64,000 bases of DNA from Mobula birostris (GCF_030028105.1 NC_092379.1:23925821-23989820), one strand, 5' to 3'. Shown: positions 1-64,000, counted from the stretch's first letter. Made by a program: numbers and translations. Notes: generated by a model from the letters alone, not told the origin.

Positions 1-1500
1 CATCTTTGGTATCCTCTCTTTCATTTTAAATCAATGTGTCCGACGATTTCACCGTTCCACCTTGGCATAAAGACACTGATTATCTTCCCTATCATGCTCT
101 TATATTACGTACTTCACCAGTTTCTCGACGTGTTTTAATGTTCGATATACTGCAATGCTTGTTTGTCTAAACTTACATATATACCATACAAGCCAATCAG
201 GACAGCATACAAGAGACCAACTTATGCGCCATATCCAAAACATCACATCCTTCCTAAAATGTGACGACAACGACTGCTCGCATTATTAAAAATGCGGCCG
301 AGCAAAAATTTAAATAGCGACAGTTTTATTTGCTGATATTTATGCTTATTGACACGAATGATAACGAGATATATATTGTTTCTTCATTTAGCACACTCCT
401 TCCAGAGGCGCCAAGCCATGTAGGGTTTGGAGGCTTGTGTGTCACAATGATCCTGAAGGCCTTGTGCTCTGCCGCTTCGTAGGATCACTTATGCCAAGCC
501 GAGTAGTCCGTAGACGCTGCGCTAAGAGCGATAGACCGGTCCTCTAGGTCCACGGGCTGGGTTTCAGCTCAAGGCCGACAGCCGCGACAAGTGAAAAAAA
601 GGATGAAGTGTACCTTATGTGAGGTAACACACTGAAGAATCACTTAGCAATGTAATCCGCCTCCGAAATATCTGCTGAAGTTCCATGTGCTTTCAGTCTT
701 TGCATTTTTTTTTTTAAATTTCTGGTTTATCCTCTTTAGTATCCTCTCTTTCATCTTAAATCAATATGGCCGACGATTTCATGGATCCACCTTGGCATTA
801 AAAATATTATGTATTTTCACCAGCTCGGCTGACAGGCTTTAGTGCTCAAGATAATGCAATCCCATTTAGTCTAAAATCCCCTCATATATCATACAAGCTA
901 ATACAGAAAACATACAGTTGATCCACTTCTGTGCCACACCCAGAACCTCCCATCCTTCTGAAAATGTTCCGATGAAAACTGTTTGCAATACTCAAAATGC
1001 GGTCGAGCCAAAATTCTATATAGCTGCAAAATTACTTGCAAATATTTATATTCAATGACACGAGCTAAAACAGGGTGCATGTTGCAGGCTTCATTTAACA
1101 CACTCCTCCTAGACGTTTGGAGGCTTGCGTGCCTCAGTGACCCTGAGGGCCTTGTGCTCTGGTGCGTGGTAGGTTCACTCATACCATACAGATCAAATTA
1201 TAGAGGCTGCGCTAAGAGCGATACACCTGTCCTCTTGGTCCGGGTGCGGGGGGTGTAGCTCCAGGCCAACAGCCCTGACAAGCGAAAAAATAGACGAAAG
1301 TGAATCCCATATGAAGTGACACAATGCGGAAGCAATTGCTGATTTGGCGAAGGCCCTGGGATATTTTGGGGTTGAAGAAGTCAATGAAAAACAAATTGGT
1401 TGAATCGGAATAAATTCTGTAAAATAATAAAATTGGAGGAAGAGCGTAGTTGCCACGAATCAATCTGACAGAATTTGGTGAAAGGTCATTCATGTCAAAT
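1..1500. repeat. ~720-bp tandem duplication (A1/A2) opening each higher-order unit; also 16250-17790 and 37230-38780
   Basis: tatcctctctttcat(t/c)ttaaatcaat recurs near 10 and 740, 16305 and 17030, 37295 and 38020; the downstream motifs are co-linear. Confidence 0.8.
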
Positions 1501-2732
1501 AGTAACTCTGTTTCTCCGACCACATTTGTTCCCTGAGTTGCTCAGTGTTGGCAGTGGAGGCAGAATAACGCCTGTCGGGCAGATTAGTAGCGGAAGACCT
1601 CACACATCCCAGGACCAACAGGTAGTGAGTACGTGTTGTCTGAATCTGTGCTCCTTGTTTACTTTACAAAAACACCGGTCAAACTGACAGCAGGGAGCTG
1701 GGTTGAAGGGGGGAGTTGGAGATGCATGTGTCAGCTCAGAAGAAACTTGCAAAGAAATAACGTTTGGGTATTTGTACAAAATAATCTAGGGTGAATCAAC
1801 AGATCGGGTAAGTTTCGGTCCGATTTTTGTCTGTGTTGTATTGATTTTATAGAGTGGGTAACTTGAACAACAGGCGGGCAATTTTAGTTATTCATCATCT
1901 GGACTCCGGGCTTTACTAATAAAGTCAGAATGAATTATACATCTAGGTCGTCATTCAGAGAGCCTTTTGATGCAAACAAAATGATAAGCCAGCAGTCATA
2001 AAGAGGCTTGTCGGGTAAGGATGAGAGATCTTTTTCCTCGATGATATCAATAATTCTGAAAGGAAATTCTTACTAATGGTGAGACTTAAAAAATAGAAAT
2101 TGCTAAGATGTTGGAAATCTGACTGTTGATCCAAATCTGTTGCAGATCATTTTGATCTGACTTTAAATTTGACAGATTTGTTGTGGTGGTATTCGTGGAC
2201 TGTTCATCCATCCCCTGCGCTACACATCTGATCTCATCTGCTGCCCTATTCTCCATCGTCTGAAATCCACCCTTCTGCTTTCCCATTGGATCGCTCTATA
2301 GATCGTGTCCTGGACAATCTACCTCCTTCGGAAACATCAGAAGAATAGGCTGTCTGCTCGTAATGACATGAAAGTTTTTTGATTCTGTTGTGTGCAGAAT
2401 GGCTCCACATGCTCTGCTCAGCAACAGGGCCGTATTTTACAACTAGGTCATTGACGTTGAAATGCTCGGGCACAATGTAAGGTATTCTTTAAATGTCAAG
2501 ACTGTACCTCACAACTACTCTTGTGAATAAAAGAGGCATTTTCCAAGTAATCATCTCTGCGGACACCGTTGCCCTCCATTCCGCAGAATTAGAGTTGAAG
2601 ATGTTTGGGCTTATACTTGCCAAGAACATTTGCCTTAACAGTCTAAGTCAGCCTTCAGGGATTTGATCTGGGAGTCAGCATTGCGGAATTCGTGGAGACA
2701 GACTGAGTTTCAGACCCCCATTTATCGGGAGC

Positions 2733-2796
2733 AGTTTTTGTCCAGCTCCCAATCATCCTGGTGCATAATACGGTGCTTCACTGCAGGTCATAATAC
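2733..2796 (-). pseudogene. Degenerate D site, cassette 1
   Basis: Plus strand agtttttgt-12-catcctg-gtgcataa-tacggtg-12-tcataatac; homologous to the cassette 2 D, with both heptamers mutated. Confidence 0.65.
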
Positions 2797-3605
2797 GACT
2801 TCGTCATATCCAGCCCGAAATCTAGAGGATCGCCGAGCCCCCCAGCAGATTTTTTAAAACTACACTCAGTGTCTGGGCGTCCCACACAGCGGGTCTCAAT
2901 CTCAGCAATCCTAGTCCTGAAGTGGAGATGATATAATCAACCGACTGGGCTTCAGCTGACAGCTCCTCCTCTGTAGTTCCGTTCGCATTGAGACTCATTT
3001 CCAGTGGAAAATGTACCAATTCTCAGATTATGCACTTGTGATCTGATTTATATCCAGGTATGCCAGAGTAAAGCCGGCAGAAGCGAACGAAGAGTGTGAT
3101 TAGAACTGTTTTGTTGTAATAGATATGGAGGACAGCCACCTCTCACACTGTGGCACGCCAGGATATAGCCGATGTGATAAACCGATGTAGGATAACCCCC
3201 GCCCCTCTCACTCCCTCTCAGCACAGTCACTCCTCAGTCAAACCGCTCTAGAACACCAAAGTGTCTCGGATAATTAATGTTCCCTAGAGCCCGATCATTT
3301 ACTGTCACGTGTAGACGAAGCACCGACACCTGACAAGGTGGATCGGTGAGCCCATTCGCACTCACTGCGCTTGGCCTTGAGCTGCCGTCCAAAGTGATCC
3401 GCTGAACCTCTGCGCCCATCCATCCAGCATCCCTTTTGGGGAATCCACTCTGAAAACCCGCCTTCGATTGCGTGGACGAGTGGATGTAGTCCAGAACGAC
3501 CGAGATACGGCTGTGCCGAATACTGCTGCCATGTCCTTCAGCGCTCAAAGAGTAGGCGCTCTCGCTCAGTATTATTCCCGGTCTAGTGTCGGTGTCTTGA
3601 CTGTG

Positions 3606-4091
3606 TCTCTCGCACAGTAATAGGTGGCCGTGTCTTCCAGTCTCAGGTTGTTCATTTGCAGATAAACGGTGCTGCTGTCCTTGGAAACCTGGAATCTGTC
3701 TTCGACTCCAGGCGCGTACTTCTTGATACCTTTATCCCACACAACGGCCACCCATTCCAGCCCTTTCCCGGAGACCAGTTTCACTATGACAGGCCAAGTC
3801 ATAGCTGCTGAGGTGAACCCACTGACTGCACAGGTCAATCTGTGGGTCTGTCCAGTCTTTGCCACCGCTGACACAGACCGTGTCGGCAGGATATCGACTG
3901 ACGCCTGTCAATAAAAAAAGGAACAGAAATTGATAAAACGAACTCCGAGCATAGACACACAAAGCCTTGGAGAACCAGCCATCCAAGGGTAGGTGATAAA
4001 TTGCGGGACCGACACCTGCTAGGCAACGCAGGAGAGGACAGAGATAACGAATGACTGCTGTCCTGCAGAGCACTGAATGCGACTAGGACAT
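3606..4091 (-). pseudogene. IGHV: IgH-type V pseudogene (V1, subfamily I)
   Basis: Leader begins ATG TCC TAG (stop at codon 3, 4085-4083). There is a 2-nt deletion at the start of the V exon (3904), the FR2 Trp is lost, and the RSS is CACAGTC-23 with a degenerate nonamer. FR3/YYCARD is still recognisable. Confidence 0.92.
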
Positions 4092-4336
4092 TTTTCAGAT
4101 CGGGGTTCAGCTGAGCGCTGAGAGCGCTGTTCAAATCGAGACGTGGACCGCGAGACAGAGAAGGAGCTGCTGCTTGAACAGACTCCCAACTACGAAAACC
4201 AGAGGCAGAGTTTCCTGTCCTCGCCCCCAGCAGAGATTTGAATTTTCCAAACAGGTCAGCGGAAGTGAGAAGATCGGAATAGAAGATCTGTTACACTCAT
4301 CATTTTCGGCGATAAGCCGCTTGTTTAAACTGAAAG

Positions 4337-4605
4337 TAGGTTACATGGAAGTAAGTACAGAGGAGATGTCAAGGGTACGTTTTTTACGCAGAGTGGTCAG
4401 TGCGTGGATTGAGCTGCCAGCAGCGCCGGAGGAGGCGGAAACAATAGGGTCTTTCAAAACAGTTCTGGATAGGTACATCGAGCTTAGAAAACTAGAGGGC
4501 TATGGGTAAGCCTAGGTATTTCTAGGGTAAGGACATGTTCGGCACAGCTTTGTGGGCCGAGGGGCCTGTATTATGCTGTAGGTTTTCAATATTTCTATGT
4601 TTCTA
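4337..4605 (+). mobile_element. CR1-like LINE 3' end in the V1 upstream region; orthologous insertions at 22667-22928 and 43795-44054
   Basis: RT C-terminal remnant (FLRRVVSAWIELP) and (tttctatg)n tail; TGAAAG target-site duplication; empty site in V4 (aaactgaaaggctgag). Confidence 0.85.
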
Positions 4606-4631
4606 TGAAAGGCAGAGAACCCCGGCGAGAA

Positions 4632-4918
4632 AGAATGAGAGACAACAGTCAGTGGACGGGGTTAGCCCTGAAATACAGGGCACCAGAAACACCAGCCAGT
4701 GGACAAATATCTCCCTGTGAGTCAGCACGTGTGAGACACTAGTTAGCGGACAGCGATTCCCTTGCGAGACAGGAACGGAGATACTCGTCAATCGACTGGT
4801 TCCCCATAGATACAGCGACTGACAGTCTAGTCGGTGGACAGGTATCCCCCGAGAGACAGAGACTTAGAGACATCAGTTCGTTGTCAGATATCTCGCTGAG
4901 TGACAGCGACTGAGCACA
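4632..4918. repeat. Degenerate ~45-47-bp minisatellite (~6 units) upstream of V; copies at 14545-14800, 22957-23242, 36298-36600, 44084-44355, 62040-62345
   Basis: Recurring gagacaccagtcagtggacagatatc.ccctgagagacag; successive gtggac anchors are 47, 47 and 45 nt apart. Confidence 0.75.
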
Positions 4919-5000
4919 CTTTTCAACGGGCAGAAGTTCTCATTAGGGACACGGTTAGAGAGACACTGGCCAGTGCACGGAAAAGGAACAAGCATCAAAA

Positions 5001-5096
5001 ACGAAGGGTCTCGGCCTAAAACGTCGATGCACCTCTTCCTGGAGATGCTGCCTGGCCTGCTGCGTTCACCAGCAACTTTGATGTGTGTTGCTTAAG
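5001..5096 (-). mobile_element. Short Penelope-associated terminal repeat fragment
   Basis: Reverse complement of the repeat at 43391-43520; the same sequence type heads the GIY-YIG element at 63 kb. Confidence 0.55.
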
Positions 5097-6344
5097 AAGA
5101 GTTGCTCTACAGTTTTCTATCTGCACCCACAGCACGAAAATCAATATGAAGCAGAGATCCCTGCGTGGAAAAGGATGTAATATTTTCTGATAGCAAATCA
5201 TCTTTATCAGAGACCTGACAACGTGAATTTCAGCGCCGATTTCTGGGCATGTCTCCCCTCACCATTATTAGAAAGCTCTTTGTCCTGTTTCAGGCGGTGG
5301 GAGGAACAGAACCATCGTTAAAATGAGCTCAGGTGCAGAAACCATTGGCCGGAGAAGTAGTTATGGATTATAACAGCACACTCCTCAGCAGGTTAGCAGG
5401 CAAGTACTGCTGAATCGGTCGTTATGAATGGAAACTCACGGGGGAGGGGATCCAATGTATAGATCATTACGGTAGGTTGTTTTCTCTCCCTCCCTAGCGA
5501 TGGCGGTATTGCGTGTCCCAAACCTTGCACCCTCACTCAAATATAACGTGCGCTGATAGAATTACTAATCAAACAAAAGCTTACCCCTACCCAGGTATTT
5601 TTCAGTCATTAAGCAGGTTCCATTTGTGCACAAATCAGTTGAGTATCCACAGATAATGAAGTACTTTCTGAAGTGGATTTGTGTTGTGACTGAAGGAAGG
5701 TGGGTTCCAAATTACATATAACAACCTCTGTGAAATATCAATGGCCTATAAAGAGATTCGGCATTCTTGTGATTCTGTTTGAGGGATCAATGTTGGGACA
5801 GACATTGGAGAACATTAAAAGCCATTTATGTCCACCCGACACAACAGCCCCTTCATGGCAGTAATCACAATGGTGAACGTCGAAAGGACCACAGCCTTGT
5901 CGTAGCGGTTGGTTGCTTTTCTGTTTCACTGACTCGATCTATATTGGCTGGCCCCGGAACATTGTGCTTTGGTTCTTGGAGGGCTTACCAATGACAAGCA
6001 GCTCAGAGGTTAGAGCCCAGATTAAGAGTGGTCCAAAGATTCACCAGGAACGGGTGTTCTGCACAGGGTTACGAACCCTGACTGCACAAACAATTGTTCT
6101 GGAAATAGTAATAACAATTTATATACCTATGCGACGCTATTCTTGATTTTTCCACCCAGGATTTACATGACTGACAAGAATGAACACTGACAGGAAGCTA
6201 CAGTCACGATGAAGGAAATCCTGAACATAAGACCAAAATTGTTTTTCGAAATGTACGAACGATGCCTGGCTAAGCTGTCATCATTCCACTTACGAGCCGC
6301 TGTTGGAGCAGAAATGTGCGAACAACAGCTGGGGCATAATAGAG

Positions 6345-6682
6345 GAATAAGAGGAATAGATAGAGTGGATAGCCAGCGCCTCTTCCCCAGGGCACCGCTG
6401 CTCAATACAAGAGGACATGGCTTTAAGGTAAGGGGTGGGAAGTTCAAGGGGGATATTAGAGGAATATTTTTTACTCAGAGAGTGGTTGGTGCGTGGAATG
6501 CACTGCCTGAGTCAGTGGTGGAGGCAGATACACTAGTGAAGTTTAAGAGACTACTAGACAAGTATATGGAGGAATCTAAGGTGGGGGCTTATATGTGAGG
6601 CAGGGTTTGAGGGTCGGTACAACATTGTGGGCCAAAGGGCCTGTACAGTGCTGTACTATTCTATGTTCTATGTTCTATGTTC
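6345..6682 (+). mobile_element. CR1-like LINE 3' end
   Basis: TRGHGFKV...FFTQRVVGAWNALP motif, (ctatgtt)n tail, TAATAGAG TSD (6337-6344 and 6683-6690); empty site in the paralogous block at ~25490. Confidence 0.9.
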
Positions 6683-7966
6683 TAATAGAGAAGATAGCCA
6701 AAACTGACACTCTTCACCCGAACTGCAAAAGTCTCTCTGCCATTTATCGTTACTTTCCACTTGCATTTTTCGGGCGAAGTGCAATGTCTCACGCTTGCAC
6801 GGATTAAAATTTAATCTCCAATTTCTCGGCCCAATAACTGTCGGTGTCATGCTGTGTCAATTTGACAGACTTATTCGTTGTTCACAGGTCGGCAGTACGT
6901 CTGTTCTCCGAAAACCTAATCAGCCACCTCATATTTTTCTCCAAAGATTTACATATAGCAGAAACTGCTGAGACCCTTGCGCCGTCCTTGGCAGATTGTC
7001 AATAGTCATACTTCTCCTACATCTCTACTCTCTGCCTTCCATAGCCCAGGCAATTTAACATCCAATCGATCAAATCTCTATGGATCATGTGCCTTAATCT
7101 TCTGGGTCAGGTTACCACCAAGGATTTTTTCGGCTTTATTATTGTATATGTAGATGGTATCGTCCACACCGCCCGGACCGCACATGTTTGTCACTCTTCA
7201 GGAACGTATTTTATTTTATAAGACATGGTCTCCTCCGCATAAAACAGTTCTGACCAATAGGTCACCAGCCTTACTGACTCACATCAATAGTGGGATAAAA
7301 TGTATCATTTTTATATAATAACAACAAACACTACCGGCGCCAACTTGCTTCAATCAGTGCAGAGAACTTTCGCCAATCCTGTGATTACATTTCCAGAGAA
7401 TAAAACTGTTTGGGCGGCAGAGCCATGCAGCTTGTAGTATTGTTAACTTAGAGCTGCAAAAACCGGTTTTGCCTGGGTACAGTCTATGTATATAGTTTGC
7501 AGCTCCCTTTGTGTCTTCCTGCGGTCCCACCGGGTTATACGATTTCCACCAATATGTCAAATATTTTTTTTTCAGGTAGACTTTTCATTAATCGCTGTAA
7601 ATTAACAATGTGAGTGTTGGAAATTATGATAATTTGCAGGGATTGTGTGGAAAATGGAGGAAGATCACAGAACATGGTGACTTATGTTTCCCTGGGGATC
7701 CAAGGTCTTCTCACGCAACACTTCGGAAATTAGCATCTTTCATAGCATACCACCAATCATCAGGCTATAAGTGAAAATTGCGTGTCCATAAAAGGGGGGA
7801 GCATGTTCAAGGGTGATTATTTTCGTTTCTTAATTGGCCGGAATCAATATGTTAAATAGCGCAGCAAAGTCAAACAGGGTCAAAATAAATGGAATCAACG
7901 GTTATGGTTTTGTGATCAAAGTGGTTAAAATCCTAAAAGTTAGTGGGGGTGCGGATAGCATGGGCT

Positions 7967-9530
7967 ATATACTTTATACTTTATTGTCGCCAAACAATTG
8001 ATAGTAGAACCTACAATCATCACAGCGATATTTGACGCTGTGATCTCCCGCTTCAGTTTTTGTTTGTAAGCCGGGAGGAGGAGTACGGCCTGATGGTCCC
8101 ATTTTCCGAAGTGAGGTCGTGGGACGGAATGGTAGGCATTCTTGACTGCTGTGTAGCTATGGTCAGGTATATTCGGGCCTCTAGTGGGGCAGGAGACATG
8201 TTGGTATAACTTTGGCAGCGCCTTTCTGAGGTTGGCCTGGTTAAAGTCCCCGGCTATAATGACCAAAGCCTCCGGATACCTGGTGTCAAGTTCACTGATG
8301 TGGGCATACAGTATGTTCAGAGCACACTCCGCGTCCGCCTGGGGAGGGGGGAATGTGGACCGCTGTCAGCATGACCAAGGTGAATTCCCGTGCAAGATAG
8401 CAGGGACGACACTTCACCGACAGGTGTTCCAGGTCCAGGCTGCAGGAGCTTGCAGTGCTACTATGTCCGAGCACCACGCCGTGTTGATCATTAGCAGACA
8501 CCAGCTCCTCTCGTCTTGCCCGAAGACGCCGTGAGGTGCATCTGATGGATCGAAAATCCCTCCGGTCAGATGGCACAGACGGGGTTGGCAGGGGAGAGCC
8601 AGGTCTCAGTGAAACAGAATACACAGCAGTTCTGCATCTCCCTCCAGAAGGTGAGTCTCCCTTCAAAATCATCCACCTTGTTCTCTATGGCGTCCACACT
8701 AGAAAGTAGGATGGTGGGCATAGGGACCCTGAAGCCCCTCAGCTTCAATCTGACCACAGCCCAGCTCTTTTCCTACGCTTCCTCGATTAATAATGCATCT
8801 TTCCCGGTTTCCATTGATGCAGTGTGTTGTTGTCAGCTCTTTGAGGTTGGTGGACGCATCCCGCGAGGATCGATCGGCGGGTCGCTTCGTCGGGTGCTCC
8901 GGATCGGGCCGAGTAACGGAGGAGGGTCCGCTGCCACTTCCAGCTGCCGGGGGCCCGGGCTGTCGATTGGGTCGGGCCCCGAAGCCGACACTTAATCCCG
9001 GATGGCCGGGCTCCTGGCTGAAACAGGTCCGTAAGCCGAGTCACGGTTGTGGAGGCCTCCGCTCCAGCCAAGCCTCGGGCTCGATTTCCGACGTCGGCGG
9101 AGGAGGCCTCACTTCCGGCATCTGTGGATGGCCACCGACGAGGCTTTACGGTGGTCACTCCGGGGAAGCGTCTGGGGCACCTTGAGGTTTCCGTCGTCAG
9201 TTCTATGTGGTCGTCTGCTCCGGAGAGGTACTAGTCGGAATGGGACATGTCTCCAAGCGGTCCAGCACGGTAGCAGACCGCGGATCTCCAGGAACCCGGT
9301 GGGCCTCGCTGGTCGAGTCCAGGTGCGGTCCGGAGTTTAAGAACAGTTCTGGCGCCGTGGTCTCCAGCTGGGTCAGTAGCTTCGCCAAGGTGTTGTTGAT
9401 CTTGCTAGATGTAGCAGATTGAAGGCATAGAAGTGTTTCTCGGTTACAGGACAGTGGAGAGGGTGGTTTGCTCAGGAGAGCACGTGCAAAGCCGCCAGTT
9501 ACCGGCGCCATCTTTCTTTCTTTTTGCGGT
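7967..9530 (-). mobile_element. Internally deleted Rex1/Babar-like LINE (5' end, APE endonuclease, 3' tail; RT missing)
   Basis: 5' aagatggcgccg start; endonuclease IIAGDFNQANL...QHVSCPTRG...DH (8266-8030) with frameshifts; aataaagtataaagtata tail at ~7970. Confidence 0.7.
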
Positions 9531-12316
9531 TATCCAATTGTCGCTATACTAGGACTAATGTTGGCAAGCATGCGTAGGGTCACGAAATGATGACACGGGC
9601 AGCTGATATTTGAACGTGCTTCTCTTTACAGAGGGTCATTTAGAAGTTAGAATTGGGCCATCGACCATGAGGGTGCAGCCATAAGAGAAGCTAGAAATAT
9701 TACCTGCATGGGTGAGTGATACTGGAGTTGCCAGGAGTGGACAATAGATTTCACTTGTTGCCTGAAGTGGAGGGCTATAGATATCAATTGGATCCGCTTC
9801 CACAACGTATGCTGTTGTTCCAGGTACTTTCAGTCTTTGCATTTTTAATGTCTCATGTATTAACTTTGGTATTCTCTCTTTCATCTATGACAGTGATTAT
9901 CGTCCCTATCATTCTCTCTGATATTATGTATTTCACCAGGTCAGCTTTCCTGCAAAAGATCATGCAATCCTGGTTTGTCTAAACTCCCTCCCCCCCCGCC
10001 CCCGTATATCATACATGTCAATTCAGATAACATTGAAACATAAACATCGAAACATGGAAAACCCACAGCACAATACAGGCCCTTCGGCCCACAATGTTGT
10101 GCCATACTTTGGTGAAAGTGCATTGATGTGAGCCAGTAAATCTGTTTCTCAAACCACATATGTTCCCCGAGCTACCCAGAGTTGGCACTGCAGGAGGCAG
10201 AATAACGCCAGTCGATCAGAATTGCAGCCGAAGACATCATACATCCCGGGAACGACAGGCTGTATCTAAACTTTTGTCTGGATCAGTGTTCCTCGTGCAC
10301 TTTACAAAAATACCGATCAAATTGAGAACAGGGGGCTGCGCTGAATGGAGGAGCTGGAGGTGCGTGTGTCAGCTTCGAAGAAACTTGCAACCAAATAACA
10401 TCCGGGTATTTAAAAAAAAAAATAATGGAGGGTAAATCACCAGATCGGATGAGATTCTGTCTGATTTTCGCCTGCATTGTATGAATTTGATATAATTTAA
10501 CAGATGGGCAATTTTAGTTACTCATTTTTTGAGCTGTAGGCTGTGCCGGGAAAGTCAGAATGAATTACACATCTGGGTCGCTATTCAGAGAGCGTTTGGA
10601 GGCAATCACGTTGACGGGTGAGGGGTCATAAAGAGTCTCGGAGGCTAAGGATGAGCGATCTCTTTCCTGAAGGATATCACTAATTCTGAAAGGAAATTAT
10701 TACTAATGGCGAGATTTGAAAATAAATACAAATTGGAAATCTGACTGCAGATCAAAGTCTGTTGCGGATTATTATAACCTAAGTTTAAATTTGTCAGGTT
10801 TGTTCTGGTTGTATTCGTGAACTGTTCTTCCATCCCCCTGCACCACTCAGCTGATTTCATGTGCTGCCCTATTCTCCATCGCTTTGAATCTAACTGCCTG
10901 CCTGCCTGCCTGCTGGATCACTCTATAGATAGTGCCCAGGACAATGTTTTCCCATTGATAACATCACAAGAATATGCTGTCTGATCGTTATGACCTTAAC
11001 GTTAATGGAATCTGCTGTGTGCAGAATTTCTCCATATTCCCTTCACTGTAACAGGGCCGTATTTTGCAACTAGGTCTTTGCCCGTGATCTGCTCGGGGCA
11101 CAATGAAAGGTGCTCTGTAAATTTCAGGACGTTATCTCACAACATCTTTTACCGAATCACCAATATAACTGGTTTATGTGGAAAGTACTTGTTAAACAAA
11201 CCCAGTCACGATGTAAGACGGCAAAGAATTAGATCGGTTGCTCCGTCAGTGAACTGAGAATAAACAGTTTCTTTGAATAGCAAAGTTCAAATTATGTCCC
11301 GTGAGTATGTGATGGGATAGTTTAGGGGAAGTTTGCCCTCGGATCCTCAAGGATCTGGTGCTCTGCACAGGGTTACGAACCCTCACTGTTCAAAAAGTTG
11401 CTCTGGAAATAACAATAGAAAATCAAAATCTGTGTGCGACGGTATTCCGGATCCCGAAGTTTACACTCTAGTGCACCTGGCCTGGGAAGGATCAAAGCGT
11501 GCAGGTGGATCTTTCTTTGTCATCCGTAATTGCCAAGACAGGACATGGGACTTATAATCTGCACTTAATTCATGTTCTGTGTACTTTGGGATGCTCTATG
11601 GAATCTCATTGAGGAAGAATTCCCCAGAATAACAAGCTAAGTACTGATTCCATCGATAGACAGAACAGAGTGACGTCATTGATCAGATAATGTCTGGACG
11701 TAATGTCCGGGTTTATTGGCTGTGCAAATCCAATAAACCCATTGGCTCTCTGCTCTTCTCCGTATCCCTACAAATGGCAAATTCCCTCCTGTGCCAACTC
11801 TGCACTCACAATTGGACATCACGATGATTCAGGCAGTGTGTTCCAGATCACTAACGCTCATCAAAACGTTCCCCTAATTGGTTCCACCCACAACATCTAT
11901 ACTACTCCTAATTCAGATCCGTAAATGCAATGATGCCTGCAATTTATGAAGGCATTGTGCCTTCAATTCCCTGCCATTGTATTTCTACACCACTTATCCA
12001 TTGTCTCCCCAACTCCAAAGTTCTGCCTCTCCATACACCATCTGCTCACCCATCAGGGAATAACTCTAAAAGCTTAAAGCAATCAATTAATCCTGAGATG
12101 TCGCTTATACCTTAGGTGCATCCTGGGACAAACCTCACGCTGAACATTACATGATTGGTCTGACACACCACCTCTTACCTGGTGCCTTTGGAAGCAGTAT
12201 AATAGAGCTGAGCATGGGCCAGTATGTATAAGTATGACCAGGAAGGTGATTACTGTAACATGAACGTATGGAAGGACAAGCCACTGACCGGGGACGAAAG
12301 CAGAAAGAGCATAAAT

Positions 12317-12558
12317 CCAAGACCAACAAAGCTCCGTGACAGCTTCATTCACCAAGCCATCAGACTGCTTAATTCATGCTGAAGCAACTGTATTTCTATG
12401 TTATATTGATTATCATGTTGTACCTAACATTTATTATAAATGACTATAATTGCACATTGCACTTTTGAACGGAGACGTAACGTAAATATCTTTACTCATC
12501 ATGTATATGAAGGATGTAAGTAATAAGCTCAATTCAATTTAATCCAGTTCAATTCAAG
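12317..12558 (+). mobile_element. Rex1-like LINE 3' tail; orthologous copies at ~20367-20607, 34022-34262, 41370-41607
   Basis: KLRDSFIHQAIRLLN-like ORF end and (ttcaa)n tail; ~0.4 kb 3' of D in four cassettes. Confidence 0.65.
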
Positions 12559-12946
12559 TTACTGTCAGCGAGGTCCTTCCTAATAGGCGAGATATTCACA
12601 CTTCTCCTTCTCCCCATTCACCCAGTACAGTAACTTCACTTGCCCGTCTTATCCACTGATCTCAGAAAAGTGTCAACATGATCCCAGACCGGCAGCAACC
12701 ACTTCCTGGATTTCTAACCGAAATTTCTGCTTGGGTCCTCCCAGCCTCTGATTAAAAGAGTCATTTTCAGAGTTTTCCTGTGTGCAGACACGGGAATCAA
12801 AGTTGAAGCCAGTTGGGCTTTTCCTTTACCAGAAATAAACATTTGTCATTGCATTCTCTGTCAGCCTTCAGGCATTTGACTCTGGGAGGCTGCATTGCGG
12901 AATTCATGGAGACAGGCTCCGATGCAGACGCTCATTTGTCGAGATC

Positions 12947-13010
12947 AGTTTCTGTTCAGATTCCCATCACCGTGGTTGCTATCACGGTGCTTCACTGCAG
13001 GTCACAATCC
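12947..13010 (-). other. IGHD: D segment (ATAGCAAC, 12982-12975) with 12/12 RSSs, cassette 2
   Basis: Minus strand GGATTGTGA-12-CACCGTG-[ATAGCAAC]-CACGGTG-12-ACAGAAACT. Both spacers are exactly 12 nt, and the site lies at the same place ~0.8 kb 3' of V in every cassette. Confidence 0.8.
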
Positions 13011-13784
13011 GACTTCGTCATATCCAGCCCAAATCCAATGGATAGCAGAGCCAGCCAACGTATCTATTAAACCCTTCCTCTGGGTACGGGCGTCCCATAC
13101 AGCAGGTCTCAATCTCGGCCATCCCGGTCCTGGAGTGGATATGATATAACCCACAGGGACCTTACTCTGGACTTCAACTGACAGCTCCTCCTCTGTAGTT
13201 CCGTTCGCATTGAGTCTCATTTCTAGTTGAACTGGTACCCATTTCTTGATTATGCACTCCCTCTCCGATATATATCTATGATCAGGTAAAGACCGGCAGA
13301 ATCGAACGAACAGCCGAGTTAAAAGTGTTTTGTTGCAGTAGATATTGAGAGCTGCCACCTCTCACACTGAGGCACACCATGAAATAGCCGATATGATAAC
13401 CGACGTACGGTAACCTGCGACCCTATCACTATCTCTCAGCAGTTCACTTGTCAGTCAAATCGCGCCAGAACAGCAATGGTTCTCTTGTCACTAATGTTCT
13501 GCATACCCCGACTATTTATTGTAACATGTAGACGAATGACCGACATCTGACAAGTTGGCTCTTCGAACCTATTCACCCTCTCAGCGCTTGGCTCCGAGCT
13601 GCCGTCTGTAGTGATCCGCTGAGACCCTCGGCCCATTCATCCAGCATCTGTTCTCTGGAATCACCGCTGAGAACCCGCTTTCCATTGCGTGGACGAGCGG
13701 ATGTGGCCCTTAACGAGTGGGATAGAGCTGTGGCGATCACTACTGGCCTTTCCCTCTGCGCCCTACAGTTCGGCGATTTCACTG

Positions 13785-13823
13785 AGTTTTTGTCTCGGTC
13801 TACTCCCAATATCTCTCACTGTG
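13785..13823 (-). other. 23-RSS of V2
   Basis: Minus strand CACAGTG + 23 nt (agagatattgggagtagaccgag) + ACAAAAACT. Confidence 0.95.
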
Positions 13824-14308
13824 TCTCTCGCACAGTAATAGGTGGCTGTGTCGTCCAGTATCAGGTTGTTTATTTCCAGATAAACTGTGCTGCTGTCCTT
13901 GGAAACCTCGAATCTGCCTTCGACTCCAGGAGCGTATTTTTTGTTACCGTTAGCCCATACAGCGGCCACCCATTCCGGCCCTTTCCCTGCGACCTGCTTC
14001 ACCCAGTACATGCCATAGCTGCTGAGGCTGAACCCACTGACTGCACAGGTTAATCTGTGGGACTGTCCGGGTTTTACCATCTCTGACTCGGGCTGTTCTA
14101 GCCTGATACCGGACTGCGCGCCTGTCAACAAAAGAAGAGAAACAATTGATAAAAATTTTCCACGAGCATAGATTGACAAAGCCTCTGAGAAACAGTCTGC
14201 CTCGGGTAGATAATAAATTGTGGGGCAGGCACCTGGAAGGCAAAGCAGGAGGAGACAGTAATAAGGAATGCCCCATATCTTGCTGAGCACTGAATCCGAC
14301 TTCGACAT
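13824..14308 (-). CDS. IGHV: Intact IgH-type V gene segment (V2, subfamily II): leader exon 14308-14233, 111-nt GT-AG intron 14232-14122, V exon 14121-13824
   Basis: Spliced product [124 protein letters not shown]. It has both Cys, the FR2 Trp, the YYCAR end and a phase-1 intron, and is followed directly by an RSS. The [14 protein letters not shown] style resembles chondrichthyan IgW V as I recall it (inference). Confidence 0.95.
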
Positions 14309-17300
14309 TTTTGAGATCAGCGGCTTTAGTTGAGACCGAATTTATCGCGTCCGCCGAGAGCGCTGTTCAAATAGAGACGTAGACTGCCAGTGAGAGGAGG
14401 AGCCGCGGTTTGTAAAGGCTCCCACACAATGAAACCAGAGACAGATTCCTGTCCCCGCCCCCAGCAGAACTTACAATTTTCAAAAATATATTCGTCTCTG
14501 CACAGGAGACAGGTCAGCGGCAGTGACCAGATCCGGTTTGACAGGGCTGAGGGACACCAGCCAGTGGACAAACATCACCCCGTGAGACAGGAAATGTGAG
14601 ACACCGGTCACTGGACAGAGATTCCTTTGAGAGACAGGAACTGAGAGATTCTAGTCAATGGCTGGTGCTGCCCCCTCCCCCCCACCCCCGATACAGCGAA
14701 TAACTGACTAGTCAGTGGACAAATAAATTATGAGAGACAAAGACTGAGAGAAACCAGATAGTGGACAGATATCGCTCTGAATGACAGGGTCTGAGCACAC
14801 TATTCAATGGGCAGATTTCCTCCTTTGGGACACCGTTCCAGCGACACTGGACTGGGCACGGAAATGTTATAAACAAAAAGCTCATGGTGTATATGCGATT
14901 ATCCTGCTGTCGTCATATTAGGAACAATGCTGGCAAACACGCGTCGGGTCACGAAAGGATGACACCGGAAGCTGATATTTGAATATGCTCATGTTGACAG
15001 AGGGTCATTTAGAAGTTAGAATTTGGGCCATCGACCATGACTGTAATATCATATGTGAAGCCAAGATATTAGCTGCATGGCTGAGTGGATCTGGAGTTTC
15101 CAAGAGTGGAGAATACATTTCACCTGATGCCTGAGATGGAGGTCTTTAATTTCATGGAGAGTTTGAATAAGCTGGATGCATTTTCGCTAAAAGGCTAAAT
15201 CTAACGTTGGTAAGTTTATAAAATTGTGAGTAGTACAGAGGGAGCCAGAGTCTGTTTCCCAGGGCACACAAGGTTACAACCAGACGGCGTAAGTTTCAGG
15301 TGAGGGGGTCAGAAAGTAAAGAATAACTTTGCGATATTATGTCATACACGGGGCTATGGTTATTTCCAAAAAAAATTCCAGCTAAGGTTGGGTAGCTGAT
15401 TGCATACGTTGTTTTAAAGACAGCTATGTAAGTAAATGAATAGGAACGGCAGAAAAGTGATGGGTGACAAACCTGCACATGAAATGATGGTATATAGGCA
15501 TCTCAGGAGGCCGAAAAATCCATTTCCTGTGCGGTAAGATATTCTGATTCTCTTCCACGGCATCCTGTACACGCTGAAATATTACAACCTAAGGTATTAT
15601 GTTACTTTTCCCTCTGTCAGTACTTTTAAAGTGGTGATAATGGTGGACATCCTGGCCTACCGCGCATATCTTCCTTCTCTGTATTTGCACTTCGGTAGAT
15701 AATATTATTTAAGTTAATTTGTACGTGCATTTTCTCTCCATCTGTTATGCTACAATCACTTTATATGGTCTGCCTCTACGGTGGACTGTGTTTATCCTTT
15801 CTCCGCCCAACCATTTGCTTCACAATGTACCCCCTTTCTCGTTCCAACTTCTGACGGAGGATCTTTGAAGTAAAACATTAACTCACGTTTCTCTCTTGCG
15901 GTGGATATGATCTGACCTCGTGAGCATTTCCAGACTTATTTTTGAAATCCCAATGTCTTTTTTTTTTCAAATTTGTTATGACAAAAATGTGTTTCCGGTG
16001 GTGGGTAATGACTCAAGCATTAAATACCACAGGCAGCCCCTCCTGAGATTAATAATATAAGACTGTAACACTCAGTACATAGAATATAGAACTGTATAGG
16101 CAATGCCCATTTAGCTCGCCCCTGTCTCTGGCAAACATGATGCTCTTTTTAAGCAGCATGTCCGCCTGCAGCCTGCATGATGCATTGTCTGTGAAATTGC
16201 CTCTTAGATGTTGCATTCATATACGCTTCCGTAAGTTCTACTGAATTTCCAGGTACTTTCAGTCTTCGCATTTTTAAAAAAAACTTCTCGTGTATCCTCT
16301 TTGGAATCCTCTCTTTCATCTTCAATCAATGTGTCCGAAGATTTCCTGGTTCCACCCTGGCATAAATGTACTGATTATCTTCCCTGTCATGCTCTGATAT
16401 TATATATTTCACCAGGTGGTCAACGGGCTTTAATGTTCAGTATAATGCAATCCTAGTTTGTCTAAACTCACTTATATACCATACAAGCTAATCCAGATAA
16501 CATACAAGTGACCCACTTCTGTGCCATGTACAAAACCTCACATCCTTCCTAAAATGTGACGACGAGAACTGCTCGCAATGCTGAAATGCGGCCGATCAAA
16601 AAAATTACATAGCGGCAATTTTATTTGGTAACATTTATACTCATTGACACGAACGATTACGGGATATATATTGTTGCTTCATTTAGCACACACCTTCCAG
16701 AGGCGCAATGCCGTGTAGGGTTTGGAGGTTGGGTGCCTTAATGACCCTGACGGCCTTGTGCTCTGGCTCTTCGTAGGATCTCTTATGCCACAGAGATCAA
16801 TCCGCAGAGGCTGCACTAAGAGCGATACACCAGTCCTCTAGGTCCGTGGGCTGGGTATCAGCAAAGTGTCAACAGCCACATGACAAGTGAAAAAAGGACG
16901 AAGTGTTCCTCATATGAAATGACACACTGAAGAAACACTTAGCAATGTAATCCCCCGCCAAAAACGTCATTTGAAGTTCTTGGTGTTTTCAGTCTTCGCA
17001 TTTTTTTTTTAATCTGTTATTTCCTCTTAATATCCTCCCTTTCATCTGAAGTCAATGTGGCCGAAGATTTCACGGCTCCACCATTGTATTGACGATATTA
17101 TATATAGCACCAGCTCGGCCGGCAGGCTTTATTGCACAAAAAATGCAATTCTAGTTTGTCTAAGCTCCCCTCATATATCAGAGAATCCAATCCAGAAAAC
17201 ATACAGTTGACCCACTTCTGTGCCATATCCACAACCTCGCATCCTTCCTAAAACATGACGACGAGAACTGTTCGCAATACTCAAAGCATGGTCGAACCAA

Positions 17301-20300
17301 AATTTTATATAGCTGCAATATTACTTGCAGAGACTCAATGACAGGAGCAAAAACGGGATATATGCTGCAGGCTTCATTTAACACACACCTCCTAGAGATT
17401 TGGAGGTTTGAGTGCCCCAATGACTCCGAGGGCCTTGTGCTCTGGCGCGTGGTTGGTTCCCTCATACCATACAGATCAAAGAGTAGAGGTAGCGCTAAGA
17501 GTGATGCACCGGTCCTCTAGATCCGGGGGCGGGTGTTTAGTTTAAGGCCAACAGCCCTGACGAGGGGAGAAAATGACGAAAATGACTCTCGTATGAAATG
17601 ACACATTGCGGAAGAAATTGCTGATTTGGGGAAGGCGCAGGGATCTTTTGGAGTTGCAGAAGTCAATGAAAAACGAATTGGTTTGAGCGGAAAAAATTCA
17701 TTAAGACAATTTAAAAAATGGAACAGCGTAGTTACCAAGAATCAGCCTGACAGAATTTTGTTAAAGGTCATTGATGTGAAACAGTATCTCTGTTTCTCAA
17801 AACATAGACGTTCCCTGAGCTGTCCAGTGTTGGCATTGTAGGAGGTCATTCGGGCAGATTTGCAGCCGAAGATCTCTTTCATCCCATGGCCAACAGGTGG
17901 TGAGTGCGCTTTGTCTGTATCTGCGTTCCATGTGTACTTTAAAGAAACACCGATCAAACTAACAGCCGGGAGCTGGACTGAAGCGGGGTGCTGGAGATGC
18001 ATGTGTCAGCTCAGTAAAAAAAAAACATGAAACGAAATAGCGTTTGGGTAATTGCACAAGATAATCGAGGGTGAATCAACAGATCAGGTGAACTTCGATC
18101 TGATTGTTGTCTGTATTGTATCAACTTGTTATAGCGGGTAATTTGAATAACAGGCGGGCAATTTTAGTTAGTCGTCATCTGGACTCTGGGCTTTGCTGGT
18201 AAAGTCAGAATGAATTATACATCTGGGTCGCCATTCAGAAAGCCTTTGGATGCAAACACATTGATAGGCCAAGAGTCATAAAGAGGCTCGTGGGGTAACG
18301 CTGAGAGAGCTCTTTCCTCAAGGATATCAGTAATTCTGAAAGGATATCCTTACTAATGGCGAGACTTAGAAAAATACAAATTGCTAAGATGTTAGAAATC
18401 TGACCGCCGATCCAAATCTATTGCAGATCATTTTGTGGTGAGTTTAAATTTGACAGATTTATTATGTGATGGTATTCGTGGACTGCTCGTCCATCCCCTG
18501 CGCTACTCATCTGATTTCATTTGCTTCCCTATTCTCCATCGTCCGAAATCCAAACTTCTGCTTTCCAATTGGATCACTCTATAGATCGAGCCCTAGACAA
18601 TCCTCCTCCTTCGAAAACATCAAAAGAATATCTTGTATGTTTGTTATTACCATAAAGGTTATTGATTCTGTTGTGTGCAGAATGGCACCACATGCTCTGC
18701 TCAGTAACAGGGCCATATTTTGCAACTACGTCTTTGCCCTTAAGTGCTCGGGCGCAATGTAAGGTACTCTGTAAATGTCAAGTCGGTCCCGCACAACTAC
18801 TCTTACCGACTTGCTAGTATATTTGGTTTCACGCCTTGGGAAATGTTTCATTTCTGATGTAATGGTTTTTCTGTAGCAGCACTGTGTTTGGGTTATGACT
18901 AGAGGCTTTGTAATGTGCGGCGTCCAATGAGGCGAATGGTGTTCGTTCTTGTGTGCCCGAGAGCGAGTGAATTTGCAGGATTTTGTTCGGGAGAAGATGG
19001 AGAGAGAAGATGCCTGAAAGGCGAAGTCGTAGAATGCAGGACGGAGTGGACCTGGAGTGTGGTTGGGAGTCGACGAAGACCCGGTGAAATCGATGGAGAA
19101 CGAACAGACGGGAACAGTGAGCTTCATTGTGCGCACCAGACTGGTTTATTAAACTGGGCCCTTTTTCTTTTTGTTTTGTTTACTAACCCTAGAATCGAAT
19201 TAAAGTTCAATCGTTTAAATGCATACTGTGTAATGTTTATTATTTCGAAGTACTGATTTGTGACAGGTGAACACATCACGCAGCATACACGTAAACAAGA
19301 TTTCTGAAGTTGTCCATGCCAGAACTTGTAATCCCCTAGACTAATGCCACTGGTCGAACCTGAGTGTTACAGTCGTTTATGTGGAACACACTTGTTAAAC
19401 GAACCCACGCAGGATGTAGGAAAACTTGGAATTATAGAGGCGGCTTTGTCTGTGAACTGAGAGCAAACAGTTCTTTTGAACAGCAACGTTCAATTCATAT
19501 CCCGTAAGTGTATGATGGGACAGGTTAGGGGAAGTTTCACTCTTTGTTTACGCTCTAATGTCCCTGCCCTGACTGGGATGGGTAATGCAGAGGAATATTT
19601 GTAACTACACTATTTACTCTGGGGTGCTCGATGGAATCCCTATGAAGAAGATTTGCCTAGATACACCGGTAAGTACTGATTCCATTCAATGACAGATCAG
19701 AGAGTAAGGCAATTCATCCAATAGTGTGTGTGCTACCCTTTAGCTAAAGAAACCCAATAAAACAATAGATCTCTCTGCTCTGATCCGTCTCGTAACGACA
19801 ATCAGATCTCCGCCAGTTCTCTCTCTACACTCACTATTAGACTTCACGGTCATTCAGGCAGTGTATTTCACATCACAACCGTTGCTCAATAAACGTTCCC
19901 TTAAATAGACTCCTATTACACATTAATCACTACTGAACCACCCTTCCCACACTGCCTACACTATTCCCAACCACCATCGGCCAATGCAAGGATGCCTGGA
20001 ATTTATGAAGTCCTTGTGCCTTCATTTCGCTGCCTTAATATTTCCATACCACTTTTTCACTGCCTTCCCAACTCCAAAAAATATCCCCCCCCATACACCG
20101 TCTACACACACATCAGGGAGTAAAATTTAAATCTTAAATCCATCAATTAATCCTCAGATATCGCCTGTACCATGGAAGCATCCTGGGACAGACCTCACGC
20201 TGAAAATTACATGATGGAACTGACACCCACCTTTCCCCTGGGGATACAGGAGGCAGTATAATAGAGCTGAATATGGGCCAGCATTGACAAGGAAGTACAA

Positions 20301-21007
20301 AAAGATGTTGGCTGCAACATGAAGGCCAAGCAAATGACCGGGGACAAATGGAAAAACTGCATAAAAGCCAGGACAAACAGGCTACGATATATCTTCTTCC
20401 ACTCGGTCACCAAACTGCTTAATTCATGGTGACGCAAATGTATTTCTATGTTATATTCACTATCCTGTTGAATATGATATTAATTATAAATTACTATAAT
20501 TGGGCATTGCACATTACAACGGAGACGTAACATAAACATTCATTCCTTATGTATATGAAAGATGTAAGTAGTAAAGTCAATTCATTTCAATTCAGTTCAA
20601 TTCAAGATACCGTCAGCCTGGTCCCAGCTAGTCGGCAAGATATTCACACTGCTCCGTCTCCCCGTTCACCGAGTACATCAACTTCACTTGTCCGCCGCAT
20701 CCACCAATCTCAGAAAAGTGTCAACATGATCCCCGACCGGAAGCAGCTACTTCCTGGAATTTTACCTGAAATTCCCAGCCTGGTTCTTCCTGGCCTGCAA
20801 ATAAAAGAGGCACTTTCACAGTATTCCTATCTGCTGACACCGGTTCGCTCTTTTCCGCGGTATTAGGCTTGAAGCCATTTGGGCTTATACTTGACGAGAA
20901 ATTTTGCTTTAACAGTCTGAGTCAGCCTTCAGGGATTTGACTCTGGGAGGCAGCAATGCGGAATTCGTGGAGACAGACTGCTGTGCAGACTCCCATTTGT
21001 CGGGACC

Positions 21008-21071
21008 AGTTTTTGTCCAGCTCCACATGACCCGTGTGCAAATCACGTTACTTTACCGCAGGTCATAATAG
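21008..21071 (-). pseudogene. Degenerate D site, cassette 3
   Basis: Plus strand agtttttgt-12-gacccgt-gtgcaaat-cacgtta-12-tcataatag; heptamers decayed. Confidence 0.6.
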
Positions 21072-21842
21072 ACTTCGTCATATCCAGCCCCAAATCTAGG
21101 GGATCGCCGAATCCCACAGCAGATTTATTAAACCCACCCTCAGTGTCTGGGCGTCCCACACAGCGGGTCTGAATCTCAGTCATCCCAGTCCTGAAATGGA
21201 GATGATATAACCAACGGGACCGTTCTCTGGGTTTCAACTGACAGCTCCTCCTCTGTAGATCCGTTCGCATTAAGACTCATTTCCAGTGGAACATGTACCC
21301 ATTCCCGGATTATGCACTCGTGATCTGATTTATATCCATGTATGTCAGGGTAAAAGCCGGCAGAACGAACGAAGAGCGTGATTAGGAGTGTTTTGTTATT
21401 ATAGATATGGAGGACAACCACCTCTCACACTGAGGCACGCCAAGATATAGCCGTTGTGATAAACCGATGTACGATAACCTCCGCCCCACTCACTGCCTCT
21501 CAGCACCGTCACTCTGCAGTCAAACCGCCCTCGGACACCATATTGTCTCTCATCTTTAATGTTTCTCCTAGCCCGACCACTTACTGTCACGTGTAGACAA
21601 GGAGCCGACACCTGACAATGTGGATCGGTGAGTCCATTCCCACTCACGGTGCTCGGCTTCGAGCTGCTGTCCGAAGTGATCTGCTGAGCCCTTCGGCCCA
21701 TCCATCCAGCATGCCTTAAGGTGAATCCACTCTGAGAACCCGCCTTGCATTGCGTGGGCGAGCGGATATGGCCCAGAACGACCGGGGTACGGCTGTGGCG
21801 ATGTCCTTTACCGCAGCGGCCGAAGGACAGGCGCTCTCGCTG

Positions 21843-21881
21843 GGTTTTTGTCCCGGTCCAGTCCCCGTCTCTCTCACTGTG
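21843..21881 (-). other. Canonical 23-RSS of pseudogene V3
   Basis: Minus strand CACAGTG-23-ACAAAAACC. Confidence 0.95.
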
Positions 21882-22377
21882 TCTCTCGGACAGTAATAGG
21901 TGGCCGTCTCTTCCAGACTCAGGTTCTTCATTTGCAGATAAACGGTGCTGCTGTCCTTGTAAGCTTGGAATCTGCTTTCGACTCCAGGCGCATACTTCTT
22001 GTTACCTTTATCCCACACAACGGCCACCCATTCCAGCCCTTTCCCGGAGACCAGTTTCAGTATGACAGACCATGTCATAACTGCTGAGGCGAACCCAGTG
22101 ACTGCACAGGGCAATCTGTGGGTCTGTCCAGGCTTTTCCACCTCTGACGCGGGCTGTGTCAGCAACATATTGGACTACACGCCTGTCAATAAAAAAAAAA
22201 AAAACGGAGGAGATATTGATAATACGACCTACGTGCATAGACTGACAAAGCCCTGTAGAACCAACCGGCCATGGGTAGGTGAAAAATTGCAGGGCACACA
22301 CCTGCTAGGCAAAGCAGGAGAGGACAGAGATAAGGAATGTCTCCTATGCGGCTGAGCACTGAATGCGTGTTGGACAT
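21882..22377 (-). pseudogene. IGHV: IgH-type V pseudogene (V3, subfamily I)
   Basis: Leader MSNTHSVLSRIGDIPYLCPLLLCLA-G (22377-22302) is intact. V exon 22182-21882 has CAG>TAG at 22177-22175 and a CDR1/FR2 indel pair that removes the Trp; it ends YYCPRD. Confidence 0.92.
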
Positions 22378-23522
22378 TTTTCAGATCGGGGTTCAGCTGA
22401 GTCCGAATTTATCGCGAACTTCTGAGAGCGCTGTTGAAATAAAGACATGGCTGCGAGTGAGAGAAGTAGCCGCTGCTTAAACAGGCTCCCACCTACGAAA
22501 ACCAGAGGCAGAGTTTTCTGTCCTCGCCCCCAGCAGAGATTTCAATTTTCCATAAAAAGATATTCGTCTCTGCAGAGGGAACAGGTCAGCGGAAGCGAGC
22601 AGATCGGGATAGACAATCTGTTACACTCGTCATTTTCGGCGATAAACAACTTGTTTAAACTGAAAGTGGTTTACTTGGAAGTAAGTACAGAGGAGATGTC
22701 AGCGGTACGTTTTATACTCAGACTAGTGAGTGTGTGGACTGGGCTGCCGGCGGTGGAGGCGGAAACAATAGGGTCTTTCAATAGAGTCCTGGATAGGTAC
22801 ATCGAGCTTAGAAAACTAGAGGGCTATGGGTAAGCCTAGGTATTTCTAGGGTAAGGACATGTTCGGCACAGCTTTGTCGGCCGAGGGGCCTGTATTATGC
22901 TGTAGATTTTCTATGTTTCTATGTTTCATGAAAGGCAGAGAATCCCGGCGAGAAAGACTGAGAGACAACAATCAGTGAACAGGGTTAACCCTAAAATACA
23001 GGGTCTCAGAAACACCAGCCTTTGGACAAATATCACCCTGTGAGACAGGACGTGTGAGACACCAGTTAGCGGACAGCGATTCCCGTCTGAGACAGGAATG
23101 GAAATACTCGTTAATGGACTGGTTCGCCCTAGATACAGCGACTGACAATCTAGTCAGTGGACTGATATCCCCCGAGAGTCAGAGAATAAGAGATATCAGT
23201 TAGTGGACTGATATCTCTCTGAGTAACAGGGACTGAATACACTTTTCAATGGGCAGATGTTCTTCTTAGGGAGACGGTTCGAGAGATACCGGACAGTGCA
23301 CGGGAATGTAACAAACAACAAAAAGTGTTGCTCTACAGATTTCTATCTGCACCCACAGCACGAAAATCAATATGAAGCACAGATCCCTGCGTGGAATAGG
23401 ATGTAATATTTTCTGATATCAAATTACTTTTATCAGAGACCAGACAACATAAATTTCAGCGCCAAATCCTGTGCACGTCTCCCCTCACCATTATTAAAAA
23501 AAAAATCTTTGACCTGTTTCAG

Positions 23523-24464
23523 ATTGGTTGTAAATTGGATTAGTAAGACTGCAGATGATACTAAGATAGATGGTGTTGTGGATGATGAGGTAGGTTTTCA
23601 AAACTTGCAGAGAGATTTAGGTCAGTTAGAAGATTGCGCTGAAAGATGGCAGAAGGAGTTTAATGCAGAACAATTTGAGGTGCTGCATTTTGGTAGAACT
23701 AATCAAAATAACACATACATGGTAAATGGTAGGGCATTAAAGAATGCTGTAGAACAGAGGGATCTAGGAATAATGGTGCATAGTTCCCTGAAGATGGAAT
23801 CTCATGTGGATAGGGTGGTGAAGAAAGCTTTTGGTTTGCTTGCCTTTAATAATCAGAGCATTGAGTATAGGAGTTGGGATATAATGTTGAATTTGTATAA
23901 GGCATTGGCAAGGCCAAATCTGGAGTATTGTGTACAGTTCGGGTCACCGAATCATAGGAAAGATGACAATAAATTTGAGAGAGTATAGAGGAGGTTTACT
24001 GAAATGTTGCCTGGGTTTCATCTCCTAGGTTACAGAGAAAGGTTGAACAAGTTAGCTCTTTATTCTTTGGAGCGTAGAAGGCTGAGGGGGTACTTGATAG
24101 AGGTGTTTAAAATTATGAGGGGAATTGAAAGAGTTGACGTGGTTAGACTTTTTCCATTGAGAGTGGGGATGATTCAAACAAGAGGACATGGGTTGAGAGT
24201 TAGAGGACAAAAGTTTAGGGGTAACATGAGGGGGAACTTCTTTACTCAGAGAATGGTAGCTGTGTGGAATGAGCTTCCAGCAGAAGTGGTTGAGACAGGT
24301 TTTATGTTGTCGTTTAAAGATAAATTGGATAAATATATGGACAGGAAAGGAATGGAGGGTTATGGGCTGAGTGCAGGTCGGTGGGACTAAGATAGGGTAA
24401 GAGGTCGGCACGGATTAGAAAGGCTGTTTCCGTGCTGTAATTGTTATATGGTTATATGGTTATG
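23523..24464 (+). mobile_element. CR1-like LINE 3' RT fragment
   Basis: ADDTKIDGVV, LARPNLEYCVQF, TRGHGLRV, NFFTQRMVAVWNELP; GTTTCAG TSD; (ttatatgg)n tail. Confidence 0.92.
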
Positions 24465-27254
24465 GTTTCAGGCGGTGGGAGGAACAGAACCGTCGATGCC
24501 GGGAGCTCAGGTGCAGAAACCATTAGCAGGAGATGTATTTGTGGCTTATAACAGTGCACTCCTCAGTACTGTTGAGTCCTTCTCTATGAAGGGAGGGCAT
24601 CCAAGTTACATATCATTAGGGTTGTTTTGTTTGCCCACCATGGTGATGGCAGCACTGCGTGTCCGAAATCTTGCACCCACTCAAATATAAACCGCGCTGA
24701 TAGAATTGCTAATCATACCAAAGCTCACTCCAACCAAAATAATTTGCAGTAATTAAGCAGTTTTCGTTTCTGCACAAATCAGTATAGTATCCACAGATAT
24801 CGAAGTACTTTCTGAAGTGGAGTCAGTGTTGTGACTGAAGGAAGGTGGGTTCCAAATTACATCTATCAACCTCTCTGAAATATCAATGGCGTTCAAAGAG
24901 ATTCGGCATTCTGTGATGCTGTTTGAGGGATCAATGTTGGGACAGACAGTGGAGAACATTCCACCACTTACGTCAACCCGACACAACAGCCCTATCATGG
25001 CAGTAATCAAAATTGTGAACGTCAAAACGACCACATCCTTGTCGTAGGTGTTGGAGGCTTAACTGCTTCTGCGACTCGGAGATCTATGTTGGCTGGCCCC
25101 AGAACATTGTGCTAGGTTCTTGGCAGGGTTACCGCTGACAAGCAGCTCAGATGTTAGAACCCATATGAAGAGTGGTCCACTGATCCTCCAGGATTGGATG
25201 TTCTGCACAGGGTTACGAAACGTGACTGCACAAAAAATTGTTCTGGAAATAGTAATACCAATTTATATCTCTGTGCGTCGGTATTACTGAATATCCGGCC
25301 GGGATTTACATGACTGACAGGAATGAAAACTGTGAGGAAGCTGCAGTCATGATAAAGGAAATCCTGAACATGGTCAAGATCAAGACCAAAATTGTTTTCA
25401 AAATGTACGAACTATGTCTTGCTAAGCTGTCATCATTCCACCTACGAGCCGTCGTGGGAGCAGAAAAGTACGAACCGTAGCTGGGGCATAATAGAGAAGA
25501 TGGTCAAAAAGTGACAACGTGTTTCAGCCATTTATCGTAGACTTCCGACTTGCAAATTTCGGCAGAAGTTCAATGTCTCACGCCTGCAGGGATTAAAATT
25601 TAATTGCAATTTTTTGGCCCAATAATTGTCGATGACCTTCTGTGTCAATTTGACAGACTTCTTCGTTGTTCACAGGTCGGCAGTACGTCTGTTGTCGGAA
25701 AACCTAAAAAGCCACTTTATATGTTTCTCCAAATATTTTCATATAGCAGAAACTGCTGAGACCCTTGCGCCATTCTTCGCAGATTAGCAATAGCCATACT
25801 TCTCCTACATCTCTGCTCTCTGCCTTCCATAGCCCAGGAAATTTAACATCCAATCGATCAAGTCTCTATGGATCATGTGCCTTAATCTTCTGGCTCAGGT
25901 TACCACCCGGGATTTTGTCCGCTTTATTATTGTACATGTAGATGGTGTCCCATCACACCGCCCAGACCACACTTGTTTGTCACTCTTTCGAAACGATTGT
26001 CTTTCATAAGACAAGGTCTCCTCTGCATAAAACAGTTCTGACCAATAGGGCACCAGCCTTACTGACTCACATCAATAGTGGGATAAGATGAATCATTTTT
26101 ATATAATGCCAACAAAGACTATCGGAGCCAACTTGCTTCAATCAGTGCTGTGAACTTTCGCCGATCCTGTGATTGTTTTTCTAGAGAATAAAACGGTTTG
26201 GGCGGCAGAGCAATGCATCCCGTAGTATTGTTAACTTAGAGCTACAAAAACCGGCTTTGGTTCATGACGAAGGGTATAGTCTATCTGAAGAGTTTTCAGT
26301 TCTCTTTCTGTCCTCCTGCGGTTACGCCGGGTTGTACGGTTTGCACAAAAATGCAAAAGATTTTTTTTCAGGTAGTCGTTTAATTAATCGCTGTAAATTA
26401 ATAATGTGGGTGTTGGAAGTTATGATCATTTGCAGGGATTTGTGAAACATGGAGTGAGAACGCAGAACATGGTGACTTTTTGTTTCCCTAGGGATCCAAG
26501 GTCTTCTCATGTAACATTTCGTAAATTATCATCTTTCATAAAATACCACCAATTATCAGCCTATAATTGAAAGTTAAGTGTCTATAAAAGAGGTGGGCAT
26601 GTTAAATGGTGATTATTTTTGTTCCTTAAATACAGGCCCGAATCAATATGTTCAACAGCGCAGCAAAGTCAAATAGGGTCAAAATACATGGAATCAACGG
26701 TTATGGCTTTGTGATCAAAATGGGTGAAATTACAAATGTTTTTCGGGGTGCAGATAGTATCCAGATGTCGCCCTGCTAGGACCAATGTTGACAAGCACAC
26801 GTAGTTTCACGAAATGATGACGCGGGCAGCTGATATTTGAACGTGCTTATGTTTACAGAGGGTCATTCAGAAGTTAGAATTTGGCCATCTACCATGAGGG
26901 TGCAATCATACGGGAAGCTCGAAATATTAACCGCATTGTTGAGTTGTTCTGAAGTTGCCAGGAGTGGACAATAGATTTCACCTGCTGCCTGAAGTGGAGG
27001 GCTTTAGAAAGCAATTGGATCAGCTTCCATAACGCCTGCTGTAGTTCCAGGCACTTCCAGTCTTCGCATTTTAAAATTTCTCATGTATTATCTTTGGTAT
27101 TCTCTCTTTCAGCTGAGACACTGATTATCGTCCTATCATTATCTCTGATATTATGTATTTCACCAGGTCAGCTTTCGTTCTAAAGATCATGCAATCCTCG
27201 ATTGTCTGAACTCCCCCGACATATCATATAAGCCAATTCAGATAACACAGAGAC

Positions 27255-28440
27255 ATAGACATAGAAACATGGAAAGCCTACAGCTCAATAAAGGCCCTTT
27301 GGCCCACAGCGTTGTGCCATACATGTACGCACTTTAGAAATTACCTAGGGTTACTCATAGCATCTAATTTTCGAAGCTCCATGTACCTATCCAGGAGTTT
27401 CTTGAAAGACCCTATCGTATCTGCCTGCACCACGGTTGCCGGCAGCCCAATCCATGAAATCACCAATCTCTGCGTAAAAAACGTTCCCCTGACATCTCCT
27501 CTGTACTTACTTCCAAGCATCTGAAAACTGTGCCCTCGGCTATTAGCCATTCTAGCCCTGGGAAAAAGCCTGTGACTATTCATACGATAAATGCCTCTTA
27601 TCATCTTATACACTGGAATCAGGTCACTTCTCATCCTACGCCGCTCCAAAGAGAAAAGACCGAGTTCACTCAACCTATTCCCATAAAGCATTTTCCCCAA
27701 TCCTGGCCACATTGAAAATCAAGAAGAGAAGTGTTCCCACAATAGAATCCCGAGGCCCACCACTGGTCACCGACCCCCAGGCGAAATATGACCCGTCTAC
27801 AACCACTGTTTGCCTACTGTAGGCAAGCAAATTCTGGATCCACTAAGAATTGTCCCCAGGGATCCGCTGCATCCTTTCGTTCTCAAAAAGAATTGCATTG
27901 GGTGCCTCATCAAATGCCTAGCTGAAATCCATATGCAGTACATCTACTGACTACCTTCATCAATGTGTTTAGTCACATCCTCGCAAAATTTAATCAGGCT
28001 CGTAAGATACGACGTGCCTTTAACAACGCCATAATGACTATTCGTAATCACCTTATGCCTCTCCGAATGATCATAATTCCTGCCTCTCAGGATCTTCTTC
28101 ATCACCTTACCAACCACTGAAGTAAGACTCACTGTTCTATAAACTCCTGGGCTATCTCTACTCCATTTCTTAAGTAAGGGAACAATATCTGCAACCCTCA
28201 ATCCTCAGAACCTCATCAGTCCCCATTGATAAAGACAAGCTTATTGCCAGAGGCTCAGCAATCTCCTCTCTCTCCTCCCACAGTATCCTGGGGTATAACT
28301 CATCCAGTTCCTAATTTGATGCTCCAGTATATCCTCCTTCTTTGTATCTATATGCGCAATCTTTTCAATCCACTGTAAGGCTTTTCTGCCAAGGGCATTT
28401 TCCGCAGTGAATACTGAAACAAAGTATTCATTAAGTATAA
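27255..28440 (-). mobile_element. Decayed CR1-like LINE
   Basis: ORF fragments YRTVSLTSVVGK and FFTQRLVISW; tail at ~27255. Confidence 0.85.
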
Positions 28441-29134
28441 CATACAAATGACCCATTTCTTTGCCATATCCAAAACCTCACCTCCTCCCTAAAATGACGA
28501 GAACTTCTCGCAATCCCCAAAATGCTGCGCCAAGAGCAATCCACCGTTCTTTTAGGTGCGGTGGTGGGGTTTCAGCTCAAGGCGAACAAAAAAAGAAGAC
28601 CCCCATATGAAGTGACACACTGGAGAATCACTTGCTCAGTTGGGAATGGCGCTGTGATGTTTTGGTGTCATATAAATCAATAAAAAAACAAGTTGGTTTC
28701 ATCAAAATAAATTCGTTAAAATAAAACTGGAAACAGTCCAGTTGCAACAAATCAGACTTACAGAATTTGGTGAAAGGGCATTGATATGAGCTAATGACTC
28801 TGTTTCTCAAACTACATATGTTCCCTGAGCTGCTCAGAGTTGGCACTGCAGGAGGCAGAATAACGCCAGTCGGGCAGAATTGCAGCCGAAGACATCATAC
28901 ATCCCGGCAACAACAGGCTTCAACTACACTTTTGTCTGCATAAGTATCCTCGTGCACTATACAAAACACCGATCAAATTGAGAGCAGGGGGCTGGGCTGA
29001 ATGGGGGAGCTGGAGGTGCCCTTGTCAGCTTCGAAGAAACTTGCAACGAAATAAAATTCGGGTATTTGTACAAAATAATCGCGGGTGAATCACCAGATCG
29101 GATGAGATTCTGTCTGGTTGTTCTCTGCATTGTA

Positions 29135-32100
29135 GCCAATAGACAATAGACATTAGGTGCAGGGGTAGGCGATTCGGTCCTTCTAGCCAGCACCGCAATT
29201 CACTGTGACTATGGCTGTTCAGCCACAATCAGTATCCAGTTCCTGCCTTATCCCTATAACCTTTGATTCCACTATCTTTAAGAGCTCTATACATCTCTTT
29301 TTTTGAAAGCATCCAGTGACTTGGCCTCCACAGCCTTCTGGGGCAGTGCATTCCGTATATCCACCACTCTCTGGGTGAAAAAAAGTTTTTCCTCACTGCG
29401 TTCTAAATGGCCTACACCTTATTCTTAATCTGTGGCCTCTGGTTCTGGACTCACCCATCAGCGGCTACATGCTTCCTGCCTCCAGCGTGTCCAAACCCTT
29501 AATAATTTTATATGTTTCAATAAGATCCCCTCTCAGCCTTCTAAATTCCAGAGCATACAAGCCCAGTCGCTCCAATCTTTCGACATATGACAGTCCCGCC
29601 ATCCCGGGAATTATCCTTGTGAACCTACGCTGCATTTCCTCAATAGCAAGAATGTCCTTCCTCTAATTTGGAGACCAAGACTGCACACAGTACTCCGGGT
29701 GTGGTCTCACCAGGGCCCTGTACAGCTGCAGAATGACCTCTTTGCTCTTATACTCAATTCCCCTTGTTATGAAGGCCATAATGCCATTAGCTTTCTTCAC
29801 TGCCTGCTGTACTTGCATTCTTACTTTCAGTGACTGATGTACAAGAACACCTAGATCGTGCTTCCCCTTTTCCTAACTTGACTCTATTTCGATAATAATC
29901 TGCCTTCCCGTTCTTACCACCAAAGTAGATAACCTCACACTTATCCACATTAAACTGCATCTGCCATGCATCTGCCCACTCACCCAGCCTGTCCAAGTCA
30001 CCCTGCATTCTCATAACATCCTCATCACATTTCACACTGCCACCTAGCTTTGTGTCATCAGCAAATTTGCTAATGTCACTTTTAATTTCCTCATCTAAAT
30101 CATGAATATATATTGCAAACAACTGTGGTCCCAGCACTGAACTCTGCGGTACCCCACTGGTCACAGCCTGCCATTTCGAACGGGACCCGTTAATCGCTAG
30201 TGTTTGTTTTCTGTCAGCCAGCCTATTTTAAATCCATGTCAGTACCCTGCCCCCAATACCATGTGCCCCAATTTTGCCCACTAATCTCCGATGTGGGACT
30301 TTATCAAAGGCTTTCTGAAAGTCCAGGTACACTACATCCACTGGCTTTCCCTTGTCCATTTTCATAGTCACATTCTCAAAAAATTCCAGAAGATTAGTCA
30401 AGCACGATATCCCCTTCGTAAATCTATGCTGACTCGGACCAATCCTGTTATCGCTATCCAGATGTATCGTAATTTCATCTTTTATAATTGACTCCAGCAT
30501 CTTTCGACGTCAGACGTCAGGCTAACTGGTCTATAATTCCCTGTTTTCTCTCTTCTTCCCTTCTTGAAGAGAGGGACAACATTAGCCACCCTCCAATCCA
30601 CAGGAACTGATCCTGAATCTATAGAATTTTGGAAAGTGATTACCAATGCGTCCACAATTTGTAAAGTCACCTCTTTAAGTACCCTGGGATGCAGACCATC
30701 AGATCCTGTGGATTTATCAGCCTTCAGGCCCAACAGCCTATCCAACACCATTTCCTGCCTAATATAAATTTCCTTCAATTCTTCCATTACTCGAGGTCCA
30801 TTGGCTGCTATTACATCTGGGAGATTGTTCGTGTCTTCCCTAGTGAAGACAGATCCAAAGTACCTGTTCAACTCGTCTGCCATTTCCTTGTTCCCCATAA
30901 TAAATTCACCCGCTTCTGTCTTCAAGGGGCCAATTTTGGTCTTAACTATTTTTTTTTTCCTTTTCACATACCTAAAGAAGCTTTTACTATCCTCCTTTAT
31001 ATTCGTGGCTAGTTTACTTTCGTACCTCATTTTTTCTCTGTGTATTGCCTTTTTAGTTATCTTCTATTGCTCTTTAAAAGTTTCCCAATCCTCTGGCTTC
31101 CCACTCGTCATTGTTATGTTATAGTTCTTCCCTTTTATTTGTATACTGTCCATTACTTCCCTTGTCAGCCACGGCCTACCCTTACTCCCCTTAGGATCTT
31201 TCATCCTCTTTGGAATGAAGTGATCCTACACCATCCGCATTATTCCCAGACACACATGCCATTGCTGTTCCACTGTCATCCCTGCTAGGGTATTGTTCCA
31301 TTGAACGTTGGCCAGCTCCTCCCTCATAGCACCATAGTTCCCTTTGTTCAACTGTAATACTGACAATTTCGAGTTTCTCTTCTCCCTCTCAAATTGTTGA
31401 TTAAAACTTACCATTTTATGGTCACTACCTCCTAATGGTTCCTTTACCTCGAGGTCCCTGATCAAATCCGGTTCTTTGCACAACAGTAAATCTAGAATTG
31501 CGTTCTCTCTGGTAGGCTCCAGTACAAGCTGTTCTAAGAATGTTTCTCGGAGGGACTCCACAAACTCCCTTTCTTGGGGTCCAGTACCAACCTGATTCCT
31601 CCAGCCTACCTGCATGTTGAAGTCCCCCATAACAACTGTAGCATTATCCTTGCGACATGCCAATTTTAACTCTTGATTCAACTTACACACTACATCCAGA
31701 CTACTGTTTGGTGGCCTGTAGATAACTCACATTAGGAACTTTCTACCCTTAGAATTTCTCATTTCTCTCCATACTGACTCTACGTCTCCTGATTCTATGT
31801 CCCCCCTCGCAAGGGACTGAATATCATTCCTCACCAACGGAGCCACCCCACCCGCTCTGCCCATCAGTCTGTCCTTTCGATAGGACGTATAACCTTGAAT
31901 ATTCACTTCGCAGGCCCTGTCCACTTGAAGCCATGTCTCTGTTATTCCCACAACATCATACTTACCAATTTCCAACTGTGCCTCAAGCTCATCCACTTTA
32001 TTTCTTGTACTCCGTGCATTCGTATACAATACTTTTAATTCATTACTCCCCTCACCTCCCATATCAATTCCTATTTCACTTGGCCATATTGTACGATCCG

Positions 32101-32190
32101 TTCTTGAGCTTTCTGCTCTGTTGATTCTGCTGTCATTCTCAACTTTTCTTATTCTCACTTTCCCTTTATCTCCATCCTTATGTTTCCAGT
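29135..32190 (-). mobile_element. Large CR1-like LINE (endonuclease + RT), frameshifted
   Basis: VLYTNARS, VVMGDFNM, GNYRPVSLTS, YLDFQKAFDKVPH, GVPQSSVLGP, FADDTKLGG; TTGTA flanks; absent from the paralogous site at ~10480. Confidence 0.95.
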
Positions 32191-34650
32191 TTGTATTAAT
32201 TTGATAGAACTTAATAGATGGGCAATTTTAGTTATTCAGCTTTTGAGCTGTGGGCGGTGCCAGGAACGTCAGAATTAATTACACATCTGGGTCGGCATTT
32301 AGAGAGCGTTTGGAGGCAATCACATTGATGGATCAGGAGTCATAAAGAGGTTCGGAGGATAAGGATGAGAGACCTCTTTCCTGAAGGATATCACTAATTC
32401 TGAAAGGAAATTATTACTAATGGCGATATTTGAAAATAAATACTTATTGGACATCTGACTGCAGATCCAAATCTGTTGCAGATTATTATGGCCTGAGTTT
32501 TAATTTGAAAGGTTTGTCCTGTTTGTATCCGTGAACTGTTATTCCATTCCCTTGCGCTACTCACCCGATTTCATGTGCTGCCCTATTCTTCATCGTTTTG
32601 AATCTAACCTTCTGCCTGCCCATTGAATCACTCTATATATGGTGCCCTGGAGAATATTTTCCCTTTGAAAACATCATAAGAATACGCTGTCTGATCGTTA
32701 TGACCTTAAGGTTTATGGATTCTGTGGTGTGCAGAATGGATCCATATTTCCTTCACTGTAACAGGGCCGTACTTTGCAACTACGACATTGCCCGTGAACT
32801 GCTCGGGACACAATGAAAGGTGCTCTGTAAGTGTCAGGACTGTACCTCACAGCCTCTTTGACCGAATCACCAGTAAAACTGGTTTATGTGGAAAATATTT
32901 GTTCAACAAACCCAGTCACGATCGAAGACGGCAAGAAATTGGAGCAGTTGCTCCGTCAGTGAACTGAGAGTAAACAGTTCCTTTTAACAGTAAATTTCAA
33001 ATTATGTCCCGTGAGCGTATGTGGGACACTTTAGGGGAAGTTTGCCCTCTGATCCTCAAGGATCTCTTGTTCTGCACAGGGCTACGAACCCTGACTGTTC
33101 AAACAATTGCTCTGGAAATAACAATAAAATTCAAAATCTGTGTGCGACGGTACTCCTGATCCTGAAGCTTACACTCTAATTCACCTGCCCTGGGAGGGAT
33201 CAGACCGTTCAGATGGATCTTTCTGTGTAATCCGTCGCTGCCAGGAGAGGACATGGTAGCTGTAATCTGCACTTAACTCATGCTCTGTGTACTCTGGGAT
33301 GCTTGTTGGAATCTCTTTGAGGAAGAATTCTCCAGATTAACAAGCTAAATGCTGATTCCATTGCACGACAGAGCAGAGAGTGGCGTAATTGATGAGATAA
33401 TGTCTGGGCTTATTGTCGGGTTTTATTGGTTGAGCTAACCCAATAAACCAATTGACTTTCTGCTCTTCCCTGCATCCCTACGAATGGCAAAGCTCCTTCT
33501 GTTAAACCTCTACACTCACTGTTGGAGATAACGATCATTCAGTCAGTGTTTCAGATCATTAACGTTCATCAAAAACGTTCACCTAATTGGTCCCTCCCCA
33601 CACCTTCTATAGTACGTCTAATCCCCATTCGCCAATGCAAGGATGCCTGCAATTTTTGCAGGCATTTTGCCTTCAATTCCTTGCCATAGTAGTTCTACAC
33701 CACTTACCAACAGCCATCCCAACTCCAAAGATCTGCCTCCTTACACAATCTCCTCTCCCATCAGGGGATAAATCTAAAAACTTAAAGCCATCAATTAATC
33801 CTGAGATGTTACCTATACCTTAGCTGCATCCTGGGACAGACCTCTCGCTGTACATTACATGATTGGTCTGACACCCACCTCTTACCTGGTGTTATGGGAA
33901 GCAGTATAATAGAACTGAGCATGGAGCAGCATGTAGAAGAAGGTCTAGCAAGGTGATGACGGTAACATGATGTAAGGAAGGACAAGCCATTGACAGGGGA
34001 CGAAAGCAGAAGGATCATAAAGCCAAGACCAACAAGCTCCGTGACAGCTTCTTTCACCAAGCCATCAGACCGCTTAATTCATGCTGACGCAACTGTATTT
34101 CTATGTTCTATTGACTATCATGTTGTACATAACGTTTACTATAAATGACTGTAATTCAACATTGCACATTTGAATGGAGACGTAACGTAAATGTTTTTAC
34201 TAATCATGTATATGAAGGATGTAAGTAATAATGTCAGTTCAATTTAATCCAGCTCAATTCATGTTACTGTCACCGAGGTCCTCCCTAATAGGCGAGATAT
34301 TCACACTTCTCCGTCTGCCCATTCACCCAGTACAGTAACTTCACTTGCCCGTCTCATCCACTGATCTCAGAGAAGTGTCACATGATGGCAGACCGGCAGC
34401 AACCACTTCCTGCATTTCTATCCGAAATTTAACCTTGGATCCTCCTGGCCTCTGAATGAAAGAGGCATTTTCACAGTTTCCCTGTGTGCAGGCACGAGAA
34501 TCAAAGGCGAAGCCAGTTGGGCGTTTTCTTGCCCAGAAATAAGCATTTGTCATTGCAGTCTCAGTTAGCCTTCGGGGATTTGACTCTGGGAGGCAGCAAT
34601 GCGGAATTCGTGGAGACAGACGACGATGCAGACGCTCATTTGTCGGGATC

Positions 34651-34711
34651 AGTTTCTGTTCAGCTCCCCATCACGGTGGATATCACGGTGATTCACTGCA
34701 GGTCACAATCT
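34651..34711 (-). other. IGHD: D segment (ATATC, 34683-34679) with 12/12 RSSs, cassette 4
   Basis: Minus strand AGATTGTGA-12-CACCGTG-[ATATC]-CACCGTG-12-ACAGAAACT; 3 nt shorter than the cassette 2 D. Confidence 0.75.
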
Positions 34712-35464
34712 GACTTCGTCATATCCAGCCCAAATCCAATGGATCTATTAAACACTCCATCTGGGTACGGGCGTCCCACACAGCAGGTCTCAATCTTGAC
34801 CATCCAGGTCCTGAAGTGGATATGAGAAAACCACCGGGACCTTACTCTGGACTTCAACTGACAGCTCCTCCTTTTTAGTTCCGTTTGCATTGAGACTCAT
34901 TTCTAATTGAACGTACCCATTTCTTGATTATGCACTCCGTCTCCGATATACATGTATGATCAGGGTAAAGACCGGCAGAATCCAACGAAGAACCTCGTGA
35001 AAAGTGTTTTGTTGCAGTAGATATTGAGAGCCGCCACCTCTCACACTGAGGCACAATTTGAAATAGCCGATATGATACACCCTTGTACGGTAACCGCCGA
35101 CCCTTTCACTATCTCCCAGCAGTTCACTCGTCAGTCCAATCGCGCCAGAGAAGCAATGTATCTCTTGTCATTAACGTTCTATATACCGTTAGCATTCATT
35201 GTAACATGTAGACGAAGCACCGACATCTGACAAGGTGGATTTGTGAACTCATTCCCACTCACGGCGCTTGGCTCCGAGCTGCCATCTGAGGTGCTCCGCT
35301 GAGACCCTCGGCCTATCCATTCAGCATCTCTTCGCTGGAATCACCGCTGAGAACGCGCTTTCCATTGCGCGGACGAGCGGATGTGGCCCTTAACGGGTGG
35401 GATACAGCTGCAGCGATCACTACTGACCTTTCCTTCTGCGCCCCACCGGTCGGTGATTTCATTG

Positions 35465-35503
35465 GGTTTTTGTCGGGGTCTACTCCAGATCTCTCTCACT
35501 GTG
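35465..35503 (-). other. Canonical 23-RSS of V4
   Basis: Minus strand CACAGTG-23-ACAAAAACC (perfect consensus). Confidence 0.97.
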
Positions 35504-35987
35504 TCTCTCGCACAGTAATAGGTCGCCGTGTCGTCCAGTATCAGGTTGTTTATTTGCAGATAAACGGTGCTGCTGTCCTTGGAAACCTCGAATCGGCCTT
35601 CGACTCCAGGCGCGTAGTCTTTGTTACCGTCATAATATGCAACGGCCACCCATTCCAGCCCTTTCCCTGATACCTGTTTCACCCAGTGCATGTTAGAGCT
35701 GCTGAGGCTGAACCCACTGACTGCACAGGTCAATCTGTGGGACTGCCCGGGCTTCACCATCGCTGACACAGGCTGTTGCAGCAGCATATCGGACTGCACG
35801 CCTGTCAACAAGAGAAGAGCAGAAATTGATACAAATGTTCCACGAGCAGAGATTCACAAAACCTGCGAGAAACAGTCTGCCTTTGTAGATAATAAATTGT
35901 GGGACAGACACCTGGAAGGCAGAGCAGAAGGAGACAGAAGTAAGTATTGCCCCTTATCTTGCTTAGCACTGAATCCGATTTCGACAT
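35504..35987 (-). CDS. IGHV: Intact IgH-type V gene segment (V4, subfamily II): leader 35987-35912, 110-nt intron, V exon 35801-35504
   Basis: [124 protein letters not shown]; open frame, GT/AG sites and all hallmark residues. Confidence 0.95.
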
Positions 35988-36019
35988 TTTTGAGATCAGC
36001 GGCTTTAGCTGAGACCGGT

Positions 36020-36240
36020 TTTATCGCGAGCTGCCGAGAGCGCTGTTCAAATAGAGACGTAGACTGCCAGTGAGAGGAGGAGCTGCGGTTGTAAAGTCTC
36101 CCACACAATGAAACCAGAGACATAGATTCCTGTCCCCGCCTCCAGCAGAAATTTCAATTGTCCAAAATATACTTGTCTCTGCACAGGAGGCAGGTCAGCG
36201 GCAGTGACCAGATTCGGATTAATGATCTGGCACACTCAGC
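36020..36240 (-). promoter_or_regulatory. Putative VH promoter (representative copy; homologues at ~4.1-4.3, 14.3-14.5, 22.4-22.6, 43.5-43.7 and 61.8-61.9 kb)
   Basis: Conserved in all copies: a TATA-like tatttgaa/tatttaaa ~60-65 nt upstream of the ATG, an ETS-like ACAGGAA next to a GC box (plus strand ttcctgtccccgcc), and caggtcagcgg. No ATGCAAAT/ATTTGCAT octamer seen. Confidence 0.5.
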
Positions 36241-39200
36241 ATTTTCGGCGATAAACAGTTTGTGTAAACTGAAAGGCTGAGGACCTCGGCGAGAACGAAT
36301 GAGAAACACATGTCAGTGGGCAGGTTTCCCCCTGAGACACAGGGCTGAGAGACACCAGCCTCTGGTCAAACATCACCTTGTGAGACAGGAAGTGTAAGAC
36401 ACCAGTCAGTGGACACAGAGTCCCCTGAAAGACAGAAAGTGTGAGATTCTAGCCAATGGTCTGGTGCCCCACCCCCACGCCCCAGATACAGCGACTAACA
36501 GTCTAGTCAGTGGACAGATAACCTCTGAGAGACAAAGACTGAGATACACCAGTTAGTGGACAGATATCGCTCTGAATGACAGGGACTGAGCACACTAGTC
36601 AATGGGCAGATTTCCTCCTTTGGGACACCGTTCGAGAGGCACTGGACTGCGCACGAAAATGTAATAAACAAAAAATTCATGGTGTATATTCGATTATCCA
36701 GTTGTCATAATAAGACCAATGTTGGCAAGCACGCGTAGGGTCACCGAAGGATGACATCGGCAGCTGATAATTGAATATGTTCATGTTTACTGAGGGTGAT
36801 TTAGATGTTAGAATTTGGGCCATTGACCATGACTGTATAGTCATATGTGAAGCCAAGATATTATTCTGCATGGCTGAGTTTTTCTGCAGTTTCTCGGAAT
36901 GGAGAATAGATTTCATCTGTTGCCCGAGATAGTTGGCTTTAATTACATGGAGAGTTTGAATAAGCTGGATTTTTATTCGCTGGAAAACTAAGTCTAACTT
37001 TGAAGAAGTTTATAAAATTGTGAGCAGTACAGATGCTGCCAGAGTCCGTTTCCCAGGGCACACTAGGTTACAAACAGAGGGCATAAGTTTACGCTGAGAG
37101 GGCCAGAAAGCAAATAATATCTTAGCGATGTTATCCAATCATGATGTTCTTTTTAGCAGCATATCCACCTATTCTCTGCATAATGTATTGTCTCTTAAAT
37201 TGTATCTTAGATGTTGCAATCGTATCCGCTGAAGTTGCAGGTACTTCCAGTCTTCGCATATTTTTTTTTTAATTTCTCGTGTATCATCCTTGGTATCCTC
37301 TCTATTATATTAAATAAATGTATTCGGCGATTTCACTGTTCCACCTTGGCATAGGGACACTGATTATCCTCCATGTCATGCTCTGATATTACGTACTTCA
37401 CCAGGTCCTCTACGGGCTTTAATGTTCAATATAATGCAATCCTAGTTAGTCTAAACTTACATATATACCACACAAGCCAATCCAGATAACATACAATTGA
37501 CTCACTTATACGCCATACCTAAAACATCACATCCTTCCTAAAATGTGACGACGAGGACTGCTCGCATTTCTAAAAATGCGGCCGAGCAAAAACTTTACAT
37601 AGCGACAATTTTATTTGCTAACATTTATACTCATTGACACGAACGATAACGGGATATATATTGTTGCCTCATTTAGCACACCCCTTCCAGAGGCGCAAAG
37701 CCTTGTAGGGTTTGGAGGCTTGCGTGTCTCAATGACCCTGAAGACCCTGTGCTCTGGCGCTTCGTAGGATCACTTATGCCGAACAGATCAGACTGTAGAG
37801 CCTACGCTATGCGATAGACCGGTCCCCTAGGTCCATGGGCTGGGTTTCAGCTCAGGGACAACAGCCATGACAAGTGAAAAAAGGATGAAGTGTTCCTCAT
37901 ATGAAGTAACACACTGAAGAATCACTTGGCTATGCAATCCGATTCCGAAACTCCTGCTGAAGTTCCAGGTGCTTTCAGCCTTCGCATTTTTAATAAATTT
38001 CTGGTTTATCCTCTTTCGTATCCTCTCTTTCATTTTAAATCAATGTTGTCGACGATTTCATGCTTCCACATTGGCATTAAAAATATTATGTATTTCACCA
38101 GCTCGGCTGACAGTCTTTCGTCCTCAAGATAATGCAATCCTATGTTATCTATAATCCCCTCATATATCACACATGTCGTTACAGAAAACATACATTTGAC
38201 CCACTTCTGTGTCACATCCAAAACCTCGCATCTTTCCGAAAATGTTCCGATGAGATCTGTTTGCAATACTCAAAATGTAGTCGAGCCAAAATTCTATATA
38301 GCTGCAATATTACTTGCAAATATTTATACTCGATGACACGAGCAAAAACGGGATTTATGTAGCAGGCTTCATTTAACACACTCCTCCTAGAGGCTTGGAG
38401 GCTTGCGTGCCTCAATGACCCCCAGGGGCCTTGTGCTGTGGCGCGTGGTTTGTTCACTCATACCATACAGATCAAATTGTAGAGGCTGCGCCAAGAGCGA
38501 TACACGGTTCCTCTAGGTCCACGGGCGGGGGTGTTGCTCCAGGCCAACAGCCCTGACAAGCGAAAACATAGACGAAAGTGAATCCCATATGAAGTGACAC
38601 AATGCGGAAGCAATTGCTGATTTTGGGAAGGCCCTGGGATATTTTGGGGTTGCAGAACTCAATGAAAAGCAAATTGGTTTAATCGGAATAAATTTAGTAA
38701 AATAAAAAAAAAAAGAACAGCGTAGTTGCCACGAATCAGTCGGACAGAATTTGGTGAAAGGTCATTGATGTGAAATAGTAACTCTGTTTATCCAACCACA
38801 TATGTTCCCTGAGTTGGGCAGTGTTGGCATTGCAGGAGGCAGAATAACGCCTGCCGGGTAGATTAGTAGCCGAAGATCTCATACATCCCAGGACCAACAG
38901 GTGGTGAGTACGTTTTGTCTGTATCTGTGTTCCTTCTGTACTTTACAAAAACACCGATCAAACTGATAGCAGAGAGCTGGGCTGAAGGGGGGAGTTGGAT
39001 CTGCATGTGTCAGCACAGAAGAAATGTGCAACGAAATAACGTTTGGGTATTTGTACAAAATAATCGAGGGTGAATCAACAGATCGTCTGAGTTTCGGTCT
39101 GATTGTTGTCTATATTTTATTAATTTGATAGAGCGGGTAACTTGATCAACAGGTGGGCAATTTTAGTTATTCATCATCTGGACTCTGGTCTTCACTGAAG

Positions 39201-42010
39201 AAGTAAGAAATGAATTATTCTGGCTCGCCAGAGAGCCTTTTGATGCAAACAAATTGATAAGCCAGGAGTCATAAAGAAGCTCGTAGGGTAAAGATGAGAG
39301 ATCTCTTTCCTCGATGATATCAAAATTCTGAAACGAAATCCTTACTATTGGCGAGACTTAAAAAATACAAATTGCTAAGATGTTGGAAATCTGACCGCTG
39401 ATCCAAATCTGAGCGGATCATTTTGATCTGATTATAAATTTGACAGACTTGTTGTGGTGGTATTCGTGGACTGCTCTTCCATCCCCTGCGCTACTAATCT
39501 GATTTCATTTGCTGCCCTATTCTCCACCGTCCGAAATCGAACCTTCTGCTTCCCCATTGGATCACTGTATAGATCGTGTCCTGGAGAATCTTCTTCTTTC
39601 GGAAACATCACAAGAATAGGCTGTTGTTTTACTATCACCTTAAAGTTTTTTTGATTCTGTTGTGTGCTGAATAGTTCCACATTCTCTGCTCTGGAACAGG
39701 GCTGTATTTTGCAGTTCCGTCATTGCCCTTGAAAAGCTCTAACACAATGTAAGTTATTCTGTAAATGTCAAGACTGTACCACACAACTACTCTTACCGAA
39801 GCACTGGTATAAATGGTTTCACGCTATAGGAAAGGTTTCATTACTGATGTAATGTTTTTTTTGCAGCAACAGTGTGTTTGGTTTATGACTAGAGATCAAC
39901 GGGGCTTTGTAATGTGCGGTGTCCGATGAGGGGATTGGTGTTCGTTCTTGTGTGCCCGAGAGCGAGGGATTCGGGTGCTTTTGTTCGGGAGAAGATGCCA
40001 GAAAGGTGAAGTCGTAGACTGCAAGACGGAGCGGACCTGGAGTGTGGTTGGGAGTCGACGACACCCCGGTGAAATCGATGGAGAACGAACAGACGGGAAA
40101 ACAGTGAGCTCCATCGTGCACATTAGACTGCTTTATTAAAATGGACCCCTTTTCTTTTTATTTTGTTTACTCACCCTAGAGTCGAAGTAAGAGGTATAAA
40201 GCTCAATCGTTTAATTGCGAACTGTGTAATGTTTGTTATTTCGATGTACTAATTTGTAATAGGTGAACACATCACGCAGCATCCACACAAACAAGATTTC
40301 TCAAGTTGTCCAGGCCGGAGGCTGTCGACCCCTAGACTAACGCCACTGGTCGAACCTGAGTGTTACACCGGTTTACGTGGATCTCAACTGTTAAAGGAAC
40401 CCATTCAGGATGTAGGACGGCTTGGAATTATAGAGGCGGCTTTGTCTGTGAACTGAGAGCGAACAGTTCTTTTCAACAGCAAAGTTCAATTCATGTCCCG
40501 TAAGTGTATGATGGGACAAGTTAGGGGAAATTTCACTCTTTGTTTACGCACTAATGTCCCTGCCCTGGCTGGGATGGATAATGTAGAAGTATCTTTGTAA
40601 CTACTCTGTTCACTCTGGGGTGCTTAATGGAATCTCCACGAGGAAGAATTACCTAGATACACAGGATAAATACTGATTGTTTTCAATGAGGGAGCAGAGA
40701 GTGAGGACATTCATCCGATAGTGCCTGAGCAACCTTTTAGCTGATGAACCCAAATAAAACAATTGATCTCTCTGCTCTGTTCCGTCTCATTACGAAAATT
40801 AGATCTCCGCCTGTTCTCTCTCTACACTCACTATTAGACATCACGGTCTAATAGGCAATGTGTTTCAGGTCACAATCGTTCATCGATAAACGTCCCTTAA
40901 ATGGAACACTATTACACAATAATGACTTGAAAACCACACTCCCAACGCCACCTACACTATTCCCAAACCCTATCCGCCAATGCAAGGATGCCTGGAATTT
41001 ATGACGGCCTTATGCCTTCATTTCCCTGACTTAATATTTCTATACAACTTACCTACTACCTTCCCAACTCCAAAATTTATCCTCCCCATACACCATCTGA
41101 ACAGCCATCAGGGAATAAAACTAAAATCTTAAATCCATCAATTAATCCTCAGATATCGCCTGTACCATAGATACATCCTTGTACAGACCTGACGCTGATC
41201 ATTACATGATGGAGCTGACACCCACCTGTACCTTGGGGATATGGGAGACAATATAATAGTGATGACTATCGGCCAGCATTGACAAGGAAGTACAAGAAGA
41301 TGTTGGCTGTAACATGAATGTAAGGAAGACCAAGCCATTGACTGGGGACAAAGGGAAACAGTGCATAAAAGATAGTACAAACAAGCTACGGGACAACTTC
41401 TTCCAACAGGTCACAGAACTGCTTAATTCATGCTGACACAAATGTATTTGTATGTTATATTGACTATCCTATTGTATATAATAATGATTATAAATTACTA
41501 TAATTGCACATTGCACATTCAGCGCAGACGAAACATAAACATTTACTTCTCATGTATATTAAGGATGTAAGTAGTAAAGTCAATTCATTTCAATTCAGAT
41601 CAATTCAAGATATCGTCAGCGTGGTCCGTCCTAGTAGGCAAGATATCCACACTGCACCGTCTCCCCATTCACCCAATACAGTAACTTCAGTTGTTTGCCA
41701 CATCCACTAATCTTGGAAAAGAGTTAACATAATCCCAGTCCGGAAGAAGCTGCTTCCTGGATTTTTATCTGAAATCCCTAGCCTGGTTCTTCCTAGCCTG
41801 TGAATAAAAGAGGCATTTTCACAGTTTTCCTCTCTGCCGACACCGGTTTCCTCCATTTCGTACAATTAGAGTTGAAGGTATTTGGGCTTATACTTGCCCA
41901 GAACAGTTGCCTTAACAGTCTGAGTCAGCCTTCAGGGAATTAACTCTTGGATGCAGCATTGCAGAATTCGTGGAGGCAAACTGCAGTGCACACGTCCATT
42001 TGTCGGGAGC

Positions 42011-42074
42011 AGTTTTTGGCCAGCTCCCCATCACACTGGTGCATATCACGGTGCATAACTGCAGGTCATAGTAC
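42011..42074 (-). pseudogene. D site with defective 3' heptamer, cassette 5
   Basis: Plus strand agtttttgg-12-cacactg-gtgcatat-cacggtg-12-tcatagtac; the 3' heptamer reads CAGTGTG on the minus strand (no CAC). Confidence 0.65.
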
Positions 42075-42880
42075 AACTTCATCATATCTACCCCGAAATC
42101 GAGAGGGTCGCTGAGACGCCCAACAGATTTATTAAACCCACTCTCAGGGTTTGGGCGTCCCACACAGCGGGTCTTAATTTCAGCTAACCCAGTCCTGAAA
42201 TGGAGATGATGTAACCAACCGGCACCTTTCTCTGGGATTCAGCTGACAGTTCCTTCTCTGCAGTTCCTTTTGCATTGATACTCATTTCTAGTGGAGCATC
42301 TACCCATCCCTAGATTATGCACACGTGATCTGATTTATATCCATCGATGCCAGGGTCAAGACCGGTAGAAGCGAACGGGGAGCGTAATCAGAAATGTTTT
42401 GTTGTAATAGATATGGAGGACAGCCACCTCTCACACTGAGGCACACCAGCATATAGCCGATGTGATACACCGACGCACGATAACCTCCGCCCGTATCACT
42501 GCCTCCCAGCACGGGCACTCCTCATTCAAAACGCACTAGAACACCAAATGGTCTCTGATGATTAATGTTTCTCATAGCCCGACCATTTACTGTCACGAGT
42601 CGACGAAGGACCTATACCTGACAAAGTGAGCCCATTCCCACTCACGGCACTTGGCTTCCAGCTGACTTTCGAAGTGATCCGCCGAGCTCCTCGGCCCACC
42701 ATTCAGCATCTCTTCAGGACATCCACGCTGGAAACCCTCCTTCCATTGCGTGGACTAGGGGATGTAGCCCAGAACGACCGAGATACGGCTGTGGTGATCA
42801 CTACTGTCCTTTCCCTCAGCGCCCTAAGGGAAGGCGCTGTCGCTCGGTCTCACAGTCCACTCCCGATCTCTCTCAATATG

Positions 42881-43373
42881 TCTTTGGCACAGTAATAGGT
42901 GGCTGTGTCTTCCAGTCGAAGGTTGTTCATTTGCAGATAAACAGTGCTACAGTCCTTGAAAACCTCGAATCTGCCTTCGACTCCAGGCGCGTACTTCTTG
43001 TTACCGTTATCCCATACAACGGCCACCCATTCCAGCCCTCTCCCGAAGACGAGTTTCACTTTGACAGACCATGTCATAGACGCTGAGGCTGAACCCACTG
43101 ACTACACGGATCAATCTGTGGGACTGGACAAGTTTTGCCACCGCTGACAGGGGCTGTGTCAGCAGGATATCGGACTGCACGCCTGTCAATTAAAAAAAAA
43201 AGAGCAGAATTTGATAAAACTATCTCCGAGCGCAGACTCACAAAGCCTTTGAGAACCAGCCGACCATGGGTAGCTGCTTAAATTGCGGGACAGACACCTG
43301 CTAGACAAAGCAGGAGGGAGCAGAGATAAGGAATGGCCCCTATCGTGCTGAGCACTGAATCTGACTTGGACAT
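42881..43373 (-). pseudogene. IGHV: IgH-type V pseudogene (V5, subfamily I)
   Basis: Leader [26 protein letters not shown] (43373-43298), V exon 43182-42881. First Cys is mutated to Arg (CGT), there is a +4 frameshift at the CDR1/FR2 boundary, the heptamer has decayed to CATATTG and the nonamer is lost. Confidence 0.92.
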
Positions 43374-43387
43374 TTTTGAAATCGGGG

Positions 43388-43520
43388 CAAACAACAGGAA
43401 TTCTGCAGATGCTGGAAATTCAAGCAACACACATCAAAGTTGCTGGTGAACGCAGCGGGCCAGGCAGCATCTCTAGGAAGAGGTGCAGTCGAAGTTTCAG
43501 GCCGAGACCTTCGTCAGAAC
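43388..43520 (+). mobile_element. Penelope-associated repeat inserted just 5' of the V5 start codon
   Basis: acaacaggaattctgcagatgctgg...cttcgtcagaac flanked by a duplicated ATCGGGG (43381, 43521). Confidence 0.7.
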
Positions 43521-46441
43521 ATCGGGGGCTTCAGCTGAGATCGGATTTATCGCGAGCCGATGAGAGCGCTTTACAAATAGAGACGTGGTCTGTGAGTGAG
43601 AGAAGGAGCCGCTGCTTGAATAGGCTCCCACCTACGAAAACCAGAAGCACAGTTTCCTGTCCTCGCCTCCAGCACAGATTTCAAAAGATGTTCGTTTCTG
43701 GAGAGGGGACAGGTCAGCGGAAATGAGCTGATCGGAATTGAAGATCTGTTACACTCATCATTTTCGGCGATAAACAGTTTGTTTCAACTGAAAGTAGGTT
43801 ACTTGGAAGTAGGTACAGAGGAGATGTCAGTGGTACTTGTTTTTCACGCAGAGTGGTGAGTGCGTGGATTGGGCTGCCGGCGGCGTCTCTGGTGGCGGAA
43901 ACAATAGAGAGTCCTGGACAGGTACATGAAACTTAGAAAACTAAGGGGTTATGTGTAAGCCTAGGAAGTTCTAGGGTGAGGACGTTTACGGCACAGCTTT
44001 GTTGGCCGAAGGGCCCGTATTATGCTGTAGGTTTTCTGTGTTTCTATGTTTCCAGGAAAGGGAGAGAACCCCGGCGAGAAAGAATGAGAGACAACAGTCA
44101 GTGGACGGGGTTAGCCCTGAAATACAGGGTCTCAGAAACACCAGCCTGTGGACAAACATTACCCTGTGAGACACCAGTTAGTGGACAGCGATTCGCTTGT
44201 GAGACAGGAACGGAGATTCTTGTCAATGCACTGGTTCCCCTTAGATACAGCGACTAACAGTCTAGTCACTGGACAGATATCCCCCGAGAGTCAGAGACTG
44301 AGAGACATCAGTTAGTGGACAGATATCGCTCTGACTAACAGGGACTGAGCACACTAGTCAACGGGCAAATGTCCTCCTTAGTGACACGGTTTGAGAGACA
44401 GTGGACTCTGCAGGTAAATGTCATGAACAAAAAAAAAAATAGTTTCGATACAGTTCTCTATCTGCACCCACAGCACGAAAGTCAACATTAAACACTGATC
44501 CATAGGGGAAATGGAGTATATATTTTCTGATAAGGAATGATCTTTATCAGTGATCCGACAACATGAATTTCAGTGCAAATTAGTTGGCAAGTTTCCCCTC
44601 ACCAGTATTAGATAACTCTTTTGACCTGTTTCAGACGATGAGAGGCTATCAACTATTGATGCAGGGAGCTTAGGTGCTGACAACAAATAACAGTAGAAGT
44701 AGTTGTTGCTGGTAACAGCTAACGCCCCGGGAGAGTAGCAGGCAAGTTCTGCTGAATCGGTGGATTTTGAAAGGAAACTCATGGGGGAGGACATCCAAGG
44801 TGCAGATCATCAGGGTGGGTTATTTTGTTTCTCAGTCTGGTGATGGCAGTACTGCGTGTCCCAAATCTTGGATCCTCACTCAAATATAAACTGTGCTGAT
44901 AGAATCATTAATCAAACCAAATCTCACCCTTACCCAGGCATTTTCAGTCATTAAGCAGGGTTCATGACTTCTGGACAAATCAGAGCAGTTTCTGCAGACA
45001 ATGAAGTACTTTTTGAAGTAGGTCCAGTGTTTTCCCTACGGGTCCCAAATTCCATATAACAACCTCTCTGACAAAATCAGTGGCGTATAAAGAGATTAGG
45101 CATTCTGTGATGCTGGTTGAGGGATCAACGTTGGGACAGAGAGCGGAGGATGGTCCAAACGTTTATGTCCACCTGACACAAGAACCCCATCATGGCAGTA
45201 ATCAAAAAGGTGAACATTAGTTTTTCCTCCAAAAGGACCATACTCTTGCCGTAGGGGTTGGAGGATAGCCTGCTTCAGTGAATCTGAAATATATATTGTC
45301 TGGCCTCAGAACATTACGCTTTGTTTCTTGGCAGCTTTACCGATGAGAAACAGCTCAAATGGTAGAGTCCACATTAAGAGTGGCCTACTGATCCTCTAGG
45401 ATCTGTTGTTCTGACTGTTCTAAAAATTGTTCTGCAAATAGTAATAAAAATGTATATCTGCGTGCGACAGCATTCCTGAGTCTCCACCCAGGATTTGCTT
45501 GACTGGCAGGAGTGTAAACTGAGAGAAAGCTACTGTCATGATGTAGAAAGTCCTGAACACTGTCATGATCTAGACCAAAATTGGTTTTTGGAATGTACAA
45601 ACAATGTCTGGGCAAGCTGTCATAATTCCACCTACGAGTCTCCATAACGGCAGGAATAAGGATCCGTTATCACACCTGGGGCACAATAGAGATAATGGCC
45701 AAAAACAGACGTTCTGCACTTCAACGGTGACAGTGTTTCTGCCATTTATCGTAGACTTCTCTCTTGCATTTGTCGGCAAAAGTGCAATGCCTCACGTTTG
45801 TACCGATTAAAATCTAATTTCCAATTTCTCGGCCCAAATAATCGATGTCCTGCTATGTCAATTTGACAGACTTATTCGTTATTTACAGGTCCGCTATATG
45901 TCTGTTGTCGGCAAACCTAATCAGCCACCTTCTATTTTCCTTCGAAGATTTATAAATAGCAGAAACAGTTGAAATCCCAGCGGCGCTCCTTACAGATCAA
46001 CACCAGCCATACTTCTCCTATATCACTACAGACTGCCTTCACAGCCAAGGCAATTTTACATCCAATCCGTCAAATCTCTATGGATCCCATGTGCCTTAAC
46101 ATTCTGGGTCAGGTTACAACAAGGGATTTTTTCTGCTTTATAATTGTACATGTAGACAGCACTCACTAGTCCACTCACACCACACATTTTCGTCACTATT
46201 CAAAAACGGATTTTCTTTTCTAAGATATGGTCTCCTCTGCATAAACCATTTCCGACCAGCCTTAATGGGGCACCCGCCATGCTGACTACATCAAAGAGTG
46301 GGATAAGATGTATCATTCTTATATAATGCCAGCAAACAGTAACGGAACCGATTTGCTTCCATCAGTGCTATGAACTTTACCCGATCCTGTGATCGCATAA
46401 AATTGCTTGGGCAGCAGAGTAATGCAGCTTGTTATAAAGTT

Positions 46442-47570
46442 CAGCGGTCCCCAACCACCTGGCCGCGGACCGTTACCGGGCCGCAAAGCATACGCTACCG
46501 GGCCGCAAGAAAACGATATGATTTGGCGATAGGAGTCAGCTGCACCTTTCCTCATTTCTGGTCATGCCCACTGTTGAGCCATTACGTATGCGAGGTCATT
46601 GCCCGCGCGTGAACCATGTCAGCGCGGAAAGAAGATCAACTCCTCGAGCTTGCAAATGACGGCGGGCTGAAATGTATGTTTGACATAACATCTCTGCCGG
46701 CATTCTGGTTATCAAAGTCAAAGCTAAATATCCTGAGATAGCCATGAAAGCGCTGAAAACGTTGCTTCAATTTCCAACATATCTCTGCAATGAATGCAAC
46801 GAAATCAAATTGCGTAATAGACTGGACATAAGGAACTCCGTTCTAGTATCGCTGCCTCCGATCACCCCTCGATGGGACCATCTTGTTGCAGGGAAACAAG
46901 CATTCAGCCCAGTGCTCCCACTGATTCAGCGATATTGGTGTGTTGCAATGATTTTATATGTTCATATGGGGAAAATATGTGCTGTATGTTTACCATCCAA
47001 ACGTTACTTAAAATGTTATGATGCTATTGACTTACTCATATAACCATCTAACAACTACAGCACGGGAACAGGCCATCTCTGCCCTGCTAGTCCGCGCCAA
47101 AAGCTACGCTCAATTAGTCCCACCGACCTGAACACAGCCCACAACCATCCATTCCTTTCCTGTCATATACCTATCCAATTTTTTCTGTAAACAATATCGA
47201 ACCTGTCTCTGCCACTTCTACAGGATGTTCGTTCAATACTTACTTCAAGCTCCCCTGCCCTTCCGTGATAATTGACTTATCGCTATATTCATGCGAGGAA
47301 AATATGCGCTGTGTGTTTAATGTTAAATTTGTTAGATAAACCCCTTTAGAAATGAAATTGAGTGTATTAGCCACTTATCCCCTATATTCCGGTCGTAATT
47401 AGCACCCTCCCCTCCCCCAACAGAGTCGCCAAAAGCAATTTGTAGAAAAACATCGACACGTACACGCATGCGCAAAGCAAGCATGCGCACTGGTGCCCGC
47501 GCAAGGCTTCATGGTCATTGTAGTCTCACAGTAAACAACATATTTAGCTCTACTCTTGTCTGTTGGATCT
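46442..47570 (+). mobile_element. hAT (Buster-like) DNA transposon fragment with a nested CR1 3' end (~47043-47250)
   Basis: cagcggtccccaacc terminal sequence; transposase C-terminal remnant LLELANDGGL...SLPAFW...YPEIAMKALKTLLQFPTYLC; the other end was not found. Confidence 0.65.
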
Positions 47571-47574
47571 CCCC

Positions 47575-47715
47575 CTCCCCCTCCTACATTTAAATCTCTT
47601 ACTAATTCTTCCTTCAGTTAGTCCTGACGAAGGGTCTCGGCCTGAAACGTCGATTGTACCTCTTCCTAGAGATGCTGCCTGGCCTGCTGCATTCACCGGC
47701 AACTTTGATGTGTGT
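47575..47715 (-). mobile_element. Penelope-associated terminal repeat fragment
   Basis: gtcctgacgaagggtctcggcctgaaacgtcg...ctttgatgtgtgtt. Confidence 0.6.
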
Positions 47716-49164
47716 TAGTTGCCAGGGATAAGTTGGAAAGTTGATTTGGTGACATTTCTCCAATAGATGGCATTCGCTGAAATGTCAGAAAGATTTAATT
47801 GTAGGTAAGAGAGTAAAGATCAGAGAGATAGCAAACTCCTTTTAATACATTATTCCATGTCACATCAGTTCTGCAGCACTTGATTCTACAATTTCCCATT
47901 AAGGTTTTTTTTTTTCTGTCCCACCTTTTTGTTCCAAATCGTATGATATCCTTGAAATCACTTTACTGTCCGTTCATTGCTATAGCAGTTAGATTCCTTT
48001 TCGAAATCCAGAGTGCCAATGCTTCATAGTCAATTATGTTTCCACGCACTGTCTGAAAACATCACTTTCGGAAAAAAAATGAAAAAAATAACTATTATTT
48101 CCTTGGGAATCATTAGTAGAAAGGTCAATATAAATAATCTCGTTTATTGTTTGATCTTGTGCGATAAAATAGAAACTTGATCTCACAATCTACCTCGTCA
48201 TTCCCTTGCAATTCATTTTTAGACCGTTCTGCATTTTCCGAGGAAATGTAACAGTCTGCTCTTCACCGTGCACTTGCCTTTCCCCTGCACTATCTCAATG
48301 ACCTGACGCGATAAAATTACCTGTATGGATGAAAGGCAAAATAAAACTTTCCCATTGTATTTTGGTACAAGTTACAAAATAGCCAATTCACTATTACTTG
48401 ATTTAATATCATTGTGGTTTTTATCAGATACAACATTTATTTATCAACTATGGTTTTCGATACTTAAGTTCAGTTATTGCATGTTTGTACTTTCTCCCTT
48501 TCCCTTTAAGAAGTGGGGCGGGTAGAGGTGGGCCTGTGGAAAGAGGGTTATAGTTACTGCACTACAATTCCAGAACCTATAAAGGGTTGCAAACTGGTAG
48601 CAAGGTCATACTCTATATTCACTTGTATTTATTGACGTAAAATGTCCTCTTTCTTAACAGTACTGTTTTGACGGAGATACATCGAATAGTTTCTCAAAAG
48701 AAAACAATTCACTGGATAAAGTAACTTCGTTATTCTGCTGGTAAGAGCAATGGACCTTTTAGCTCTGGCGGCTTTAGAGTAATTTATGAAAATTCTTCGA
48801 CGTAAAATATTAAAGCTGTTTCTTCCTCCACACAAACTACAGAAACTGTAATTTTTTCAAAAAGCGTTTATGAAAGTTTTCTGACATATTGAATATTTCG
48901 CAAAAAAAATAACATAACTGTAACTTTATTCTTTGGCAACAGTGTAAAAGAAACTGAAGGAAATAATAAAAAAAAGATTTCAGTAGCAGTTAGCTGGTAA
49001 CAGAAACTAATGAAAAACAGTTTAGATAGGTGGTTGGTGAGGTAGGGGAGACATATTTTTTAACCATCAAATACTAAATAGTTAAAACCAAGTATCTTAT
49101 AAAACGCAAATAAAGAGTAACATTCCGTGTGGAAGCAACTTTAAAGATCATAAATACGATAAGA

Positions 49165-49470
49165 GAGAACATAGAAACTTAGATACATAGAAAACCTACA
49201 GCACAATACAGGCCCTTCGGCCCAGAAAGCTGTGCCGAACATGGCCTTACCTTGGAAATTACCTCGGGTTACCCATTGCCCTCTATTTTTCTAAGCTCCA
49301 TGTACCTATCCAGGAGTCTATTCAAAGATCCTATCCTACCCTCCGCCACCATCGCCGCCGGCAGTCCATTTCATGCACTCACCACTCTCTGCGTAAAAAA
49401 AAAACTTACCCGTGACATCTCCTTTGTACCTACTTCAAAGCACTTTAAAACTATGCCCTCTGGTGCGATG
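49165..49470 (-). mobile_element. CR1-like LINE 3' end
   Basis: Same family as 4337-4605, in reverse orientation. Confidence 0.85.
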
Positions 49471-50574
49471 AAGAAAAGAAAATAATGTCGGATTTATTCT
49501 TGATTTTACTGCAGCTACATAATGATGGAAATAGGGCACTGACGAAAGTCCTTCGGCCTATTGACACCTCGCTGACATCAATCAGATGTTTATAATCCTT
49601 ATGCGGTTATTCCATTTTAATTTCCCTGCGTTGGATCTCCGCAGAACCCACTGTGACCTTCCGTCAACTCACCTTATATTCTATGTCACTTGCACACAGA
49701 AAATAATTCAGAGTGATAAATTAACCTGAAAATCGTTATGGTTTTTGGAAGCTGGGCCAGGCGATAGTAACGGAGACCCAGAGGAAACACATGTGGTCAC
49801 AGGGAGCGGATACAGCACTTAGTTGTGTATTAAACCCTGGGTTCTGTCTTAATGAAGCAACTGTACCATAAGTTGAGTCAATGCAAAGAGGTCTCGAATT
49901 TCGTGAGATTTTAAGTAGAATATTCTCACTCCAAGAATTACCGCTGCCAAATCTTTTCACCAGCGAAATCAAGCCCTGAATTGAACAGCTTTTGCTGTAT
50001 GAATCTTTGTTATCCATGTGATTAATGTAATCAGCCAGCGAAAATACGGTCTATACAAGATGATGACAGTTTTTTTTTCTGCTTGATAACTTAAACAGAA
50101 GCCCAGGTGCAGATTACGGGGGAAATGTTTGTCCCATATCATTTGCCAGAGGTTTACCTTTAAATTGGGAAGCCTGTCTTTCTTGCTATCTGCAGCAGAA
50201 TGAGAGAGAAAATTCAGCTTAAATGAATTAATAACAAGTTCTTAAGCTCACTTGAGAGGGGAAGGATGTGGGTTAGAACTCTATCACTTCACACAGAGAT
50301 GTTATCATCAGGACGGGCTGAACGACCTCCTTAGTGAAGTACGATTCCGGGAGACTGGTCGTCATGGGCCATATTGAGTTAGTGCTCCCATGAACAACCA
50401 GGACCATCACCAACAATTTTATTTTATTTACCCACATAGCCAAATAGACAGAGAGAGTTAATTGATATCCGGTCATCAGGACATTACAGGCGCCAGGGCT
50501 GTTGCCTATTGGATTTTGTATGCTTGAGGGCTGGAGGGAAGCGGGGGCGGGGGACGGAATGAGAGAGTAAATGA

Positions 50575-50633
50575 GTGAGATACAGAGAGAGAGAGAGACA
50601 AACAGAACAGACGGGGGGCGGAGAGAGCGAGCG

Positions 50634-50664
<31 letters not shown>

Positions 50665-50665
50665 T
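50575..50665. repeat. Compound (GA)n/(GAGC)n microsatellite
   Basis: gagagagaga...gcgagcgagcgagagagagag. Confidence 0.95.
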
Positions 50666-51164
50666 GTAACGGGTGTTCGAAGGTCGCTTGTGGTGAGGTG
50701 AAGGGACGTATTATCCACGAAGTGACTTTCACCCGAATCGCTAGCTGTTTCTTTTTGCACAGATGTTGACCGATTGTTATTTTCTGCCGTTCTTTTCAGA
50801 TTTTTGACCCTACTTGATCGTCTATTTTCCCATGCATTATTCCCACTGCACACGGCGTAAACTCTACACTCTATAGTGCTGCACCTGTTAATTAAATCTT
50901 ACAAAGAAATTACTGGGTGAATAGATGAACTCCTATATGTTAAAATCTGAAGGTACTTCGGAAAATGTTTGCATGGCATTTTCCGACGGGACGCCGGAAC
51001 GTAATTCTGCCCTTTTCTGCAATGCTTTGTCACCGCAGTGACCTTAGATAAGCTAATATGTCAGCAAGGCATGTTGTGTTTTATCTTGTTTACTTAGTTC
51101 TCTGCTATCACTGAGAGGATGCTGAGAAAGTATGACTTCCAGAAATTGAAGAGGAAACCTACAC

Positions 51165-51241
51165 TTGGTAAAACTGTCACCTGGGACCCACCGCCAAATG
51201 TAAGTTTATATTTACACATTAACAATAACCGGGCAAAAATC
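51165..51241 (-). CDS. TCR alpha/delta-type J segment (coding 51214-51165) with ~12-RSS
   Basis: Minus strand GATTTTTGC-11-TAATGTG (or a 12-nt spacer with the nonamer shifted by one), then a 50-nt coding region KYKLTFGGGSQVTVLP and a phase-1 donor A|GTGTAG. The 3' end is near-identical to the J at 51.85 kb. Confidence 0.8.
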
Positions 51242-51825
51242 GTCCATTGGATTAACAGGCCCACTGAGTTGCAATTACCCTCACAGCCTCCGCTGCTGCA
51301 AGCTTCTATGATGGGTTTGTTTTCAATGAGGTCAGCGAGTGTAAGTCCATTCAAGGAAATACATTGACCACTACCTGAGAATGTTGCTTTGCATTTTAAT
51401 ACATCTTTACAGGAGAAAGAAAAGCCATATTGGTTTTTGGAGATATGGGGATGGGGCGAGGTGCGTAAAACACAGAAGTGGGCGTTGTGCAGTTCTGTGC
51501 GCAGCTTTATGTCGTGTGCCTGCCTTGAGTCTCTATTTCCGATTTCTAATTTAAAGGTATGTTTGAGGGCAATGAAAGCTTTCAGATTGAATGAGATCGG
51601 GGATTCCGTGTCAGTCCGAGAATACACGGATCAGCCTCCTGATGGCATATTTTTTTTGATTAAAGACCAGAGTTTTGATCAGCTGGAACACATTTATACG
51701 CTGATTGTGTTTGAACAACTTTCTCCCGACCTCTAGGTATTTGTTGCCTTAGCTTTCGGGCGACAATAACAAAGCACCAGTCAGCAGTAAATGATACACA
51801 TTTGAATTAGAGAAAACTCACTCAC

Positions 51826-51906
51826 TTGGCAGAACTGTCAACCGAATGCCGCCGCCAAATATCATCGTCCTACTTCTACACAGTAAGAATGAGTAAGGTA
51901 AAAATT
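51826..51906 (-). CDS. TCR alpha/delta-type J segment (coding 51878-51826) with 12-RSS
   Basis: Minus strand AATTTTTAC-12-TACTGTG, then a 53-nt coding region RSRTMIFGGGIRLTVLP ending in a phase-1 donor A|GTGAGT. The FGxG motif, terminal Pro and length fit TCR J rather than IgH (WGxG) or IgL (~38 nt). Confidence 0.88.
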
Positions 51907-53939
51907 TGCTAAACGACTAGCGGCTCCAATTACACAATGACGCCAACGGGCTTTTGTGCTGTTTTCTAATTGCGATCTGTCACTGAATTAAAAAAAAAAG
52001 TTGCATTAACTTATAAAGAAAGTATCAAATGGTACTTTACGCCGGAGGGAGTGCTTACTTTTTCCAGTTAGTAGAAGCAAATGACTTCAAACATAAACAC
52101 AGGGAATTTAACTTACATGCAAGACTGTAGGCGTAGTACCACTGCCATACGTTTTTTTTTTAACAGTCGTGTCAAATAAAATCATGCAACAACCGCCCGT
52201 CCAGAAACATCCAAATGAACCAAAGGAACATTAAAAACAAGATAAAATTTGCAGATGCTGGAAGTCCAAGCAATACAAACAAAATGCTTAAAGAACTCAG
52301 CAGGACAGAGAAGAGTCAGCCGACGTTACGGGCCAGCAACCTTCAGCAGGATATTTAACAGGAACATCCATGCAACGGGTCTTTCCGGTCTAAGTACTTA
52401 CCCATGTTAGTCGCATTTTTGAGAAACCCCATGCTTCGGTGTCCTTTCTATACAAACCTTTATATATGTTTTTGTTTTAACCATTGTAATAAAACTGGGT
52501 ATATACCTTCCCCCTGCAACTCGTTTCATGTACCTCATAATGCAATCCAAACTCCTCTAAAATCTGTCACCTCACAATTTACATCTGCGTCTTCTCGTCT
52601 TAGATACCCCTGCCCAGGAAGGAAAAAGACTGTGATCATCACCATATTAACCCTCCAGCAATAAGGTCAACGCTTAGCCTCCTACAACCTTGGCGAAAAC
52701 AAAAATCTCCCCTTTATCTCGCTCTTATTATCACTATAGCTCCCCTCCCATTCCCCACATTTATTAGCATCACCATTTCCAGCTTATTGTCCTGACTTGC
52801 CTTTTTGAAATAAAAACGCAACATTAGCAGTCCTCCAGATTTTCGATATGCCCAGAGAAATCCCTTAATTTCACGTGCGTATGTTCTATCCCCCGTGTCT
52901 TTCAAATATGTGCTTCATCTTCTTCGGTGTAATTTTTTTTTTTTTTTTAGCCGAAATCCCACATCTCTGGAAGGGTCCTGATAAGCTTTCCCGATTCATC
53001 ACCAGCACACTGTACCTCTGTATGAATTACAAGAGTCCGGTTATATTATGGAGTCTGCACGTGCCTCACTACTGTCAACAATATCTGCATGTGCAAACCC
53101 AAGATCATATACTTATATTCCTCCTTTACCACTTGGCCCCTTTTCCTCCATCGTGACTCAGCATCCATTTTTGCAAAAGTTATTGCTTCACGTATTAAAT
53201 TGCGTTCGACTCGTGAGTATTAATTTTACTTCATTTCCGCAGCCCGGATTTCTTTCAGTCTGTCCGAATTTCTTTCAGTGACTTTGAGTCACTATGATCT
53301 CGTCCATTTTCGGTGTCCATTTTTAGAGGCAAGGAAAAAAAATTGAAATTGTGTCGGGACCAAATTGATTGGATGATAAATATGATGTGTTTAATAATAA
53401 CAGATAAGTACATAATGGAATCATCAAAACATAAAAAAGTCTGCATTTTAAAAATAAAAGAGAAAATATCTTGAAACATTCAGCAGAACGGGCAGTATCT
53501 GGGTGTGGAAGGCTTCTTATATCCAATATTTGAACACAATTTCTCTTTCAACAGATATTGACCGACCTGATGAGTGCTCCTACTATGTTCTTTTTTTGAA
53601 TTATTGTTTTAAGAAACAACCCTTTAGGTGTATAATGACAGGCCTATGATATTCGTTCCTCCGGGAACACTGTGAAAATCGGTGAAAGAGGGATTTTTTT
53701 TTTTTTTGGTAAATGAAGAAGAAAGTACAATATTGAATATGGGGCAAAACGTTTAGTGTGAGTAGAACTGCGGAAATTATTAACGCTAGAATAGAAAGAA
53801 GCATACCAAACGGCAATTAGGCCGGAGAATCTCTTTGAAATCATACAGATTCAAGCGAGTATATATATTAAGGTTCCTCAATTTTTGAAATATATTACTG
53901 TAGAACAAAATCAGATAAAGCAATGAAACACCGTCTAAC

Positions 53940-55050
53940 TTAAATGTGCATAAAGACTTGGCTTCCACAGCTGCCTGTGGCAAAGAATTCCATAGATTCA
54001 CCAGTCTGGATAAAGAAATTCCTCCACATCTCCGTTCTATAAGGACGCCCTTCTATTCTGAGTGCGTGCCCTCTGGTCTTAGACGCACCTACTGGAAGAA
54101 AAATCTTCTTCCGATCCACTCTATCAAAGCGTTTCACTATGAGGGAGGTTTCAATGAGGTCTCTCATCATTCTTCAGAATTCCACTGAATGCAGGCCCAG
54201 AGCCATTTAACGCTCTTCATACGCAAAACATTCGAACCTGGAAACATTTTCCGTGTATCTCCTTTGAGCTCTCTACAGTTTCAGCACTTCCTTTCTATGA
54301 TAAAGGGCCCAAACCTGCTCACAATACTCCAAGTCGGGGCTCAATAGTGCGTTATAACTTTTCAACATTAAATCCTTGCTTTTATATTCCAGTCTAATGT
54401 GCCTAGCTGACCACAGACTACAATTAATCTGTAGTGAATCCTGCACAAAGATTCCCTGGTTCATTTGTACACTTGTTTTGTATTTTCTTTCCATTTAGAA
54501 AACAGTCAATCATTACATATCTTTCATCAAAGTGCATGATCAAACTCAACATTATATTCCATCTGCTATGTCGTAGCTCATTCTCCTAATTTGTCTAAGT
54601 CTTTCTGTAACCTCTCTACTTCCTCAAAACTATCTGCTCCTCCACCTATCATCATATCCTCTGCAATCCTTTGAACAAAGCCATCTATTCTATCATCCAG
54701 ATCATTGCAAAATGACGTAAAAAGAACCGGTTCTAACACAGATCCCTGTGGAACACCACTAGTCACTGGCAACTAGCCAGAAAACACTCAATTTATTTCC
54801 ACCCGTTGCATCCTGCTGATCAGCCATTGCCTTATCCATGCCAGAGTATGTCCTATGATACGTTGGGTCCTTAGCTTAAGCGGTCTTACGTGACGCACCC
54901 GGTCAAAGGCCATGTGAAATTCCAAGTGTACAACATCAACCGATAGTCTATCCTGCTTGTTATTGCTTCAAAGAATTCCAACAGATTTGTTAGGCAAGAT
55001 TTTCCCTTGAGGAAAGCATGTTGACTATGGCTTATTTTATCATGTGCTTC
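53940..55050 (-). mobile_element. Decayed CR1-like RT fragments
   Basis: TSGVPQGSVLEP, SCLTNLLEFFE, LLSPDLEYCEQ. Confidence 0.85.
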
Positions 55051-55053
55051 CAG

Positions 55054-55872
55054 GTGGAGTTTAATACAGACAAGTGTGAGGCATTGCACGTTGGAAGGAC
55101 AAACTAAGGTAGAACATACAGGGTTAATGGTAAGGCACTGAGAAGTGCAGTAGAACAGAAGGATCTGGGAACACAGATACAAAATTCCCTAAAAGTGGCG
55201 TTACAGGTAGGCAGGGACGTAAAGAGATCTTTTGGTACATTGGCCTTTATTAATCAATGTATTGAGTATAAGAGCTGGAGTGTTATGATGAGGTTGTATA
55301 AAGCATTGGTGAGGCCGAATCTGGAGTATTTTGTTCAGTTTTGGTCACCAAATTACAGGAAGGATATAAATAAGTTTGAAAGAGTGCAGAGAAGGTTTAC
55401 AAGGATGTTGCCGGAACTTGAGAAACTCAGTTACAGAGAAAGGTTGAATAGGTTAGGACTTTATTCCCTGGAGCGTAGAAGAATGAGGGGAGATTTGATA
55501 GAGGTATATAAAATTATGATGGGTATAGATAGAGTGAATGCAAGCAGGCCTTTTCCACTGAGGCAAGGGGAGAAAAAAAAAACAGGGGACATGGGTTAAG
55601 GGTGAGTGGGGAAGAATTTAAAGGGAACATTGGGAGGGGGGCGCTTCTTCACACAGAGAGTGGTGGGAGTATGGAATGAGCTGCCAGACGAGGTGGTAAA
55701 TGCGAGTTCTTTTTTTAACATTTAAGATTAAATTGGACAGATAAATTGGATGGGAGGTGTATGGAGGGATATGGTCCGTGTGCAGGTCAGTGGGACTAGG
55801 CAGAAAATGGTTCGGCACAGCCAAGAAGGGCCAAAAGGCCTGCTTCTGTGCTGCAGTTTTTCTATACTTTCT
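55054..55872 (+). mobile_element. CR1-like LINE 3' RT fragment
   Basis: LVRPNLEYFVQFWSP, LERRRMRGDLIEVYK, tail. Confidence 0.92.
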
Positions 55873-55879
55873 ATTATTT

Positions 55880-56680
55880 CTATAGGTATCCTTAGTAATT
55901 GTCTCCAGCATCTACCCAACCACTGAGGGGAGACTAACTGGCCTATAGTTTTATTTCTTCTCCCTCCCTCCTTTCTTAAAGTGTGGAATGACATTTGCAA
56001 TTTTGCAGTCCCCTGGAGTCATTTCAGTATCTGACGATTCTTTAAATATCATTGCTAATGCCTCAACAATCTCTTGAGCAACTTATTTCAGAACTCTAGG
56101 GCGTACACCATCTCGTCCAGGTGACCTATCCAAATTCATATCTTTTCAGTTTCAAAAGAACCTTCTCTCCATATACGGTAGCTTCACACACCTCATGCCC
56201 CCTGACACCTAGAACTTTCATCATACTTCTAATATCTTCCACAGTGAAGACTAACGCAAAATGCTTATTGATCTCGTCCGTTATTTCGTACTCTTCATTG
56301 ATAGCTCTCCAGCAGGCATTGTTTTTCTGAGGTCTGATATTCACTCTTGCCTCTCTGGTACATGTAATGTATTTGAAGAACCGCTAGCTATACTCTTTCA
56401 TCTTATTGGCTAGCTTACTTTCGTATTCTATTTTTATCTTCCTAGTGACTTTTTAGATGCCTTCTGTCGGTATTTGAAAGCTTCCTAATCCTCTAACTTC
56501 CCACTAATAGCTACTCTATTATATACCACACTTCGGTTTTATGTTGGCTTTGACTTCTTGTGTTACCCACAGTTGCGTCATCTTTCATTCAGAATCTCCT
56601 TCCTCTTTGGGATGCATATATCCTGTGTCTTCCGAATTGCTTTTAGAAATTTCAGTCACCGCTGCTCCGCCGCAAACCGT
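55880..56680 (-). mobile_element. Decayed CR1-like fragment
   Basis: EINKHFALVFTVED, GRRNKTIGQLV (NYRPVSL homologue). Confidence 0.7.
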
Positions 56681-56914
56681 GCTCGTGTTCGTTTCCAATC
56701 AAACATCAGCAGCATTACTTGCCCAAATTTATACCGAACTACACAATCTATCACGGGATATATATTGTACGCGTCCTTTAGCATACCCCGCCTTGAGAAC
56801 TAAAATCTTGTCAAGGAGTTTGGAGGTGTTGCGTGCCATAATGACCCCGTAGGCCTTGTGATTTGCCTCTTGGAAGGCTCAGCCATGCCAAGCAGGTCAA
56901 AGTGTAGAGGCCAC

Positions 56915-57320
56915 ACTAAGTGCAGTCCACCGTTCCTCCAGGTATTGGAACAGCTTGACGGGTGGAGCGGCAGGTTCTGATGCACAAGTCTTCAGAACTA
57001 CTGCTGGGATTTTGTGGAGGCCTATAGCCTTCGAAGTATCCAGTGCTTTCAGCTATTTCTTGATATCATGTGAGGTGAATCGGATTGGCAGCATGCTAAC
57101 ATTTGGGATGCTGGGAATTCTGGAGCAGACAGAGGTGGATCATCTACTTCGCAGTTTTGACAGAAGATTATTGCAAATGACTTAGCCTCATCTTTTGCAC
57201 AGGTGTGCTGGGCTCTTCTACCATTGACGATGGGGATAGTTGTGGTGCCTTCTCTTCCAATAAATTGTCTTAGCGTCCACCACCATTCACGGTTGGATGT
57301 GGCAGGATTACTGAACTTAA
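56915..57320 (-). mobile_element. LINE ORF2 fragment (second family); a related endonuclease fragment lies at 59805-60215 (-)
   Basis: Frameshifted remnants TTIPIVNG..AQH..AKDEAKSFA; LDLILINLP at ~60.2 kb. Confidence 0.6.
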
Positions 57321-57344
57321 ATCTAATGCGTTGGTTGTTGGACC

Positions 57345-59803
57345 ACTAAATAACAGGGTTGTTATCATAGGTGACTTTAACTTCCCTAATTTCGATTAGC
57401 ACCTGATTAGTTCCAAGGGTTTAGATGGGGCAGAGTTTGTTAAGTGCGTCTAGGACGGATTCCTGTCACAGTATGTGGACAGGCCGACTAGGAGGAATGC
57501 CATACTGGATCTAGTACTAGGTAACGAAACGGGTCAGGTCACAGATCTCTCAGTGGGTGAGTATCTGGGGGACAGCGACCACCACTCACTGGCCTTTAGC
57601 AATATCATGAAAAAGGGTAGAATCAGAGAGGACAGGAAAATTTTTAATTAGGGAAGGGCAAATTATGAGGCTATAAGGCTAGAACTTGTGGGTGTGAATT
57701 GGGATGATGTTTTTGCGTTGAAATGCACTACTGACATGTGGTCGATGTTTAGAGATCTCTTGCAGGATGTTAGGGATGCATTTGTCCCGATGAGGAAGAT
57801 AAAGGATGGTAGGGTGAAGGAACGATGGGTGACAAGTGAAGTGGAAAATCTAGTCTGGTGGAAGAAGACAGCATAAATGAGGTTTAGGGAGCAAAGATCA
57901 GATGTGTCTACTGAGGAATATAGGGAAACTAGAAAGGAGGTTAAGAAGGGGCTGAGAAGAGCAAGGAGGGGGCATGAGAAGGCCTTGGTGAGTAAGGTAA
58001 AGGAAAACCCCAAGGCATTCTTCAATTATGTGAAGAAGAAAAGGATGGCAGGAGTAAAGGTTGGACCAATTAAAGATAAAGGTGGAAGTATGTACCTGGA
58101 GGCTGTGGAAGTTAACGAGGTCCTCAATGAATACTTCTCTTCGGTATTCACCAATGAGACGGAACTTGATTCCGGTGAGGACAATATGAGTGAGGTTGAT
58201 GTTCTGGAGCATGGTGATATTAAGGGAGAGGAGGTGTTGGAGTTGCTAAAATACATTAGGACAGATAAGTCCCCGGGCCCTGACGGAATATTCCCCAGGC
58301 TGCTCCACGAGGCAAGGGAAGAGATTGCTCTGCCTCTGGGTAGGATCTTTATGTCCTCCTTGTCGACAGGGATGTTACCGGAGGAATGGAGGGAGGCGAA
58401 TGTTGTCCCCTTGTTCCATAAAGGTAGTAGGGATAGTCCGGGTAATTATAGACCAGTCAGCCTTACACCTGTGGTGGGAAAGCTGTTGGAAAAGATTCTT
58501 ACAGATAGGATCTATGGGCATTTAGAGAATCATGGTCTGATCAGGGACAGTCAACATTGCTTTGTGAAAGGCAGATCGTGTCTAACAAGCCTGATAGAGT
58601 TCTTAGATGAGGTGACCAGACAGGGTAGAGCAGTGGATGTGATCTACATGGATTTTACGAAGGCATTTGACAAGGTTCCACACGGTAGAGTTATTCAGAA
58701 AGTCAAAAGGCATGGGATACAGGGAGGTTTGACCAAGCGGATTCAGAAATGGCTTTCCTACAGATGGCAGAGTGTCGTTGTGGAGGGGTTACATTCAGAT
58801 TGGAGGATTTTGACCAGTCCTGTCCCACAATGAACTGTTCTGGGACCTCTAATTTTCGTGATTTTTTTTTAACGACCTGGATGTGTGGGTAGAAGGATTA
58901 GTTGGCAAGTTTGCAGACGACACAAAGGTTGGTGGTGTTGTAGATAGGGTAGAGGATTGTCGAAGATTGCAGAGACACATTGACAGGATGCAGACCTGGG
59001 CTGAGAAGTGGCAGATGGAGTTCAACCCGGAGAAGTGTGAGGTGGTACACTTTGGAAGGACAAACTCCAAGGCAGAGTACAGAATAAATAGCAGGATACT
59101 TGGTAGTGTGGAGGAGCAGAAGGATCTGGGGGTATATGTCCACAGATCCCTGAAAGTTGCCTCACAGGCAGATAGGGTAGTTGAGAAAGTTTATGCTGTG
59201 TTAGCTTTCATAAGTTGAGGGACAGAGTTTAAGAGTCACAATGTAATGATACAGCTCTATAAAACTCTGGTTAGGCCACACTTAGAGTACTGTGTCCAGT
59301 TCTGGTCGCCTCACAATAGGAAGGACGTAGAAGCATTGGAAAGTGTACAGAGGAGATTTACCAGAATGCTGCCTCGTTTAGAGATTATTGATTATGATCA
59401 GAGATTAAGGGAGCTAGGGTTTTACCCTTTGGCGAGAAGGAGGATGAGAGGAGACATGACAGAGATGTACACGATATTTTGAGGAATAGGCAGAGTGGAT
59501 AGCCAGCGCTTCTTCCACAGGGCACAACTACTTAATGCAAGAGGACATGGCTTTAAGGTAGGGGGTGGGAAGTTCAAGGGGGATATCAGAGGAAGGTTTT
59601 TTACTCAGAGAATGGTTGGTGCGTGGAATGCACTGCCTGAGTCAGTGGTAGAGGTTGATACACTAATGACGTTTAAGAGTCTACTAGACAGTTATATGGA
59701 GGAATTTAAGGTGGGGGGGGTGTATATGGGATGCAGGATTTGAGGGTCGGCACAACATTGTGGGCCGAAAGGCCTGTAATGTGCTGTACTATTCTATGTT
59801 CTA
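57345..59803 (+). mobile_element. CR1-like LINE ORF2 (endonuclease end + RT) with stops and frameshifts
   Basis: VIIGDFNF, GNYRPVSLTPVVGK, YMDFTKAFDKVPH, FADDTKVGG, LVRPHLEYCVQFWSP, FFTQRMVGAWNALP, tail. Confidence 0.95.
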
Positions 59804-60224
59804 TTACTTGCTGCTTGTGCTGCTAGACATACAAAAAGCCCTGTATTGTGGCTTCACCAGGGCGATGCCCATATTGAAGTGTACCTACAGTTGTTCTCGG
59901 CAAACCCTACTGCACGCTTCATTGAAGCAAGGTTGAACCCCAGAACTGTGGATCAGTCGCCCATGAGGCTGCAGATAGTTGTTGATTACAATTCTACTGC
60001 TGCTGATGTCCCACAGCACCTTATAGATGCCAGTCTTTGGCTGCTAGATCTATTCGAAATCTATCGCATTTTGCACGCTGGTTGTGCTATACAAAGCGGT
60101 GGAGTGTTTCTTCAATGTGGACACCGGATTTAGTCTCCAAAAGTAGTGTGCAGTGCTCACTTCTACTAATGCAGTCATGGACAGATGCTTCCGCGGCAGG
60201 TTGATGAGAATGAGGTCAAGTGTA

Positions 60225-60390
60225 CTGCGCGTGAGAGAGGGAACCGCAGCTTGAGCTGGCTTTGACCTACTGAAACAAGAGGCGCAGCTTCCTGTTTCCA
60301 TCCCCAACAGTGATTTCAATTTTCCAAGAGTTGTTTGTCTCTGTACAGTACACAGGTCAGCGGCAATGACGAGATCCGGATTAAAGATCT
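60225..60390 (-). pseudogene. Second relic VH promoter copy
   Basis: cttcctgtttccatccccaacagtgatttcaattttcc...caggtcagcggcaatgacgagatccgg aligns to the V upstream regions; flanked by TEs, with no leader or V left. Confidence 0.6.
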
Positions 60391-60860
60391 GTCATAACAC
60401 GCTGGAGGAACACAGCAGGTCGGGCACCATCCGTGAAAACGATCAGTCAACGTTTCGGGCCGGGCCCTTCGTCAGGACTGAAGAGGGAAGGGGCAGAGGC
60501 CCTATAAGGAAGGTGGGGGTAGGGTGGGAAGGAAAAGGCTGGTAGGTTCCAGGTGGAAAACCAGTAAGGAGAAAGAAAAAGGGGTGGGGGGGTGGGAGGT
60601 GATAGACAGGAAAGGTGAAGAAGGAATAGGGGAAAGCACAATGCATAGTAGAAGGAGGCGGAACCATGAGGGAGGTAGGAGGCAGCTGGGGGAGCGGGCA
60701 GAGTGAAACTGGGATAGGGGAAGGGAGGGGGAGGGAATTGCCGGAATTTGGAGAATTCAATGTTCATACCAAGGGGCAGGAGACTACCTAGACAGTTTAT
60801 GAGGTGTTGCTCCTCCAACCTGAGTTTAGCCTCATCATGACAGTGGAGGAGGCCATGAAG
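60388..60860 (-). mobile_element. Penelope-like element 3' part
   Basis: MNIEFSKFR-type C-terminus and terminal repeat, as in the 63-kb element. Confidence 0.75.
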
Positions 60861-61610
60861 AAACTTTTGGTATCCTCCTTAATATTATTGGTAAACATAC
60901 TTTTGAATTCCATCTTTACCGTCTTCATGACCTTTAGTTGCCTTCGGTTGTTTTTAAAAGTTTCTCTATTATTTTTTGCCCTGTTACTTGCTCTCTCTTT
61001 AGCTTTTTTTTCCTCTGACTTCTTTCTGACATCTCTTGTTTGCCTCGGTTATGCTATCTTTTCTTGAGCATACTTCTTCCTCTTTGGGATGTACTGCATA
61101 TATCCAGTTTCTTCTGAATTTCTTACAGAAATTCCAGCCATCATCCTCGCAAGTGGTCATTTCCAAACAATTCTGGCCAACTCCTCTCTCGTGCCTCTGT
61201 AATTCCCTTTACTCCATTACAATACTTATACGTCTATTCTTAGCTTCTCCTTCTCCTTCTAGAATAGAAGGTTATATGGCTAGCAGGAAGCAGCTTAAGA
61301 ATGAAATTAGGAGAGCCAGAAGAGGCCATGAGCAGGCCTTGGCAGACAGGTTTGCGGAAAAAACCGCAAGGCCTTCTACAAGTATGTGAAGAGCAAGAGG
61401 ATAAGACGTCAGAGAATGGGACGAATCAAGTGTGACAGTGGAGAAGTGTGTATTGCACTGGAAGAAATAGCGGTGATTTCTGACGATAATCTTTGCTTCA
61501 TCAATGAGGACGGGAGAGGTTCGGGAGGATTGGAGGGTTGCGGACGTTGTTCCGTTATTCAAGAAAGGGAGTAGGGATAGCCAAAGAAATCATAGGCCAG
61601 TGAGTCGTAC
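60860..61610. mobile_element. Mixed-orientation CR1-like fragments
   Basis: LKNEIRRARRGHEQAL, NHRPVSRT remnants. Confidence 0.7.
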
Positions 61611-61619
61611 AAAGCGTCC

Positions 61620-61990
61620 AGGAAACAGGAGGCTCCCGGTGGGCGACAAGCTGTGGGGCACTTAGCTGACAGAGAATACAGGAGGAAGCAGGGATAAAGA
61701 ATGTCCCTCATCGATCAGAGAACAAAGTCAGCCTTAGATACTTTTGGGATTTGTGTTTCAGCTTAGACTGGCTTTATCATGAGTCGCAGTGAGCGCTGTT
61801 TAAATAGAGTTATGGAGAGACGGAACCACAGCTTGAACGGGGTCTCACACACAGGAACCAAAGGCGCAGGCTTCTCTCTCCGCCCCCAGCAGAAATTTCA
61901 ATTCCCTACTGGATGTTTGTCTCTGTACAGTAGACAAGTCAGTAGCAGTGACTATACCCAGATCGAAGATCTACCACACTATTTTCAAAT
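61620..61990 (-). pseudogene. Relic VH cassette: leader exon 61711-61666 plus promoter, V exon replaced by LINE
   Basis: ATG AGG GAC ATT CTT TAT CCC TGC TTC CTC CTG TAT TCT CTG TCA G (MRDILYPCFLLYSLS-G) aligns to the V1-V5 leaders. The donor is mutated to CTAAGT, the upstream sequence matches the V promoters, and homology stops at the CR1 fragment near 61610. Confidence 0.7.
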
Positions 61991-63042
61991 CATCAATTTC
62001 AGCGTTGGAAAAGTTATTTAAACTGAAACACAGAGAATACAGCGAGAGCGATTGACAGACACCATTAGTTGATGGACATCCCCATCAGAGACAGTGACAG
62101 AGAGAGATACTTGTCAGCGGACGAATATCACCCTGTGAGACAGGACAGAATGACTCCTGTTTGTGGACAGATATCCGCCGACAGAAGGACGCTGAGAGAA
62201 ACCAGTCATGGAACAGATATTCCCCTGAGGTGGTGTCTAAGAGACATCACTTAGTGGATAGATATCCCGCTGAAAGACAGGGGCAAGGACGCACGTCAGT
62301 CATGCCTGGTGCCCCTCTTCGGGACGCGGTCTGAGAGACACAGATCGCCGTAGGGAAATGCATGAAGCCACAAAAAGAATTACCGCAACATCTTCGGTCC
62401 TCGCCCATATTAGGAGAATCAATATTATCCACAGATCCTTTGGTGGAAATGTATGTAATATATACGATTGCGTAAAGTTGTTTTTAAGAGAACTGGCAAA
62501 TTATATGAACGCCATGTCCTAGGCACAGCTCCCCTCACCAGTGTTAGACAACTCTTTGAACTGCTTGAGCAGGTGAGAGGAACAGCACATTTGATGCAGG
62601 GAGATCAGAAGCAGAAACCAATCAGTAAGTGAAGCAGTGGTTGCTGGTAACATGATGCGCCGCAGTAGGTTGGGAGGCAAGCGCTTCTGAAGAGTGGTCA
62701 ATATTGAGAGGAAACACACGGGGGAGGGCATCCAATGCGCAGATCAGCAGTCTGGGCAATTTTGTTTACCCACCCTGATAATGGTACCATGGCATCCTCA
62801 CTCAAATATAATCTACTCTGATAGAACAGCTAATCAAATTAAAGCTCAGCCCTACCAAGGTGATTTGCCGTCACTCAGCAGCTTTCATTCCTTTACGACC
62901 AACCAGAGTAGATTCTGCAGATAATGAATAACATTTTGAAATGGATTAATTGTTGTCATGGAATGATGATGAGACCCAAATAGTATATAATACCCGCTCT
63001 GAAACAGCAACGACGTCCAAAGAGATAAGGCACTCTGTGACA

Positions 63043-64000
63043 GCAACACACACACATAATGCTGGTGAACGCAGCAGGTCAGACAGCATATATAGGAAGA
63101 GGTACAGTGAACGTTTCGGGCTGGGACTAATCGTCACGACTAACGGAAAGAAGAGATAGTAAGAGATTTGAAAGACCGGGGGGGGGGTGTTAGATCCGAA
63201 ATGATACGAGAACACAGGAGGGGAGGGGTGGATCTATGAACTGGAGAAGGTAGAGGGTCATGGGCCGAGAAGCCTGGGGAGAAAGAAAGGGAGGAGGGGA
63301 GGCCGGAGGTTGGAGAGCAGGCAACGAATTATATTGAGAGGGACAGAGGGAGAAAAAAAAAACAGAGAGAGAGGAAAAAACGGAAAATAAACAATATATA
63401 AGATAAATAAATAAGGGATGGGGTGTGAAGGGGAGGTGGGGCATTAGCGGAAGTTAGAGAAATCAATATTCATACCATCAGGTTGGAGGCTACCCAAACG
63501 GAATATAAGGTGTTGTTCCTCCAACCTGAGTGTGCCTTCATCTTGACGGTAGAGGAGGCCATGGATAGACATGTACGAATGGAATGGGACGTGGAATTAA
63601 AATGTGTGGCCATTGGGAGATCCTGCTTTCTCTGGCGGACAGAGCGTAGATGTTCAGCGAAACAGTCTCCCAGCCTGCGTCGGGTCTCGCCAATATATAG
63701 AAGGCCGCACCGGGAGCACCGGACGCAGTGTATCACCCCAGCCAACTCGCAGTTGAAGTGTCACCTCACCTGGAAGGACTGTCTGGGGCCCTAAATGGTG
63801 GTGAGGGAGGTTGTGTGAGGGCATCTGTGGCACTTGTTCCGCTCACAAGGATAAGCGCCGGGAGGGAGATCGGTGGGAAGGGATGGGGGGGGGGGGGTAC
63901 GAATGGACAAGGAAGTCGCGTAGGGAGCGATCCCTGCGGAAAGCGAGGGGGAAGGGGCGGGGAGGCAGTGGACGGAAAGATGCGCTTGATGGTGCGATAC
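63043..64000 (-). mobile_element. Penelope-like retroelement with GIY-YIG endonuclease
   Basis: ORF 63745-63470 GVIHCVRCSRCGLLYIGETRRRLGDCFAEHLRS...MATHFN; runs off the window end. Confidence 0.9.

Follow-up and report, generated by a model that had tools for sequence, protein, structure and literature searches.

The analysed window, a 64 kb stretch of Mobula birostris DNA, contains, on its minus strand, five tandem units of leader plus V exon, whose leader ATGs are at 4091, 14308, 22377, 35987 and 43373 (units 1–5). The V exons are Pfam V-set domains of IgH type by sequence, and their best database relatives are IgH V genes (VH3-like) of fishes and tetrapods, including a catshark protein at 59% identity. 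Each leader-V is followed by a dead D1-like relic and a D element, and in units 2–5 also by a dead J (psi-J) with a relic 23-RSS; these segments are spaced by ~375–410 bp and are unjoined (germline split), and the cassettes lie 7–14 kb apart. LINE insertions are present in the spacers. Homology blocks alternate between two types, A and B, and from V5 to V1 the window reads B-A-B-A-B. The features of the array are as follows.

2733..2800 (-): D relic of unit 1; both heptamers decayed (CACCGTA ... CAGGATG), nonamer ACAAAAACT kept
3605..4091 (-): V1 pseudogene, unit 1 (type B); stop at leader codon 3
12549..12603 (-): psi-J of unit 2; heptamer relic AAGTGTG, TAT TAG for TAT TGG, ~4 nt lost, no GT donor
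12947..13010 (-): D of unit 2, 12/12 RSS; GGATTGTGA-12-CACCGTG, coding ATAGCAAC (12982-12975), CACGGTG-12-ACAGAAACT
13785..13823 (-): V2 23-RSS; CACAGTG, 23-bp spacer, ACAAAAACT (7/7, 23, 8/9)
13824..14308 (-): V2, intact, unit 2 (type A); leader from ATG 14308, V exon 14121-13824
20597..20651 (-): psi-J of unit 3; TAG and deletion as in the other units, relic 23-RSS AGTTGATGT-23-CAGTGTG at 20683-20645
21843..21881 (-): V3 23-RSS, perfect though V3 is dead; CACAGTG-23-ACAAAAACC
21882..22377 (-): V3 pseudogene, unit 3 (type B); leader open, FR2 -1/+4 indel
34254..34308 (-): psi-J of unit 4; TAG, deletion, no donor
34651..34711 (-): D of unit 4, 12/12 RSS; AGATTGTGA-12-CACCGTG, coding ATATC (34683-34679), CACCGTG-12-ACAGAAACT
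35010..35090 (-): D1-like relic, unit 4 copy
3156, 13375, 21438, 42444 (-): D1-like relic cores in the other units
35465..35503 (-): V4 23-RSS, perfect
35504..35987 (-): V4, intact, unit 4 (type A); leader exon 35987-35912, V exon 35801-35504
41600..41686 (-): psi-J of unit 5; relic 23-RSS AGTTACTGT-23-CAGTGTG
42880..43373 (-): V5 pseudogene, unit 5 (type B); 4-bp FR2 insertion, frame shifted

Anatomy of the cassettes

Open reading frames are found in V2 and V4 only, both of which continue through YYCARD; V1, V3 and V5 are pseudogenes that have a 4-bp insertion in FR2 in common. V1 additionally carries a 2-bp deletion at the start of its V exon and has the -1/+4 form of the FR2 indel, V3 has a TAG two codons ahead of the mature N-terminus, and the V5 frame is shifted because its FR2 insertion lacks a compensating deletion. 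Good 23-RSS are restricted to V2, V3 and V4, those of V1 (CACAGTC, poor nonamer) and V5 (CATATTG, nonamer lost) having decayed. V2 and V4 thus form the pair that keeps leader, splice sites, a conserved promoter flank and a canonical RSS.

The D elements are usable, with 12/12 RSS, in units 2 and 4 only; in the other three units (1, 3 and 5) the heptamers beside D have decayed. Between V and D, all five units contain the D1-like relic, which consists of a nonamer-like GGTnTATCA, ~22–24 bp, C(T/A)CAGTG and then a 15-bp core that is identical in 5/5 units; it offers no usable RSS. This element may be the remains of a D1, the D segment with 12/23-type spacers. In related loci that are 90–95% alike, RNA contigs join the V end to the 12/12 D with 8–13 N letters and retain the 3' RSS of the D; the 12/12 D is a real D and, in those loci, a genuine RAG target. 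Partial IgH rearrangements and their transcripts have been described in the nurse shark (PMC2435157), and the related-locus contigs, in which V is joined to D with the 3' RSS kept, resemble such partially rearranged genes (VD-J and the like), whereas the cassettes of the window, unlike partially rearranged or germline-joined shark IgH genes, are unjoined.

The psi-J of units 2–5 is located ~375 bp downstream of D, with a relic 23-RSS and a weakened heptamer, and displays the same set of lesions in each: TGG changed to TAG, ~4 nt lost and no GT donor. In unit 2 the psi-J is immediately preceded by a relic nonamer and 23-bp spacer. The psi-J expected downstream in unit 1 is absent, and a stretch of ~2 kb is missing there relative to unit 5. 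No functional JH with a 23-RSS and splice donor was found in the window, nor any intact WGxGT-type J in the 64 kb; a WGQG at 30244 was rejected as a J, as it falls within a LINE reverse transcriptase and is not in frame. V exons aside, six-frame motif scans of the 64 kb for C1-set signatures (C..W..[YF]xC, [YF]xCx[VA]xH and a B-strand motif), which heavily degraded relics could escape, detected no constant-domain exons.

Since D1-like relic, D and J relic are all present, the cassettes retain the chondrichthyan V-D-D-J skeleton, minus C only, and the units are truncated IgH miniloci of shark type (IgW/IgM-type), not bare V-D pairs. A sequence-only reading of this DNA had described five leader-V-23RSS units, each with a single 12/12 D and with no WGxG J, 23-RSS J or CH exon, as a (VH-D)n design departing from the cluster plan. 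The five leader-V units hold, as does the lack of an intact J and, by motif scan, of C exons; a good 23-RSS is limited to V2–V4 and a usable D to units 2 and 4, and J relics with relic 23-RSS occur in units 2–5. The (VH-D)n design itself is not supported, the units being truncated V-D-D-J clusters. On the matter of JH or CH exons inside the cassettes, which that reading had named as evidence against itself, dead J segments are present in units 2–5 and no CH was found.

In nurse-shark IgH miniloci the segments are spaced by ~400 bp, with C 6–7 kb further on (PMC2435157). The ray intervals of ~375–410 bp agree with this, and fall in the 250–500 bp range expected between the two D segments and the J of a chondrichthyan minilocus. 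The ray cassettes share with chondrichthyan miniloci the order, ~400 bp spacing and orientation of the segments and the V 23-RSS, the J 23-RSS being a relic here (PMC2435157; PMC5192425), but they lack C exons, their J and D1 are dead, and they are 7–14 kb rather than >100 kb apart. They cannot make a heavy chain by within-cluster rearrangement. Another comparison is offered by coelacanth IgW, in which many JH and C follow a tandem series of VH-D units (PMC5192425). The tandem repeats and the D closely behind each VH are common to both; in coelacanth, however, a functional JH array and C-omega follow and the VH-D pairs are a working design, whereas the ray pairs are V-D-D-J leftovers with 2/5 D usable and no shared JH-C in the window. 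Because units 2–5 each contain their own dead J, the ray VH-D pairs are more probably cluster remnants than a translocon design.

Duplication history and selection on V2 and V4

The array arose by tandem duplication of a ~21 kb two-cassette unit. In the ancestral V-D1-D2-J-C cluster the C exons were lost, the J died, and the remnant split into an A and a B cassette type; both types carry the same psi-J lesions, which places the death of the J before the amplification. By the time of the tandem duplication, the V genes of type B had already become pseudogenes. V2 and V4, by comparison, have survived intact through at least two duplication rounds after the J death. Their frameworks exhibit a dN/dS of 0.25 (Fisher p 0.0006–0.001) and their CDRs differ by 10 replacement and 0 silent changes, while pairs of the dead type B genes give dN/dS values of 0.6–1.95, not significant. 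V2 and V4 are 92.5% identical over the 230-bp promoter flank, against 86–88% over the other flanks, and their RSS agree at 15/16 heptamer and nonamer positions and at 17/23 of the spacer. To judge from these substitution patterns, the V2 and V4 frameworks look selected, probably by purifying selection.

These data bear on two explanations in which the array has no receptor role of its own. It may be what is left of duplicated IgH clusters in decay, with V2 and V4 intact by luck and any V2 transcript a rare aberrant or non-productive rearrangement permitted by a still-good RSS and promoter. Such a state is what 3/5 dead V genes, uniformly dead J, mostly dead D, missing C and LINE-interrupted spacers would suggest, and the scarcity of V2 transcripts, the lack of detectable V4 expression and a visible V2 junction without a canonical J motif (see below) are also in keeping with it. 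This explanation is nonetheless unlikely: a framework dN/dS of 0.25 (p ~0.001) stands against ~1 for dead copies of the same array, the V2/V4 replacements cluster in the CDRs, neutral flanks are less well preserved than the promoter and RSS motifs, and both genes outlasted the duplications that followed the J death.

The V copies might instead be templates that diversify a rearranged V elsewhere, in the style of the chicken pseudo-V genes, which are conversion donors lacking leader, promoter and RSS. The dense tandem arrangement, with a usable RSS or open frame missing from most members, is reminiscent of this, but V2 and V4 keep the leader, splice sites, promoter and canonical RSS that a donor pseudo-V does not need, and the V2 transcript has its junction at the V2 coding end. 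To our knowledge, gene conversion is not a route of diversification in cartilaginous fish. We regard donor function of this kind as extremely improbable.

Transcription of rearranged V2

In an RNA-like run, X1, 62% of V2-exon words are present, and contigs are 100% identical to the V2 exon over 13823-14050; no X1 contigs were found on the V2 intron or on intergenic or flanking DNA. A 108-nt contig departs from V2 at 13823, which is the coding end, and continues for 71 nt that have no match anywhere in the window. V2 is transcribed in rearranged form, leaving the germline sequence exactly at the V coding end, although the contigs could derive from an unseen identical copy elsewhere. Of the 71 nt, 30 read in frame as ...EGSEQTVTSQ, with a slightly IgH J-like tail (TVTS); this visible junction sequence (30 nt) contains no FGxG, WGxG or D2 trace, and no J or C could be matched to it. 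In X1 the V2-specific depth amounts to ~10^-4 of that of the V family. V4 expression is not detectable in the runs found. The run is very rich in Ig V-family transcripts, by which B-cell usage of V2 is possible.

An antibody role would require that V2 or V4 join its own 12/12 D and that the 3' 12-RSS of the resulting VD then join the 23-RSS of a JH in an IgW or IgM cluster located at another place on the chromosome, a semi-translocon or trans-cluster arrangement similar to the coelacanth (VH-D)n-JH-C. The D of the intact cassettes is of the IgH 12/12 type and needs a 23-RSS J, V is joined to the 12/12 D in the related loci, the visible V2 junction ends in TVTS-like codons in an Ig-rich sample, and a precedent for tandem VH-D units upstream of JH is provided by coelacanth IgW (PMC5192425). 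Yet that junction carries neither a D2 trace nor WGxG, no functional JH or C was found in the window, and IgH rearrangement in the nurse shark is confined to one minilocus (PMC2435157, PMC5192425). Antibody use by this route is, in our estimate, decidedly unlikely.

Possible V donors for a remote receptor locus

The J of the cassettes is dead and C absent, yet V2 and V4 look selected and V2 is rearranged and transcribed, which supports the idea that the V genes use a J-C outside the cassette. This much had been anticipated from the sequence-only reading, which left the choice between a semi-translocon and a TCR, and it is the part of that proposal retained here. The array is preceded, on its own strand, by two intact-looking TCR-type J segments.

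51826..51906 (-): TCR-type J segment a; 12-RSS AATTTTTAC-12-TACTGTG, coding ...MIFGGGIRLTVLP, GT donor
51165..51241 (-): TCR-type J segment b; RSS with 11/12-bp spacer, GATTTTTGC-11-TAATGTG, coding ...KLTFGGGSQVTVLP, GT donor

VH genes sit within the TCR delta loci of frogs, coelacanth, birds and monotremes. In elasmobranchs, linkage of IgH clusters to TCR alpha/delta was published in 2025 and the use of VH by TCR delta has been described (PMC12227049); the nurse shark TAILV (Deiss et al. 2019, as cited there) is an IgH-like V used by TCR delta. The same-strand TCR-type J segments and the published IgH-TCR alpha/delta linkage favour a TCR over the semi-translocon.

The array is accordingly best read, at a probability of roughly 0.55, as a set of truncated IgH miniloci whose intact V2 and V4 lend their V to a remote D-J-C, most likely that of TCR delta, in the manner of TAILV or VH-delta; it is as V donors that they appear, since their own J is unusable and no C follows. 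By the 12/23 rule, the canonical 23-RSS of V2, V3 and V4 are compatible with the 5' 12-RSS of D-delta. RAG would join the V2 or V4 23-RSS to a 12-RSS partner far downstream, probably the D-delta of a TCR delta D-J-C, and the products would be VH-D-delta-J-delta-C-delta chains of the TAILV/VH-delta kind. The 3' 12-RSS of the 12/12 D cannot join TCR D or J signals, and the 12/12 D behind each V would be inherited baggage of D2 type.

The array V genes resemble TAILV and VH-delta in being of IgH type with a 23-RSS, in having no usable J-C of their own and a TCR-type J nearby on the same strand, and, to go by the literature on elasmobranchs, probably in belonging to the IgH/TCR alpha-delta linkage group. 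They differ in that they still sit on IgH minilocus fossils (D1-like relic, 12/12 D, dead J) and have been amplified as a two-cassette tandem unit, and the joining to TCR delta is here a proposed one. Counting against TCR delta, the 12/12 D of both intact cassettes fits an IgH J, with its 23-RSS, but not TCR segments. Also counting against the reading as V donors for TCR delta are the visible V2 junction, which lacks FGxG and has the IgH J-like TVTS ending, and the state of the array, with 3/5 cassettes dead and V4 expression not detectable.

The V2 and V4 cassettes might also serve two systems, the 23-RSS joining a TCR delta D in T cells and the VD 12-RSS joining a distant 23-RSS JH of IgW or IgM in B cells. 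We consider such dual use a long shot; were it true, the array would be a working proto-translocon of a cartilaginous fish, a missing intermediate between the cluster and translocon organisations of IgH.

The organisation is less unusual than had been supposed from the sequence, as an orphan VH that lends itself to a receptor gene is already known from sharks. The array extends this to a batoid, whose DNA still shows the steps that led from antibody minilocus to V donor: C was lost first, the J died, amplification followed, and in one of the two cassette types selection preserved nothing but the V, its promoter and its RSS. V2 and V4 are a concrete and testable pair for the use of orphan VH by ray T cells, B cells or both, and the array as a whole is a small natural model for a cluster-type locus turning into a multi-V locus.

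Layout and state of the VH array

All relevant features of the array lie on the minus strand, with downstream running toward position 1. Five VH units had been claimed from the sequence alone, and a six-frame motif scan, self-comparison and alignments recovered exactly five. Each consists of a 76-nt leader exon measured from the ATG, a short intron, and a V exon of ~298 nt that closes with YYCA(R/K)D.

Leader ATGs of the five VH units
4091, minus strand, unit 1 (V1)
14308, minus strand, unit 2 (V2)
22377, minus strand, unit 3 (V3)
35987, minus strand, unit 4 (V4)
43373, minus strand, unit 5 (V5)

Two cassette types, A (V2 and V4) and B (V1, V3 and V5), alternate along the window. In the self-comparison, 16132-22391 aligned with 37136-43387 at 82% identity and 10477-14539 with 32191-36220 at 86%, indicating that a two-cassette unit of ~21 kb underwent duplication. 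LINE-type elements with endonuclease and reverse-transcriptase ORFs are present at 27900-32300 (minus) and 57600-59800 (plus); the former lies between cassettes 4 and 3, widening their spacer to 13.6 kb, and accounts for a strong local GC skew. At 61609-63040 the sequence weakly resembles (67-68%) the promoter/leader region of the cassettes and their upstream spacer but contains no recognisable V exon; this could be what is left of a sixth cassette, now heavily degraded, that was split by the 57.6-59.8 kb LINE.

V2 and V4 are intact, with open leader and V exons, good splice sites and canonical 23-RSSs (7/7-23-8/9 in V2, perfect in V4), and both V exons match the Pfam V-set. In a protein search of the database, V4 came closest to VH3-like IgH V regions, among them a catshark protein with which it shares 59% identity; apart from one catshark V, ray and shark heavy chains were absent from this search, so it does not assign the V genes to the IgW or IgM class. 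The type B genes are pseudogenes: in V3 the RSS is perfect, but a TAG interrupts the frame two codons ahead of the mature N terminus; V1 combines a stop in codon 3 of the leader with a 2-bp deletion and RSS decay; and V5 is frameshifted and has lost its RSS. All three share a 4-bp insertion in FR2, which is offset by a 1-bp deletion in V1 and V3. In these two genes (V1, 3800-3760; V3, 22080-22040; FR1/CDR1 to FR2) the two lesions lie 40 nt apart and restore the frame, and the resulting CDR1-FR2 reads ..MTW(P/S)VI(V/L) followed by ten further residues, without the usual W-V-x-Q. Three of the units carry a conserved promoter motif, ATTTGAACAGCGCTCTC, ~50 bp 5' of the leader ATG; the canonical octamer of V promoters (ATGCAAAT/ATTTGCAT) was found nowhere in the window.

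Copies of the promoter motif ATTTGAACAGCGCTCTC
36052-36036, minus strand, V4
14372-14356, minus strand, V2
4136-4120, minus strand, V1

J relics, D segments and the cluster anatomy

The sequence-only reading held that no cassette contains a J, which proved incorrect, as units 2-5 bear a J relic (psi-J) ~375 bp downstream of the D. Its RSS comprises a AGTTACTGT-like relic nonamer, a 23-bp spacer and the heptamer (A/C)AGTGTG, and its coding part reads ...TA(T/C) TAG G.. GGA CC. ..G.TG AC..TA.C. TGA ATTGA. The tryptophan codon has become a stop, the WGxGT core lacks ~4 nt and the GT donor is absent. These lesions are alike in type A and type B cassettes, which places the death of the J before both the A/B split and the dimer duplication. 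Unit 1 has no J relic because ~2 kb are missing there. A WGQG at 30244 was considered as a J and rejected, being out of frame within a LINE reverse transcriptase. The flank and relic RSS of the unit 2 psi-J (12491-12526 and 12609-12648) are covered by high-depth contigs of 31-44 nt in all four RNA-like runs; their probable source is either a repeat or the conserved J flank of paralogous clusters that are expressed. The absence of CH exons was borne out: aside from the V exons, three six-frame motif scans yielded no signature of a constant domain; the larger spacer ORFs encode LINE endonuclease/reverse transcriptase or match nothing.

The element previously called D lies ~780 bp downstream of each V. 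In type B cassettes its heptamers are decayed, and a window-wide scan for short segments between two RSSs returned only the D segments of units 2 and 4 plus one spurious pair.

D segments flanked by two 12-RSSs
Unit 2 D, minus strand: GGATTGTGA-12-CACCGTG / ATAGCAAC / CACGGTG-12-ACAGAAACT
Unit 4 D, minus strand: AGATTGTGA-12-CACCGTG / ATATC / CACCGTG-12-ACAGAAACT

The 12/12 D is a genuine, RAG-used type of D. In RNA-like contigs that resemble unit 4 at 90-95% identity, and which must stem from paralogues or a related species, the V coding end is fused to the leading base of the 3' heptamer of this D with 8-13 untemplated letters in between, and the contigs extend on through the 12-RSS. The stretch following the D 3' RSS was weighed as a long J exon when contigs were seen to connect V with 34678; it was ruled out, since the joined contigs retain the heptamer-12-nonamer and thus represent VD-joined forms of paralogues rather than V-J joints. 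Partial VD-J rearrangements and their transcripts have been described in nurse shark (PMC2435157).

Midway between V and D, all five units contain a D1-like relic composed of GGTnTATCA, ~22-24 bp and C(T/A)CAGTG. Its position makes it the putative D1, now dead, of a V-D1-D2-J cluster. It was rejected as a usable D or signal joint: the heptamer is CTCAGTG in 4/5 units, the best nonamer lies at a spacer of 28-30 bp, and the head-to-head heptamers of a signal joint are absent. The 15-bp run after its heptamer is the longest stretch identical across all five units in the aligned cassette. It exceeds every invariant run in the V exons, with ~0.03 such runs expected by chance in the aligned 2 kb, and may have been conserved for a regulatory or RAG-related role.

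Invariant 15-bp run CAGTGTGAGAGGTGG inside the D1-like relic
35048-35034, with further copies at ~3150, 13369, 21432 and 42438

The V, D1-like relic, D and psi-J are spaced ~375-410 bp apart. In the IgH miniloci of nurse shark, segments are spaced by about 400 bp and the C exons follow 6-7 kb further on (PMC2435157); the array has the same segment spacing and the anatomy of a chondrichthyan minilocus, minus C. The J relic, the D1-like relic, the ~400-bp spacing and the lack of C together indicate truncated V-D-D-J clusters, and the earlier proposal of a (VH-D)n design departing from the cluster is not supported. The likeness to the VH-D tandems of coelacanth (PMC5192425) is superficial, because each array unit owns a dead J.

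Selection and expression of V2 and V4

Comparing the frameworks of V2 and V4 gave a dN/dS of 0.25, from 13.5 changes at 55 silent sites and 13.5 at 190 replacement sites (Fisher p 0.0006-0.001); in their CDRs, all 10 changes are replacements. In the same analysis, the dead type B genes compared pairwise gave 0.6-1.95, not significant. All V2-V4 differences postdate the dimer duplication and hence the death of the J. The 230 bp 5' of the ATG are 92.5% identical between V2 and V4, against 86-88% for introns and intergenic DNA, and in the V RSS the heptamer and nonamer are identical at 15/16 positions and the spacer at 17/23. The D RSSs of units 2 and 4 are identical at 30/32 motif positions, which is not significantly above neutral DNA.

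In X1, one of the RNA-like runs (presumed to be RNA), 62% of sampled V2-exon words were present. At a cut-off of >=97% likeness, contigs of this run show no difference from V2 between 13823 and about 14050, and none covers the leader intron or the 1.1 kb from V2 to psi-J. One 108-nt contig departs from germline at 13823, the V2 coding end, and continues for 71 nt, indicating that V2 is rearranged and transcribed. The 30 nt visible past the junction match nothing in the window, including the unit 2 D, psi-J and two TCR-type J segments, and a 27-mer from the partner sequence is likewise absent from the window; this visible part lacks an FGxG/WGxG motif and ends in TVTS-like codons. The V2-identical contigs may come from an identical copy of V2 elsewhere. 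The depth of V2 is ~10^-4 of that of its V family in X1. Expression of V4 was not detected, with 5% of its words in this run. Pure decay of the array, weakened by the selection and expression data, is an unlikely account of V2 and V4.

Run X5, from another organism (organism B), yielded a contig of 197 nt that has 3 mismatches to the V2 leader and 5' UTR (14232-14368) and in which the leader donor is spliced to a different V exon (VQSDIVLKQ..). It indicates that in this V family the leader is spliced to V and transcription starts 57 nt or more 5' of the ATG.

Proposed joining partners of the intact V genes

On the strand of the array, two intact-looking TCR-type J segments precede V5 by 8-9 kb, so that TCR-type segments are interspersed in the window.

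TCR-type J segments
51165-51906, minus strand: two segments, each with a 12-RSS, FGGG..TVLP coding sequence and a phase-1 GT donor; coding sequences ...IFGGGIRLTVLP and ...LTFGGGSQVTVLP

The two-RSS scan found no TCR-type D near them, and no C exon was found between them and V5. Because they sit upstream of the array, its V genes cannot join them by deletion; by that route they could serve only V genes further upstream.

With their own J unusable and no C, yet with V2 and V4 under selection and V2 rearranged, the intact V genes must join a remote partner. The earlier suggestion that they use a J-C outside their own cassette is thereby strengthened. We consider it somewhat better than an even chance (roughly 0.55) that they are donors to TCR delta, as in the known VH-TCR-delta chimeras of sharks. 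Their 23-RSS would pair with a 12-RSS, either the one 5' of a TCR D-delta or that of a J. The 12/12 D would be odd in this arrangement: once V and D were joined, the exposed signal would be a 12-RSS, which none of the TCR D or J signals can accept; the D would then be either baggage or a sign of an IgH-type (23-RSS) J. An IgH-type J of this kind would suit a semi-translocon or antibody use of V2 and V4, with which the TVTS-like codons past the V2 junction are also compatible, and which we regard as quite improbable. As to donation to TCR delta, a published study ties elasmobranch IgH to TCR alpha/delta and finds that rearrangements of VH to TCR delta D are common and that IgH-like V genes used by TCR delta (TAILV) exist (PMC12227049). 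The closest known kind to the genes of this array is TAILV/VH-delta.
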